Positions 1-64,000 of a stretch of 64,000 bases of DNA are shown piece by piece. Made by a program: the position numbers and the translations under genes. Every line of letters starts with the position of its first letter. Positions within the stretch are counted from its first letter, which is position 1. Under the pieces are notes generated by a model. That model worked only from the letters and a program-made list of their open reading frames with translations. It had not been told where the DNA came from and made no database searches. This stretch comes from an uncultured Gemmatimonadaceae bacterium (lineage in GTDB: Bacteria > Gemmatimonadota > Gemmatimonadetes > Gemmatimonadales > Gemmatimonadaceae), in NCBI GenBank assembly GCA_963829055.1, contig CAWHHI010000016.1, forward strand, positions 1 to 64,000, read 5' to 3'.

Positions 1-704
1 GCGGGAGCATCTGGTCGCTGGTCGTGACCAGGTACCATGTAGGAAAGCTCTTCCAGGCGGGCGGACCGAAGGGCGTTTCGCCGAGCAACACGCTGGCGGC
101 AATGGGTTTCTGCACCGCCGCCATTACGCGCGCTTCGGCGGGCGGCACGTCGGGCGCAAAGAACTTCACGTACCCGTCCGGCTCGAGCCAGAGAAATCCA
201 CGCGCATCGGGATGAATCGCCGCTGCGCCCGCCGGTTGCGGCGGTTGACTGAGAATGGCTTTCATCGTCTCGCCTTCGTCGGGTGCGAAGGCAGACTCAT
301 ACCAACCCGATCACGTTCGGAGCATCAGCGCCGAGTTGCGTGATGATGGCGCCACCGAACGAGTGCGCGACGAGAAGGGTGGGGCCACTTTGTGCCGCCA
401 ACAGCGCACGCGTTCTCTCGAGGTCTTCATCGAATGAGCTCAGCGTCAGTTGCACTGCCGACGCCTCGTATCCTGCTTTCTGCAGTCGCTGGATCACGGC
501 GTTCCAACTCGACCCGTCGGCCCACGCGCCGTGAACAAGCACGATGTTCGGAAGCTTCGACATGGATTGGTTTCCCTGGTTTGACATGGATTGGTTCCCC
601 TGGGCAGAAGTGCGTCCGGCAGCGACACAACACATGACGGACGTGATGGCGAGTATGTGCAACGCGGCGTGCCAACGAGGCGACACGTTCATCGCAGCTT
701 TCAT
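1..704 (-). CDS. Secreted alpha/beta hydrolase (Abhydrolase_6-like), frameshifted near 297, runs off the left edge
   Basis: Signal peptide, IVLVHGAWADG, nucleophile elbow AHSFGG; continuation PAWKSFPTWYLV in another frame at 1-60. Confidence 0.85.
559..603. repeat. 21-bp near-perfect direct repeat, 24-nt period, encoding QGNQSMS(N) twice
   Basis: GACATGGATTGGTTTCCCTGG at 559 and GACATGGATTGGTTCCCCTGG at 583. Confidence 0.9.
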
Positions 705-755
705 TGTCCTTCCTCCAGCGAATGCATGTGGTCATGCGGTGAGTGCTGAGGCGAC

Positions 756-1609
756 TCACGCGCAATGTGTCCGTCGCGGTGAGACAACTCCGGCTGACAC
801 GTCACGTTCACTTCGAACGAAGCCGTCGGCGGCAGCTTCGATCACCTCGGCCACGGCTTTGGCGTGCGGAATGAACGACACATGGCTCGCCGCGATCTCG
901 ATCGTTGTTGCTCCCATTCGCTTCACATTCGAGGCACTCCAAGGCTGGGCTGATCGCCTGATCTTGCGTCGCGACAATGTACCACGACGGAATCGTTCTC
1001 CATGCCGGCAATGTCAGCGTCGACGAGAAGGCGGTACCGATCAGGGGCTTTTGCGTCAGTGCCATCACACTCGCGTCGTCTGCGTTCAGGTCCTTGCAGA
1101 ACACGTCGTGAAATTGCGTAATGTCGATGGAGAGGAATCCGTCGGCATCGGGCCGTAACGCTGCGCCGAGCGGTGTTTGCTGTGCCAGGAACGCGCCGAT
1201 CGGCTCTCCCGCATCGGGAGCGAACACCGAGCAATGTACACGAGCGCCTTGACGTTCGGATTGCCCGCTGTGGCGGCCGTCATCACGGCGCCACCATACG
1301 AATGGCCGACGACGACGGACCGGGCCCTCCTCGCATCGATCGCGCGCTTGGTTGTGGCGACGTCTTCAGCGAACAATGTCATCGGATTCTGAACTGCAAT
1401 GACGTCGTAGCCACGGCGCTCGAGGAGCGGAATCAGGTGCTGCCACGAAGATCCGTCCGCGAAGGCGCCGTGGACGAGGACTATTCGTGGTCTTGCCGCG
1501 TCAGTCTTAGCATCTCCCGGAATGGGGCCGACAACGGGCTCGCGGCGAGCGTGGCCGCGACGGCGACCGCAAGAGCGGCCAGAGACTTGTGCAGTGTGCT
1601 CGGCATCAT
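756..1609 (-). CDS. Secreted alpha/beta hydrolase, paralogue 2 (several frameshifts)
   Basis: IVLVHGAFADG, GHSYGG, FAPDAGE, PAWRTIPSWY, ASHVSF spread over ORFs 1086-1646, 808-1227, 756-977. Confidence 0.85.
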
Positions 1610-2430
1610 GACCCCCTAGCGGATACTGTTGTCGCGACGTCCTCAATGAGACGCGCGATCACATTCGGGTGTGCAATGAAGGAGACGTGGCTCGACTCGA
1701 TCTCCGTCGTATGAGCGCGCATGCGCGCGGCGTAGAATCGCTCGAGATCCGGATTGATTGCCTGATCCCTCTTGGAGACTACGTACCAGGAGGAATCGTC
1801 GCCACGCCGCTGTTGCGGGAGCCGCACCCAACGCCGCCGCATTCCAAGGCTGCTGAGTCGCCGCCATCACGCGGGTCGCGGCGGTGGATACGTCGGCGGC
1901 GAATACATCGCGGAACAACGCTCGATCAATGTAGAGAAACCCCGCCGCGTCCGGACGAAGCGCGGCGCCCAACGGCGAGCTGAATTGGCCGAGAAATGCT
2001 CCAATCGGTTCGCCTGCATCTGGAGCGAACGCGGCGAGGTAGATCAGCGCCGACACCCTGGCCATGCCCGCCGCGGCGTCTGTGATCACCGCTCCACCGT
2101 AGGAATGGCCGACCACAATGACGGGCCCCGGTTGCGCGTCAATGATGCGCTTTGTCCGCGCCACGTCGTCCGCAAACGACGCGAGGTTGTTCTGCACGAC
2201 GGCAACCGAATAGCCGTCGTTCTGGAGCAGTGGAATCAGGCGCTGCCACGACGGATGCCGTCAGCGAATGCGCCATGAACCAGCACGATCAATGGCCGCG
2301 CACCGTGGCTGTTGTCGTGGCGCTCCGTTGTCGCGACGTTAGGTGGCGATACTACCCTGGGTGACTCACAGGCGACGATGAGCGTAGCAAGACCTAATGC
2401 GAGCAGTCTCACGCGTAAGCTTGCGTTCAT
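1606..2430 (-). CDS. Lipoprotein alpha/beta hydrolase, paralogue 3 (frameshifted)
   Basis: Lipobox IVAC, IVLVHGAFADG, GHSYGG, AAFAPDAGE, SSHVSF; its stop overlaps the next start (ATGA). Confidence 0.85.
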
Positions 2431-2527
2431 TGGTTGGCTCCGGCGATCTACTGCGGTGCTCCGGCGAGCCCACAGCGTCGAGAGGGATCTTCAGGCGACA
2501 ATGGGGGCGCTCGACGACCGCGGCCAG

Positions 2528-2543
2528 GGCAAGCAATGGGCCC
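2528..2543 (-). promoter_or_regulatory. Candidate sigma-54 promoter for the hydrolase cluster
   Basis: Minus strand GGGCCCATTGCTTGCC = GG-N10-GC ending TTGC, about 100 nt upstream of ATG 2430. Confidence 0.4.
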
Positions 2544-3406
2544 CGCGCCTACTGTGCGCGATAGCTCCGGGCCGACTCCAAGAATGGAACCCCATGCCGG
2601 CGCAGCGCTCAATGATGCCTCCTTAAACATGCCACCTCCTTGTTCGCCGTTCGGCGAACGGCTGCACATTGCTTCTCTTGCTGGAAACCACTTCTGTCGC
2701 GCATTGCGCACATCGTCGGAATACAAAAGAGAGATGGGAGATCTGGAAGCGCTTCGATACTGAACAATGGTATTGGCGCTACTTTCGTATCGGTTGTCGC
2801 TTCGCCGTCGTGGTGGCTGCGCCTTCGGCAACCTGCACCGGTCTGCTCAACGAGGCGCAGCGCACGCCGGACCTTCGCTGCTTCGGCCCGGAGTTCGTCC
2901 GTCTGGCGGTCCTGGTAGATCTGCTTGCGGGTTTCGGCACGTGAACTCGAGAACGAGGTATTCGGTGAACCGACTCGCCGACACAGTACCGCGGCGGTGC
3001 GTCCCCATCCGCCGTGGCGAGCCGATTCGGTTACGCTCGTTAGGCGAGCGGCGGGGGTGCGGCAGCGGCGGAGAGTTCCCTCGAGCGGGCGGCTACGGCC
3101 AGAGCTACTTCGCGAGGAGTCGGCGCCGCCGGAGGATCGCTCCTTCAATGGCTCCAGGTCTTTCGCGTCGAAGCGGCACAATGTCGCGCGTGAACGCGTC
3201 GAGGTGCTTGCGGTCCATCCGCTCCACGAGCCCGCGCCAGCACGCGACGACGGGCGGCGCCGGCGACTTGTTATCGTTAGGCGTCGGGAGCAGCGGTCGG
3301 GGAACGTCGTCGACGGTCCCTCGCGGCGGGGAGCGATGGCGCCTGACCGAGACCTAGCTCGTCCCGTCGCGGCAATAAAGCCATTGGCGCACCTTGCGCG
3401 TACTCG

Positions 3407-4388
3407 TCATTCGGGGAGCTCGCGCCGGACATCTGTCGGTCGCTTGTCCGTGCGGAAGCCCTGTAACGATGGGTGCCGGATTTGCCCGTCGCCGGTCCAC
3501 TCGGCGGACTGCACGTCCGCCACGAGTCGCGGCTGCGACCCAGTGGGCGGTCGGCCCAGAGGCGAGGTGGGGCGGGATCAAATGGCGTGGGTCGACCTCG
3601 AGGCGTTGAGGAGCTCGCGGAGTCTGCGGCCGAATGCGTCGTTCCATCCGCGGCCGGTGCCGACTTCCCGGCGAACCGCAACGCGCCCGCCATCGTAGTA
3701 AGTGCGACTAGGATCGAGCCGACGCCGACGCGCGAGCGTTCGGGCTCGGTGAAGCCGCCGACGACGAACTCCTGGCGCCTAACGCACTTGGTCTTCTGCC
3801 AGTCAGAGAGCGAAGCCCGCCCGGTAGGGCGCCGTCCGGCACTTGCTGACGATCCCCTCCGCGCCGAGCCGGCACGCGTGGGCGAGCACCGTCGCGCCGG
3901 CGCGTCGAATGGGGCGTGTAGCGGCTGGTGCCCGCACGCCGGCCGACGAGCTTCTCCAAGCGGCGCTTTCGCTCCTCTAGCGGCATCGGCGTCAGGTCCT
4001 CGCCGTCGAGCGCGAGAAGGTCGAACGCGAAGTAGGCCAGGCCGCGCCGGTTCGCGCCGAGTTGCTGGCAGCAGCTGGAAACTCGAGCGTCCGCGCTCGT
4101 CGAGCACGACCACCTCGCCGTCCAGCGCCGCAGTTTTCGCGGGCAGCTCCGTCGCCGCCTCGACGATCTCGGGGAAGTCGGCCGTGTAGTCGGTCCCATT
4201 GCGGGAGATGATCCGCGCGTCTCGCGTCTTTCCGCGGCCCGCGATGAAGACGCCCATGCGGAGGCCGTCGAGCTTGATCTCGTGCACCCACCGGTCGCCG
4301 GTGGGCGGCTCGGCGACGAGTAAGGCCTTCTGTGGGGCATAATCCCACGCCGCGGGCGGACGCTCCTCGGCCTCGCGGGTGAGGGCAT
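3407..4388 (-). CDS. ligD: ATP-dependent DNA ligase, LigD ligase domain only (multiple frameshifts)
   Basis: WVHEIKLDG (motif I KxDG), LDGEVV, YFAFDLLALDGEDL, WQKTKC..QEFVVGGFT, IRHPSLQGFRTDK. Confidence 0.85.
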
Positions 4389-4390
4389 CG

Positions 4391-4702
4391 TTAGGCGTCG
4401 GACCCGCGACGGGCGCGGGATTCTAGACCTTGGGGTTTCGGCGCCGCACCAGGTCCCGACGCCGTCGGTTCGGCCTCGGCGAACAGGCAATGCAGCGCGC
4501 TGCGCTTACGCCAGTCGTCGCCGCCGACCCATCGCGCGACGCGCTCCTCGCCGTCGCGCTGCGAACGCGGATGACGAGGGCGAGGGTTCGGCCCGTCGAT
4601 CGCCGGCGAGACGACCTTGGTTTGCGCGACCTCCGAGACGTACCACACCCGGTGCTGGGAGTCGCGGTAGGTGACGCGTCGGGGTGTGCGCGTGCGGGCC
4701 AT
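4391..4702 (-). CDS. Small hypothetical protein
   Basis: MARTRTPRRVTYRDSQHRVWYVSEV...; candidate sigma-54 site upstream. Confidence 0.5.
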   Translation of the reverse strand: MARTRTPRRVTYRDSQHRVWYVSEVAQTKVVSPAIDGPNPRPRHPRSQRDGEERVARWVGGDDWRKRSALHCLFAEAEPTASGPGAAPKPQGLESRARRGSDA

Positions 4703-4741
4703 GGCGCTCGGTGTCGACGGGGTGGGAGGAGTGGCGACGAC

Positions 4742-4772
4742 TGCAATTGATGGGCCCGGCACGGTGGTTGCC
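4742..4772. promoter_or_regulatory. Back-to-back divergent sigma-54-like promoters
   Basis: Plus: CGGCACGGTGGTTGCC (4757-4772); minus: GGGCCCATCAATTGCA (4742-4757). Confidence 0.5.
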
Positions 4773-4787
4773 TTGCTAGGCGGGGAC

Positions 4788-4931
4788 ATGCCGTTTTTCA
4801 AGGAGCCGGTCGCCGTCGCGCAGGCGCTCACGCGCTTTTCTGGCCAAATGACGAGGAACGCCTGCGCGAATCATGCTACCGTGGCCCGCATGTTCTTCAA
4901 CTGGTTCGATCACCCGCTGAGTGAGGGCTGA
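4788..4931 (+). CDS. 47-aa hypothetical peptide
   Basis: ATG after GGCGGGGAC, directly downstream of the sigma-54-like site. Confidence 0.3.
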   Translation: MPFFKEPVAVAQALTRFSGQMTRNACANHATVARMFFNWFDHPLSEG

Positions 4932-5038
4932 CTCGAGGCCCGGCTACGGGCGGAGCTGTATCGGCAGCACGCGCCGTCACGCCCGGTCTCCCTATGAAAG
5001 CCGATGGGATGATGGTTTTTGATAAGGTGGGTCCGTGC

Positions 5039-5081
5039 CTGTTAATCAGGACGTCGGTGGTCGGAATCCACCCTCCGCAGC
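5039..5081 (+). pseudogene. Degenerate 3' half of tRNA-Asn(GTT), att-site-like relic
   Basis: CTGTTAA-TCAGG-ACGTC-GGTGG-TCGGAAT-CCACC-CTCCGCA-G has the exact spacing of tRNA positions 32-73; no D-arm or 5' acceptor strand. Confidence 0.6.
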
Positions 5082-5330
5082 TTGTGAAATATTGAAACAA
5101 TGGACGTGGAGAACGCTCCGGCATCCGGCGGGGCGTTTGATTTTGCGTGACCAATGGCGCACATGTCGCGGCGCTTCGCTCATCTGCTTCCGCATTGGCT
5201 ACTGCGCTTCCGCCACGTGTGCGGCGCCAGCTGCGCGCTCACCATTCGACGCCGCCCAAGGATCGCACCCTTGCGCGGCTCGAGGTCCTCCTCATTTGCG
5301 GGTTCGCGCGAGCCGGGCCACGTTACTCCA

Positions 5331-6762
5331 ATGCGCAACTACATCGCTCTCGCCCTCACGTCGCTTGCGGCGTGCACCAACGCCCCCGCGAAAGAGACGG
5401 CTGCCTCCACGCCCTCGGCCGTGCCAACTGTTCCAGTTCCGGCGATCGACGTCAACGAGGTCGACTCCCTCATCCAGCGCGTCGTCGCGGAGAAGCGACT
5501 CGTCGGAGTATCCGTGGGCGTGATGCAGGACGGGAAAGTCGTCCTCGCCAAAGGCTACGGGTTTCGATCGCTCGAACCGAAGCTGCCGGTGACGCCAACG
5601 ACCATGTTCGGCATCGGCTCCGTCACGAAGCAGTTCACGTGCAGCTCGGCCCTGCTGCTCGAGCAGGAGCGCAAGCTGTCTATGAGCGATCGCGTCGCGA
5701 AATACTTCCCGTCGGCGACCCGAGCGAACGACGTTACGCTCCTGGACCTCGGGCAGCACGTCTCGGGCTATCGGGACTATTACCCGCTCGACTTCGTGGT
5801 GCGAGAAATGGCGAAGCCGGAACCGACCGACACCGTCATCGCGCGTTATGCGACTCGCCCCCTCGACTTCGAGCCGGGATCGCGATCGGTCCTACAGCAA
5901 CACGAACTTCCTCATCCTCGGCAGAGCGATCGAGGCGGCATCGGGGAAATCGGTCGGTGAATTCATGAAGGAGCGGATCTTCACGCCGATCGGCATGACG
6001 CGTACCGCGTTCGATCGAATCCCCAACGATTCCAATACCGCGAAAGGCTACGCCTCGTACGCACTCGCCGATCCGACGCCCGTTGCACCCGAAGCGCAGG
6101 GATGGATCGGTGCCGCAGGTGCGATCTGGTCAACGCCGACCGACTTGCTTGCCTGGGATCTCGCGCTCATCAATGGCAAGGTGCTCAGTCCTGTCTCGTA
6201 CGCCAAGCTCACCACGCCGCGTGTGCTCACCGACGGGCGGCTGACCACCTACGGTTGCGGGCTCGGGGTTCAGAAGACGGGGGATGCGGTGATCCTCTCG
6301 CATGGCGGTGGGCTCGCCGGCATCGTGACGCAGAACATCGTTATTCCCGCGACGCGGTCAGGCATCGTCACGCTCGCGAACGCGGACTTTGCCGCGACTG
6401 GAGAGATCATCTCCGCGCTGATCGCCAAGCTCACCCCGCACGTCGACGTGCCCAAGATCGCCGGGCCAACCGCGCTCGAGGCCGCGAAGGCGTTCCTCGC
6501 GTCGGTCGAGCAGGGCAAGGTCGATCGATCGACGCTCGGCGATGACTTCAATGCGTTGCTGACCGACGAGCACCTCGCCAGGGATCGCGCCTCGATGGCC
6601 GCCCACGGCAAGGTCACCAATGTCGTCGTTAGGCAGCCGGTAGAGCGCGGCGGCATGGAGGTGGCGATCGTCGAGTACAGGGTCGGAAAGACGCTCGCGC
6701 GGACGGCTATGTATCGTTCGCCGGACGGGAAGATTCAGCAGTTCCTGATCAACCGACGGTAA
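5331..6762 (+). CDS. Serine hydrolase, beta-lactamase/AmpC-like lipoprotein (frameshift near 5885)
   Basis: Lipobox LAAC, SxxK (GSVTK), YSN, HGG. Confidence 0.9.
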
Positions 6763-6977
6763 GCTGGTGGGACTCAACCCTTCCTTGCTTTCCGGGCCGC
6801 GAGGACCGTCCGACGTGCTGACCGGGTTGCAATGACCCAACGCTTTAGGAAAGCGCGTTAGGCAGTCGCGCCAAGAAGGATTCCGCATCCCGGCGTTATT
6901 GGACGAACGCGTTGAAGAAGCAGTAGCGGGTATTGCACACAATGAGAACGGTTAGGCAACCACTTCGCGAGTCATCA

Positions 6978-8495
6978 ATGATGCTGGGATTTGACCGAAA
7001 CGCCTCACAGCTCGGCACGAACCGGCTGTGTCTTGGTGTGCTCCTCGTCTGTGCGGTCGGCGCGGCGTGTGCTCCACAGTCGCAACAATACGACCTCGTC
7101 ATCAACGGCGGCCGAGTCGTGATCGATCCGGAGACAAGGCTCGACGCGGTCAGAAGCGTCGGGATCGTTGGAGATCGCATCGCCCGGGTTTCGGCGCAGC
7201 CCCTCAAGGGCACAACGGTGATCAATGCGACGGGACTGGTCGTCAGCCCCGGATTCATCGACTTGCATCAGCACGACCAGAGTCCGGCCGCGTATCGGTT
7301 GAAGGCGCTGGACGGTGTCACGTCTGCGCTCGAGATGGAGAGCGGCGTGCCTGACTTTGCAAAATTCGTGGCGGTGCGTGAGGGAAAAGCGCTGATCAAC
7401 TATGGCGCCACTGTGAGCCAGGAAGCGGCGCGCGTGCTCGCCTTTGGGGACACGCTTGCGACAAGCGTGATGGGAGAAGCGGGATCGATCGACGATCCGC
7501 CATCGGGGCCAGCGACAAACAACGTTGCCAGCGACGAACAGATTGCGCGTCAGCTCGCGTTCCTCGACAGGGGCCTCACCGCCGGCGCGTTAGGCGTGGG
7601 GATGGGGCTGGAATACACGCCTGGCGCAACGCGGCTCGAGATCATCCGGATCTTCCAGGAGGCCGCGAAGTGGCATCGTCCGGTGTTTGTTCACATCCGG
7701 AGCGTCGGCGCGCTCGAGCCCGGGTCCAGTGTTGAGTCCGTCGGCGAAATGATCGCGGCGAGCGCGGTCTCCGGCGCGCCGGTTCACATCGTCCACATCA
7801 ACTCCAGCTGCATCCGATTCGTGCGCGACTGCCTGACAATGATCGAAGGGGCTCGCGCACGAGGGCTCGACATCACCACCGAGGCGTATCCGTATGGCGC
7901 GGGGATGACGAGCATCGCGTCGGCGCTGTTCAATCCCGGTTGGAGAGAGCGGCGGTCGATTGGCTATGATGCCATCGAGCTTCCCGAAACAGGCGAGCGT
8001 TTGACGCAGACGAGGTTCGATGCGCTGCACGCATCGGGCAAGGCGGTGTACGTCCTCATCCACATGAATCCGGACTCGATCGTCGCCATGGCAGCCACAT
8101 CGCCGCTCACAATGATCGCCAGCGACGGCCTGTCGAGCCACCCTCGTCAGGCCGGGACGTACTCGCGAGTACTTGCTCGTTATGTCCGAGAGGAAAAGTC
8201 GCTGTCGCTGATGAACGCGATTCGCGAAATGTCCCTGCTGCCGGCGCTGCGACTGGAAACGGTGACCGCCTCGGCACATCGTAAGGGCCGTCTTCAGGAA
8301 GGAGCAGATGCCGACATCGTGGTTTTCGATCCGGCAACAGTGGCAGACAAGGCGACGTACCGTGCCCCGCTTAGCCCAAGCGTCGGCATGAAGCACGTGC
8401 TCGTTAGGGGAACGCCGGTTGTACGGGACGGTCAGGTCGTCGACGGTGCAGCGCCCGGCAAAGCGATCACGGCCGACCTGCGAGCCAAACCATAG
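6978..8495 (+). CDS. N-acyl-D-amino-acid deacylase family amidohydrolase (lipoprotein)
   Basis: PGFIDLHQH, IASDG, HPR, GADADIVVFDP. Confidence 0.9.
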   Translation: MMLGFDRNASQLGTNRLCLGVLLVCAVGAACAPQSQQYDLVINGGRVVIDPETRLDAVRSVGIVGDRIARVSAQPLKGTTVINATGLVVSPGFIDLHQHDQSPAAYRLKALDGVTSALEMESGVPDFAKFVAVREGKALINYGATVSQEAARVLAFGDTLATSVMGEAGSIDDPPSGPATNNVASDEQIARQLAFLDRGLTAGALGVGMGLEYTPGATRLEIIRIFQEAAKWHRPVFVHIRSVGALEPGSSVESVGEMIAASAVSGAPVHIVHINSSCIRFVRDCLTMIEGARARGLDITTEAYPYGAGMTSIASALFNPGWRERRSIGYDAIELPETGERLTQTRFDALHASGKAVYVLIHMNPDSIVAMAATSPLTMIASDGLSSHPRQAGTYSRVLARYVREEKSLSLMNAIREMSLLPALRLETVTASAHRKGRLQEGADADIVVFDPATVADKATYRAPLSPSVGMKHVLVRGTPVVRDGQVVDGAAPGKAITADLRAKP

Positions 8496-8723
8496 ATCTC
8501 GACCCGAAATTGGGTCGCGATTCGCTGGTCCCCCTCAGCAACGGCATCCGGTTATCGCCAGCGCTGACTGGCGTGCGGGGTCGACCGGCGATAGCATCGC
8601 AGGTATCAGCGGGAAGCGGGGGCGGGGTGAAAATCAGAGAGCTCCATTGCCACCCTACGCGGCAGCCGACGCCAACCCGAGCGCGGCGCTTCTCAGGCAC
8701 CAGAACAACGCGACGCGGTACGG

Positions 8724-9101
8724 GTGAGGGGCGGTGAGTCGCTCGGGTTGACGGCCGAAGAGGCGGAGGGGCGCCGCCAGCTGCTGTTCATTGCCGTCGC
8801 AGTCTGGGCGCCGCTCATCGTCAACACGCTCGCGACCGGGCTGTCCGCCCTGAGCGTTGGGCTGTCCGTCGCAGCGGTTGCCGTGACGGTCGCCCTCGTG
8901 CTCGGCTGGCCGCTGGCACGGCATATCACGAGCGCCGTGCTGGCATTCGGGACGTTCGCCGCCGTGTTCGGCGCGTTCGACCACCCATGGCCGGAGAAGT
9001 GGCTGTATATCTTGTCCTACGTCTCGTGGGGCTCGGCGGCGGCGACGCTCGAGCATTCCAGCGCCATCGACGCCTATGAAGAGCGCAACGAAGAATGGTA
9101 A
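8724..9101 (+). CDS. Small integral membrane protein
   Basis: About four hydrophobic segments in a 125-aa ORF. Confidence 0.6.
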   Translation: MRGGESLGLTAEEAEGRRQLLFIAVAVWAPLIVNTLATGLSALSVGLSVAAVAVTVALVLGWPLARHITSAVLAFGTFAAVFGAFDHPWPEKWLYILSYVSWGSAAATLEHSSAIDAYEERNEEW

Positions 9102-9382
9102 CGCGATCTATCGTATACCACCGCACGACCGCGTCGATCTCGCCGCGCGTGCGGATCCTACCGTTAGGCGCCTTCCGCGAATGCCGAGGTCAACGTCGGA
9201 GCCGACCAGCTCGCATACCGCGCCACGGTACGGCGGACCTCGCCAGCCTCGAGCGGCCTGAGATCAGCGGCCTTCTCCGGATCGTCGAGGCGAGGAGCTG
9301 GCGCGCGTGGTGGCGCGACCACGCAGCCGTCCGGTCCAATCGTTAGGCTCCCAGCCGACAACTGCGGCGTGCGCGGGGCGCG

Positions 9383-9398
9383 TGGCATCAGCGTTGCA
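9383..9398 (+). promoter_or_regulatory. Sigma-54 (-24/-12) promoter
   Basis: TGGCATCAGCGTTGCA, near-consensus, 65 nt upstream of ATG 9463. Confidence 0.65.
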
Positions 9399-9462
9399 AC
9401 GCGGGCCGGGTCCATGTCACAGGCCGCGTCGCAGCGGCGCTCACCCGAGCTGAGGAGTCATC

Positions 9463-9876
9463 ATGGAACGAGACGAGAAGCAGCGTAGCGGATCTCAGAC
9501 TCAGCCACAGGCCCAGGCGCAGACCAGGTCCGGGCGCACCGACTACCGCGAATTCCTCCGGGTCGTGTCTCGGGTCATCGACGAGCATCCCGCGGAGGTC
9601 GCCGTCATCGAAGATCACATCAAGCGCTACCGCGCGAGCGCGGCACCGGGCGCCGATCTGACGGCGGCGGCGAACCAGCAGCAGCAGATCCTGCTGTCGC
9701 TCATGCAGTCGGAGCAGGGCAGGGCCGCCGCGCAGACCCTGGACGACGCCTACCGGCAGCTGGGTGGGCCCAAGGGCGGCAGCGGCGGCACCGGGGCGCA
9801 GATACTGCCCATTATCATCGCGTGGGCGGTGGTCGACATCATCATCTGGGGCTGTGTCGCCCTCGACTGTGTCTGA
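9463..9876 (+). CDS. Hypothetical precursor-like protein: helical leader, Gly linker, hydrophobic Cys-containing tail
   Basis: Strong RBS GAGGAG, high-GC3 codons, ends GGSGGTGAQILPIIIAWAVVDIIIWGCVALDCV. Confidence 0.8.
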   Translation: MERDEKQRSGSQTQPQAQAQTRSGRTDYREFLRVVSRVIDEHPAEVAVIEDHIKRYRASAAPGADLTAAANQQQQILLSLMQSEQGRAAAQTLDDAYRQLGGPKGGSGGTGAQILPIIIAWAVVDIIIWGCVALDCV

Positions 9877-9938
9877 CCCGAGGTCGGCCGACGGTCGCGC
9901 CTGAGGTCAGCGGTTCCGACGCCGCGCCGCCCCTGCCT

Positions 9939-9983
9939 AACGATCGGCCGCGTAACTCCTTGGGTTGCGCGGCCGATCGCGTT
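9939..9983. terminator. Strong hairpin between convergent genes
   Basis: CGATCGGCCGCG...CGCGGCCGATCG 12-bp perfect stem. Confidence 0.6.
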
Positions 9984-10145
9984 TCTCGAGTCGCGCTTCG
10001 CCCACGTCGGCTCGATGGGGTTCAGGTCGAGCGAGTAGGCCGCTCGTCGCGAGCGGCGACGATCTCGTGCGCATCTCACGGTTCCTGTCCTAGCGTCGCG
10101 GCTACTCGGCGCACGACGTCATCACCCGGCTACTCTCGTGAGGCT

Positions 10146-11014
10146 TTAGAGAGTCTGGAAGCCTGCCACGGCCGGCTGCGCGTCGACTTGCCGAACTGGC
10201 GCGCCAGCGGCATGAGGACCAGCATTCCAACAATGGCGACCACCGCGATCATGACGACCACTTTGGGATCGTCGAAGTTCTGACCGCCGACCACGAGCGC
10301 CGCGGCAATGTTCCGTTGCGCCGTGCCGAGGGCCAGCACGCTCTTCGCGTCGCGGGATCGACCCGCCAAGCAGCCATCCGACCGCGAGGCCCACCAGCAG
10401 AAACACGACGCTCGCCAGGATGCCTCGAGTTCCGAACAGGCTCACAATGTTTCGGGCGTTCGTTACCACGATCAGCACCATCATCATCGTTAGGCTCGCC
10501 GACGAGACGCGATTGAGCACCGGTGCCGCTCGGCCTGCGACGGCGGCCGCGCGAGCCCGAACTACGAGTCCGAAGAACAGGGGGAGCAGCATGAGCAGCA
10601 CGAGCGATCGAGCGATCTGCATCGGGTCGACCGAGACGCCCTGGAGCAGCAGCGGCATCACGACGAGGCATGTAGCCGACCGTGAGCACCATGAGAAGCA
10701 CCATCAAGCCAACGGAAAAGGCGAGATTGCCCTCTGCGACGCTTGCGAGCTTCGGAAGGAACGGCGCGCCGGCGGCCGCGCCGAGGATGATGCAGAGCCA
10801 CGCCAAGTGGCTGCGCGAGCTGAAGCACTCGCGCAATCAGGATCGCGGCGAGCGGCATCAAGACGAAGTTCGCCAGCACGGCCAGCGTGAGCAGCTTGCC
10901 GTTGCGCAACGGTGTGACGATCTCGCGCACGGTGAGGCTCAAGCCTACCGCGAGCATGCTCGACACCACGAAGGTGAGCAGGGCAATGGGAACGGCTTTG
11001 GCCAAGGCTTCCAA
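10146..11014 (-). CDS. Bile acid:sodium symporter (BASS) family transporter (frameshifted)
   Basis: SMLAVGL, LANFVLMP, AAGAPFLPKLA, LGTAQRNIAAAL. Confidence 0.85.
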
Positions 11015-11071
11015 GAGAACTCTCCAGAAATCGACGCGGTGAGTTCGGACCGTCGGTGACGACTGCGCGCG

Positions 11072-12090
11072 CTACATCCTCGCCAGGTTTCGCCAGAAGT
11101 TCACCAGGCTGTCCGTTCCGCCGAACAGCGTCGTGAAAATCGTCGAGTCGACCATCACAATGTGTCCGGCGCGCTCGTCCTTCGGCGGCATCCAGAGACA
11201 GGAGTTGAACTCGGTGTTGCCCGCATCAGTGAACGGATGCGGGCGCTCACGATCCACCGGCTGCCGCGTCAGGACGTGGATCGACGCGTCGGATCCGCGG
11301 ACGTCACCGCATAGTGCGGCAGGTGCAGGTGAAAGTTGAACGTGGTGACGCCATCGAGCAGTCCGAGCTTGTCGAGGTCTTTGTTGACGGTGAGCGGCGT
11401 GATTTGATTCGTGCCCTTCACGACGGCCGGTCGAAGACCGAATTGATTCAGCACCGGCACGTCGAGCGCCTTCATCAACGATCGCGTGTACTGGCCGAAG
11501 CGTTGCTGGCGTGGCACGAGCTCGTCGCCGTGGTGGCGGTACTCCATCTGACGCTGCTTCAGATCGGAGGTGAAGCCCACGTCGTGATGCGGACCGATCA
11601 AGCAGGCAGGTGTCCTCTCGCTTCAGCCACTCTCTGATGGCCGCAATCTCGTCGGGCGAGTGCCTCCTGTTCCGCAAGCAGGTGGTCCAATCCGAACACG
11701 AGGAGCGTGTCGGTGTCGTCCAGAATCCGCTTATCGATCGGCAGCTTGTACCCGGCCTGATCGATGCGCTGAAATACGGCGACCGGATGGCCGGTGACAT
11801 CGCAGACCACCTTCTGGAAATCGAGCGTGGATCGATGGAACAGCTCGAGCGTTCCGGCGATCCCCTGCAGGAAGTTCATCGCGTCCCACTCTGGCGTCTC
11901 GTACGCCGGCCACGCTACACGCCGCACCTCCGTGATCGTCGAGAAGCGGTTGTCCAAGCTCGGTCGTATCGCGATTGGCTTCCCACGGATAGCTCCAGGT
12001 CCAGTAGATGCTCACGCGACGCTTTCCCGGCGTATACCGGCGAGGCACGTGATTCTGGTTGTACGTTCGTGGCGGCTGTGTAATGCTCAT
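11072..12090 (-). CDS. Conserved-looking hypothetical protein of the DyP operon (frameshifted)
   Basis: Starts MSITQPPRTYNQNHVPRR..SIYWTWSYPWE after an RBS; continues in ORFs 11598-11957, 11269-11601, 11072-11800. Confidence 0.8.
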
Positions 12091-12137
12091 GGTGCTCTCC
12101 CTCTTGTTCGCGCAACTCCGCCCGACAAATCGGGCCG

Positions 12138-13083
12138 TCAGAACGTGAGTGAGCCGGAGATCTGCAGCGCGTAACCCTGAAAGGTCGATTTGTTGGCGAA
12201 CTCGTCGAAGTACTTGAGCCCGAGACTCGACTTGCGCGACGGGCAGGTTGATGTTGGCTGCGAACCCGATCGCATTGATGTCGTAGCGCGCGGACGATTG
12301 CTCCGGCGTGATCGCCGGACCGCTCTTGTCCGAGGTCTGTCGCTGCTCGTAGCCCACCACGCCGATCTGCAGGTCGACTTCCTTCGTCAGCGCCGACGGT
12401 GTGCGTGACGGAGTAGTCCAGGTTGAACGTGTCTCCCGGCCTAACGTCGGTGCCTTCCTGCGTTCCATGGACCTCGTACATCTCGAACGCGGAGATTGCG
12501 GTTCGCTTGTCGCTCGTTAGGTAGACGCTCTGTCCGGACGCGACCACGTTGGTCCAGTATCCGGAGCCGACGTTGTCGGATGCCCCGGCCGCGAATCTGC
12601 CGGTGGGGGCCAGAAAGCCGTAGATCGCCTTGAGCCCGACGCGAGTCTTCTCCCAGCCGAGAATGAGAGGCTGATAGTAGGAGTCGGCGAATCCTCCACC
12701 ACCGCTCACGGCACCGGTCGCGTCGGATGAGAGCGAGTTGTTCGCGAAGGGCAGCGTCGCGGAGGCGGCGTAGCGAGCGCCTCCGAGGATCGGCGTTCCG
12801 GCTGGCCCAGGCGAACGTGTTCATGTCCATGAGAACGGAGTTGCCGCCGGTGGCGAGCAACCTCACCGTCTGCGCCTCGCGATTCATCGCGCGCATAGAG
12901 GATGAAGAGATTCGTGTACGTCAAACCCGCCGCCGGAGTGGCGCCGGAGTTCGTGGCGCTCATGCCGAGCGGGTACACGCCTCTGTTCTGTGCCGACGCC
13001 GAGTCGCACACCGCGAACACGAGCGCCGCGATCCGCAGCGAACGGCTCGCTCGTCGAGTCACATGAGCGCTCGAACGATGCAT
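12138..13083 (-). CDS. SphA / MetA-pathway-of-phenol-degradation family outer-membrane channel (frameshifted)
   Basis: Signal peptide, YPLG, GFADSYYQPLILGW, LAPTGRF..NVGSGYW, C-terminal Phe (GSLTF). Confidence 0.8.
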
Positions 13084-13109
13084 GTCGCCTCGCGCGGGGC
13101 ATCGAGCCG

Positions 13110-14453
13110 TCACGACGAAGTCGGGACGTCGCGCTGGCCGGCCAGGTAGCGGAGCGCCTTGAGCCCGGGCAGGAAGAAGTACGCTCCACCCCTGACGGTC
13201 GTGAACGCCGGGATCCCGGTGATCCGCTTCTTTATCGGTCGCTTCGGGATCTTGAATTCGAGTGTGCCGTCCTGCGTGCCGATGATCGGATCGCGCTCGT
13301 TGCCGAGCTCGTGGAAGTTCTTGTCGTTGATCCACACGTTCTGCGCGAACTCGAACTGGCGAATCAGGCTCGCACAGATCACGAACGCCGCGATCCCGCG
13401 TTCCACGCCGTCTTCCGACGCAGACTCCGGAAGCGGCGGACCGTACGTGGCGCCGCGCCGAATCATTCGTCGCCGATTCATGTTGGCCGCCGTGTCCCGC
13501 GGATTCATCCGCCGGCAGTGCGAGCCAAGTGGCACGGCGTACCCGTGCGGATCCATCTCCTTGTAGTTGAAGTCGTTGTTGCGCTGCATATCCGCGCCAA
13601 GCGCCGCATCGTCCGCGTTAGGCGCGAGCACCAGCGGTGCGCCGCTGCGCCAGCGGCCCATGAGCTTGGCCGCCACGAGCTCCTGCTCCTCGGGAGTTTG
13701 CCCGTGCTCGCGCAGGAAGTCGCGAAACGCGCCGACGTGCTCCTGCAGCCGTCGATACGCCATGAAGCTGCCGTTGCGTGCAAGCACCTCGGGCTGCGGC
13801 AGGTTCTGCTGAGGACCATCCTCGTCGGGATACCCAAGAATGAACTCGCCCGGCTTGAGCGGAGCCCCCGATCCAGGCGTCGGCTGCTCGCCACTGCCCT
13901 CCATGACGGGCTGCGAAAGCCTGTCGCGGTATCCGAAGTGATCGTGGGCGTAGTCGAACGGCGGAGTCGCCTCCAGCTCCAGCGATGACAGCACCTCGAC
14001 GCCATCACACTGCGCGAGAAGGTTCGCGTGCTCGGCCAGGCTGCGCGCGCGTTCCGCGCCGTCGCGGGCGAAGAGGATGGCGATCGCGTGCAGGTCCGGG
14101 CTCGCCAGGCCTCCCACCCAATGGTCGGGATGATTGGATCCGGTATCGCCCAGCATCTCCGCGCGCGCCGCCATGCCCTGCTTGAACTCCTCGGGAAAGC
14201 TGCAGAGCGACGCCTCGTCGAGTCCGAGCGCGCGCAATCCATTCCAGGTGAAGGCGAGCGTCACCCATCGCTTGCTGGAAGCGAGCGATGACTGCACCTC
14301 GGCCGCCGATCGCACCTTGTCGACGAGACCATTCAGCCATGCGCGACCGGCCGTCGCGTCTCGGAACGAAACGAAGACGTATTCGCCCGTCAGCGCTGGC
14401 GTTCGCGTCAGCAGGATGTGCTGGATGTCGTCCAACTCGAGCATGTCGGCCAT
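13110..14453 (-). CDS. Dyp-type peroxidase
   Basis: LELDDIQ, HFGYRD, GEFILGY, NGSFMAYRRL, AAKLMGRW, GSHCRRMNPRD, RRGATYG, GGAYFFLPG. Confidence 0.92.
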   Translation of the reverse strand: MADMLELDDIQHILLTRTPALTGEYVFVSFRDATAGRAWLNGLVDKVRSAAEVQSSLASSKRWVTLAFTWNGLRALGLDEASLCSFPEEFKQGMAARAEMLGDTGSNHPDHWVGGLASPDLHAIAILFARDGAERARSLAEHANLLAQCDGVEVLSSLELEATPPFDYAHDHFGYRDRLSQPVMEGSGEQPTPGSGAPLKPGEFILGYPDEDGPQQNLPQPEVLARNGSFMAYRRLQEHVGAFRDFLREHGQTPEEQELVAAKLMGRWRSGAPLVLAPNADDAALGADMQRNNDFNYKEMDPHGYAVPLGSHCRRMNPRDTAANMNRRRMIRRGATYGPPLPESASEDGVERGIAAFVICASLIRQFEFAQNVWINDKNFHELGNERDPIIGTQDGTLEFKIPKRPIKKRITGIPAFTTVRGGAYFFLPGLKALRYLAGQRDVPTSS

Positions 14454-14462
14454 GCGCACTCG

Positions 14463-15030
14463 CTACTGCATCTGGTCGAGCATGGTCGAGAACGAGTCCT
14501 TGAGCCGCAGCGCCTTCTTGATTTCGTCCGCGCTCACATACGGGTACTCGGCGTACTCCAGAAAGCTCGGCCGCTGGTGCTCGCGCACGAACTTGATGAA
14601 CGCGGGCGTGTTCGACTTCCAGTCTGCGGGAAATCCCTCGAGGTTCTCGAAGATCGTATTGATGCCGTACTTCGTGAAGAGCGCCACGGCATCCTCGGTG
14701 TACTTGTCGAAGTCGGTGTCGAAGATCCCCTGATACATGAAGTACGTATCGGCCCCGATGTCGAAGAGCACCCAGCGCAGGTAATGCAGCCTGAGCACGG
14801 CGAGGCCATCGGGGAGCCCGGCGATCGTGTCCTCGATCTTCTTCCCGTACTCTCGAATGGCGGCCTCTGTCCCGGGCTTGATCTTCGCGATGATGGTGAA
14901 GCCGTAGTTGGCGGGCGTCTTCGGGAAGATGGGACCGTATCGGCCCTGCTCGAGCTTGAAGAATCCCTCTTTCGGGATCGCCATCGCGGCGGGCTGCTTC
15001 CAGTCGGCTTGCGGTCGAGTTACCTGACAT
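14463..15030 (-). CDS. DyP-associated hypothetical protein (5' end frameshifted; in-frame part starts at 14984)
   Basis: LHYLRWVLFD, YQGIFDTDFDKYTED, FENLEGFP; strong coding bias. Confidence 0.85.
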
Positions 15031-15367
15031 GGGACGGCCTCTCGAGAGTGGGAGTGGTGCGTTAGGTGGAAAGCGGCGTTGCCGTCAGGAAGGCATTCAG
15101 CCTCGACGGCCGCTACGCAGTGCTTCGGACTTGCGGCGTACGTGCTCTACCCTTGAGTTACCGGGGCGTCGGCGGCCAGAACAGTGGACCAAGGTTTCGG
15201 GTGACGCACGGCTCTGGCTGCTCGTGGCCCGCTCAGTCGTTGACCGATGCTTCCCATTCGTCCGATATCGCGTCCCGCAGGTCGGGTGACAGCTTGGCAT
15301 TGTCGCTTGGAGCCCGGACGGTCCGGCGACGATCGCATCAACGCTGACACGCATCCGCTGGAGGCCC

Positions 15368-15730
15368 ATGGGTAAGCGTCGCATCCGAAACACGCCCCAC
15401 GCCGTAGGAGACCACGGCCCCAAGACCGCGCGGCACATCATCAGGCAGCTGCACTCCGCGCCGCCGAAGCCGCCAGCCGAGTCCTACATCGAGAGCGCCC
15501 GATCGAAGGCCGCGTTCGAGGGGAGGCGCCGGCTGGTGGAGGATCGGCAGCAGCACGACGAGGGCGAGAAGAACAGCGAGCATAAACGGCTCTTCATCGA
15601 GACGCGGCGTGGACGCGACAATGGGCCGAGCGACAACTCCGGCAACCTGCACGGTGTCCTCGGCAGCCGCGAGCATCGGGCCGACTTCAAGGAGCGTGGT
15701 CCGGACGGTCTGGTCAAACGGCGGCGATGA
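15368..15730 (+). CDS. Small hydrophilic basic hypothetical protein
   Basis: RBS GGAGG, 120-aa ORF with high GC3. Confidence 0.7.
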   Translation: MGKRRIRNTPHAVGDHGPKTARHIIRQLHSAPPKPPAESYIESARSKAAFEGRRRLVEDRQQHDEGEKNSEHKRLFIETRRGRDNGPSDNSGNLHGVLGSREHRADFKERGPDGLVKRRR

Positions 15731-15762
15731 TCTGACCGGAACGTTAGGCGATCGCCCCGGAG

Positions 15763-15885
15763 CCGGGCGGCGCGCTGATCATCGACGACTACGGCTCGTG
15801 GGAGGGGCGCGGAAGGCGACGGACGAATACGTCGCCGCGCTCCCGTGCCCGCCCCTCTTGCACCGCATCGACTTCACCGGACGAG
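15763..15885 (+). pseudogene. C-terminal fragment of a TylF/MycF/NovP-type O-methyltransferase
   Basis: PGGALIIDDYGSWEG / ARKATDEY...LLHRIDFTGR; no N-terminal part present. Confidence 0.65.
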
Positions 15886-15986
15886 GCGGTCACGTCCACC
15901 TAACGTCAGCGGGTTTCTATCGCCTAACTACTTCCGGGACTCGGTGTCAGTTCGAGCCAGCAGCTGGGTAAGCCCGGAACTCACGG

Positions 15987-16631
15987 TCAGCGGCGAAACG
16001 TGAAGCCGATCGAGACGGGGATGAACGTGGCCGTCCCCCGGTCGCTGCACTCCTCGCTCGACACCAGACATTCGGCGTCGGACGTCGCCCCGAACACCGC
16101 ATGGTATCGCGCCTCGATGAAGAAGGAGGAGCCCTTACCGACATGCAAACCGAAACCGCCATTGACGCCGAACTTCCACAAGCCCTCATCATTCAGCGAG
16201 CTGTTGTTGCAGAGGGCCGATGACTCCTTGCATTCCGCGTTGTTCTCGAAGTAGTACCCGCCGATGCCGCCGATGGCGTATGGGCGAATCGATGATTTCT
16301 CGAAGATGCCGAAGTAGAGGTTCGTGGTCCCGGCGAAGACTGAGGGCCTGGTCACCAGGTTGACCGCTGCCGCGCCGCCCGTACTCGCCACGTCCTCCTT
16401 GCCGAAATCGTGATAGAGCCCTTCGACGCGGAACTTGAACGCCGCGTCCCCGCGCCCGAAACTGGCGAAGCCGCCAGCATTCCACCCAGTCGCGGCCACG
16501 TCCGCGAGGGCGCTTGCCGGAACGGTAGTACCACCCATAATACCGAACGCGACTTGTGCGTCCGACCGCCCAGGTACGAGGGCGGCGGCGATCAGAATGC
16601 CCGAGACTCCGAGAACGACGTGTCGCATCAT
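15987..16631 (-). CDS. Outer-membrane beta-barrel protein (8-stranded, porin-like)
   Basis: Signal peptide, PYAIGGIGGY, FGVNGGFG, FFIEARYH, IPVSIGFTF. Confidence 0.85.
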   Translation of the reverse strand: MMRHVVLGVSGILIAAALVPGRSDAQVAFGIMGGTTVPASALADVAATGWNAGGFASFGRGDAAFKFRVEGLYHDFGKEDVASTGGAAAVNLVTRPSVFAGTTNLYFGIFEKSSIRPYAIGGIGGYYFENNAECKESSALCNNSSLNDEGLWKFGVNGGFGLHVGKGSSFFIEARYHAVFGATSDAECLVSSEECSDRGTATFIPVSIGFTFRR

Positions 16632-16865
16632 ATCCTCCTTAGGGATACGCGCAACATTGCCGGTTTGCCGTACGCGGCAATTGCGTCAAAGTCCCATGAC
16701 GTAGTTCAGATCGGCAGTTATAGGCCGCCTAACATGTGCACGGACCACCGCTGGCGCCGGCACCGGATGCGAATTCTACTGAAGGGGCCGGTTGGGGGTG
16801 GTCGTACCGGAGTACCGCACCGACGACGTGCACCTAACGACCGAGCTCGCGCGCTGCTTTCGTCT

Positions 16866-18902
16866 TCAGTTCCGGCTCGAGGTGGCTGACGTTCCCCGGA
16901 AATACTGGTCGATCCATTCCATCCACCGTCGCTGCACGTCGCGCTGGCTCACGGGATCCACCGCGTTATGTCCGGGCTGTGGGTACCCGACGAAGCGCGT
17001 CTCCACGCCGTTGTCCTTGAGTGCGTGATAGAGCTTGAACGCCTGCGTCGGCGGAACGCGGTAGTCGCCCGTGTTGGTCATGATGAGCGTCGGTGTGCGA
17101 ATCTTCGCCGCGTACGTGATGGGCGATTGCTCGACGTACGCCTTCAACCGCTCCGCACTCGTCCACGGCGAGCCGCCGAACCCGGACGCACGGCGCACGT
17201 TCGCGTCGCCCAGATTGTACTGGTCCATCCAGTCGGTGACCGGGGCGCCAGCGACGGCGGCACGCCAACCCGGGTAATGCCCCAGCAGCCACGACGTCAT
17301 GTAGCCGCCGTAGGACCAGCCGGAGACCGCCACGCGTGAATCATCGACGAACCCGCGCTTCTTGAGCACCTCGAGCCCGGCCATCACATCGCGGCCGGGA
17401 CCGGCGCCGGCGTCGTTCGTGATGGCGCGCTGGTACTTCTGGCCCAGCTGATCGCTGCCGCGGTAGTTCGGCTGGAAGACCAGCCAGCCGCGCGCCGCAA
17501 AGAGCTGCGCCTGCGCGGCGAACGTCTCGAGCGACGCGGCGCGCGGCCCACCGTGGATCACGAGGACGAGTGGATACTTGCGTCCCTGCTCGAAGCCGGG
17601 GGGATACGTGAGCGTGCCATTGTGGCGAAAACCGTCAGACTGCCACTCGATCACCTCCGTGCGCCCCAGCTCCAGCGCCGCGGTCGGCGCGTTGAGGTCG
17701 GTGAGCCGGCGCGGCGCGGCGCGCGCGGAGGACATGTAGTACAGCTCCGCCGGCACCGTTGGTGTGCTGCCGACGAACGCCAGCGCGCCGTCGTCGCCGA
17801 CATCGACGTCCACCCAGAACGACGACGCCGGGCTGACGCTTCCGAGGTCCAGCCGTCGCGCGGTGCCGCTCAGTGGCTGAAGCCAGAGTGACACTCTCGT
17901 GCCATCATTGGCGCCGACGATGAGCGACTGGCCGTCCGGCATCCAGAGCGCGCGCGCCATCTGGCGATCCAGCGCCGACGTTAGGCTCGTTCCCGTTCCC
18001 CCGGCGAACGGCGCGACGAAGATCTCGGTGATGTTGTTGGAGTCGCCATCGCGCGGGCGCGAGAAGGCGATACGCGACCCGTCCGGTGAAATCACAGGCT
18101 GACTCTCGAACTTCTCCTTCCCGGTAAGCGCGCGAGCGACCCCGCTTGCGACGTCGACGATGTGCACGCGAGCGCGGTCGAAGTCACCAGAGTGCGGCGA
18201 CTCGACGCGTGTGAACGCAATGAATCGCCCGTCGCGCGACCACGAGAGTGGCGATGCGGGAGGGCCTGGCGGAAAGCTGGTGGGGAGACTCCATGACCCC
18301 GACGTTAGGCGTCGGGCCTCGCCACCGTCAGTCGGCACGAGCCAGATGTGGGTCGGGCGGGGCGCCGCCTGGATCAGGTAATCGTCGTTCGTGATCTCGA
18401 ACGATGCGTTGAACCGCTCCGAGCCATCCTTCTTTTCGGCCTCGTCGCGCGTGGCGTAGGCGAAGCTGCGGCCGTCCGGCGACCACGCGAACTGTTGCAC
18501 GCCTTCGGGTGCGTTGCTCACGCGACGCACGTCGCCTCCGCCCGCCTGCGATACGTGAATCTGCGGGCGGGGCGGGGTGCCCGCCGTCGCGAGAAACGCA
18601 ATGCGATCACCCGACGGCGACCAGCGCGGACTTCCGACACCGCGCAAGTCCTTCGTCAGCGCGTGCCGCCCGCCTGTCGTCACGTCGACCAGCGTCAGCT
18701 CGGGGTCGTAGCGATTCTCATCGAAGTTCGCGCGCGACACCACCACGGCAATGGACCGGCCGTCAGGCGATAATTGCGGGTCGGCGAGGCGAACGATCCG
18801 ACCGAAGGCGTCGAGATCCATGCGCGTCGATTGCGCCGCGCCGACTACCGGCAGCAATAACGCCGCGTACACGAGCCACGCCATGCGCAGCAGGCATTTC
18901 AT
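16866..18902 (-). CDS. S9 family peptidase (acylaminoacyl/dipeptidyl peptidase) with beta-propeller
   Basis: WSPDG repeats, HGGP, GWSYGG, DYRVP, GH. Confidence 0.95.
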   Translation of the reverse strand: MKCLLRMAWLVYAALLLPVVGAAQSTRMDLDAFGRIVRLADPQLSPDGRSIAVVVSRANFDENRYDPELTLVDVTTGGRHALTKDLRGVGSPRWSPSGDRIAFLATAGTPPRPQIHVSQAGGGDVRRVSNAPEGVQQFAWSPDGRSFAYATRDEAEKKDGSERFNASFEITNDDYLIQAAPRPTHIWLVPTDGGEARRLTSGSWSLPTSFPPGPPASPLSWSRDGRFIAFTRVESPHSGDFDRARVHIVDVASGVARALTGKEKFESQPVISPDGSRIAFSRPRDGDSNNITEIFVAPFAGGTGTSLTSALDRQMARALWMPDGQSLIVGANDGTRVSLWLQPLSGTARRLDLGSVSPASSFWVDVDVGDDGALAFVGSTPTVPAELYYMSSARAAPRRLTDLNAPTAALELGRTEVIEWQSDGFRHNGTLTYPPGFEQGRKYPLVLVIHGGPRAASLETFAAQAQLFAARGWLVFQPNYRGSDQLGQKYQRAITNDAGAGPGRDVMAGLEVLKKRGFVDDSRVAVSGWSYGGYMTSWLLGHYPGWRAAVAGAPVTDWMDQYNLGDANVRRASGFGGSPWTSAERLKAYVEQSPITYAAKIRTPTLIMTNTGDYRVPPTQAFKLYHALKDNGVETRFVGYPQPGHNAVDPVSQRDVQRRWMEWIDQYFRGTSATSSRN

Positions 18903-19378
18903 GTCAGGTCTCTCCGAGTTGATGGTTCGGCGCCGACGCCTCCGATCGCCTAGGGGCCCGCGTCACGCAGCTCGATCGCGATCTCAATCGCCACCTCGGC
19001 ACGCCGGTCGCGCTCGTCGCCTGGCATCGCCTCCTCCGCGCGCCCCCGGTTTTCGACGGCGAGGCGATCGTCAATGGCCGCCGCCGCGACCGGCACCGGG
19101 TCGGGGAACTCCGGAAACCACACATCATAGTCGCCGCGGTCGTCGGACACTGGTCGGGCGCGGATTCCATCGGGTCGATCCATGACCCATCCGGGTGAAG
19201 TGAGCGATCAAGGTACGGCGACGCCAATAGTGACGCCACGTGGTACCGTGAGCCACGAGGCGACGTGCTCGTCCGTGGCGATCAGGCCCAGGCGCAAAGG
19301 CGCGACCCGCGCCACACGAGTCATTCGTCGTGACGTTCCGGAGCACCCGTGCGGTTGGCAGGAATGGACTGCACACCT

Positions 19379-20395
19379 CTACACGACTTCCGCGACGGTG
19401 ACGCTCGTTCCCGCCTCGCGCGCGCGTGTCGCGGCGACACCGACGCGCAACGCTTCCAGCCCGTCGTCGATGGTGATCGGGGGCGCCTTGGCGTGCTGCA
19501 CGTTGCGTGCGAAGTCCTGCAGCTGGTGCGTGTACGCGTCGCGGAAGCGCTCCATGAAGTACGGCACCGTGTCGTGCGACACGCCGCCGTCCTTCGTCAT
19601 GACCAGGATCGGCGTCTCGCGCAGGTACCCGATGCGAATGGTGCCCTCGAGGCCCAGGATCTCGGTGGAGATGTCGTAGCCGTAGATGCCGCTGCGCGTG
19701 AGGTCGACGACGCCGAGCTTGCCGCTCGTGAACGTTAGGCTGACGATGGCGTTGTCGATGTCGCCGACCGTCGCGAGCTCGGGGTAGGCGATCGTCGCGC
19801 CGATGGCGGACACGGTCCCGACGTCGCCCATGAACCACCGGGCGAGATCGAAGTCGTGGATGCCCATGTCGATCAGCATGCCGCCGCTGCTCGCGGGGTT
19901 GGCGTACTCGAGGCTGGGGCGGAACGGGTCGCGCGATGTCGCCTTGAACACGAGCGGCGTGCCGATGCGCCCAGCGTCGATCTGCTGCTTCGCAGCCGCG
20001 TAGCCTGCGTCGAACCGCCGCATGAAGCCCATCTGGAAGAACACCCCCGAGCGCTCGATCGCGGTCTTCATCGCCGCCACTTCGTCCAGCGAGAGCGCGG
20101 GCGGCTTCTCGCAGAACGTCGGCTTCTTACGTTCGGCGGCGGCGATCACGTGCTCGCGATGAAGCCGGGTCGGCGTCGCGATGACCACGGCGTCCACGGC
20201 CGCATCGTCGATGAGCGCCATGGGATCGGTGTAGGCGCGCGCCACGTCCAGCTCGGCCGCAACCTCCGCGGCCAGGCTACCGGCAGTATCGGCGACCGCG
20301 ACGAGACGCGTCTCGGGAATCCGACCGGCGAGGTCCCGCGCGTACACGCGCCCGAGCCGGCCCAGACCAATCAATCCAACGTTCAAGCGGGCCAC
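19379..20395 (-). CDS. iolG: Gfo/Idh/MocA oxidoreductase, inositol 2-dehydrogenase-like
   Basis: GLIGLGRLG, FCEKP, GFMRRFD, TSRDP, DMGIHDFD; GTG start with RBS. Confidence 0.85.
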   Translation of the reverse strand: MARLNVGLIGLGRLGRVYARDLAGRIPETRLVAVADTAGSLAAEVAAELDVARAYTDPMALIDDAAVDAVVIATPTRLHREHVIAAAERKKPTFCEKPPALSLDEVAAMKTAIERSGVFFQMGFMRRFDAGYAAAKQQIDAGRIGTPLVFKATSRDPFRPSLEYANPASSGGMLIDMGIHDFDLARWFMGDVGTVSAIGATIAYPELATVGDIDNAIVSLTFTSGKLGVVDLTRSGIYGYDISTEILGLEGTIRIGYLRETPILVMTKDGGVSHDTVPYFMERFRDAYTHQLQDFARNVQHAKAPPITIDDGLEALRVGVAATRAREAGTSVTVAEVV

Positions 20396-20865
20396 GATTC
20401 CTGTCCTCCAGGCGAGCGTTGGGTGTCGGCTGACGGCGAGTCTACACTCGCGTCCCGTTGACCAGGTCGGTCTGGCGCCACTGCCAAAGTTGTCGCGATA
20501 ACCCGCGGTTCGTTCGGCGCGATCGGCAGTGGGCATTCGCGATCCGGACCAGACACGCCGTCTAAAGTGACAGGTGTGTGACGGATGTGCACGGGCGTAG
20601 CGATGGCCTCGCTGCGGGTCCGATACCGTTCTGCTCGGTGCCGTCCGCCGCCAACCGTCGGCATCTCGCCGGTCCTCGCGTGCTGTTTACCGCCAGCGAG
20701 TTGCGAGCCAGCACCATGTTGCGAATCGTTAGGATTGTCGTTCACGCGTTAGGCGTCGATGCCGAGGCGTTGACGCTGATGCGTCGGCGACGATTGTCGC
20801 GCCGGCGTGATTGTCTCGGCGCGCGGTATGCGGGTGGAACCCAACGCCCACTCGAGGAGGGACCA

Positions 20866-22672
20866 ATGCTCGCGTGTACACGTTCGGCGGCCATCCGTTG
20901 CGTCGCGCTCGCGCCCGTGCTCGCCATCGCGGTGGCCTGCACGGATGATCCCGTTAGGCCCAATCGCCTCGCCACCAAACCCGGTGGGGCCGCCGCGGGG
21001 ATCAACAACCCGCAACCCAGTCCGCTGGGCCCGCCGACGTCCGTCGGCATCCAGCTCGTGGCCGAAGGCCTAACGTCACCGGTGCTGGTCGTCCCGGTGA
21101 ACGACGGAACCGGCCGGCTGTTCATCATCGACCAGATCGGGCTGATTCGCATCGTGACGCGTGAGGGGACGCTCCTGCCACAGCCGTTCCTCGATATCCG
21201 AAGCAAGATCGTTCCCCTGAGTCAGACGGCCGCTGACGAACGTGGGCTCCTCGGGCTCGCCTTCCATCCACAGTACGCGACGAATGGGCGCTTCTTCGTC
21301 TACTACAGCGCGCCCCTTCGTCCCGGCGCCCCCACCGGATTCAATACCACGGCGACGTTCGCCGAATACCGCGTGTCGAGCGATCCGAATCGGGCGGATC
21401 CGGGCTCCGAGCGGATCTTCCTGCAGATCGACAAGCCGCAGGCGAACCACAACGGCGGCACCATTGCGTTCGGGCCGGCCGACGGGTTCCTCTACATCTC
21501 GATCGGCGACGGCGGCGGGCGCGATGACGTCCAACTCGGTCACGTCGACGACTGGTACGCGGCGAACCCGGGCGGCAACGGTCAGGACATTACCCAGAAC
21601 CTGCTGGGCAACATCCTGCGCATCGATGTGGACCACGGGAGTCCCGTACGGCATTCCGAGCGACAACCCCTTCGTGGACGGGCCAGGGCTGGACGAGATC
21701 TGGGCCTACGGCTTCCGCAACCCGTACCGCTGCGCGTTCGACCCGCGGCCGCCCCACACGCTCCTCTGCCAGGACGCCGGACAGGAGCTGTGGGAGGAGG
21801 TCAGTGTTGTCGTTAGGCGCGGGAACTACGGCTGGAACGTCAAGGAAGGCACGTCGTGCTTCAACGCACGGGCCGCGTTTCACCCGCTCGAGAGTTGCCC
21901 GGACGTCGATCCCACGACGGGCGAGCCGCTGCGCGATCCGGTGATCCAGTTCGCGAACTCCAAGAACCAGGATTTCCCCGGCCTTTCCTTTACTGTCGTC
22001 GGTGGCAACGTCTACCGCGGGACCAGGCTCCCGGAGCTCGCCGGGCGCTACATCTTCGGCGGCGCCACCGCGTCGTTCACCGCGTTCGACGGGCGAGTCT
22101 TCGCCGCGACGCCGACCTCGGGCGGCCTCTGGCCGATGCAGGAACTGTTGTTCGACGGACAGCGGCTGCGCCGCTTCGTGCTGGGCTTCGGTCAGGACCT
22201 CGCCGGTGAGGTGTACGTGGAAACCCGGGAGACCGGAGCGGCGGTGGGCACGACTGGAAAGGTCTGGCGCCTCGGCTCGCCGTCGCCTCATGGAGAGGAC
22301 CCTGTGCTTACGGCTCGCCTGTCACCAGAGAACGAAGCGCCCGCGTGCACGTCGGGTCGCGCAAGCGGAACCGCAACGATCCGGTTCGTCGGGCCGACGA
22401 CGATCGAATTCCTCGTCGAGATCGCGAACCCGCAGCAGGAGAATTTCACTGCCGGCCACATCCACCTGGGACAGCCGGGAGTCGCCGGGCCGATTGTGGT
22501 TCCGCTGTACTCTGGAGCCGACCACAGCCTGAACATTCGGGCTCAGGGCCAGCTCACGCTGACTCCTGATCTCGCAGACGCGATTCGTAGCAACCCGGCC
22601 GCGTATTACGTGAACTTCCACACGACGGCGTGTCCCGGTGGGGCGGCCCGAGGGCAGTTGACCGGGCCGTAG
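20866..22672 (+). CDS. PQQ-dependent sugar dehydrogenase (GSDH) lipoprotein with C-terminal CHRD domain (frameshift near 21640)
   Basis: ERGLLGLAFHP, NHNGG, GDGG, EIWAYGFRNPY, GYGWN-type motif; CHRD: AGHIH.G..GVAGPIVVPL, YYVNFHT..CPGGAARGQL. Confidence 0.9.
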
Positions 22673-23271
22673 GAACGCGAGGAATCAGACGCCCCGGTGC
22701 TGATTGGGTCAGCACGGGGCGTCGTCACCTTGAATGGGCGCCAGAGTATCGGAACGGTGAGGGGATGGTCCGGGGATACAGACTGCGCGTTAGGCGGCGA
22801 GGCGGCTGCCCAGACGCGTACGCAGCAGTCTCCCGGGTCTTGTCTGTACCTCGACCCTCTCGGCAGGTGCGAGGGCGGGCGGGGAAGAGCATCCCGGGCA
22901 GCCCCCAGGGCTCCGCGCGGTAAAGCGGCGCAGCGAGGATCAGCATTCGAGCGGTTGGAGCGTGCGATGATCGAAGGCGGGATGTCGCAGGCGCATGCGC
23001 GAGACTCCTCCGGATCCACAGGGCGCCGTTAGGCACCGGCACTCATGCCCGGATCTGCGGCATTCACAACGAAGCTCGGAAGCCGAGCGTCAAACCGTGC
23101 GCGGCGGGAGCGACGTAGGGCGATGGCGCGAGCGCCGAGCGGTTCTTGCGCGGCGTGGGCACCGTGTAATGTGACACCACGCGCCTTGTGGGTGACGTGG
23201 GTCCGTTGATGCGGGCCCCGGCACGTACCTATCGTTAGACCGCAGCAGCACCGACCTACTTCAGACCGCGC

Positions 23272-23580
23272 ATGCACGACGCTCTCCCGCTCCTCACCGC
23301 TGTCCGCGGCGTCGTCGGCACCCACGCCGCCGCGCCGCGCGTGCTCCTCGTTTCTCCGGATCTGGAACGCCATACAGAAGACGCGGCGCGCGCTGCCTGG
23401 TCGCGGCGGGTGCCCTTCGCTGCGCTCTGCGCGGACCTCGGACGCGTCGCGGTCGAATGCTTGCCGCACGATCGCTGTGCCGCCGTGGCGGTGGGGCAGG
23501 CCATGACCCAATGGGCCGCCCGCGCGTACCAGCACTCCGTGGGTAGCGAGAGGGCCCGATTGGCGGGACGGGTGCCATGA
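23272..23580 (+). CDS. Small helical hypothetical protein
   Basis: Pattern similarity to ORF 43073-43417. Confidence 0.55.
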   Translation: MHDALPLLTAVRGVVGTHAAAPRVLLVSPDLERHTEDAARAAWSRRVPFAALCADLGRVAVECLPHDRCAAVAVGQAMTQWAARAYQHSVGSERARLAGRVP

Positions 23581-23750
23581 GAGGGCGTTGAACGCGGCGG
23601 TGGACGTCCCGTGAGAGGGTACGACATGCTACGCCGAGGCGGAGTCTTCACACAGCCCATCGACCACGCGCGGTAGTGGGCGGTGACGTTTCGGTGGCAC
23701 GCGCCGTCGTGGGAGCGAGTGGACCACGCCGCACGCAGCTCTGGAGTCGC

Positions 23751-24002
23751 ATGTCCAGTATCCGGCATCACACCACCCAGTCCCATCCGGCGTTCGAAGC
23801 CAGGAGTCAAGGCATCGGGCGGGGGTGGCTGCTCATCACGGCCGGTCTGATGCTGACGGCGGTGGTGTCGCTCTCGCTTCGGTCCGTGTGCGTGCCCGAG
23901 GTGGCCGGAGCGAACGAAACGGGCTTCGGCGTTCGGCACGAGCAGCGCGGCACCGGGTGGGTCCACTGCGAGCCGTGGATCCGCCACGTGCTCGGCAACT
24001 GA
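23751..24002 (+). CDS. Small single-TM hypothetical protein with two Cys
   Basis: RBS GGAG, hydrophobic segment WLLITAGLMLTAVVSLSL. Confidence 0.55.
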   Translation: MSSIRHHTTQSHPAFEARSQGIGRGWLLITAGLMLTAVVSLSLRSVCVPEVAGANETGFGVRHEQRGTGWVHCEPWIRHVLGN

Positions 24003-24073
24003 CCGGCGGAGCCTAACGACGCCCTCGACCACCGGTACGGCGGTCGACGCGGCGGGGCCGTCCGCGAGTGCGC

Positions 24074-24265
24074 CTACGTCGCTCGGTCCGATGGAGCGAC
24101 GACCCCCGGCCCAGCGTCGAGCTCCGCCAGGCTTTCGGCGGTGCGATCGACGGCGGCCATCAGCTCACCAAAGGCGGCGTCCGTCATACGCCCACGGAGT
24201 CGTTCCAGGCGGGCCGTGAGCTCGGTCCGCAGCTGCTCGCGTCGCGGTTCTCGCGCGTCTATCAT
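24074..24265 (-). CDS. Small helical hypothetical protein
   Basis: Similar to ORF 26909-27112. Confidence 0.5.
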   Translation of the reverse strand: MIDAREPRREQLRTELTARLERLRGRMTDAAFGELMAAVDRTAESLAELDAGPGVVAPSDRAT

Positions 24266-24418
24266 GGTGAGCCTGCGCGGTAGGGGTCGTCTACGCTGGG
24301 TGGCGCAAGGTCGCATGGGTTGGCGTCCCAACGAAGTGATCCCGGTCACGTTCGAGCCAAGAAAACTGGCGGCTGGTGCGTCCTGTTAGTGGAGCGCGTC
24401 GGAGATTCTGATAGCAGC

Positions 24419-24582
24419 TGTCATTCCGAGCGGAGCCGCGCAGCGGCGGAGTCGAGGAATCGCGATCGTCCCGTCAGCGGGCTCTCTACCCGGAGAGTCT
24501 CGATTCCTCGACTCACTTCGTTCGCTCGGAATGACAACCGATTCCTCGACTGCGCGCCTTCGGCGCTCCGCTCGGAATGACA
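24419..24582. repeat. CGTC/TGTC-type palindromic repeat (REP/MITE-like) with a duplicated right arm
   Basis: TGTCATTCCGAGCG..GAGTCGAGGAATCG ... CGATTCCTCGACT..CGCTCGGAATGACA ending at 24536 and again at 24582. Confidence 0.85.
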
Positions 24583-24596
24583 CCGCTCCGCTCTGA

Positions 24597-25043
24597 TTAG
24601 ATCAAGGATCGCTTCGGTTGTGCGTTGGTGTCGCGACGCGCTGCGAACGATCGGATCGCCAGGTAGAGCAACAGGCCGACGGGTCCGAAGAGGAACGTCA
24701 GAACCAGCGCAGGGATGACCAGCAGGTGCGGGATGCCACGCCGCTGTGCGTCGCGCACCTCCCACCCGCCGATGAACAGGTCGAACGCCAGGTAGTGCGT
24801 CCACCCGGCGAGCAGCGCCCATGGATTATCGAACAGCGCCCTAACGCCGGCGAGTGACGAGAACCCACCCTCGCTCCACGGCAGCGTCGCGATCAACAGC
24901 GCCAGGTAGGTGATCGCGAGCAGTACCGGCATTACCATCGGCACCACCGTAGTGCTCCAACGCACGCGCGGGAGAAACACGAGCGGCAGCCACGCCGCGA
25001 CGGCCATCGAATTCAGAATCGAAAAGAGCTGTTCGGCGGTCAT
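24597..25043 (-). CDS. ABA4-like / DUF4281 membrane protein
   Basis: FSSLAGVRALF, LAGWTHYLAFDLFIG, LTFLFGPVGLLLY. Confidence 0.9.
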   Translation of the reverse strand: MTAEQLFSILNSMAVAAWLPLVFLPRVRWSTTVVPMVMPVLLAITYLALLIATLPWSEGGFSSLAGVRALFDNPWALLAGWTHYLAFDLFIGGWEVRDAQRRGIPHLLVIPALVLTFLFGPVGLLLYLAIRSFAARRDTNAQPKRSLI

Positions 25044-26038
25044 GCTGTCATCCGATCCAACCCGTCGGGCGACGCCGCGCGCGCGCCAAGAGCGATCCAC
25101 CCGACGGCGAGCATGGTGATCACGGCCCAGATCGCGATCGACGCGAGCGCCATCGTATCGGGAGCTACGACGCTTTGCCCTCGGAGCGCCTGCCACAGCA
25201 GCAAGAGAAACAGCGAGACGTAGCTCGCCGCCGCAGCCAGCACCACCCTAACGCGAACGGTGTCCGGGCGGCGTAAGCGCCGCAGGCCGACCGCGACGAG
25301 CGCCAGCGCCTGGATCGCGTGCAGGCCAATGAAGTGTGGAACGCGCACGTCACCGTGCTCGCGGCTCCACCCGGTGACCGGGAGACCCGGCCCGCCGTCC
25401 GGCGCGCCGACCGTATGTGCGCCCACGGTCGTTATGTGCCCGCGAGCGCGGGCATCCGCGAGCTGCTCCGCCGTCGGACGAGTCATGAGCGGGCCGGTCA
25501 GCGCGCCGGCGATCGTCATCGTCATGCCGAGTCTCAGTGCCCATCCGAGTGTGCGGTCGGCGAACCGCTGCCGCCACAGCGCGACGGCGACGGCCATACT
25601 GACGAACGTCTGCACCATGATCGCGGCGCCCATCGTGAAGAACAGCGCGCGATCGAGCGGTGTCGACGCGTTGAAGTGGCTGGTGGTGCCGCGCCACGCT
25701 TGCGTGTCGATGATCGCCACCTCGAGCACGAACACGACCGCGGTCGTCCACCCTGCGACGCGGCGGACCCTTGGCCAGTCGGAAAGCCACGTGAACATCC
25801 ACGCGAGCGTCAGGCTGTAAAGGGCGGTGGAGATGGCGAACTTGAACGGTTTGAGCCAGGCGGGGGCGCCGGTGATGATGCGTGGGTCGACGAAAACGCC
25901 GATCAGTGAAGGGACGGCCACGACGAGCATCAGGATTCCAACGACGGTGAGCGGCGGGCTGTTGCGCCACAGCGCGCGGAGAAGCGCGGTGGCTCGAGTC
26001 CAGGCGGTCGGCGGTGTGGTGTCTCGGGTCGAATGCAT
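25040..26038 (-). CDS. Multi-pass membrane protein
   Basis: WLKPFKFAIS, QAWRGTTSHFN, GWSREHGDVRVPHFIGLHAIQ; overlaps the DUF4281 start. Confidence 0.85.
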   Translation of the reverse strand: MHSTRDTTPPTAWTRATALLRALWRNSPPLTVVGILMLVVAVPSLIGVFVDPRIITGAPAWLKPFKFAISTALYSLTLAWMFTWLSDWPRVRRVAGWTTAVVFVLEVAIIDTQAWRGTTSHFNASTPLDRALFFTMGAAIMVQTFVSMAVAVALWRQRFADRTLGWALRLGMTMTIAGALTGPLMTRPTAEQLADARARGHITTVGAHTVGAPDGGPGLPVTGWSREHGDVRVPHFIGLHAIQALALVAVGLRRLRRPDTVRVRVVLAAAASYVSLFLLLLWQALRGQSVVAPDTMALASIAIWAVITMLAVGWIALGARAASPDGLDRMTA

Positions 26039-26051
26039 GGCGACTCTCTCA

Positions 26052-26102
26052 ATGTTGCCTATGTCAACATAGATAAGCGCGAGATGTTGCCGCTGTCAAC
26101 AC
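26052..26102. promoter_or_regulatory. Two palindromic TetR operators
   Basis: ATGTTGCCTATGTCAACAT (26052-26070) and ATGTTGCCGCTGTCAACAC (26084-26102) between divergent genes. Confidence 0.75.
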
Positions 26103-26123
26103 CGCGGGCCTATCTTACATCCC

Positions 26124-26771
26124 ATGACTCCACTGAAGCGCGCGGCCCGCAAGCCGCGCCGTCCGTATCATCACGGCAACCTGCGCCGAGCGCTCATCGA
26201 TGAAGCGCTGGCGACCATTCGTGAAGACGGGGTCGATGCAGTGACCCTGCGTGAAATCGGGGCTCGTGTCGGCGTGTCGCGGACGGCGCTCTACCGACAC
26301 TTCGCCGACAAGCGCGCGTTGCTCACGGCCGTCGCGACCGAAGGGTTCCGCACGTTACGGCAAGAGCTCGTCTCGGCGTGGGAGTCAGGAGGCCGTGGGG
26401 ACGCGGCGTTCCGTTCCATGGGTGTCGCCTACGTCCGTTTCGCGGTCACGAACTCGTCTCACTATCGCGTGATGTTCGGCGGCTTCGTCGACCCACAGCC
26501 GCAGGACCCTGATCTCGTCGCCGAAGGGGAGGGTGCCTTCCGAGCGCTCGTCGACGCGCTCGCGGCGTTGCAGCGCGACGCGCTCGTGCGTGCCGACGAA
26601 ACGCTGCTCATGGCCAGCTACGTCTGGGCGCTCGTGCACGGCGTGGCCATGCTCGGCATCGATCGCCAACTGCGCGACCCGGTCGATGTCGAAGGGCTGA
26701 TGCAGTACGCGCTCGAGCGACTGCGGACTGGAATCGCGATCAACACGGATGATCGTACGACACAGGCCTAA
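26124..26771 (+). CDS. TetR/AcrR regulator (WHG-type C-terminus)
   Basis: YHHGNLRRALI, LREIGARVGVSRTALYRHF, WALVHG. Confidence 0.95.
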   Translation: MTPLKRAARKPRRPYHHGNLRRALIDEALATIREDGVDAVTLREIGARVGVSRTALYRHFADKRALLTAVATEGFRTLRQELVSAWESGGRGDAAFRSMGVAYVRFAVTNSSHYRVMFGGFVDPQPQDPDLVAEGEGAFRALVDALAALQRDALVRADETLLMASYVWALVHGVAMLGIDRQLRDPVDVEGLMQYALERLRTGIAINTDDRTTQA

Positions 26772-26908
26772 CGACGGCTGCACGGCGGCGCGACCTGCGG
26801 CTGAGACACGCTGTACAGTCCGGCACGCGGGGACACCGCAGCGTTCGACGGCGCCTTGCCCGCTGGGTCGAGGAGGACGTGGCTGACGCCGCCGCAGCCG
26901 ATGCGAGG

Positions 26909-27112
26909 TCAGCCGTGCCCACCCTCCTCCCGCACTTCGTACTTTAGTGTCGTTTCGGCGATCCGGCGCACCAGGGCGCTGAACTCGGCATCCGAGAGGC
27001 TGACACACGCCGAGCGAAGGCGGGCTGAAATGTCGCTTACGAGCTCGTTGAGACGGGCCTGACGACCCGCATCCGTGCTCAGCGGTGATACCGCTCGTGG
27101 ATTGACGTTCAC
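26909..27112 (-). CDS. Small helical hypothetical protein
   Basis: ISARLRSACVSLSDAEFSALVRRIAETTLKYE; start uncertain. Confidence 0.55.
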   Translation of the reverse strand: MNVNPRAVSPLSTDAGRQARLNELVSDISARLRSACVSLSDAEFSALVRRIAETTLKYEVREEGGHG

Positions 27113-27282
27113 TCGGTGGTCGCGTTTGGTTGGGGAAACAAATATGATTGACACTACCCATGTTCGCGAGAGCGCGGGCCAGTCGACCTCCGGAGTGCCG
27201 GCGAAGCCGGCGAACGGGATCTCCCATATCGGCAGTGGTGCGGCGCGTGCAGGGCAGACGCGCTCTCGTAGAGACGCAGCCC

Positions 27283-27525
27283 ATGCGCTTGCCATCGGAA
27301 CAACCCGCCTACTGCTTTCTCCTCGATGCGATCTGGACCGCGCGTTCGACGGGAGAGCTCGAGCGGTTCCGGGCTCTGGCACTGGCGCACTACGCGGGCA
27401 AAACCCGCCAGACGCTGGTGCAGCTCATCGACGATCGCGCACCCCGATTGCCGCCGCGTCTGGATTCACGCGGCCGCTGGGCGCCTGACCAGGCACCGCC
27501 GCGCGCGGCCTCCGGAAATGGGTAG
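27283..27525 (+). CDS. Small hypothetical protein
   Basis: MRLPSEQPAYCFLLDAI...; similar to ORF 27754-27990. Confidence 0.5.
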   Translation: MRLPSEQPAYCFLLDAIWTARSTGELERFRALALAHYAGKTRQTLVQLIDDRAPRLPPRLDSRGRWAPDQAPPRAASGNG

Positions 27526-27753
27526 CACCTCTCGCGACATCGCCCATCACCGTCTTCACGCGATGCGGAAATTTGGGAGCGGCATGCAAGCCCGCGCGGG
27601 GCGGCAGACTTCTGCGAGTCCCGGCGTAGCACCGATGGTCGATGCGACGGCGGAACACGGCGAGAGCCGCGGGGAGGGCAGTAGCGACGCAGGAATCACC
27701 AGCAGGAGCTATCCGCAGGCGTCGATCGCGGCGTCTCAGATCCCCAGAGTGCC

Positions 27754-27990
27754 ATGGACGCCCGCGTGTACTTCCAGCTCACCGACTCGATCACCGATTC
27801 CACGACCGCGGCGGAGCTGGCCGCCATGCGCGATGTGTCCGCGAGACGCCCATGCTCGAGAGAGCGTCGCGCGCTCGAGCGGCTGCTGCAGTCACGCGAG
27901 ACAGCCCTGGAGTCCGCCAGCACCGAGGCGGTGATCGAGTCTCGATGCGCGTTAGGCTCGGATTGGCCGCGCGCTACCCCCGAAGCGTGA
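27754..27990 (+). CDS. Small hypothetical protein
   Basis: MDARVYFQLTDSI...; similar to ORF 27283-27525. Confidence 0.5.
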   Translation: MDARVYFQLTDSITDSTTAAELAAMRDVSARRPCSRERRALERLLQSRETALESASTEAVIESRCALGSDWPRATPEA

Positions 27991-28363
27991 GCTCGACGTG
28001 CTCGACGACGTCCCGTGTATGCGCTCCATGCTCGGCGGGGTCGATGTCGATGCCGAGGTTGTGGCAGAGCCCCTCGACGAAGCGCGGTAGGTCGCGCGTG
28101 CAATGCCCGGCCAGCGCCTCCGTGATGCGTACCGCGTAGCCAGAAGCGAGGATAATGCGCTCCCGCTCGCCCGCGAAGGCATTCGGCGTCGGCTTGACCG
28201 CGATGCCCAGCGCATCGCACAGGCTCGTCGCGTCGCCAATCGCCGCCGCAAAGTCGGGTTGCCCCTGCGTGGCGAGGTGTTCTTCCGCGCGAGCGGCGAA
28301 GGTCTCTGCGAGGATCATGCGGTCTTCGTTCGAGAGCTTTCTGGCGAGTTGCGTCTCGGGCAT
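27974..28363 (-). CDS. Hypothetical protein
   Basis: About 130 aa, protein-like composition, GAGGGAG upstream. Confidence 0.6.
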   Translation of the reverse strand: MPETQLARKLSNEDRMILAETFAARAEEHLATQGQPDFAAAIGDATSLCDALGIAVKPTPNAFAGERERIILASGYAVRITEALAGHCTRDLPRFVEGLCHNLGIDIDPAEHGAHTRDVVEHVELTLRG

Positions 28364-28711
28364 CGGGTGCATCTCCCTCAATCATGTGAGCCGACGGCAG
28401 CAGCCGGTCGCGGGTAGGCTGGCAGGTCCCGGTGCCTTCGCATGCAATTCCCGCAGCACGTTGCGTCTGCCAACTCCGGCCAATGCCGCGATTCCAAAGC
28501 AACTCGAGGCAGCCGCGGCTACGCGACAGAGCTGAGCTGCCCGATGCGCGGCCTGTAGCAGGCCCGACGCCTGGCGTTAGGCAGAAGATGGCGTGTCCAC
28601 GGATGATCGAGGTTCGCGATCAGCGCATCGAAGCTTAGGCCGGCGAACTCAGCGTTCGCTTCGGCACGGTGCCTGCGCGTGGAATCGGCCTCACCGATAC
28701 GGAAGGTCATC

Positions 28712-28906
28712 ATGGACCGAAAGAGGCCAGACGCACCGCACGAAGCGGTGCCGGACGACACCCGCCGGGAACGGGATCTCGAGGACGACGTGGACGTCTC
28801 CACGCCATCGGAGCCACCGTTCACGAAATCGGGCAACATCGCGGCGCCAAAATTCGGCTCAGCAGGGAGTGGCGGCGCGGAATTGGAGCCCGGCCCAGAG
28901 CGCTAG
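28712..28906 (+). CDS. Small acidic hypothetical protein
   Basis: RBS GGAAGG; sigma-54-like CGGCACGGTGCCTGC at 28662-28676. Confidence 0.6.
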   Translation: MDRKRPDAPHEAVPDDTRRERDLEDDVDVSTPSEPPFTKSGNIAAPKFGSAGSGGAELEPGPER

Positions 28907-29130
28907 CAAGCAGGCACAGCGTAGCGACATGCACACGGCGTCCCTCGTGTCTACCAAGCGGTGGGCACGATGGACGCCGTGGTCGTGTGACTGCCGGCGT
29001 CACGGTTTGATTCGTCTATCGGTTGGGTCGATCAGGCTGCTAGAATATGGATCAGGCGCTGCCGCGTCACCGCGTTGCGTGACGCCTAACGCCGCCAAAC
29101 TCGGCGCCATCCTCTCGACGGAATCACCGT

Positions 29131-29373
29131 ATGACATCCAGTCGCGCGATCATGTTCGCGGTGTCGACGCTCGCGCTTGCGGCCGGCGTCGCGTGGTCCG
29201 CGCCTGACAGCCCCAACTCGCCCCGCGCCCGGCTCGCTGGTTGGCTGCGGGAGCACGGGCATGCGAGCATGGCGGAAGCCATTGAGCCGCCGAGCCTGAC
29301 ACGTCCAGATGGGCTCCCTGGAGTTCCGAAGGATTCGCCGTTGCCTCCTCAGGTAATCCCGCCGCTTCCCTGA
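29131..29373 (+). CDS. Small secreted Pro-rich protein
   Basis: Signal-peptide-like N-terminus. Confidence 0.5.
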   Translation: MTSSRAIMFAVSTLALAAGVAWSAPDSPNSPRARLAGWLREHGHASMAEAIEPPSLTRPDGLPGVPKDSPLPPQVIPPLP

Positions 29374-29417
29374 GCGACGAACTCGCGCGCGGTGGTATCG
29401 CTCGCGTTTCACGACGG

Positions 29418-29433
29418 CGGCACGCAGCCTGCC
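29418..29433 (+). promoter_or_regulatory. Candidate sigma-54 promoter
   Basis: CGGCACGCAGCCTGCC upstream of the SRPBCC-ADH operon. Confidence 0.5.
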
Positions 29434-29522
29434 CGGTCAACCTGTCCTTTCGCAATCGACCGTGGAACGGACCCGTGACGACGGGCACGGTCGGCGTCAT
29501 CCGTCGGACAAGGAGAGGCAGC

Positions 29523-30569
29523 ATGGGAACGGCCTTCGAGAGCAACGTCGCCGCGCCTGGCAATGGTGGACGTCGCATGGGCAGCGCGCTGGCGCCGCAA
29601 GTGCGGCCGCGCGGCGACGCGACAGAACGGTATCAGCAGCTCGCCGATGAAGATCGCGGCACGGGCGGAGAGAGTCTCGCCGATTTCCTTGGATTCTTCA
29701 GTATCGGGCTCGGCCTCGCGGAACTCCTGGCGCCGACGGCCATGTCACGCGTCATTGGCGTCAAGCATCCGGACGACCGCACTCGCTCGACGATGCGGCT
29801 CATGGGCTTGCGTGAGATCGGCAACGGGCTCGCCATCCTGTCGAACCAGCAGCCGGAGAAGGCGGTGTGGTCACGCGTCGCCGGCGATGCCCTCGACCTC
29901 GCATTCCTCGGCAAGACGCTGAGCAATCCCGACAACGATCGTGGCCGTACGTTGTTCGCGACGGCGAATGTGCTCGCCGTGACCGCACTCGACGTGATGT
30001 GCGCCAAGCAACTGTCGAAGCAGCCGGACACGATCGCGAACGCTGGTGTGGACAAGGGAATCATCCGGACCAAGCGCAGCATCACGGTGAATCGGCCCGT
30101 CGAGGAGGTCTACTCGTTCTGGCGCAACTTCGAGAACCTGCCGCAGTTCATGCGGCATCTCGAGTCGGTGACTGTCATGGACAACAATCGCTCGCACTGG
30201 GTCGCGAAGGCGCCAGCGGGCAAGAGCGTGGAATGGGACGCGGAGACCACCGAGGACAGGCCTAACGAGCTCATCGCGTGGCGTTCGCTGCCGGGCGCGG
30301 GTGTCTACAACGCGGGCGAGGTGCGCTTCAATCCAGCCCCCGGGAACCGCGGCACCGAAGTTCGCGTCACCCTGGAGTACGACCCGCCGTTCGGAAAGCT
30401 CGGGTCGAAGGTGGCGATGCTGTGGCGTGAGGAGCCGGGACAGCAGGTGCAGGACGATCTCCGGCACTTCAAGCAGGTGATGGAGACCGGAGAGATCGTA
30501 CTGTCCGACGCCACCAAGCAGCGTGGCATGCACCCGGCCAAGCCCGACGACAAGCCCGTGGAGCTGTGA
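29523..30569 (+). CDS. SRPBCC (polyketide cyclase/dehydrase-like) protein with N-terminal hydrophobic domain
   Basis: [62 protein letters not shown]. Confidence 0.92.
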
Positions 30570-30634
30570 TCGCGCGCCGGCCGCATCAGGCGGCCGGCGC
30601 TGACTTCAAGGTGACCGCATTCGAGGGATACGCG

Positions 30635-31811
30635 ATGAAAGCGACATGCTGGATGGGACCGCAAAAGATGGTCGTAAAGGAGGTCCCGGATCCGAAAATT
30701 CTCAATCAACGGGACTGCATCGTGAAGATCACGTCCACCGCGATCTGCGGGTCGGACCTGCATCTCTACAACGGGTTCCTGCCCATGATGGAGCCGGGTG
30801 ACATCATGGGCCACGAATTCATGGGCGAGGTCGTCGAAGTCGGGCGCGATGTGAAGAAGGTTCGCAAGGGCGATCGTGTGGTGGTGCCGTTCCCGATCGC
30901 GTGCGGCGCGTGCGGCGCGTGTGCCGCTCAGGCATACTCGTTATGCGAGAACTCGAACCCCAACGCCTGGATCGCCGAAAAGATGCTCGGCCATTCTCCA
31001 TCGGGGATCTTCGGGTACTCGCACCTGACCGGCGGATTCGCCGGCGGACAGGCCGAGTATGCCCGCGTGCCGTTCGCCGACGTTGGGCCGTTCAAGGTCC
31101 CGGAGGATCTGACGGATGATCAGGTGCTCTTCCTGTCGGACATTCTTCCGACGGGCTACATGGGGGCCGAGATGTGCGGTATCAAGCCGGGTGACACGGT
31201 CGCGGTCTGGGGCTGTGGTCCGGTCGGCCAGTTCGCGATCGCCAGCGCGTACTTGTTAGGTGCCGAGAAGGTCATCGGCATCGACCGCTTCCCGTACCGG
31301 CTGCAGATGGCGCGGGAACGCGCGGGCGCGGTGACGATCAACTACGAAGAAGTGGACAGCGTACCCGACGTGCTCAAGGACCTGACGGCAGGGCGCGGCC
31401 CGGACCACTGCATCGACGCCGTCGGCGCCGAAGGCCACACGCACGGTGTGCAGTACGTGCACGACCGCGCCAAGCAGATGATGCGCATGCAGACCGATCG
31501 GCCAATCGCGCTTCGTGAGGCCATCAACTCGTGCGCCAACGGCGGAACGGTGTCGGTGATCGGCGTCTACACGGGCTTGATCGACAAGTTTCCGATGAAC
31601 GCGGTGATGAACCGGTCGCTCACGATCAAGACGGGTCAGTGCCACGTGCACCGCTACATGCAGCCACTGCTGGACCGTATTCAGCGCGGCGAGCTCGACC
31701 CGACGTTCATCATCACGCATCACATGCCGCTCGACGATGCAGCCGCGTGGTTACGACATCTTCAACAAGAAGCTGGAGAACTGCGAGAAGGTCGTGCTGC
31801 AAGCCGCATAA
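30635..31811 (+). CDS. Zn-dependent alcohol dehydrogenase (formaldehyde-dehydrogenase-like); frameshift near 31745
   Basis: ICGSDLH, GHEFMG, CGACGAC..C, GCGPVG; true C-terminus [17 protein letters not shown] in the shifted frame. Confidence 0.92.
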
Positions 31812-31814
31812 CGC

Positions 31815-31955
31815 TGTCATTCCGAGCGAAGGCCCGAAGGGCCGGAGTCGAGGAATCGTGGCCGTACCGGTCGATGACCTTCTCTACAGGTACGCTCACG
31901 ATTCCTCACGCGCCCGCCGCTGGCGGGCACCCGGCTTCGCTCGCTCGGAATGACA
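31815..31955. repeat. CGTC/TGTC-type palindromic repeat, second copy
   Basis: TGTCATTCCGAGCGA...GAGTCGAGGAATCGTG...CACGATTCCTC...TCGCTCGGAATGACA between convergent genes. Confidence 0.85.
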
Positions 31956-31966
31956 CGGTATCCGAA

Positions 31967-34451
31967 CTAATCGGTCCGCAGTGCGACGTTCGCGTCCACG
32001 CGTGACGCGCGCATCGCCGGGATCCAGCTCGCCGCGAGCGCGACAACGATCAACGTGACGCCCACGAGCACGAAGACGAACGGGTCTGTCGGTGACACGT
32101 TGAAGAGCAGCGGCTTGACCCATTTGCCGGCCCAGAGCGCGATCCCCACGCCGATCGCGACGCCGATGATCGCGAGACGCAGCCCATCGGTCACCACCAG
32201 GCGGATAACGTCGGTGGCCTGCGCGCCTAACGCACGTCGAACGCCCAACTCGTGCGTCCGCTGCGCCACGTTGTACGAAATGACGCTGTACAGCCCGATG
32301 GCCGCGAGCACGAGCGCCAGCGCGCCGAACGCGACGAACATCGTTGCCCCGAGGTGCCACGAGCGCGTCTGTGAGCCAACGACCTCTCTGAACGGCGTGA
32401 GTGTGATGTACGACGCTCCAGGCATTTCCTTCTGCAGGCGACGCCTGATGGCTTCTTTCAGCTTCACGGCGTCGCCGCGGGTGCGTACGACCAGCCCGCC
32501 GTTCGTCGGGCTGAACTGCGCCGCCGACATGTAGTAGTAGTACCCCGAGTCCGCCGCGAGACCCTGTTCCTTGATGTTCTCGGCGATGCCGACCACGTAG
32601 GTGCACGGCACCGTGTCGCCGCCGACCTTCATACACTGGCCAATCGGGTTCTTGCCTGGCCACAGGACTTTCCCCATCGCCTCGCTCACGACCGCGGCTC
32701 GCGGCGCGTTCACCGCGTCTTCGATGCCGATCCCTCGGCCGGCTATGATGCGGGTGCCGAGGGTCGCGAAGTACTCGGGCGACACGGCATTCAAATCGAA
32801 CTGCCCGAGCCGACTGACTGTGTCGATGCCTTCGACGAAGAGCGAATTGCTCCACATACTCCAGAACGGAATCGTCGCCTGAAGGCTCGCGTTCTGAACA
32901 CCAGTGATGCCTTTCGCTGTTTCAAGGAGGCGTTGGCGCAGCGACACCGTACCTGCGCTGTCGAGTTTCACACCCCGCATGTTGAGTTCGACGAACAGTA
33001 CCGGATCGACGTCATAGCCGAGTCGAATGTTCTGCACGTTTCGGAGGCTGCGGACGAACAGTCCGGCGCCAACGAGCAGGATTACCGATAGCGTCGCCTG
33101 CAGCACGAGCAGGCCTATGCGTGCCTTGGAGCGATGGTAGGTTCCTTCGCGAGCGCCGGCCTTGAGATCGCCCGTGAGATCCGCGCGACCGGCTTGCAGA
33201 ATGGGCGCGAGCCCGGTCAGCAGCCCGACGACGATCGCGGCCGTGGCGGTGAACAGGACCGTGCGGGCGTCGTGGAGTCCGGACGCCGCCTCGCTCTTCT
33301 CCAGCAGCGTGGCGCGCAACGCGGTGCCACCCCAGTGAGCGACGAGCAGGCCCAGGCCGCCGCCTAACACGGCGAGCAGCATGCTCTCCGTGAGCAGCTG
33401 CGACAGCAGGCGGCCGCGGCTCACGCCGAGTGCGAGGCGGAGCGCGATTTCACGCCTGCGGCGCAGTGCACGGGCGAGCAGGAGGTTGGCGACGTTGGCG
33501 CACGCGATGAGAAGGACGATCACTGACACGCCGCCAACCCACGTCGCGACCTTCGCGACATTCGACGCGTTAGGGCCGCGCTCGGCCAGGATGGATCCGA
33601 TGATCGCGCGCGGGCGCATGACCTCGTTTGGCGACGTTCTCTTCTGCTCGACGCGTTGTGCGTCGAGGCTCTTGAGGTACGCGTTCGTGAGGTCGGCGTT
33701 CGCCGCGGCGATCGAGACACCCGGCTTCAGGCGCACCATCGTCGACATCCAACCCCAACTGTACGTCGTCCACCAGTTCGTCTTCGCCCTGAGGAAACCG
33801 GCAGCCGTTGCCGCGTAGCTCGTGAGCGGGATGAACGCCGCTGGTGGCTTGTCCGCCCACAGGCCAACGAACCTCGGGGGCGCGACCCCGATGATGGTGT
33901 AGATCGTGGGGCCGATCTGGATCTGCGCGCCGAGCGCGTCACGGCGGCCGCCGTACTGCATCTGCCACATCGTGTTGCTGAGCACTGCGACCGGCGTTCC
34001 CGGCGGGCGGACGATCCTCGCTCTCGAGGAAATAGCGGCCGAGTGCCGGCGGCGCGTCGAAGAAGCCGAAGAAGTTCGCGCTGACGATCCCGATGCTCAT
34101 CTCACGGGCGGCGTCGCCGACACCGACCGCGACGTCACGTTGCGTGTAGCCGGCAACGTCCGAAAACGCGTGCGTCCAGCGCACGAAATCGGCGTACCGC
34201 GCATACTGGCCGCCTCCCGACACGTTCTCCTTGCCCCGATACGTCTGGAACGTGTAGACCCGATGCGCCGTGGACGGGTCCTTCATCAGGGCCGGGGGCC
34301 GGAAGAGCAGCTGGTCCACGATGCCGAACATCGCGGCGTTCGCACCGATCCCGAGGCCGAGCGTCGCGATGACCGCGATCGCGAAAGCGGGCTTCAGACG
34401 AAGGCCGCGGATGGCGTACTTGAGATCGTGCTTCAGGTTGTCGAAGATCAT
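31967..34451 (-). CDS. Duplicated MacB/FtsX ABC permease (ADOP-like); frameshift near 33990
   Basis: [57 protein letters not shown]. Confidence 0.92.
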
Positions 34452-34516
34452 ATCCCTCTGACACAGGCCGTCGAACAAGGGTTGTCGATTGCCGTCGGTC
34501 CACGAATTCCAAGCTC

Positions 34517-35927
34517 ATGACACTACGTACCGCAGCGACTGCCGCAACCTTCTGTGTCACCCTCTCGATTTCGGCTTCCGGCCAGGTTACCGGTCAGGCC
34601 GCCGTACTGAGCCGGATCGACTCCGTCGTCAAGGCTGAGATGAGTCGCCAGAAGATCCCGGGCGTCGCCGTCGCGATCGTCTCGAAGGGGACGGTGATGA
34701 TGGCGAAGGGCTACGGCGAGGCGAATGTCGAGCATCACGTCGCGGTCACGCCGGAGACGGTATTCGAGTCGGGGTCGGTCGGTAAGCAGTTCACATCGAC
34801 TGCCGTCATGTTGCTCGTCGAAGACGGGAAGATCGGACTCGAGGACCCGATCACGAAATATTTCCCGGACGCCCCCGCGAGCTGGGCTGGCATCACCGTT
34901 AGGCACCTGCTGACGCACACGTCCGGCATTCCTGATTACACGACGGACGCGATGGACTACCGTCGCGACTACACGGAAGACGAGCTGGCGAAGATGGCGT
35001 TCGGACTGAAACCCGAGTTCCCGCCGGGCTCGCGCTGGAACTACAGCAACACCGGGTACGTGTTGCTCGGCATCATCATTCACAAAGCGTCGGGGCAGTT
35101 CTACGGCGACGTGCTTCGCGACCGCGTGTTCGGGCCACTGCAGATGCGTACAGCCCGGATCATCAGCGAAGAAGACATCATCCCGAACCGTGCCGCGGGC
35201 TACCAGCTCGTAAAGGGTGCGCTCAAGAACCAGGAGTGGGTCGCGCCGATGTTGAACACCACGGCGGACGGCTCGCTCTACCTCTCGCTGCAGGACTACA
35301 TCGCGTGGGATCGTGGCCTGCGCGCAGGGAAGATCCTCAAGCCGGCGAGCTGGGCGACGGTCAACACGCCCGTGACGCTCACGAGCGGGAAGCACTACCC
35401 GTACGGCTTCGGGTGGAGCATCGACACGGTCGCAGGGCAGCTTCGCATTCACCACGGCGGCGCGTGGCAGGGATTCCAGACGTACATCTCGCGCTACCTG
35501 GGCGACGACATGACGATCGTCGCGCTCGCCAACCTTGGCGGCTCGCAGCCAGTGGCGATCGTGGATGGCGTCGCCGGCATTCTCGATCCGGCGCTCCGTG
35601 CGAAGCCGCTCGTGCCCATCGAGGATCGCGAGCCGGCGTTGCGGGCGCGGCTGGAGACGGTGCTGGCGGCTACGCGCGACGGGAAACTCTCGCCTAACGA
35701 CTTCGCGTACGTCCGCGCCGGATTCTTCCCGGCGTGCGGCCAAGGCCTATCAGGAGATGCTGAGCGGCGTCGGCACGCCGAACCGGGTGACGCTGCTCGA
35801 CCGAACGGTGCTCGGTGACGATCGCATCTCGGTCTACGACGTGGCGTACGGAGACAAGGTATTCCGCGTTCGCCTCGGACTCGCCCCAGATGACAGGGTG
35901 TCCGTGTTCACGATGCGGCGGCGATGA
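34517..35927 (+). CDS. Secreted serine hydrolase, beta-lactamase-like (frameshift near 35735)
   Basis: GSVGK, LLTHTSG, YSN, HGG. Confidence 0.9.
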
Positions 35928-35934
35928 GGAACTG

Positions 35935-37494
35935 ATGCTGGTTGCCCCCTGGCACTTGCTCGTCGCGTTCGTGTCGGTCGCGGCGCCGCTGCGTGCTGCG
36001 CACGGACAGCCACCGCTACCATCGCCGCTATCGACCTCGTCGCAGGACGAGCCCATCGCCACCACCCGACACGCGGTGACGCTCGACGGGCGAACGCTCC
36101 AATACACGGCGCGCGCCGGTCGCATACCGATCCGCGACAACGAAGCAGGCGACGTGCATGGGCAGATGTTCTTCGTCTCGTACACGCTCGACCGCGTCGC
36201 GGGTACGGCGCCACGCCCATTGACGTTCGTGTGGAACGGCGGCCCCGGATCCAACTCGGCGCTCGTCCACCTCATTGGTTTCGGACCGAAGCGCATCGCG
36301 CCACCGCGCGGGGCCAGCGCCAGCGATGGGACGCGCTGGGTCGTCGAGCCGAATCCGGGCACGTGGCTCGACGAGACAGACCTCGTGTTCGTCGACCCGA
36401 TCGGCACCGGATATAGTCGGCCCACGCGCGCCGACTATGCGGGAGAGTTCTATCAGAACCGCGGTGATGCCGAATCGGTCGCGGAGTTCATTCGCGTGTA
36501 CCGCACGCGCTACGACGCGTTCGATGCGCCGCTGTTTCTCGCTGGCGAGAGCTTCGGCGTCACCCGGGCGGCGGGCGTCGCGGACGCACTCGAGAGTCGC
36601 GGCACCGAGGTGCGCGGCGTCATTCTGATGGGACTCGCGCTGCCGCTCGGCTCGGCGTCGAATGTGACGCGCATCGCGTTAGGCCTGCCGAGTCAGACGG
36701 TTGCGGCGTTTACGCATCGGAGGCTCGCACCGGAATTGCAGCGCGACATGGCCGCTACCGTCAAGCAGGTCGAGTCGTGGGCCGCGACGGACTACGCGCG
36801 CGCGCTCGCACGGCGCGACAGCCTCAGTCCAGCGGAGCGGGATTCAGTCACGCGAGCGCTCTCTCGATTTACCGGTCTCGCCGCATCGCTGATCGATCAG
36901 CGCACACTCGCCGTCGAAGACATGCAGTTCGCGACGCAATTGCTGCGGGGAGAAGGGAAGTTCGTTGGGCTCTACGACACGCGGAGGCTTGGTCCGCTCG
37001 ACACGACCGACGCGCCGTACGATCCGACCAAAGATCCGAGCCTGCTCAACCTGCTCGACGACGTCACTGTGCTGCGTTATCTGCGCGATGAGCTCGGGTA
37101 CCGGAACGATCTGAAGTACCAGGGTCCATTCGGCGGCGGGTATCCGCCGCCTACGACGTTTCGCGGTGACTGGATGTCTACGAAATGGCGGTGGGCTCCG
37201 GCGGACACCGCGCCAGCTACACAGCCGCCGCAGCAGCCGCTCGAGAGCGCGATGCGAGCGAACCCGTCGCTCCGCGTGTTGATCGGCTGCGGCATCTACG
37301 ATCTCGTCTGTGATTACTTCGGTAACGTGTGGAGGGCGAGCCACCTCGACGCGTCGCTCGCGCGAAACGTTGTCGCTCGCAGCTATCCGGGCGGTCACGC
37401 GATGTACACGGATCCGCGCGCGCACCTCGAGCTCAAGCGCGATGTCGTGCAGTTCATCCGTGATGCGGTAGCGTCGTCGGCGCGTCCGCGCTGA
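35935..37494 (+). CDS. S10 serine carboxypeptidase
   Basis: WNGGPGS, DPIGTGYS, GESFG, GIYD, GGHAMY. Confidence 0.92.
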   Translation: MLVAPWHLLVAFVSVAAPLRAAHGQPPLPSPLSTSSQDEPIATTRHAVTLDGRTLQYTARAGRIPIRDNEAGDVHGQMFFVSYTLDRVAGTAPRPLTFVWNGGPGSNSALVHLIGFGPKRIAPPRGASASDGTRWVVEPNPGTWLDETDLVFVDPIGTGYSRPTRADYAGEFYQNRGDAESVAEFIRVYRTRYDAFDAPLFLAGESFGVTRAAGVADALESRGTEVRGVILMGLALPLGSASNVTRIALGLPSQTVAAFTHRRLAPELQRDMAATVKQVESWAATDYARALARRDSLSPAERDSVTRALSRFTGLAASLIDQRTLAVEDMQFATQLLRGEGKFVGLYDTRRLGPLDTTDAPYDPTKDPSLLNLLDDVTVLRYLRDELGYRNDLKYQGPFGGGYPPPTTFRGDWMSTKWRWAPADTAPATQPPQQPLESAMRANPSLRVLIGCGIYDLVCDYFGNVWRASHLDASLARNVVARSYPGGHAMYTDPRAHLELKRDVVQFIRDAVASSARPR

Positions 37495-39031
37495 TGGTGC
37501 GACAGCGACGACTCCTGCGGGCTGGGCAATGCGTCGTGTTGCTGATCGGCGCAGCTGTGTTGCTGGCGACAGGCAAAGTCAGCGCTCAGGCCGACACCGT
37601 TCCAGGTGTCGCAACGCCGATCGTCACGACGCATCACCGCATCGCGCTCGCCGGGAAGTCAATCGCGTACACGGCGCGCGCAGGCATGATTCCCATCCGG
37701 CACAACGAGACCGGTGAGGCGCGCGGCTACATCTTCTTCGTGTCGTACAGTGTCGACCGTCCGAACGGCCGGCCGCCGCGACCGCTGACGTTCGCCTGGA
37801 ATGGCGGGCCTGGTTCGAACTCGCTGCTCCTGCACCTCGACGCGTTAGGCCCGCGACGGCTGGACGCCGGCGATGGCGTGACGCCGAGCAGGCCGCCAGC
37901 GTTCGAGGACAATCAGGCGACATGGCTCGATCAGACGGACCTGGTGTTCGTCGATCCCATCGGCACAGGCTTCAGTCGTGCCGCGCGGCCCGAGATCGCG
38001 CAGGACTTCTACGGAGTGCTGGGCGACATCGCCGCGACGGTGGAGTTCATCCGCGCGTATCGGACGCGCTTCGACGCGTGGGACGCGCCCGTGTATCTCG
38101 CCGGTGAGAGCTACGGCGTCTGGCGCGCCGCCGGCGCCGCCGAGGCGATGGAGAAGGGCGGCCAGCGCGTCGCGGGGCTCGTGCTCATATCCGGCGGTAT
38201 TCCCCTCGGGCCACTCGCCTCGGACGATGAGCGCGCGGCGTTGTTCATTCCAACACGAACGGCGTCGGCATTCTATCACCGCGCGTTGCCCGCCGACCTG
38301 CAAGGCGATCGCGCACGCGCCCTGGCGGAAAGCGAACGCTGGGCGAAAGAGGTCTATGCGCCGGCACTCGCGCGTCGTGACTCATTGAGCGAGACGGAGC
38401 GGGCGGCAATCATCGCGCAGCTGTCGCGATTCACCGGGTTGGACGCGCGTCTCATCGACAGGAAGTCGCTCGTCGTCGACCGACAGTTCCTGCTCGATCA
38501 CCTGCTCCGCGATCGCGGGCAGGGGACGTTAGGCAGGTTCGATACCCGACAGATTGGAGGCCGCACCTGCGACCGAACGTGCGGTGGAGGCAAAGCGCCG
38601 CGCACTGATCAACCGCTACCTTCGCCGCGAGCTCGGCTTCACCACGGACCTCGTCTACCAGGGGCTCGAGGTCGGCTATTCGTCGTCGCCCAACCCCGAG
38701 AGCGTCGGCGCGCGGTGGCAGTACGACCAGGGTGATCCTACCGTGCCTCTCGTCGTTCGCAACACCGACGGGCCGCCCGGCGGAACTCCACCGTGGCTCC
38801 GCCGCGCGATGGCCATCGACACGTCGCTTCGTGCGTTTGTCGCGACGGGCATCTACGATTCGCTGAACAGTTGCGCGGGCGAACGACTACGTGCTGAGCC
38901 GGCTCCCCGCGACTGACGCCCGGCGGATCACGTTCCGCTGCTACGAGGGCGGACACATGATGTACGAGGACCGCGACGCCCGGTTCAAGCTTCAGCGGGA
39001 CATCGCGCGGTTCTATGCGGGGGATCGTTAA
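37494..39031 (+). CDS. S10 serine carboxypeptidase, tandem paralogue (frameshifted)
   Basis: WNGGPGS, DPIGTGFS, GESYG, GIYD, GGHMMY. Confidence 0.88.
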
Positions 39032-39107
39032 CCGTTCCCGCATCTCAGACGAAGGGGCGAACGGATTGCTCTGATCTTGCGGATGACCGCCTGGCGAGCG
39101 CTGGATC

Positions 39108-40491
39108 TCATCGGGCTGGACGCACCAGCTCCGGCTGCTCCTGGAGTAGCGACGCAATGGTCTCGAGCGCGGTGGTGAGCGCAGCGTGGCTCGTGGCCGA
39201 GCCCAGGCTCACACGCACCGCACGCGATGGGTGCGTCGGGTCCACCGCGAACGCGTCACCACTTGCGACGAGCACGCCACGGCGGCGCAGGGCTTCCACG
39301 AAGTCCGACGCGCGGTCCCACTGACGCGGGAGCTCGAGCCAGTGGTGCAGGGCGTAGGGTGACCCCGCGCTCCGCGGCAATCCGAGCTGCGCGTGAAGGA
39401 TTGTTTGTCGCGCCTGCGACTCCGTGCGGCGCTCGGCGACGATCTTCGTGGCGTCGCCATTCGTGATCCAGCGTGACGCGATCTCCGTCATGAGCGGGGC
39501 GGCGAGCCAGCCCGTCGCCTGCAGGTGCGGCGAGAGCTTCACCGCGAGGGCGGGCGTGGGTGCGACCACGTACGCAGTACGCAGCGCTGGTGTGACGGAC
39601 TTCGAGAAGCTGCTGACGTAGTACGAAAGCTCCGGCAGCAGCGAGGCGAGCGGGCGCGGCGCGTCCGGCACGAGCGGGGCGTACGTGCCGTCTTCGACGA
39701 GCCCCACGCCGCGCTCGCGCAGGATGGCGGCGACGCGACGTCGGCGTCCGACGGACATCACCGACGTCGTCGGATTCTGCAGCGTCGGCGTCGCGAGCAG
39801 CAGCTTCGGGCGATGCACTCGGCAAGCGTGCGCGAGCTCTTCAGGCACGAGCCCGTCGCGATCGAGTCCCACGCCGACGGTGCGTAGACGGAGCAAGCGA
39901 GCAGCCGCCAGGAAGCCCGGATATGTGTGTGCCTCGGTGAGCACCACATCGCCCGGCTCACAGTGGGCAGACAGGACGGAGGTCAGCGCCTGTTGCGCCC
40001 CACCACAGACGGCAAGGCGATCGACCGATGCCGTGATGCCATGCGACGCGCACCACGCGACCCCAGCCTCGCGATGTTCGACGCTGCCGCCCACGGGCGC
40101 GTACGCCAGCAGGGCCGCGAGGGTAGGGGAGCGCCCGATGTCCGCCAGCGAGCGTCGCATCGCGGCGTCGCACGTATCGCTCGGTTCAGGCGGCAGGTTC
40201 ACCGTGAGATCGACGAGCGGAGCGGCGGTGCGCGTCGCGGGCGATGGGCGTGCTCCGCGGACGTACGTACCACGGCCCACATGACCGACGACGAGCCCGC
40301 GACGGCGCGCTTCCGCTGTACGCGCGCGAGACCGTCGTGACATCCACGCCGAGGGTCGCGGCGAGCGCGCGATGCGTGGGCAGTCGAGTGCCGGCGGCGA
40401 GCCGACCGGATTCCGCGTCGTCGGCGATCGCGTCCGCGATGGCGGCGTAGAGCGGTTGTGTGTCGGCGGGGAGCCGAGGGGTCCACGTCAT
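39108..40491 (-). CDS. MocR/GabR family regulator (GntR HTH + PLP aminotransferase domain); frameshift near 40320
   Basis: RLPTHRALAATLGVDVTTVSRAY, GRGTYV, PTLQNPT, SFSK. Confidence 0.9.
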
Positions 40492-40509
40492 GTGCGGCTG
40501 GGCTGGATG

Positions 40510-40553
40510 CATACAACTCGCGATCCATACAAGAAGAACAGAAAACCATACAA
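40510..40553. promoter_or_regulatory. Three CATACAA direct repeats, putative MocR operator
   Basis: CATACAA at 40510, 40526 and 40547 in an AT-rich divergent intergenic region. Confidence 0.65.
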
Positions 40554-40629
40554 TTTGCAAGCAATCGGAGCATTGTCTACGTTGCGTGCATTACTCGCTT
40601 CTCCTCTGAATCGCCGTCCCGAGGACCCG

Positions 40630-42138
40630 ATGACTTCCATGTTCACCCCTGCCGCACATACCCCGACCGACGCGACCGCGCCTTCCGAGTCGGATGTCGT
40701 TCCGCGCGAGCGCTCGCTCGATCCCGAGAACTGGGACACCATGCGCGCGCTCGGTCATCGCATGATCGACGACATGTTCGCGTACCTCACGACGATAGGC
40801 GATGGGCCCGTCTGGCAGCCGCCGACGGAACGCGCGCGCGAGAGCTACCGCGCCGCGCTCCCCCACTCAGCGACGGCGCCGGAACGCATCTACGAGGAGT
40901 ATCAGCAGAACGTGCTTCCCCATCTCATCGGCAACGCGCACCCGCGTTTCTGGGGCTGGGTGACAGGAACGGGAACGCCGCTCGGCATGCTCGCCGATCT
41001 GTTGGCCTCGGGCACGAACGCGCACGCGGCGTTCGGTGACCAATCCGCGACGCACCTCGAGCGGCAGGTCATTAGCTGGTTCACGACGCTGTTCGCGATG
41101 CCCGAGACGGCTGGCGGGTTGCTGGTGTCGAGCGGATCGACGGCGAATCTCACGGCGCTCACCGCGGCGCGCGACGCGATGGTGCCCGGGTTTCTCCAGG
41201 ACGGGAACGCGGGAGCGCCGTGCGTCGTGTACGCGTCGGATGAGGTGCACAACTCCGTCGATAAAGCCGTCGGAATGATCGGACTGGGACGACGAAACGT
41301 TCATCGCGTGGCGACGGACGACGACTATCGCATCGTGCCGGCCGCGCTCGAGCGGGCGATCGCGGAAGATCGTGCGGCTGGTCGCCGGCCGATCTGCATC
41401 ATCGCGACGGCGGGCACCGTGAACACTGGCGCGATCGATGATCTCGAGGCGCTCGCCGCGATCGCCAGGCGAGAGAAGCTGTGGCTCCACGTCGACGGCG
41501 CGTTCGGCGCTTCACTCATTGTCTCATTGCAACTGCGCCATCTCCTGCGCGGGATTGAGCTTGCGGACTCCATCGCGTTCGATTTTCACAAGTGGTTCTA
41601 CGTTCCGTACGACGTCGGCTGCACGCTCGTGCGAGACGAGCGGCATCTGCGCGACTCGTTCTCGCCGCCGGCGGCGTATCTCGCGAAGCTCGATCGTGGT
41701 GTGGTGGGTGGTGGCGTCTCGTACGGTGGACTCGGCGCCGATCTGTCGCGCCGGTTTCGCGCGCTCAAGGTGTGGATGAGCTTCAAGGAGCACGGCGCTG
41801 ACCGATACGGTGAGCAGATCGAGCAGAACGTCGCGCAGGCGAAGTATCTCGCGGGTCTCATCGAGCGTGCGCCGGAGTTGGAGCTCGCCGCACCGGTCCC
41901 GCTCAACATCGTCTGCTTCCGCTACGTTGGCGGCCAGCGCTCCGCCGAAGATGGCGACACCGTCACCCGCGAAATCCTGATGCGTCTCCAGGAACGCGGC
42001 ATCGCGGTGCCATCATCGACGGTGCTCGACGGGCGCTTCGCGATTCGCGTCGCGATCTGTAATCACCGCAGCACGCGCGCGGACTTCGACGCGCTCGTGG
42101 CAGCGGTCCTGGCGATCGGCGCTGAATTGCGACGGTGA
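40630..42138 (+). CDS. Group II PLP-dependent (aromatic amino acid-type) decarboxylase
   Basis: HPRFWG, SGSTAN, HNSVDKA, AGTVNTGAIDD, LHVDGAFG, DFHKW, SRRFRALKVW. Confidence 0.92.
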   Translation: MTSMFTPAAHTPTDATAPSESDVVPRERSLDPENWDTMRALGHRMIDDMFAYLTTIGDGPVWQPPTERARESYRAALPHSATAPERIYEEYQQNVLPHLIGNAHPRFWGWVTGTGTPLGMLADLLASGTNAHAAFGDQSATHLERQVISWFTTLFAMPETAGGLLVSSGSTANLTALTAARDAMVPGFLQDGNAGAPCVVYASDEVHNSVDKAVGMIGLGRRNVHRVATDDDYRIVPAALERAIAEDRAAGRRPICIIATAGTVNTGAIDDLEALAAIARREKLWLHVDGAFGASLIVSLQLRHLLRGIELADSIAFDFHKWFYVPYDVGCTLVRDERHLRDSFSPPAAYLAKLDRGVVGGGVSYGGLGADLSRRFRALKVWMSFKEHGADRYGEQIEQNVAQAKYLAGLIERAPELELAAPVPLNIVCFRYVGGQRSAEDGDTVTREILMRLQERGIAVPSSTVLDGRFAIRVAICNHRSTRADFDALVAAVLAIGAELRR

Positions 42139-42163
42139 CAGTAGTGCCGCTCGTGCTGCTCGG

Positions 42164-43003
42164 TTACCGAGCGGCGCGGGCGGCGGCGACGATCTCGTCT
42201 CGCATTGCCGCGTCAGGCATCGGCTCGTACGCTGCGCGCATGTTGTCGCGCAGGTGGTCGACCTTCGATGTTGCCGGTATGACGCACGTGACCGCCGGGT
42301 GCGAGATCACGAACTTCAGCAGCAGCTGCGCCCACGTGGAGCAGCCGATGTCGGCCGCCAGGCCAGGTAGGGGTTTGCCGCTCAGCCTGCCTAACACGTT
42401 CCCGCCACCGAACGGTCGGTTTACGATGACCGCAATGCCCCGCTCGGCCGCGAGCGGCAGGATCGTGCGGTCCGCCTCGCGTTCGGCGACCGAGTAGTTG
42501 ATCTGCACGAAGTCGACGGGTTCCGCCTCGAGAACGCGAGCCACGTCGTCATGGTGCCCCGCGGTATAGTGCGTCACGCCGACGTAGCGGACGCGTCCCG
42601 CTTCTCGCCAGGCGCGGATGGTTTCGAGGTGAGTCTGCACGTCGACCAGGTTGTGCACCTGCATGAGGTCGACTTGTTGGACGTGCAGCTTTTTCATCGA
42701 CTGCTCCATCTGGTCGGCGCCGCGCTTCTTGCCTGACGTCCACACTTTCGTGGCGACGAAGAGACGGTCGCGGACGCCGAGCTTCGCCATGAGATCGCCG
42801 ATCACTTCTTCGGACCGCCCGTACATGGGAGATGTGTCGATCATACCACCCGGGATTGTGGCGAATTCCGAGAGGCACGTCTCTAGCGTTTCGCGATCGG
42901 CGGCGCCGCGACCGACGTCGAACGTCTGCCAGGTGCCTAGTCCGAGAACCGGAATCGTTTCGCCCGACGACGGGATGGTGCGGGACAATGGTGAGGGTTC
43001 CAT
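42164..43003 (-). CDS. Aldo/keto reductase
   Basis: GLGTW, DTSPMYG, ATKVW, DLMQVHN, IPATS. Confidence 0.93.
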   Translation of the reverse strand: MEPSPLSRTIPSSGETIPVLGLGTWQTFDVGRGAADRETLETCLSEFATIPGGMIDTSPMYGRSEEVIGDLMAKLGVRDRLFVATKVWTSGKKRGADQMEQSMKKLHVQQVDLMQVHNLVDVQTHLETIRAWREAGRVRYVGVTHYTAGHHDDVARVLEAEPVDFVQINYSVAEREADRTILPLAAERGIAVIVNRPFGGGNVLGRLSGKPLPGLAADIGCSTWAQLLLKFVISHPAVTCVIPATSKVDHLRDNMRAAYEPMPDAAMRDEIVAAARAAR

Positions 43004-43072
43004 GCGTCCAGGTTACGTGGTGTATCTCGATGTGACATAGGATGTCGGTGCATTGGCTCTGGCGCTGGTATC

Positions 43073-43417
43073 GTGCCACGTATTCCAACCGGGGCGTATT
43101 TGACTCTATCGACACCGTACTCCGAGTGTCTGGCGCGAGTGCGGTCAGTACTCGTGTTCTTCGCCGCCATCGGCCGGGCGAACGCTGCGGTGCTGGCGGA
43201 GCTGGAATCCGAGGTGAGGTCCACGGTGGAGACGGCGCGCGCGGCCGGCCTCGAGAGCGAAGAGGTGGTTGCGGATCTCGATCGGCTGGCCACAACGACC
43301 TTACCGGCATCCGCCGCCGCCTCGGCGTCCCGGACGATGCGCGGCTGGATCGCCAACGGAGCAGAGCGGCCGAATGCGAACAATTTAACGAGTGGTGGCG
43401 ATGAGCTCACCGCCTGA
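43073..43417 (+). CDS. Small helical hypothetical protein
   Basis: Similar to ORF 23272-23580. Confidence 0.55.
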   Translation: MPRIPTGAYLTLSTPYSECLARVRSVLVFFAAIGRANAAVLAELESEVRSTVETARAAGLESEEVVADLDRLATTTLPASAAASASRTMRGWIANGAERPNANNLTSGGDELTA

Positions 43418-43619
43418 GGATCGGCGACCGCTCATGCAGGCAGGCTGCGACGCATCTGCCTGACGAGTGCGGTAGCGGTATCCGGTAACGCCTCCGTTTC
43501 GCGACTCATCACATTGGGCTGGTCGCAACGGGCGAAAACAACGGTTGTTTCGGGAGCGTCGTTCATGATCCCCGTTACCCCGTTTCCGCACCGTGCCCAT
43601 AGCGCCGTCGCTGCCACCG

Positions 43620-44982
43620 ATGCTCCGCGCCGCAATCGCCGTTGGGTTGTCGGCAGTGCTCATGTGGGCACCATCGCGATTACAGGCGCAGGGTCGCACG
43701 ATACACGGTTCTGTGCTCGCGCCGCAGGCCGACTCCGCGGCGATGGCCCGGTCGGCGTACGGCCGCGCCGTGGCCGCCTATCGGAAGAATGACATTCCCA
43801 CGGCGCGGCTCGAGATGAAACGCGCGGCGGACGCATGGCCAACGCAGGGAGTTTACCTCGAGAACGCGCTCGCGCTCGCGGCGGTGGCGCACGACACGGC
43901 GGATGCGACGCGATGGCTCGAGCGGCTGGCCGATCTTGGACTCGGCAACGCGGTCGCCGGCGATTCGATGTTTCGCGCCTTCACCGGTGCACCGGCGTTC
44001 GACGCCGCGGCCAAGCGACACACCGCCGCGACGGCAGCCGTGGCCAGGAGTCGCGTTAGGCTCACGGTGCCGGATTCGATGCTGCACCCGGAAGGCGTGA
44101 CGTTCGATGCCCGCACGGGTCGGTGGTTCGTGGGGAGCATCCGCCAGCGGCGCGTCGTGGTTGTCGAGAGAGACGGAAACACGCGTGATTTCGTGCAAGC
44201 CGCGTCCGATGGCATTGGCGGCGTGTTCGGTATGGCGGTGGATGACGCGCATCGCACGCTCTGGGTGGCGACGACGTCACTGCCGCGGATGCGGGGGTTC
44301 ACCGCCAGTGACAGTGGACACGTTGGTGTGTACGCCTACGACCTGGACACCGGACGATTGCGTCGAAGCGCGTGGGCGCCGCGTGACTCGTCGACGGCCC
44401 ACACATTCGGCGACCTCGTCGTCGCGCCGAACGGCGACGTGTACGTGTCGGACAGCCAGGCGCCATGGATCTTCAGGCTTCCTGTTGGCGGCGACTCACT
44501 GGTGCGGTTCATGACGCATCCGCTGTTTCGCTCGCTCCAGGGGATGGCGATCACGCCGGACGGAGCGTGCGATGTACGCGGCGGACTATTCGCACGGGCT
44601 TCTGCGCATCGATCTGCGCTCGCGTTCTGCGGTACTGCTTCGTGCGCCGCGACGTGTGACGATGCTCGGCGTGGATGGGTTGTACTTGCATCGCGGTGTT
44701 CTGATCGGGATTCAGAATGGTGTCACGCCAGCCCGTGTCGCGCGGTTCTGTCTCGATGCGGACGGCCGCGGTGTGCGCCGAGTCGATGTGATCGATAGGA
44801 ATCCGGCGTTGGCGGACGAGCCGACGCTGGGTGTGGTGGTGGGCGATTCGCTGTTCTACGTCGCGACGAGTCAGTGGGACAAGTTCGACGACACGGGCGC
44901 GCGAGTCGCGGGCTCGGTGCTGCGTCCCGCGACGGTGCTAGGCGTGGGGCTCGAGACCGCCGATGCCTGTCGTGCGCGGTAG
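43620..44982 (+). CDS. Secreted protein: helical N-domain + SMP-30/gluconolactonase-like beta-propeller (frameshift near 44570)
   Basis: PEGVTFD, FGDLVVAPNGDVYVSDS, SLQGMA, GVDGL, IQNG. Confidence 0.8.
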
Positions 44983-45039
44983 TGACGGCAAGGTGACACG
45001 CAGGGTATCACGGGTGCCTGACGCGAGGAGCGCGGACCC

Positions 45040-46437
45040 GTGGTGCCTAACGCAGGCGGCGCTGCCGCCTTTTCGCTTTCATACGTAGCGACCGCACGCG
45101 CCGCCGTGATCGTCGCGTGTCTCGGGCTCGCCGCATGCGGCGCCGACGCGCCAACCGCATCGGCCGGACCGCCCGCCGCGCTCGAGCGCGTCAGCGGCGA
45201 CGGGCAGAGTGCACCGCCTGGCGCTGCCCTCGAGCAACCTCTCGTCGCGCGGCTCGTCGACGCCGACGGGCGTGCCGTGCGCCGCGCTGAAGTGCGATGG
45301 GAAGCGAGCGCCGGTGAGGTCACTCCCGGCGTCTCCACCACGGACGCGAACGGCGACGCGAAAGCCATCTGGCGCCTCGGGACCGAGACTGGCGCCCAGC
45401 GCGCGACGGCGACCGTCGATGGCCTCGACGCCGTCGTCTTCGTGGCGTTCGTGGACGCGAGCGCGCTTCCGGAGCGCGTTCCGCTGCACAGCATCGCGCT
45501 CGTCACCGCTGACGGGTCCGGGCAGGTCGTGCATCCCGACGTCGTTCTGCCGCCCTTCGAGGCGCTCGACGATACGCCGAGACTCGCGATCACGCCGTAT
45601 CCGTGGGGCAATGCGAACTTCGAGAACCCGTCGATTTTCACCGGCGGCCGCGACACGTGGCGTGTACCGTCGGGCCTAACGAATCCCGTGGTCAAGCCGA
45701 ACGGTGGCTACCTGTCGGACCCGGACATCGTCTGGCTCTCCGATCGCCGCGAGTTCTGGCTCTACTACCGGCACGTGGACACCGAGAATGAAATCCTCGT
45801 CACGTCATCGATCGATGGCGTGCGGTGGGGGCCATCACGCGAGGTGGTGCGTGCGCCGAATCACCAGGTGGTGTCGCCGACGGTGGTGCGGCGAACGCCG
45901 ACCGACTGGCTCATGTGGAGCGTGAACTCGGGTTCGGCCGGGTGCTCGAGCCCGAGCACGACCGTGGAGCTGCGCCGCTCCGTCGACGGCACGTCGTGGT
46001 CATCGCCAACGACCGTCACGCTCTCGCAGCCGGGTGTGTTCCCCTGGCATATCGAAGTGCAATGGATCGCGTCGCTTGGGGAATACTGGGCAATGTTCAA
46101 CGGCAAGGTTGCCGGGTCGTGCACGACGGACGCGCTCTACATCGCCACGAGCGCCGACGGTGTCGCGTGGCGAACGTATCGGTCGCCGGTACTTCGTCGA
46201 GGATCGATCCCGGAGCTCGCGGATGTCGTGTACCGCGCGACGTTCGCGTACGAGGCGGACCGCGACCTCGTCTCCATCTGGCACTCGGGCGCGACGTTCA
46301 CGCCGCGCGGCTACGAGTGGCATGCCGCGTACGAGCGACGACGGCGCGATGACCTGTTCGCCTCCGTGGGTCGCGTCGATGCGGCGTTCATTACGGCATC
46401 CACATCGCCGCCGCTCACCAATGCCACCGCGCCGTGA
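45040..46437 (+). CDS. Lipoprotein with Ig-like domain and beta-propeller glycosidase-like domain
   Basis: LAAC, VSGDGQSA, TTDANG..WRLG; HPD, ENPS, SDPD, repeated S.DG..W motifs. Confidence 0.75.
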   Translation: MVPNAGGAAAFSLSYVATARAAVIVACLGLAACGADAPTASAGPPAALERVSGDGQSAPPGAALEQPLVARLVDADGRAVRRAEVRWEASAGEVTPGVSTTDANGDAKAIWRLGTETGAQRATATVDGLDAVVFVAFVDASALPERVPLHSIALVTADGSGQVVHPDVVLPPFEALDDTPRLAITPYPWGNANFENPSIFTGGRDTWRVPSGLTNPVVKPNGGYLSDPDIVWLSDRREFWLYYRHVDTENEILVTSSIDGVRWGPSREVVRAPNHQVVSPTVVRRTPTDWLMWSVNSGSAGCSSPSTTVELRRSVDGTSWSSPTTVTLSQPGVFPWHIEVQWIASLGEYWAMFNGKVAGSCTTDALYIATSADGVAWRTYRSPVLRRGSIPELADVVYRATFAYEADRDLVSIWHSGATFTPRGYEWHAAYERRRRDDLFASVGRVDAAFITASTSPPLTNATAP

Positions 46438-46546
46438 AGCCGTTGCGAACGCATCGTCAACTTGGGTCAGCGCAATACCGCGGCCGGGTTATTGCCCCTG
46501 CGAACTGGTTCGGTATGGTTTAGAACGAGACCAAAGGGGAGAGCGT

Positions 46547-47173
46547 ATGAGTCCGAAGACGAAGGGAAATGGTGGCCGTCAGACCAGCCAGACGAGCCAG
46601 GGGAATGGCGATACTCGCGGCGTGGCTCAGATGGCGCAGCAGGCGGCCGAAGGCACGCTGCTCTACGAGACGAAGAATCCGCTGCCCGCGGAAACGCGCG
46701 CGCGCTCAGTCGATTTACTGAATCGCCGGCTCGCGGACGCCGTCGATCTGCAGTCGCAGACGAAGCAGGCGCACTGGAACGTGAAGGGGCCGAACTTCAT
46801 CGGGCTGCACAAGCTGTTCGACGAGATCTACGAAGACATCGGCGAATACGTCGATCTCATTGCAGAGCGGGTCGTGCAGCTTGGTGGCATCGCTGAGGGA
46901 ACGGTGCGCTTTGCCGGCCAGCGTTCATCGCTGTCCGAGTATCCCTTGGTGCTCTCGACCGGCGAGGAGCACGTCGCCGCGCTGTCTGATGTGCTGGCGC
47001 AGTTCAGCGGAAGGGCGCGTGAGGCGATCGACCAGCTCGAGGAGTTCGAGGACCCCGATAGCATGGACATCCTCACCGAGGTGTCGCGCGGGGTCGAAAA
47101 ATGGCTCTGGTTCGTCGAGGCGCATCAGCAGACTCGCCCGGTGTCGACGGAAGCCGCGCGGTCGCGGCGGTAA
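46547..47173 (+). CDS. dps: Dps DNA-binding ferritin-like protein
   Basis: KQAHWNVKGPNFIGLHKLFDE, DLIAERVVQLGG, KWLWFVEAH. Confidence 0.95.
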   Translation: MSPKTKGNGGRQTSQTSQGNGDTRGVAQMAQQAAEGTLLYETKNPLPAETRARSVDLLNRRLADAVDLQSQTKQAHWNVKGPNFIGLHKLFDEIYEDIGEYVDLIAERVVQLGGIAEGTVRFAGQRSSLSEYPLVLSTGEEHVAALSDVLAQFSGRAREAIDQLEEFEDPDSMDILTEVSRGVEKWLWFVEAHQQTRPVSTEAARSRR

Positions 47174-47308
47174 CACTCGATAGAAAGCGCGAGGGTGAGT
47201 TGCAGCGTAGTACTCGCCCTCGCGCCCGGCGGGGGCGTCGCCTCACGCACGGGAACGATGTGTACTCAGTACGCGTACTTCTGATTGACTGACCAACGGG
47301 AGAGGTCA

Positions 47309-47803
47309 ATGCGCACAGACACGCACAGCATTGTTCGCGAAGGTGCGATCTCCGGGTTCCTCGGCGCTACAGCGGTCGCCGTCTGGTTCTTCGTCGTGGA
47401 CCTCATAGCCGGCCACGCGCTATACACGCCGAGCGTTCTGGGCGAAGGGTTGCTGAGCGTATTTGGGCGGTCGCCGGAGTCCCAGGCGGTGAACATCATC
47501 GCCTACACGATCTTCCACTATGCGGCGTTCACGCTAGTGGGCATCATCGCGGTCATCCTCGTGCATGCCGGCGAGCGAACGGCGTCGGTGCTCGCAGGGT
47601 CGATGATCTTGTTCGTCGCGATCGAGCTCGGGTTCTACGGCCTGGTCGCATTGCTGCAGGAGACTACGCTGGGGAATCTCGCGTGGTATCAGATCCTGGC
47701 TGGCAATCTCCTCGCGGCGGGGGTGATGGGGACGTACCTGTGGCGTTCTCATCCGGCGCTGCGGTCGGGCATTGTCAGCGCGCTCGACGGAACGGCCGAC
47801 TAG
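47309..47803 (+). CDS. Four-TM membrane protein
   Basis: Hydrophobic segments, RBS GAGAGG. Confidence 0.8.
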   Translation: MRTDTHSIVREGAISGFLGATAVAVWFFVVDLIAGHALYTPSVLGEGLLSVFGRSPESQAVNIIAYTIFHYAAFTLVGIIAVILVHAGERTASVLAGSMILFVAIELGFYGLVALLQETTLGNLAWYQILAGNLLAAGVMGTYLWRSHPALRSGIVSALDGTAD

Positions 47804-48090
47804 TGGATTGTGAGTTGGCCGTTGCTAGCCGGCGATGCAGACCGTATTGCCAGAATTGGCAAAGGCGAAGCCTCCTGTGACGGGTGTGAGGCGCCGTGCG
47901 TTTGCCCATGCTGGCAATGAGGCCGGAATCGCCTGCTATCAACAGCTCACCGTCGCTCCGCTAGTACGAGGCCACAATCCGGATGGCGAGTAGACGAACT
48001 GTCTCGCTCGCCGTGCGCCTCCGGGTGGCGGACGCGGGCGTGGAACGCTTTCTGCTTTTCGGGAGAGCGTCGTAAGCCCGGAGTCCTCTC

Positions 48091-48945
48091 ATGCGCTTGA
48101 TCAGGCGCGGGATGCCGCTTGTCTACGCCGTGCTGGTTGCCAGCGCATGCGGCGTCACCGACACTGACGAGCCATCTCCCGTCGAAGCCGTGGTCGTCAC
48201 GCCGCCGACGTTGGATGTCGGCGTCGGGGGCACGGGCGCACTCGACGCCGAAGTGACCGGCGTTGGCGGTGTCGTGCTCCGCGACCATCGGATCTTCTGG
48301 GCGAGCGCGAATCCGGCCATCGCGACCGTGTCGGACAAGGGCGTCGTCACGGGCGTGGCTGCGGGTCGCGTCGACATTGCCGCAAGCGCGGAAGGGAAGT
48401 CCGGCATCGCCAGCGTGACGGTGGTCGCCGCGCCGGCGAGAGTCGCGTCCGTGAAGATCGCTCCGGATGTCGTCAACCTCGTTGTTGCCGGCATGACGAC
48501 GCTGGTCGCGACGCCATACGACAGCCGCGGCGCTCCGCTCTCCGGGCGCACGGTCGTGTGGACGACCAACAACGCCACGGTCGCCGCGGTCTCGCAGACC
48601 GGGCGCGTCACGGCGCTCATCCCCGGTTCGGCCATCATCACCGCGGTGATCGAGGGGTTCGCCGGACACGCCACCGTCAACGTGGCGCTCGTGCCCGTGT
48701 CGAAGGTGATCGTCTCGCCGTCCAACGTCGCTGTCGGTGTGGACAAGACGACTACTTTTACAGCCCGCGTTACGGATGCCGACGACAACACGCTCACGGG
48801 CCGGGCAGTCACATGGTCCGTCGGCGACACGCGCATCGCGACCATCGATCAGGCGGGCGTCGTGCGGGGTGTCCGTCGCGGGTCCACCACGGTGATTGCG
48901 ACGTCCGAGGGGAAATCCGGTACTGCGACGGTGCGCGTGGAATAG
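48091..48945 (+). CDS. Lipoprotein with three Ig-like (Big_2) repeats
   Basis: ASAC lipobox; three repeats of W...IATV...G.VT.V..G...I.A..EG. Confidence 0.9.
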   Translation: MRLIRRGMPLVYAVLVASACGVTDTDEPSPVEAVVVTPPTLDVGVGGTGALDAEVTGVGGVVLRDHRIFWASANPAIATVSDKGVVTGVAAGRVDIAASAEGKSGIASVTVVAAPARVASVKIAPDVVNLVVAGMTTLVATPYDSRGAPLSGRTVVWTTNNATVAAVSQTGRVTALIPGSAIITAVIEGFAGHATVNVALVPVSKVIVSPSNVAVGVDKTTTFTARVTDADDNTLTGRAVTWSVGDTRIATIDQAGVVRGVRRGSTTVIATSEGKSGTATVRVE

Positions 48946-49026
48946 TCACTGTCGAGCCCGTGCGGAGCGCCGATGGGTACGGTTCGTGCGAACGGTCTGC
49001 GCACAGCCATTCCCGTGAGGTACACG

Positions 49027-49356
49027 ATGGGTCTGCTCGACAATCTTTTCGACAAAGACAAGGACCACGACAAGGACAAGCCCAAGGCGGACTTCTCGGA
49101 CGTGGTCGCTGGCGGCTCGTCGACCGCGCCGCGCGCCGACGTTCCGAATGTGTCGTCGTCAAGCACCGCCGCGCCTAACGTCACCGACCGGGAGCGCACG
49201 TACACCGTGGTTGCCGGCGATACGCTCTCCAAGATCGCGAAGCACGAATACGGCGACGCGTCCAAGTGGCATCGGATCTACGAAGCGAACAAGGACACGA
49301 TCAAGAACCCGGACCTCATCTATCCGGGACAGACGTTCAAGATTCCTGGCGCCTGA
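49027..49356 (+). CDS. LysM domain protein
   Basis: YTVVAGDTLSKIAK.EYG...W.RIYEAN...IKNPDLIYPGQ. Confidence 0.93.
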   Translation: MGLLDNLFDKDKDHDKDKPKADFSDVVAGGSSTAPRADVPNVSSSSTAAPNVTDRERTYTVVAGDTLSKIAKHEYGDASKWHRIYEANKDTIKNPDLIYPGQTFKIPGA

Positions 49357-49372
49357 CCGAGGAGAGCACCCT

Positions 49373-49843
49373 ATGCACCTGCAATTTCACGCGCGCTCGA
49401 CGCGCGTCATGGCGGCGACCGCACTGGCCCTCGCCGCCCTCACTGCCTGCTCGAAGGAGCAGAAAACGGCCGACGGTGATGTGACGCCTGGAGCGGCGGC
49501 CACGACGCCTGCTGCGACGACCGTCGCGGTCGCCGACGTCGATGTCGGGAAGGCCGTGTCGAACGCGCGGGTGACCGACAAGACGGACGACTTCAAGCCC
49601 GCCGACACGGTGTACACCTCCGTGCATACGACGGGCAGCGCGTCGGCCGCGACTGTGATGGCGCGCTGGACGTTCGAGGACGGCCAGGTGGTGCAGGAGT
49701 CGAGTCAGGCGATCGCACCCTCGGGCGATGCGTACACGGAGTTCCACATCTCGAAGGCGTCCGGCCTTCCGAAGGGGAAATACAAGGTCGAAGTGTTCCT
49801 CGACAGCAAGTCTGCCGGAACGAAGGACTTCGAGGTGAAGTAG
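49373..49843 (+). CDS. Hypothetical lipoprotein
   Basis: LTAC lipobox, PKGKYKVEVFLD. Confidence 0.85.
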   Translation: MHLQFHARSTRVMAATALALAALTACSKEQKTADGDVTPGAAATTPAATTVAVADVDVGKAVSNARVTDKTDDFKPADTVYTSVHTTGSASAATVMARWTFEDGQVVQESSQAIAPSGDAYTEFHISKASGLPKGKYKVEVFLDSKSAGTKDFEVK

Positions 49844-49881
49844 GGCGGCCGCTTCACAGCGCCATCGTCGTACTCGAGCGC

Positions 49882-50987
49882 CTAACGCCGCCGCCGGTCA
49901 TCACTCGGCGGCGGCTTTCGCTTACCATACGTGACGGTGAGCAGCGCGAGCAGCTGGACCGTATCGGGCCCGTTCCATGCCCGCTCGTATCGCGCTGACG
50001 CCCGACGCCACCACATCGCCGACCGTCGAATCGGGAACGACGATGAACGGTGACGGCGAGCGAAACGTCGTGTAGCCCTCGAGCCGGCGAGCCACGTCGG
50101 CGTCGATTGCAGTCCGACCAGTTGGAACTGCGACGCGCTCGCAGCACGCTCGTGGCCGAGTCGACGAACGCCGTTCCCATCCAGTCGACGGTCGAGACAC
50201 TCAGGGCTGGCTCGAAGTCGAGGCGTAACACGCGCCCGTCGAGCAGTGTCTCGACGCCCCGCACCGCGAAGCAGTGGTGCTCCCAGAACACCGAGTCGGC
50301 AAGCGCCGAAAGGAATAGCAGCGGCACCGAGAACCCATTCGGCGGCGATCGATGACGCCGCCGGGCCGGTATCGTTCGCCCCACCCGCGTCGACGTCTCG
50401 TCCTCGGTGCCTTCGCGTACGTCGCGAGCACTGCCATTGCGATTGAAGTGGATCGTTCGCCGCTTCTGTTTGATACGAAACGGATACGCCTTGCGGAACG
50501 ACTCGTAACGCTCGGCGCTCATTGCGAAGCTGCCCCAGCGCGACGGCCGCCAGTGCTCTGGTCGCGGCGTCGCCGTCCGCGGCGCACTTGCGGCGCGCGC
50601 GAGTGGCCACGTCGGGAGAGCGTACAGGCGACGCGCGAGAGCGTGAACGTCGCAGTGTCGACAGCGCCTCGGTGGCGTCGGCAGGACGCATGAGCTCGCG
50701 ATCCTCGAACTGGAAGCCGAGCTGACGCACACGGAGCCGTAGCCGGCCGCGATCGGGCCAGCGATACGCGCTTCGCCGTCGCAGTTCGTGAACCGGTGCG
50801 AGGACGCGTCGAGGTCGATGATCTCTGCGTTAGGCAACGGTTGCCCGCTCGTGGCTTCCACGACTCGCACGAGCAGAACGGCGCTCTCCGTAACGCTAGC
50901 GGCGTGGCGCGATGCAGTCACGCTCGGATACGGCTCGAGGATGCCAACGCCGACTAATGCGATGACTGCGAACAGCCGTATGGTCAT
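49882..50987 (-). CDS. Carboxypeptidase-regulatory-like domain secreted protein (many frameshifts)
   Basis: VVEATSGQPLPNAEI, RQLGF, FWEHHCF, LDFEP. Confidence 0.65.
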
Positions 50988-51576
50988 CCGAGCTCCGCTG
51001 GGTAGCGCGACAATATAGTTAGTGTGCCGATTGCAGTCGACTTGGAAACAGCTGGGCGCGCAGAGAACAGCAACTGCAACGGCTTTTTCACGCCGCTGGA
51101 CGCGGGACGACTGCTTCATCAACCATCCGGACGGACCGCTTCGACACGACATCCAGCATCGAGAGTGTGGACGGAAACGGCCGGAAACGACTGAAAGGGC
51201 CTGATCCCATCTCGACCCGGACAGACCGTTGAGCGGCGCGCCCGTTCCCTTTCCGTCACGGCTCGTTGCGCCACCGCGTGTCCTGCGATTGCCCATCCGC
51301 CCGATCCGATGTTTCCGGTCGTTTCCGTCGGCATCCTCTGTTCTGGATGGCTGGTGAAGCAGTCTCCGCGTCCTCTGCGGTGATTGGCCGTTGCAATCGT
51401 TGTCATCTGTCCACGCCCGTCACCGTCGGAATGGGGGAATGGCCGGAAGCAGCCGCGTGCCACCGGTGCCCTTGCTCGCGCGCAGGCCAGTACGCGAACT
51501 TGGCCTGCATGCAGCAATTCCCGAATGCCGGCGACCTCGATGCACGGCTCGTCCGCGAAGTCAGGATGGAAAGGCC

Positions 51577-53020
51577 ATGACCGTCACCACGGCCGCACCC
51601 GCGGGAGCCGTGACGCGTCAACTCGCCGGAGTTTCTCGCCGACGGCGTCGCTACGACGACCTTCCGCCGGACGTCCTCCACGAGACGCTATCGCGCCACG
51701 CTCGACTGGTTCGGGTCGGCGCTGGCCGGATCGCTCGAGCCACCCGCACGTTTCGCCCAGGGCGTCGCGCGCAGTCTCGGCGCGTTCGGACGACGCGACC
51801 ATGTTCGGCGCCGGACGCGCATCGGCCGCCGCTGCCGCGTTCGCGAACGGCGTGGCGTCGCACATCCTCGAGCTCGACGACGTCCACAAAGGGCTCGACG
51901 CTCCACGCCGCCGCGCCGGTCATCCCCGCCGCGTTAGCGGTCGCCGAACGCGAGCGAGCGAGCGGGCGCGCGTTCTCGCTGGCGGTCGCGGTCGGCTACG
52001 ACGCCGCGCTTGCGCATCGGCGAAGCGGTCAATCCGAGTCATTACCGCTACTGGCATCCGACGGGCACCGTGGCGACGTTCGGCGCGGCCGCGGCGGCCG
52101 GCTCGCTGCTCGGGCTCACGCGCCGCGCAGATGCTCGACGCGCTCGGCAGCGCCGGCACGCAGGCGGCGGGGCTGTGGGAGTTCAACGCCGACGGCGCGA
52201 TGAGCAAGCATCTCCATCCCGGCAAGGCGGCGTTCAACGGCGATTCTCGCCGCCGATCTCGCGCGCGCAGGCTTCACCGGCGCAGCACGGATTCTCGAAG
52301 GCGAGCGCGGATTCTTCCGCGCGACCGCGTCCGCGTGCTGACGCGACGCGAATTACGGACGCGCTCGGGCGATCGGTGGAAGATCACGGAGAACTGCTAC
52401 AAGCTGCACTCGTGCTGCGGGCACACGCACACCGCCATCGATGTCGCGCTCGATATCCGCGCCGAGCGCCGGTGGTCGGCGCGTGACGCGCTCGACGCGA
52501 TCGTCGCCGCGTGGACGTCGAGACGTACGGGCCGGGCTACGAGATCGTGAGCGATCCGAACCCGAGCACGCCGTATCGGGCGAAGTTCAGCATCGCGTAC
52601 TGCGTCGCTGCGGCGCTCGCGGAGGGAGCGCGTGAACCTCGAGCAGTTCTGCTCCGAGCGCTTCGGCGACGATGGCGTCGTCGAACCGGCGATCGCCGCG
52701 CTGCTTCCGCGCATTCACGTGAGCGTCGCGCGATGATCTGACCGCGAAGTACCCCGCGACGTGGCCGACGCGCGTTGCGGTCACGCTCGAACGACGGCAC
52801 GACGCTGCGTGGCGCCAGCGACTATCCGCGCGGCAATCCCGAGAATCCCGTGTCCACCGACACGCTCGAGGAGAAGTTCGTCGAGCTCGTCGCGCCGCGG
52901 CTGGGCGATGCGTTCGCGCAGCGTGCGCTGGCGACCGTCCGGTCGCTCCACGATAGCTGCCGGACGTCCGCGACGCTGTTCGCGGAGCTGTTCACGACCA
53001 GCCGTCGGCCTAACGAATGA
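51577..53020 (+). CDS. MmgE/PrpD family protein (many frameshifts)
   Basis: NGVASHILELDDVH, WHPTGT, KHLHPG, KLHSCCGHTH, KFSI, PRGNPENP. Confidence 0.88.
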
Positions 53021-54192
53021 GCCGACATCAATCCCGCGCGCACGGCGAGTACCACGAGTATCGGGAGTCCGTTCGCGAGCTGTGCCGAGGCTTCGGCAGC
53101 GACTACTGGCAGCGCATGGAGGCGGACGCGACGTATCCGGAAGCGTTCGTCCGTGCGCTCACCGAGGCCGGCTGGCTCTCGGCGCTCATCCCCACGGAGT
53201 TCGGGGGCGGCGGACTCGGCGTCACCGAAGCGTCGGTGATTCTCGAGGAGATCAACCGGTCCGGCGCGAACTCCGGCGCGTGCCACGCGCAGATGTACAT
53301 CATGGGCACGCTGCTGCGGCACGGATCGGACAGCGCAGAAGCAGCGGTATCTGCCGCGCATCGCGTCCGGTGAGCTGCGCCTGCAGTCGTTCGCGGTCAC
53401 CGAGCCGACGACGGGCACCGACACGACGCGCATCAGCACGTTCGCGCGTCGCGAGGGCGATCGCTACGTCGTGAACGGGCAGAAGGTGTGGATCTCGCGC
53501 GTCCAGCACTCCGATCTCATGCTGCTCCTCGCGCGCACGACGCCGCTGCCGACGTGAAGAAGAAATCGGAGGGGCTGTCGGTCTTTCTCGTCGATCTCGA
53601 GGCGGCAGGGCAGAAGGGGCTGACCGTGCGGCCCGATCCGCAACATGGTGAACCACGAGACGAACGAGGTGTTCTTCGACGAGCTTCGAGATCCCGGCGG
53701 AGAATCTCATCGGCGAGGAGGGGAAGGGGTTTCGCTACATCCTCGACGGCATGAACGCCGAGCGCATTCTCATCGCCGCCGAGTGCATTGGCGACGGCTA
53801 CTGGTTCGTCGATCGCGCGCGGACGTATGCGTCGTCGCGCGTGGTGTTCGACCGACCGATCGGCCAGAACCAGGGCATCCAGTTTCCGATCGCGACGCGC
53901 GTACGCGCACGTCCGCGCGGCTGATCTCATGCGGTACGAGGCGGCGCGTCTGTTCGACGACGGCCAGCCGTGCGGCGCCGAGGCGAACATGGCGAAGATG
54001 CTCGCGGCCGACGCGTCGTGGGAGGCGGCGAACGTGTGTCTGCAGACGCACGGCGGCTTCGGCTTCGCGGCGGAGTACGACGTCGAGCGCAAGTTTCGCG
54101 AGACGCGACTCTATCAGGTCGCGCCGATCTCGACGAATCTGATCCTTTCGTACCTCGGCGAGCATGTGTTAGGCATGCCGAGGTCGTTCTGA
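53017..54192 (+). CDS. Acyl-CoA dehydrogenase (frameshifted)
   Basis: IPTEFGG, CHAQMYIMG, QSFAVTEP, NGQKVW, QTHGGFGFAAEYDVERKFRE. Confidence 0.92.
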
Positions 54193-55382
54193 GCGCGACT
54201 CGAGCGCGGGCCTCGAGGCGAACGACGCGCTGCCGCTGGCGGGCATCCGCGTCGTCGCGCTCGAGCAGGCCGTCGCCGCGCCGTTCGCCTCGCGGCAACT
54301 CGCGGACATGGGCGCCGACGTCATCAAGGTCGAGCGGCCCGACGGCGGCGATTCGGCGCGCGCGTACGACGGCGCGTTGAACGGAACGTCTGCGTACTTC
54401 GCGTGGCTCAATCGCGGGAAGCGAAGCGTCGTGCTCGATCTCAAGCGAGCCGAGCGATCACGACGTGTGCGCGCAGCTGCTCGCGCGCGCCGATGTGTTC
54501 GTTCACAACCTCGCGCCGGGCGCGGTGGAGCGACTCGGGCTTCGGGTACGACGCGCTTGCCGAGCGAAACTCGCGGCTCGTGTGGTGCGGGATCTCCGGG
54601 TACGGACCGGACGGCCCGCAGCGCGACAAGAAGGCGTACGACATGCTCGTGCAGGCGGAGTCGGGCGTCGTGTCGCTCACCGGGAGCGCGGATGCGCCGG
54701 CGAAGGTCGGCATCTCGATCGCCGACATCTGCGTCGGGGCTGTACGCGTATTCGTCCGTGCTCGCCGCGCTGTTGCGACGCGGGACGCACGGGCAAGGGC
54801 GCGCGCATCGACATCTCGATGCTCGAGTGTCTGACGGAGTGGATGACGCCGGCGCTGTACGTCTGGCACGGGACGGGTCAGGTCCCGGCACGTGTCGGCG
54901 TGCGCCACAACATGATCGTGCCGTACGGCGCGTACGAGTGCGCTGACGGCGCGGTGCTGTTCGCGGTGCAGACGCAGCGCGAGTGGCGGCGGTTCTGTGC
55001 CGACGTCGATGCATAACGCGGCGCTCGCCGACGACGTGCGCTTCGCGACGAACGCGGAGTCGACTGCAAGCATCGCGTGGAGCTGGAGTCGATGATCGAG
55101 AATCGTCTGCGCCGCATTCCCGCGCGCGCAGGTCAATGCGCTTGCTCGCAGGCCGCCGATATACCCACGGGGGCACGTGAACGATGTGCCGGCGGTGATG
55201 GCGCACGCGCAACTCGCGGCGCGCGATCGCGTTGGACGACCGTCGGCGCGCCGGGAGGATCGATTCCGGCGCTGCTGCCGCCACACAATCTTGGCGGCGC
55301 CTCGCCGCGGATGGGTGACGTGCCAGCGTTAGGCGCTCATACGGCGGAGGTGATCGCGGAGCTTGCTCGTGACCGACGCTGA
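54189..55382 (+). CDS. CaiB/BaiF class III CoA-transferase (frameshifted; start approximate)
   Basis: PLAGIRVVALEQAVAAPFASRQLADMGADVIKVE, LNRGKRS, KAYD, PALGAHT. Confidence 0.9.
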
Positions 55383-55420
55383 TCAGGCTGGATCACGCCG
55401 TGATCAGACTCAGGAGGCCA

Positions 55421-55923
55421 ATGATGACGGAGACCGCCGGAAGCGCCGGCCGATGCTACGAGGACTTCGAGGTCGGGCTCGTCATGCGCCACCCGCTGGG
55501 CCGCACGGTGACGGCGACGGACAACGCGTGGTTCGCGCTCATGACGGTGAACACGAATCCGATTCACTTCGACGCACACTACTCGTCGCAGACGGAGTTC
55601 GGGCGACCGCTCGTGAACTCGTGCTTCACGATCGCGCTCGTGACCGGCCTCTCGGTCGCGGACGTCTCGCGCAACGCGGTGAACCTCGGCTGGGATGAGG
55701 TGCGGATGCCGTCGCCACTGTTCGAGGGTGACACGGTGTACGCGCAGTCGAGGGTGCTGCACGACGCGCGAGTCGAAGTCGCGACCGACGATGGGCATCG
55801 TCGAGATCGAGACGACGGGCTTCAAGCAGGACGGGACGGTGGTGATGACGTTCCGGCGGACGATCCTCGTGTACAAGCGCGGGCACGTCCCGACGATTCC
55901 GCCTCCTACGCCGCGAGCGGTAG
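55421..55923 (+). CDS. MaoC family dehydratase (frameshifted; end approximate)
   Basis: GRTVTATDN..F..MT.NTNPIHFD, FEGDTVYA.S, ESKSRP..GIV. Confidence 0.88.
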
Positions 55924-56154
55924 GCGGTCGAGCGGCAGGTTGTCGGCGCATGGCACCGAGCGGCAGCGACGGACCGCTGCGACGGCATTGCAGCCGGTCT
56001 GGCCACGAGTACATGAGCGGAACGGCTCGCCTCGTCGTTCGTGCTTGCTCCGTCGGTGCCACGCGCAGTTCGATCGGCCTCGCAGTCCGACGTGCCCTGC
56101 GCGGTCCGCGCTCTGCGCCGTTAGGCGTCGGCACCGCTGCTCCAGCGAGACGTC

Positions 56155-57456
56155 TTAGAACCGCTCGATCACCCGCTCGACGGCTTCGATCGTCGCGTCG
56201 ATCTCGACCGGCGGATTCGCGAACTCCGGCGGCGGCGACAGCTCCTGGTGATAGCGGAGCAGGGCACCCGGGTCCTTCAGGATGTGCCCCGTCAGCACCG
56301 CGACCACGCGATCCGACGAGCGGATCGTGCCCTCCCTAACGAGTCGCCGTACGCCCGCGACGCTCGCCGCGCTTGCCGGCTCACAGCCCACGCCAGCGGC
56401 GTCCACGACTGCCTTCGCGTCGAGAATCTCGGCGTCGGTCACCGACGTTACCACACCGTCTGTGAACCGAATCGCATTCACGCCGCGGTCGAACGACGCC
56501 GGGTCACCAATGCGGATCGCGGTCGCGACCGTCTCCGCTTTCACCTTGTGGCGCGTGGCGAACGCGTCGCGGAACGACTGCGCGAACGGCGACGCGCCCT
56601 CCGCCTGAATCGCGGCGATGCGCGGGACGCGCGTGATCAGGCCCAGCTCGTGCGCTTCACGCAGCGCTTTTCCAAACGCTGCCGTGTTGCCGAGGTTACC
56701 CGCGGGGAGGACCAGCCAGTCCGGCGCGTCCCAGCCCAGTTGCTCGAGCGTCTCGAGGACGATCGTCTTCTGCCCCTCGACGCGGAATGGGTTGATCGAG
56801 TTGAGCAGATAGATCCCGAGACGCGTGCTCGCCTGCTGCACGAGTGACAGGCAGGCGTCGAAGTCGCCTTTCACCATCAACGTCCGCGCGCCGTACGCGA
56901 GCGACTGCGCCAGCTTACCTAACGCGACCTGCCCGGCCGGCACGAACACGAGCGCCGGAATCCCGGCCTGCGCGGCGTACGAAGCGAGCGATGCCGACGT
57001 GTTGCCGGTGGACGCACACGCGACCGCGCGCGCGCCAATGCGTCGCGCTTGCGTCACGCCCACAGTCATGCCGCGATCCTTGAAGGAGCCGGTCGGGTTG
57101 TGCCCCTCGTGCTTGAGCTGCAACCCATCGACACCAGCCCACGCCGCCACACGCGCTCGCGACAGGAGCGGCGTGTTGCCCTCGGGGTGCGAGACGATGT
57201 GATCGCCGGCGCCAGGCAGGACCATCTCGCGATACCGCCATACGCCCGAACCGCCGTCCGTGCCGTTTATCCGTCGAGCCGAGAACACGCCGCGGAGTTG
57301 AACTCCGCGGACGCTGGGCGGCGCGTGCACGACCTCGAGCAGGCCGCCGCACGACGCGCACGTGGGCGACGCGTCCGTATCCGGAAACTGATGGCCGCAC
57401 ACGGCACAGCGCTGATAGCTCGCGGCCTGCGCCGCAACATCCGTAAGGCCCGTCAT
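56155..57456 (-). CDS. thrC: Threonine synthase
   Basis: N-terminal CxxC..CxxC, EGNTPL, NPTGSFKDRG, ASTGNT, GNLGN, TGHILKD. Confidence 0.96.
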   Translation of the reverse strand: MTGLTDVAAQAASYQRCAVCGHQFPDTDASPTCASCGGLLEVVHAPPSVRGVQLRGVFSARRINGTDGGSGVWRYREMVLPGAGDHIVSHPEGNTPLLSRARVAAWAGVDGLQLKHEGHNPTGSFKDRGMTVGVTQARRIGARAVACASTGNTSASLASYAAQAGIPALVFVPAGQVALGKLAQSLAYGARTLMVKGDFDACLSLVQQASTRLGIYLLNSINPFRVEGQKTIVLETLEQLGWDAPDWLVLPAGNLGNTAAFGKALREAHELGLITRVPRIAAIQAEGASPFAQSFRDAFATRHKVKAETVATAIRIGDPASFDRGVNAIRFTDGVVTSVTDAEILDAKAVVDAAGVGCEPASAASVAGVRRLVREGTIRSSDRVVAVLTGHILKDPGALLRYHQELSPPPEFANPPVEIDATIEAVERVIERF

Positions 57457-58421
57457 GACTCGATCTCCACTCGCGCACCGACCCGATCCACTTCACACAC
57501 GCGCACACTCGACGTGATGGCCTGTGCCGCGAACGCCGCCTCCATCGCCACCGCCACTGCCTGCGCGCACGCGAGGTCGCCAACGAGCGCGAACGTCGTC
57601 GGGCCGGCGCCGGAGATCGACGCGCCTAACGCCCCGGCGGCGAGCGCCGCCGCCTTCGCCTCGCGGAACCCCGGAATGAGCGGCGCCCGCGCCGGCTCGG
57701 CGATGCGGTCGTCGATCGCGCGCCCGAGGAGCGCGAGGTCGCCTGACGCGAGCGCCGCGACGATCGCACCGACCTGCGCCGCCTGATGCAGCGCGATGCT
57801 TCGTTCGACCATCGCCGGCAGCACGGAGCGCGCGTCCGCCGTGCGAAGTCGCTGCGACGGGTGCGCGAGCACGATGAACAATGACGGCGGTACCGGCAGC
57901 TGCACGACGTCGATCGGATCGATCGACCTGATGAGGCAGATGCCGCCGAGCAGCGACGGCGCGAGGTTGTCGAGGTGCCGGCCAGCGACAGTCGCTTCGG
58001 CGAGCAGACACGCTTCGAGCAGGGCGTCCGTCGCGAGCGGCGAGCCGCACAGCACGTTCACGGCGACCGCGCCAGCCACCGCCGATGCCGCGCTACCGCC
58101 CTGGCCCGCGGAGAGCGGCAGGTCCTTCTTCACCGTCAGCGCGATACCGGGCGCCGGCGGGCATCGGCCACCGCCTAACGCCTGACGCAGCACCGCGGAC
58201 GCCGCGATCGCCGACGAGTGCAGCGCCGGATCCGTAGGCAACTCGGGGTGTCCGGCATTGCGCACCACGACGCCTTCCTCGTCGCACCACTCGGCCGTCA
58301 CGCTATCGCCAACGCCGGTGACGGCGCAGCCTAGCACGTCGAGCCCGGGCCCGAGGTTGCCTATGCCGCCCGGGGCGTAGGCGAGCACGCGCTTCGGGAA
58401 AGCGCCCGGCGTCTGGCTCAC
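57453..58421 (-). CDS. thrB: Homoserine kinase
   Basis: NLGPGLD, LPLSAGQGGSAAS, HLDN, ISGAGPT. Confidence 0.95.
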   Translation of the reverse strand: MSQTPGAFPKRVLAYAPGGIGNLGPGLDVLGCAVTGVGDSVTAEWCDEEGVVVRNAGHPELPTDPALHSSAIAASAVLRQALGGGRCPPAPGIALTVKKDLPLSAGQGGSAASAVAGAVAVNVLCGSPLATDALLEACLLAEATVAGRHLDNLAPSLLGGICLIRSIDPIDVVQLPVPPSLFIVLAHPSQRLRTADARSVLPAMVERSIALHQAAQVGAIVAALASGDLALLGRAIDDRIAEPARAPLIPGFREAKAAALAAGALGASISGAGPTTFALVGDLACAQAVAVAMEAAFAAQAITSSVRVCEVDRVGARVEIES

Positions 58422-60919
58422 GAGGCGGCCAGCGCGAGAATGTCGTTCAACACGCCGGCTGCCGTCACCGCCGGTCCCGCACCCGGCCCAGTGATCACGA
58501 GCGGATTCGTCTGATAGCGCATCGTCGTGAAGGCGACCTGATTGTCCGTCCCATTGAGCGCCGCGAACGGGCTCGTCGACTCGACGGCCTGAAGACCGAC
58601 CTCGACGCGTCGTCGCGTGACAGACGCAACATATCGCAGCACTCGCCCAGCGTCCCGTGCCTCACGCGCGCGTTTCTCCCAGGACTCGTCGAAATCCTCC
58701 AGCCGCGCGAGGAAGTCGCGGAGCGGAAGCTTTCGTGCGGGCGGCGGCACGAGCGACTCGAGCTCGATGTCTTCGAGCTCGCCCTCGAACCCGACGAGTC
58801 GGCCGAGGATGAGCGCCTTTCGCGCGACGTCCATGCCGGACAGGTCGTCGCGCGGGTCCGGCTCGGTATAGCCCTTCTCCATCGCCTGGCGCAGCGACTC
58901 GGAGAACTTGCGGCCTCGCCCGATCTCGCTCAGGAGAAAGCCGAGCGTGCCTGACGTGCACCCGTCGATGCGATGCACGCGATCGCGCGCCTCGACGAGC
59001 TTGTAGTACGTGTCGATGATCGGGAGTCCCGCGCCGACCGTCGTCTCGTGGAGAATGCGTCGGTCGTGCGTCTCTGCGGCGGCCTGCAGCGCACGCGCAT
59101 CGCTCAGCGCCCCGGAGAGTGGACGCTTGTTCGCGAGTACCACGTCCATGCCGGCGGACAGTGCGCCGCGGAGCAGGGCAGTCGTGTCGTCCGCGGTGAG
59201 ATCGACGAAGATTGGACGGGACAGCGCGTGACGCGCGATGGACGCGAGCGCCTCCTGCGTCGTCGCGACGGTGCCACCGGCAGCCGCGCTCAGACGCGCA
59301 CCGCCTGCCTTCTCCTTCGCGAGCGACGCGAGTCGACGCGGCGAGATTCCGCCGGGCTCGAACACGTAGCCGCTGCGGTCGATGACCGCGACGACCCGCG
59401 CACGCGGCCCGTTCTGACGTGCGCGGCCGAGCATGCCGGAGAGTGTGCGTCCGATCTGGCCGAAGCCGAGCAGGACGACGTCCGCGTGTTCCGGCCGCAC
59501 GGCCGCGCCGCCACCAAGGCGACTGAGCTGGAATTCGCCGTGGACGCGACGCATCGCTGCCGACAGGTCGGCTTCGGGAACGACTGCGGAGATGTTGAGC
59601 TCCGACGAGCCCTGCGCGATCGCGATGATGTTGATGCCGCCGTCGGCGAGCGCAGAGAACACGCGCGCCGCAACGCCCGGTGTTCCGTGCATGCCGAGGC
59701 CGACGACCGCGAGCGTCGCGAGGCTCGATTCGATCTCGACGTCGTCGATCTCCCGACGCTCGATCTCGTCCGCGAACGCCGCGCGCAGACTCGTTCGCGC
59801 CGCGTCCGCGCTCGCCGCCGGAACGGTGAAGCAGATCGAATGCTCCGACGACGCCTGCGAGATGAGCGAGACCGACACGCCCTCGCGATGAAGCGCGGCG
59901 AACGTGCGCCCCGCGATGCCGGGCACGCCGAGCATGCCGTTGCCGGATACGGTGACGAGCGCCTGCGCGGTGACCGCGGACAGCGCCTTCACGGGATACT
60001 TCGTGAGCGTACGACGCGCGGAGATCTCGGTCCCCGCGGCGGACGGATCGCCGAACGGTCGGATGAACAGCGGCGTCGATCGATTGACGAGCGGCGTGAG
60101 CGCACGCGGATGCAGCACCTTCGCGCCGTAGTACGCGAGCTCGGCTGCCTCACGCGCGTTGAGCTGCGGAATCACGCGCGCGTCGGAGACGATGCGCGGG
60201 TCCGCGGTGAGCAGGCCCGGCACGTCCTTCCACAGCGTCACGGAGGTCGCCCGGAGCGCTCTCGCGAGGAGCGTGGCGCTGAGGTCGGACCCACCGCGAC
60301 CCAGTGTGGCTACCTCGCCCGCGGGTGTTCCGCCAATGAATCCCGGCACGACGGGTGTGATGCGGCGTCGAAGCAGCGGGAGGATCGCCGCGCGCGCGGC
60401 GCGATCCGTGGCCGCGAGATCGGGGGACGCGCCGCCGAACTGTCCATTTGTGCGGATCACGTCAGGCCCATCGACGAATTGCGCGCGCCGTCCGGCCTTC
60501 GTGAGTGCGGCGGCGACAATGCGCGCGCTCAGCCGCTCGCCGCGTGAGGCAACGTAGTCGGACGTGCGAGGTGTGAGCTCTCTAAGGACAGCCAGCCCAT
60601 GAGCGAGCGCATCGAGCTCTGCCATGGCCTCATCGATCTCGGCGAGCAGGGAGCGTCGTTCCGGCGTCGCGCGAAGCAGCTTCATGACGATGGCCCGGTG
60701 CCGCTCGCGAAGCTCGGCCGACGTCTCCCGGAGGACACGTTCCTCGCCTGACGCGGCGCGCCGCGCGCCCTCGAGCAGTGCATCGGTGACACCGGCGAGC
60801 GCGGAGACGACGATGACGGATCGCGTGTCCTGCGCGACAGCGATGTCGACCGCGTGCGAGACGGCGGTCGCGTCGGCGAGCGAGGCTCCGCCGAACTTAT
60901 GAACGGCTATGGAAGGCAC
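58418..60919 (-). CDS. thrA: Bifunctional aspartokinase / homoserine dehydrogenase
   Basis: HKFGGAS, TLGRGGSD, two ACT domains, ETTVGAGLP, GYTEPDPRDDLSG, GPGAG. Confidence 0.96.
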   Translation of the reverse strand: MPSIAVHKFGGASLADATAVSHAVDIAVAQDTRSVIVVSALAGVTDALLEGARRAASGEERVLRETSAELRERHRAIVMKLLRATPERRSLLAEIDEAMAELDALAHGLAVLRELTPRTSDYVASRGERLSARIVAAALTKAGRRAQFVDGPDVIRTNGQFGGASPDLAATDRAARAAILPLLRRRITPVVPGFIGGTPAGEVATLGRGGSDLSATLLARALRATSVTLWKDVPGLLTADPRIVSDARVIPQLNAREAAELAYYGAKVLHPRALTPLVNRSTPLFIRPFGDPSAAGTEISARRTLTKYPVKALSAVTAQALVTVSGNGMLGVPGIAGRTFAALHREGVSVSLISQASSEHSICFTVPAASADAARTSLRAAFADEIERREIDDVEIESSLATLAVVGLGMHGTPGVAARVFSALADGGINIIAIAQGSSELNISAVVPEADLSAAMRRVHGEFQLSRLGGGAAVRPEHADVVLLGFGQIGRTLSGMLGRARQNGPRARVVAVIDRSGYVFEPGGISPRRLASLAKEKAGGARLSAAAGGTVATTQEALASIARHALSRPIFVDLTADDTTALLRGALSAGMDVVLANKRPLSGALSDARALQAAAETHDRRILHETTVGAGLPIIDTYYKLVEARDRVHRIDGCTSGTLGFLLSEIGRGRKFSESLRQAMEKGYTEPDPRDDLSGMDVARKALILGRLVGFEGELEDIELESLVPPPARKLPLRDFLARLEDFDESWEKRAREARDAGRVLRYVASVTRRRVEVGLQAVESTSPFAALNGTDNQVAFTTMRYQTNPLVITGPGAGPAVTAAGVLNDILALAAS

Positions 60920-61149
60920 AGTCAGCAGTGAACAGTCAGTTCGGCGACGATCGCAGCCAACGCTCGGCGACGCAACTGCGTAGACGAGGCAGCGCAATCC
61001 CGTCCGCAGATCGCACGGGGGGGCGCGCCACGCAAGCGGTAGGTAAGCTAGCGCGTCCGCCCGCCAGTCGTCCCACCGACTCGTGCGACGGCGCGCGCCG
61101 GCTATTTTGCCGACCTTCCCCCCTCACTCCCGAGAACCAAGGACCGGTC

Positions 61150-64000
61150 ATGCGAGTGAACGTCCCCGTAGTTCCACGCGCACTTCGCGCGGTCACCCCG
61201 AACCTTCGACCTGGGCGCTGGGCGTCTGGACTCCTGCTGGCTGCGACGCTGGTCGCGCCCGGCGCTGTCCGCGCAGTCGGTGCGCCAAGGTAACAACCCC
61301 GAAGGAATTCTTCGGGTTCAACATCGGCGACGACTGGAAGCTGGCGAACTACGATCAGTTCCAGGAATACTGGAAGAAGATCGACGCCGAGTCCGACCGC
61401 ATGGTCGTGCAGGAGATCGGGAAGACGGCCGAAGGTCGCCCGCAGCTCATGGCGATCATCACGTCGCCGGAGAACTTCAAGAAGCTCGACCGCTACAAGG
61501 ACATCGTCGCGCCGCCTCGCGATGGGCGAAGGCACCGAGGAAGACGCGACGCGCGCTCGGCGCGCGAAGGCAAAGCCGTCGTCTGGTTCGACGGCGGTCT
61601 CCACGCCACCGAAGTCCTCGGCGCGCACCAGCTGATCGAGACGACGTATCAGCTGATCAGCCGCACCGATCCGGAGACGATGCGCTTCCTGAACGACCTG
61701 ATCATCCTGGCCGTTCACGCGAATCCGGACGGGATGCAGCTCGTCTCGAACTGGTACATGAAGGACGCGGACACGCTCAAGCGCAACATGAACATCCCGC
61801 GTCTCTATCAGAAGTACATCGGTCACGACAACAATCGTGACTTCTACATGCTGAATCAGCCCGAGTCGGTGAACATCGCGCGGATTCAGTACCTCGAGTG
61901 GTTCCCGCAGATCGTCTACAACCATCACCAGACCGGTCCGGCCGGTACGGTGATGTTCGCGCCGCCGTTCCGCGATCCGTTCAACTACAACTTCGATCCG
62001 CTCATCCCGATCGGCATCGACATGGTCGGCGCGGCGATGCACGAGCGCTTCCTGCGCGAGAACAAGCCGGGCGTCACGATCGCGCACGGGCTCGAGCTAC
62101 TCGACGTGGTGGAACGGCGGCCTGCGCACGACGGTGTACTTCCACAACATGATCGGCCTGCTCACGGAGACGATCGGCAACCCGACGCCGATGGAGATCC
62201 CGCTCATCACGCGCAATCAGCTGCCGCGCGCCGACCTGCCGTATCCGATCGCGCCGCAGAAGTGGCACTTCCGTCAGTCGATCGACTACTCGGTGACCGC
62301 GAACTACGCGGTGTTCGACATCGCGTCGAAGCGGCGAGAGGACTTCCTGTTCAACGTCTGGCGCATGGCGAAGAACTCGATCGAGCGCGGCAGCCGCGAC
62401 TCGTGGACGATCACGCCGACGGAGCTCGACTCGCTCGATGCGCGCATTGCGCGCGAGCGTCCGAACGCCGGCGGCAGCGGCGGTCGCGCGGCGACGGCAG
62501 TGGTGGCGGCGCGGCGGGCGCGATCAATCCGTTCGGCGGCGCGGCTCCCACGAAGTACTTCACCGAGTACATGCGCGATCCCGCGAAGCGCGATCCGCGC
62601 GGCTACATCATTCCGTCGAACCAGCCGGACTTCCTCACGGCGACGAAGTTCATCACCGCGCTGCGCAAGGTGAACGTCACCGTGCACCGCGCGACGGCGC
62701 CGTTCACGGTCGCCGGCAAGAACTACCCGGCCGGCTCGTACGTCGTGAAGGGGGCGCAGCCGTTCCGTCCGCACGTGCTCGACATGTTCGAGCCGCAGGA
62801 TCACCCTAACGATTTCGCGTATCCGGGCGGCCCGCCGAAGCCGCCGTACGACAACGCCGGCTACACGCTCGCGTTCCAGATGGGCGTGCAGTTCGATCGC
62901 ATCCTCGATGGCTTCGACTGCCCCTGCGAAGTCATCAAGGACCTCGGCACGCCGCCGGCGGGAACGGTCGCCAGCGACGAACGCCGCGGGCTTCCTGCTC
63001 TCGCACGCAACGAACGACGCGTTCGTCGCGGTGAACCGCGCACTCAAGGCGGGCAACGACGTGTTCTGGATCAAGACGCCGATGACGGCGAACGGCAAGA
63101 CGTATCCGGCCGGCTCGTTCTACATCGCGTCGAAGTCCGGCACGCCGCAGATGCTGCAGACGCTCGCGAAGGAGAAGGGCCTGTCGTTCGACGGCACGTC
63201 GGCCAAGCCCGGCGCCGATGCGATGAAGGTACAGCCGAAGCGCATCGCGCTCTGGGATCAGTACGGCGGCTCGATGCCGTCGGGCCACAACCGCTGGCTG
63301 TTCGAGCAGTTCGAGTTCCCGTTCCAGGTCGTGTATCCGCAGACGCTCGATCAGGGCAACCTGTCGAGCAAGTACGACGTGATCGTGTTCCAGGGCGGCG
63401 CGATCCCGGAGCTCAACCGCGTCCGCAGCAGGGCTTCGGTGGCGGTGGCGGCGGTGGCTTCGGCCGCAACGTCGATCCGGCCACGCTTCCCGCGGAGTTC
63501 CGCGGCATGGACGGGCCGCATCACGCCGGACAAGACCATTCCGCAGCTCAAGAAGTTCCTCGAGGACGGCGGCACGATCATCACGATCGGCAGCTCGACG
63601 AACCTCGCGTATCACCTCGGTCTCCCGGTGATGGACAAGCTCGTCGAGAAGACGGCGAACGGGCGAAGAGCGCGAGCTGCCGCGCGAGAAGTTCTACGTG
63701 CCCGGCTCGGTCATGCAGGTGGAAGTCGACAACACGCTGCCGGTCGCGCAGGGGCTTCCGAAGGAAGTCGATGTGTTCTTCGACGAGAGCCCGGTGTTCA
63801 CGCTCGATGCGGACGCCGCGGCGAAGGGCGTGAAGCCGGTGGCGTGGTACGACTCACCGCACACGCTGCGCAGCGGCTGGGCGTGGGGCCAGACAGTATC
63901 TCGACAAGGGCGTCGCGTTGCCGAGGCGCAGGTCGGGAAGGGCAAGCTGTACCTGTTCGGACCGGAGATCACGTTCCGCGGGCAGCCGCACGGGACGTTC
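61150..64000 (+). CDS. M14 zinc carboxypeptidase family secreted protein (frameshifted, runs off the right edge)
   Basis: GLHATE (HxxE), NPDG, GHDNNRD, YNHHQ. Confidence 0.88.

What the first reader, a model, noticed from the sequence alone, without database searches (positions are those of the whole stretch)
3038..58180. Highly iterated non-palindromic octamer CGTTAGGC/GCCTAACG: candidate undescribed genome signal (uptake-sequence/HIP1/Chi-like)
Seen: at least 46 exact copies. CGTTAGGC at 3038, 3275, 4389, 6627, 6856, 7588, 9162, 9341, 10488, 13616, 15742, 17979, 18303, 19733, 20747, 20952, 21811, 22788, 23027, 27950, 28575, 34897, 36677, 37843, 38527, 44054, 50828, 55327, 56119. GCCTAACG at 3777, 9935, 12439, 21068, 24011, 26766, 29084, 30260, 32225, 35692, 45045, 45674, 49173, 49880, 53008, 57624, 58173. 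About 20 variants mostly differ only at an outer base (e.g. 2337, 6950, 8402, 12515, 15060, 15898, 15922, 16727, 16832, 20727, 24839, 33362, 42389, 54167, 56334). A hand zero-order estimate at about 68% GC gives only 2-3 expected copies on both strands, so the excess is roughly 20-fold, about one site per kb with variants. Established: this density and dispersal resemble Neisseria DUS, Pasteurellaceae USS and cyanobacterial HIP1. Both orientations occur (29:17), so polarity is weaker than expected for Chi/KOPS. I know of no description of this word. Inference: a sequence-specific factor (DNA-uptake receptor, methyltransferase-linked repair bias, nucleoid protein or recombinase) drives its accumulation.
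Basis: partly seen in the sequence, partly recalled or inferred. Interest (0 to 1): 0.9.

Follow-up and report, generated by a model that had tools for sequence, protein, structure and literature searches.

The report
Genome-wide CGTTAGGC self-word in Gemmatimonadaceae
This soil bacterium has written one eight-letter DNA word about once every 1.5 kb through genes and spacers alike, against its own codon habits, much as Neisseria and Haemophilus tag their DNA with uptake sequences, and the word is spelled like the core recombination site of integron gene cassettes.

Summary
All 46 copies lie at the stated coordinates (1.17 expected). The assembly, a 7.78 Mb Gemmatimonadaceae genome from a metagenome, holds 5004 copies. 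It is the most over-represented octamer, 19-49x over Markov orders 0-3.

- **A bare word:** flanks carry no information, and density is equal in coding and intergenic DNA.
- **Against codon usage:** 3296 copies in called genes versus 152 after synonymous shuffling; 46% of TTA codons lie in it.
- **Strand and spacing:** only 55% of copies lie on the leading strand. Copies avoid each other within about 200 bp.
- **Turnover:** sites are more conserved between species than control octamers, and change by substitution.
- **Distribution:** 55 of 201 family genomes (18 of 68 genera) are rich. None of 119 genomes from other families is. An rpoB tree needs 7-10 transitions.
- **Integron link:** in word-poor relatives the word marks the R' core of attC sites in cassette arrays. 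The integrase is not required.

Best reading: an uptake-sequence-like signal kept by molecular drive, reader unknown (about 0.4). No C5 methylase or Vsr was found, and there is no Chi-like or KOPS-like polarity. Earlier notes of this scan reported the same word in four other genomes.

The parts
3038..3045 (+). CGTTAGGC copy
3275..3282 (+). CGTTAGGC copy
3777..3784 (-). CGTTAGGC copy
4389..4396 (+). CGTTAGGC copy
6627..6634 (+). CGTTAGGC copy; G001 has CGTCAGGC at the aligned place
6856..6863 (+). CGTTAGGC copy
7588..7595 (+). CGTTAGGC copy; kept in G001 and G002
9162..9169 (+). CGTTAGGC copy
9341..9348 (+). CGTTAGGC copy
9935..9942 (-). CGTTAGGC copy
10488..10495 (+). CGTTAGGC copy; kept in G005
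12439..12446 (-). CGTTAGGC copy; kept in G005
13616..13623 (+). CGTTAGGC copy; kept in G001
15742..15749 (+). CGTTAGGC copy
17979..17986 (+). CGTTAGGC copy
18303..18310 (+). CGTTAGGC copy
19733..19740 (+). CGTTAGGC copy; G003 and G004 have CGTCAGGC
20747..20754 (+). CGTTAGGC copy
20952..20959 (+). CGTTAGGC copy
21068..21075 (-). CGTTAGGC copy
21811..21818 (+). CGTTAGGC copy
22788..22795 (+). CGTTAGGC copy
23027..23034 (+). CGTTAGGC copy
24011..24018 (-). CGTTAGGC copy
26766..26773 (-). CGTTAGGC copy
27950..27957 (+). CGTTAGGC copy
28575..28582 (+). CGTTAGGC copy
29084..29091 (-). CGTTAGGC copy
30260..30267 (-). CGTTAGGC copy
32225..32232 (-). CGTTAGGC copy
34897..34904 (+). CGTTAGGC copy
35692..35699 (-). 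CGTTAGGC copy
36677..36684 (+). CGTTAGGC copy
37843..37850 (+). CGTTAGGC copy
38527..38534 (+). CGTTAGGC copy
44054..44061 (+). CGTTAGGC copy; kept in G001, CGTTAGGT in G005
45045..45052 (-). CGTTAGGC copy
45674..45681 (-). CGTTAGGC copy; not kept in G001 or G005
49173..49180 (-). CGTTAGGC copy; kept in G001 and G002, not in G004
49880..49887 (-). CGTTAGGC copy
50828..50835 (+). CGTTAGGC copy
53008..53015 (-). CGTTAGGC copy; GCCTGACG in G003, gapped in three others
55327..55334 (+). CGTTAGGC copy; kept in all 5 species compared
56119..56126 (+). CGTTAGGC copy
57624..57631 (-). CGTTAGGC copy inside the homoserine kinase-like gene (57453-58421, minus). It reads xCG-TTA-GGC. G003 and G004 share it. 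G001, G002 and G005 have CGCTCGGC or CCCTCGGC, that is the common Leu codon CTC in place of TTA, with no indel.
58173..58180 (-). CGTTAGGC copy in the same gene; kept in all 5 species compared

Best explanation
CGTTAGGC is a lineage-specific 'self word'. It is a bare, non-palindromic octamer that a DNA-level directional process keeps at about one copy per 1.5 kb everywhere in the chromosome, in both orientations and in every reading frame that tolerates it.

The most likely mechanism is that of the DNA uptake sequences of Neisseriaceae (DUS) and Pasteurellaceae (USS). In that model a component of the DNA-uptake or recombination route prefers fragments that carry the word. Alleles with the word therefore replace alleles without it (molecular drive). 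Because one copy per fragment is enough, a second copy close by brings no gain.

Shown here:
- the enrichment and its independence from coding;
- strand balance;
- a deficit of close pairs;
- partial conservation and turnover by point substitution;
- restriction to one family, with several transitions.

Inferred, not shown: that uptake or recombination bias is the driver, and who reads the word.

The word equals the R-box core of the integron attC sites of the same order.
For: 1. **Magnitude.** The genome has 5004 copies against 131 (Markov order 1), 102 (order 2) and 257 (order 3) expected. It is the top octamer by z-score.

2. **Not a repeat element.** Positions outside the 8-mer carry at most 0.13 bit.

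3. **Coding-blind.**
   - 1342 of 5004 copies (27%) lie in the 24% of the genome that my crude gene calls leave intergenic.
   - All four stop-free frames are used: xCG-TTA-GGC 1316, C-GTT-AGG-C 447, xGC-CTA-ACG 601, G-CCT-AAC-G 913.
   - 355 copies supply a stop codon.
   - Called genes hold 3296 copies against 152 after synonymous shuffling and 72 after codon-order shuffling. 1320 of 2892 TTA codons sit in the word.

4. **Strand balance.** 2547:2457 genome-wide. On C16 the two arms around a terminus-like switch have 158:111 and 187:209, so 55% of copies lie on the leading strand. Intergenic copies show no orientation relative to flanking genes (428/420/248/245).

5. **Spacing.** Pair density relative to Poisson is 0.19 at 0-50 bp, 0.25 at 50-100, 0.39 at 100-150, 0.52 at 150-200, 0.77 at 200-300, and about 1 beyond 500 bp. 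The deficit is the same for both relative orientations. A purely per-site mutational bias would not obviously give this.

6. **One-mismatch neighbours at inner positions are depleted** (0.17-0.44x at positions 2 and 7). Outer variants are enriched: CGTTAGGT 13x, TGTTAGGC 10x, CGTTAGGG 5x.

7. **Orthologous places in 5 species of the genus** (about 79% DNA identity). 20 of 36 aligned cells keep the word, against 21.3% of 82,386 control octamers. In alignments at or below 85% identity it is 15 of 30 against 18.2%. In 16 cells only the relative has the word and in 11 only the window does, and all differences are substitutions.

8. **Lineage pattern.**
   - 55 of 201 Gemmatimonadaceae genomes (18 of 68 genera) have at least 3x the reversed-word control. 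119 have less than 0.25x.
   - 0 of 119 genomes of 11 other families reach 3x.
   - G021 prefers a 3' extension: GTTAGGCA in 33 of 54 copies, which is dialect-like.

9. **Blocks of apparently foreign cellular DNA in the same assembly lack the word** (C6:5-55 kb, C6:592-623 kb, C11:0-47 kb).

10. **ComEC, a ComEA-type domain, a secretin and DprA are encoded**.

11. **Published USS/DUS properties match.** Passages of PMC1939737 report 1471 and 1965 copies, 65% and 35% inside ORFs, non-palindromic words, no orientation bias, and 'significant even spacing'.
Against: - No uptake assay exists, and I found no report of natural transformation in this phylum. One search listed 6 papers holding both terms, none relevant by title or abstract.
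- The competence genes found are equally present in all 21 genomes searched, word-rich or word-poor. They say nothing about specificity.
- No ComP-type receptor was found, but that search rang in no control genome either, so it is uninformative.
- The length scale of the spacing deficit (about 200 bp) is shorter than typical uptake or recombination tracts. It would also fit a protein footprint.
- Unlike the neisserial DUS, close inverted pairs are rare: 13 of the 40 pairs closer than 60 bp.
- The identity with the integron core site is unexplained by this model.
- Gene calls were my own crude codon-usage caller (76% of the genome called coding), so frame counts are approximate.
- The conservation sample is small (13 of 46 window sites, 36 non-independent cells).
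Confidence: 0.4

Rival explanations
1. The word is a cis-acting chromosomal binding site under selection. A nucleoid-associated, condensin-loading, repair or recombination protein needs one site every kilobase or so and covers about 200 bp. Selection for function, rather than transfer bias, keeps the copies.
For: - The close-pair deficit has a footprint-like scale of about 200 bp and does not depend on orientation.
- Density is even across coding and intergenic DNA.
- Copies are partly conserved at orthologous places.
- The family-wide bimodal distribution (119 genomes below 0.25x, 55 at or above 3x) fits presence or absence of one protein.
Against: - From my own knowledge, no known nucleoid protein needs an exact 8-mer thousands of times.
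- Most relatives (128 of 201 below 0.5x) live without the word.
- Density varies 10-fold within single genera (g19 at one per 2.4 to 18.5 kb; g49 with four rich genomes and one poor). That is odd for an essential architecture.
- Turnover is high: 27 of the aligned cells differ in presence.
Confidence: 0.2
2. The word is integron-linked. It is the R-box of attC/attI sites, and the dispersed copies reflect the integron integrase or a related tyrosine recombinase. They could be landing pads for cassettes (attG-like), decoys, or a by-product of recombinase-associated repair.
For: - In word-poor relatives most copies sit in one-strand runs, each at the 3' end of a conserved repeat of about 60-100 nt that is followed by a short same-strand ORF.
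- Two G015 repeats fold as R''(GCCTAAC)-L''...L'-R'(GTTAGGC) hairpins, z -5.0 and -4.2. The two G023 repeats tested gave z -2.4 and -0.8.
- The runs lie next to intI matches (G015:C80, G013:C26, G013:C83).
- CGTTAGGC is the commonest R' spelling in those arrays.
- G000 has an intI at C20:208041-208958, with attC-like sites ending in CGTTAGGC and CGTTATGC nearby.
- GTTRRRY is the published core site (passages of PMC3053210).
Against: - IntI matches (E <= 1e-50) occur in 40 of 55 rich, 11 of 18 middle and 77 of 128 poor genomes.
- 15 rich genomes have no IntI match, among them 4 of the 5 genomes of the densest genus. The caveat is that these are metagenome assemblies, 80-100% complete.
- The commonest alternative attC spelling, CGTTAGAC, is 0.2x depleted genome-wide.
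- Dispersed copies have uninformative flanks.
- Inverted pairs are scarce rather than enriched at attC-like distances of 50-150 bp: 46 observed against about 161 expected.
- Dispersed copies have no orientation relative to genes.
- They arise by substitution inside conserved genes, not by insertion.
Confidence: 0.12
3. The word is a methyltransferase- or repair-linked bias, as proposed for cyanobacterial HIP1. An enzyme marks the word, and a biased repair step converts near-matches into matches.
For: - Inner one-mismatch neighbours are depleted and the exact word enriched.
- G000 encodes an MmeI/Eco57I-type adenine methylase of about 1075 aa with an NPPW motif, next to an SNF2 helicase (C8:73.5-78.3 kb). 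From my own knowledge, enzymes of this type read asymmetric sites.
- G000 also has a partial D12-class match.
Against: - No C5 methylase (PF00145) and no Vsr (PF03852) were found in any of the 7 genomes of the genus. Those matches occur only in word-poor genera.
- G000 has no PF02384 or PF01555 match (the genome is 86% complete).
- The large methylase has orthologues in 19 of 21 genomes, rich and poor alike.
- A per-site conversion would not obviously produce the close-pair deficit.
- The word is not a palindrome.
Confidence: 0.1
4. The word is a polar recombination or segregation signal, like Chi for the AddAB-type nuclease or KOPS for FtsK.
For: - An AddAB-like pair (UvrD helicase plus two PD-(D/E)XK nuclease domains) lies at C15:10-16 kb.
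- There is a small excess on the leading strand (55% on C16).
- In 200 kb of G010, 19 of 25 copies lie on one strand.
Against: - A 55% leading-strand share is close to what the 54:46 sense-strand preference and the gene-strand bias would give by themselves.
- A 19-49-fold excess built from rare codons is far beyond Chi, whose E. coli word is made of common codons (my own knowledge).
- No RecC was found.
- Most relatives lack the word.
Confidence: 0.05

Closest known systems
DNA uptake sequences: USS of Pasteurellaceae and DUS of Neisseriaceae
   Same: - A short non-palindromic word, thousands of copies, about one per 1-1.5 kb.
- Present in both orientations without replication polarity.
- Found inside genes and between them.
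- More evenly spaced than chance.
- Lineage-restricted, with variant spellings.

The published properties come from passages of PMC1939737; the properties here come.
   Different: - A different phylum, and only 8 letters long.
- No uptake bias has been shown and no receptor is known.
- Close inverted pairs are rare, unlike the DUS.
- The trait is patchy within one family, needing 7-10 transitions on an rpoB tree.
- The word equals an integron core site.
Integron attC/attI core site GTTRRRY (R box)
   Same: Letters 2-8 of the word are a perfect GTTRRRY. In related genomes the full octamer is the usual R' end of attC sites in cassette arrays.
   Different: - The dispersed copies have no attC hairpin, no partner R'' and no cassette.
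- They show no link to intI.
- Their tolerated variants differ from those of attC sites.
HIP1 (GCGATCGC) of cyanobacteria
   Same: A hyper-abundant octamer in coding and non-coding DNA. It is kept at orthologous places and restricted to certain lineages (my own knowledge of HIP1; no paper was read on it here).
   Different: HIP1 is a palindrome and has been tied to methyltransferases. Here the word is asymmetric, and no C5 methylase or Vsr was found in the genus.
Chi and KOPS
   Same: Over-represented octamers read by DNA-translocating machines. An AddAB-like nuclease and FtsK are encoded.
   Different: Those words are strongly co-oriented with replication and only modestly enriched. Here 55% of copies lie on the leading strand and the excess is 19-49-fold.

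Membership tests
DNA uptake sequence (DUS/USS) | Short specific word hyper-abundant across the whole genome | tested here: met
   5004 copies in 7.78 Mb; the top octamer by z-score at Markov orders 1 and 3.
DNA uptake sequence (DUS/USS) | Both orientations, no replication polarity | tested here: met
   2547:2457 genome-wide; 55% on the leading strand on C16.
DNA uptake sequence (DUS/USS) | Present inside genes as well as between them, overriding codon choice | tested here: met
   3296 copies in called genes against 152 after synonymous shuffling.
DNA uptake sequence (DUS/USS) | Spacing more even than chance | tested here: met
   Pair density is 0.19-0.52x below 200 bp. The overall coefficient of variation is 1.03 because of a few long gaps.
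DNA uptake sequence (DUS/USS) | Lineage-specific, with dialects | tested here: inconclusive
   Restricted to one family and patchy within it. One lineage (G021) prefers a 3' AC extension and one (G010) also enriches CGTTTGGC. No systematic dialect survey was done.
DNA uptake sequence (DUS/USS) | Competence machinery encoded | tested here: met
   ComEC in 21 of 21 genomes and a ComEA-type HHH_3 domain in 21 of 21; a secretin and DprA in G000. These do not discriminate between rich and poor genomes.
DNA uptake sequence (DUS/USS) | Preferential uptake of DNA carrying the word | not testable with these tools
   Needs a cultivated strain and an uptake assay.
DNA uptake sequence (DUS/USS) | Dedicated receptor (ComP-type minor pilin in Neisseria) | tested here: inconclusive
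   PF16732 had no match in G000, but it rang in none of the 14 control genomes either.
Integron attC site | GTTRRRY core | tested here: met
   GTTAGGC fits GTTRRRY (for the consensus).
Integron attC site | Imperfect hairpin R''-L''...L'-R' of 57-141 nt, one per cassette, all on one strand, next to intI | tested here: not met
   Met for the arrays in relatives, but not for the dispersed copies. Their flanks are uninformative. Inverted partners at 50-150 bp are scarce. Orientation relative to genes is random. Only about 5 attC-like sites were seen in G000.
HIP1-type highly iterated palindrome | Palindromic word | tested here: not met
   The reverse complement of CGTTAGGC is GCCTAACG.
HIP1-type highly iterated palindrome | Cognate methyltransferase in the genomes that carry it | tested here: inconclusive
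   No PF00145, PF02384 or PF01555 match in G000. One MmeI/Eco57I-type enzyme is present, but it also occurs in word-poor relatives. Methylation itself could not be tested.
Chi / KOPS | Strong co-orientation with replication | tested here: not met
   158:111 and 187:209 on the two arms of C16.
REP/MITE or other repeat element | Conserved sequence beyond the core; intergenic location | tested here: not met
   Flanks carry at most 0.13 bit, and about two thirds of copies lie inside called genes.

The most novel reading that the evidence does not exclude
The word is the integron R-box put to a second use. In this reading, several Gemmatimonadaceae lineages read the same core site both when they exchange chromosomal DNA and when they recruit gene cassettes. 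Cassette arrays, with one word per 0.4-2 kb all on one strand, would then be privileged substrates for uptake or capture. The whole chromosome of a rich lineage would be tagged in the currency of the integron. That would couple natural gene transfer and the integron system mechanistically. It could also bear on the unsolved question of how chromosomal genes become cassettes.
Probability: 0.12. Interest if true: 0.95.

Novelty: new variant of a known kind. Interest (0 to 1): 0.75.

Why it matters
Words of this kind with an identified uptake function are, to my knowledge, known from only two proteobacterial families. A third, independent case would matter for several reasons.

- **It broadens the phenomenon.** This case is in a barely cultivated soil phylum. 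It would show that word-based recognition of kindred DNA is more widespread, and would hint at frequent gene exchange in soil Gemmatimonadaceae.
One family holds 55 rich and 128 poor genomes, with 7-10 transitions between the two states.
- **It raises a new, testable link.** The spelling matches the integron core site, so a connection between chromosomal tagging and cassette recruitment can be tested.
- **It has a practical use.** The word is a cheap marker for binning and for spotting chimeric contigs in metagenome assemblies of this family. The word-free blocks at contig ends of this assembly illustrate that.

Tried and rejected
1. **Repeat element or MITE.** Rejected: flanks carry no information.

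2. **Codon or dipeptide artefact.** Rejected by the synonymous and codon-order shuffles and by equal intergenic density.

3. **Assembly or polishing artefact.** Rejected. The word is hyper-abundant in 55 genomes of the sample and absent from blocks of other cellular DNA in the same assembly.

4. **'Genus-specific' distribution.** This was my first reading, from 21 relatives. The 201-genome survey corrected it.

5. **Apparent one-strand runs in the match lists of G021, G061, G151 and G114.** For G021 this proved to be an effect of how the list is cut: the fetched 200 kb holds 26 forward and 28 reverse copies. The other three were not checked. The one-strand runs in G023, G022, G015 and G013 are real and are cassette arrays.

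6. **A stand-alone IntI N-terminal domain as reader (C4:2862-3170).** It is a truncated remnant followed by stop codons, in a stretch with no clear coding signal.

7. **The MmeI/Eco57I-type methylase as a discriminating gene.** It is present in 19 of 21 genomes.

8. **Vsr and C5 methylase.** Not found in the genus.

9. **A second 'dialect' word in L017 (AGCTGTTAG).** It is a local 7-bp tandem repeat.

10. **Word-free blocks as prophage or plasmid.** The 62 ORFs scanned encode ordinary cellular functions, apart from one weak D5_N (primase-like) match. Four of the five C6 housekeeping proteins tested have a divergent second copy (47-60% identity) on C16. A chimeric join or a large import from another bacterium is more likely.

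11. **First rpoB tree.** Five rows were translated on the wrong strand. It was redone with the strands given by the search, and only one search is used.

12. **Rfam scan of the window.** No match at gathering thresholds.

13. **Literature.** No paper describes the word as a genome signal among the 20 of 478 listed for the strings. No paper holds both Gemmatimonad and 'uptake sequence'. The library lacks most subscription journals.

Full report
**1. Observation**

The pattern search finds 46 exact copies of CGTTAGGC in the window. Dinucleotide-preserving shuffles give 1.17 on average and never more than 4. However, the window holds 70 one-mismatch matches in all. Only 19 differ at an outer letter; the rest are common G+C-rich words. 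G+C is 64-70% along the window.

**2. Whole genome**

The window is the first 64 kb of contig C16 of a 7.78 Mb, 20-contig assembly (85.9% complete, 3.95% contaminated). Every contig carries the word: 5004 copies in total, 2547 forward and 2457 reverse.

| Markov order | Expected copies |
|---|---|
| 0 | 297 |
| 1 | 131 |
| 2 | 102 |
| 3 | 257 |

It is the most over-represented of all octamers at orders 1 and 3, and the next words in the ranking are its own overlaps. Higher orders 'explain' it only because its sub-words are themselves made of it: 89% of GTTAGGC and 78% of CGTTAGG lie in the full word. Twenty positions on either side carry at most 0.13 bit. This is a bare 8-mer, not part of a repeat element.

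**3. Organism**

Relatives of the window's threonine synthase are Gemmatimonadaceae/Gemmatimonadota genomes from metagenomes, the closest at 82-84% protein identity. The window's genes are ordinary chromosomal ones: peptidases, dehydrogenases, and an aspartokinase-homoserine dehydrogenase, a GHMP-family (homoserine kinase-like) kinase and a threonine synthase at 56-61 kb. Rfam finds nothing in the window.

**4. Relation to coding**

With my own crude codon-usage gene caller (7001 genes, 76% of the genome), 1342 copies are intergenic: 27% of copies in 24% of the genome. A further 372 overlap a gene end. The rest use all four stop-free readings:

| Reading | Copies |
|---|---|
| xCG-TTA-GGC | 1316 |
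| G-CCT-AAC-G | 913 |
| xGC-CTA-ACG | 601 |
| C-GTT-AGG-C | 447 |

- TTA is 1.7% and CTA 2.1% of Leu codons; AGG is 3.8% of Arg codons.
- 1320 of 2892 TTA codons lie in the word.
- Called genes hold 3296 copies. Shuffling synonymous codons within each gene leaves 135-174 (mean 152), and shuffling codon order leaves 63-93 (mean 72).
- 355 copies supply the gene's TAG or TAA.
- Intergenic copies have no preferred orientation towards flanking gene starts or ends (428/420/248/245).

The force is therefore at the DNA level and blind to coding.

**5. Polarity**

C16 shows a terminus-like switch of GC skew and of gene strand near 550 kb. The left arm has 158 forward and 111 reverse copies, the right arm 187 and 209. 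That puts 55% on the leading strand. The word is on the sense strand in 54% of genic copies. With the strong gene-strand bias of the two arms, that accounts for most of the skew. This is not Chi-like or KOPS-like.

**6. Spacing**

The mean gap is 1529 bp. Close pairs are scarce relative to a Poisson expectation:

| Distance (bp) | Pair density vs Poisson |
|---|---|
| 0-50 | 0.19 |
| 50-100 | 0.25 |
| 100-150 | 0.39 |
| 150-200 | 0.52 |
| 200-300 | 0.77 |
| 300-500 | about 0.9 |
| beyond 500 | 1.0 |

The deficit is the same for both relative orientations. Of 40 pairs closer than 60 bp, only 13 are inverted.

Three long word-free blocks lie at contig ends: C6:5.4-55 kb, C6:592-623 kb and C11:0-47 kb.
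- Apart from one weak D5_N (primase-like) match, they encode ordinary cellular genes.
- Four of the five C6 housekeeping proteins tested (FtsK, DAHP synthase, M17 peptidase, TrpG) have a second, 47-60% identical copy on C16; GreA has none.
- They are probably DNA of another bacterium, either a chimeric join or a large import.
- They serve as an internal control that the word is not made by the assembly.

**7. Variants**

| Class | Variant | Ratio to Markov order 1 |
|---|---|---|
| Outer position, enriched | CGTTAGGT | 13x |
| Outer position, enriched | TGTTAGGC | 10x |
| Outer position, enriched | CGTTAGGG | 5x |
| Inner position, enriched | CGTTATGC | 4.4x |
| Position 2, depleted | all three changes | 0.17-0.26x |
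| Position 7, depleted | all three changes | 0.20-0.44x |
| Position 6, G>A, depleted | CGTTAAGC | 0.27x |

Near-misses being drained into the exact word is what any directional process predicts.

**8. Orthologous places**

Five other species of the genus are about 79% identical in DNA to the window's conserved genes. After keeping one alignment per genome and position, 13 of the 46 sites are aligned in at least one species, giving 36 cells.
- 20 cells keep the word and 5 are gapped.
- Of 82,386 control octamers, 21.3% are identical.
- In alignments at or below 85% identity the figures are 15 of 30 against 18.2%.
- In 16 cells only the relative has the word; in 11 only the window has it.
- The differences are substitutions. 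In the homoserine kinase-like gene, for example, the word's TTA stands where three species have the common CTC.

The cells are few and not independent.

**9. Distribution**

My first sample of 21 relatives suggested a genus trait. A sample of 201 genomes of the family (68 genera) corrects that, using the reversed word as control.
- 55 genomes in 18 genera have at least 3x the control, 24 have at least 10x, and 119 have less than 0.25x.
- The densest genus has one copy per 0.75-0.86 kb.
- Strand shares in rich genomes are 0.47-0.53.
- Density varies inside genera: g19 ranges from 0.8x to 6x, and g49 has four genomes at 12-16x and one at 0.3x.
- Outside the family, 0 of 119 genomes from 11 families reach 3x; the highest is 2.5x.
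- In 200 kb of one other rich genome (G021) the word is again the top-ranked word and prefers a 3' extension. In G010, CGTTTGGC is enriched alongside it.

On an rpoB tree of 61 rows (IQ-TREE quick search, SH-aLRT support only), the rich/poor label needs 10 changes. Well-supported branches force at least 9, and shuffled labels need 18. With stricter classes (at least 3x against less than 0.6x) it needs 7. The largest rich group holds 13 rich rows of 11 genera. This is a single-gene tree. It shows clustering with several gains or losses, but not their direction.

Three genomes in the family tallies (G026, G048, G094) and two in the phylum tally (G256, G283) are flagged unpublished. All count as word-poor rows, and no other claim rests on them.

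**10. The integron connection**

In word-poor relatives most copies are bunched on one strand.
- G023:C1 has 29 copies in 43 kb, all on the - strand, out of 54 in that genome. Similar runs occur in G022, G015 and G013.
- Each such copy ends a conserved repeat and is followed by a short ORF on the same strand.
- In G015 the two repeats tested fold as R''(GCCTAAC)-L''...L'-R'(GTTAGGC) hairpins, z -5.0 and -4.2. The two G023 repeats tested were weaker, z -2.4 and -0.8.
- Runs lie beside integron-integrase matches.

These are integron cassette arrays, and the octamer is the usual spelling of the attC R' end. The commonest alternative spelling there is CGTTAGAC. The published core consensus is GTTRRRY (passages of PMC3053210), and integrons are on record for Gemmatimonadota (passage of PMC8618304). 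G000 itself has an intI (C20:208041-208958, 265.7 bits against a cut-off of 265) with attC-like sites nearby, plus an intI remnant on C4.

The integrase is not the keeper of the dispersed word.
- IntI matches occur in 40 of 55 rich, 11 of 18 middle and 77 of 128 poor genomes.
- 15 rich genomes lack a match, including 4 of the 5 genomes of the densest genus.
- CGTTAGAC is depleted genome-wide.
- The dispersed copies have no attC anatomy.

The identical spelling is unlikely to be chance, but I noticed it after the fact and its cause is open.

**11. Candidate readers**

- ComEC and a ComEA-type domain are in all 21 genomes searched. G000 also has a secretin and DprA.
- A ComP-type receptor search was uninformative.
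- No Vsr and no C5 methylase were found in the 7 genomes of the genus.
- G000 has no PF02384 or PF01555 match. It has a partial D12-class match.
- G000 also has one MmeI/Eco57I-type methylase next to an SNF2 helicase. Its orthologue is in 19 of 21 genomes, rich or poor.
- RecC was not found. An AddAB-like pair is present.
- None of these tracks the trait.

**12. Reading**

The anatomy matches uptake sequences point by point, where it can be tested. It fails the tests for Chi/KOPS, HIP1, attC membership and repeat elements. The mechanism (biased uptake or recombination giving molecular drive) is inferred, not shown. A protein-footprint explanation of the 200-bp exclusion zone and an integron-related reader remain open.

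Earlier notes of this scan describe the same word, and in two of them the integron match, in four other genomes. I reached the integron link from the sequence before reading them. They are AI notes, not independent evidence.

- the codon-level null models;
- the pair-correlation curve;
- the variant spectrum compared with attC variants;
- the 201-genome and phylum surveys;
- the rpoB tree;
- the test showing no association with IntI.

Noticed in passing
L072-L074 (G023:C1:1398001-1448225), L075-L076 (G015:C95:1-30000), L077, L078 (G022), L079 (G013:C3): These are large chromosomal integron cassette arrays in word-poor Gemmatimonadales. The attC type is homogeneous within each genome but differs between genomes, and G+C is lower (61-64.5%) than the roughly 68% seen in other loci of G022 and G023. 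The G023 array holds at least 42 attC-like sites in 50 kb.
   Followed up: partly
G000 contigs C6:5440-55037, C6:591808-623330, C11:1-46789: These word-free blocks at contig ends encode ordinary cellular genes. Four of the five C6 proteins tested have divergent second copies on C16. The blocks are probably chimeric joins or large imports from another bacterium. The word could serve as a check on binning.
   Followed up: partly
G000 C16 about 550 kb (outside the window): GC skew and gene strand switch sign here, as at a replication terminus. A Xer-type recombinase match lies at C16:540795-541592.
   Followed up: no
window 5318-8537, 10147-12604, 13124-15049: These stretches are 85-94% identical to other species of the genus, whereas conserved genes elsewhere in the window are about 79% identical. 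This suggests recent exchange between species.
   Followed up: no
G000 C8:73551-78317 (L126:5551-10317): An MmeI/Eco57I-type adenine methylase of about 1075 aa with an adjacent SNF2 helicase. It has orthologues in 19 of 21 genomes across the order, which is unusually vertical for a restriction-type enzyme. In G000 it is split by frame breaks.
   Followed up: partly
G000 C6:21577-22801 (chorismate synthase), C15:10336-16049 (AddAB-like), C8:73551-76758, C19:48873-51350 (rpoB match starts at model position 308): Several conserved genes are split or truncated in this assembly. This points to indel errors, so the gene calls and frame counts here are approximate.
   Followed up: no
G000 C4:2862-3170: A remnant of an integron integrase (N-terminal 104 residues, then stop codons), in a stretch without a clear coding signal.
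   Followed up: yes
L100-L109 (G010:C1:1-200000): CGTTTGGC (48 copies against 7.9 expected) is enriched alongside CGTTAGGC (25 against 3.5). 19 of the 25 CGTTAGGC copies are on the strand with positive GC skew. This may be a weaker, more polar variant of the signal.
   Followed up: no
L017:2652-2751: A tandem array of a 7-bp unit (AGCTGTTAG / AGCTGATAG in overlapping register) in a Gemmatimonadales genome from a metagenome.
   Followed up: yes
window 16866-18902, 35935-38735, 61083-63833 and others: The window is rich in secreted-type peptidases (S9, two S10, M14) and beta-lactamase-fold proteins. I saw nothing unusual in them.
   Followed up: no
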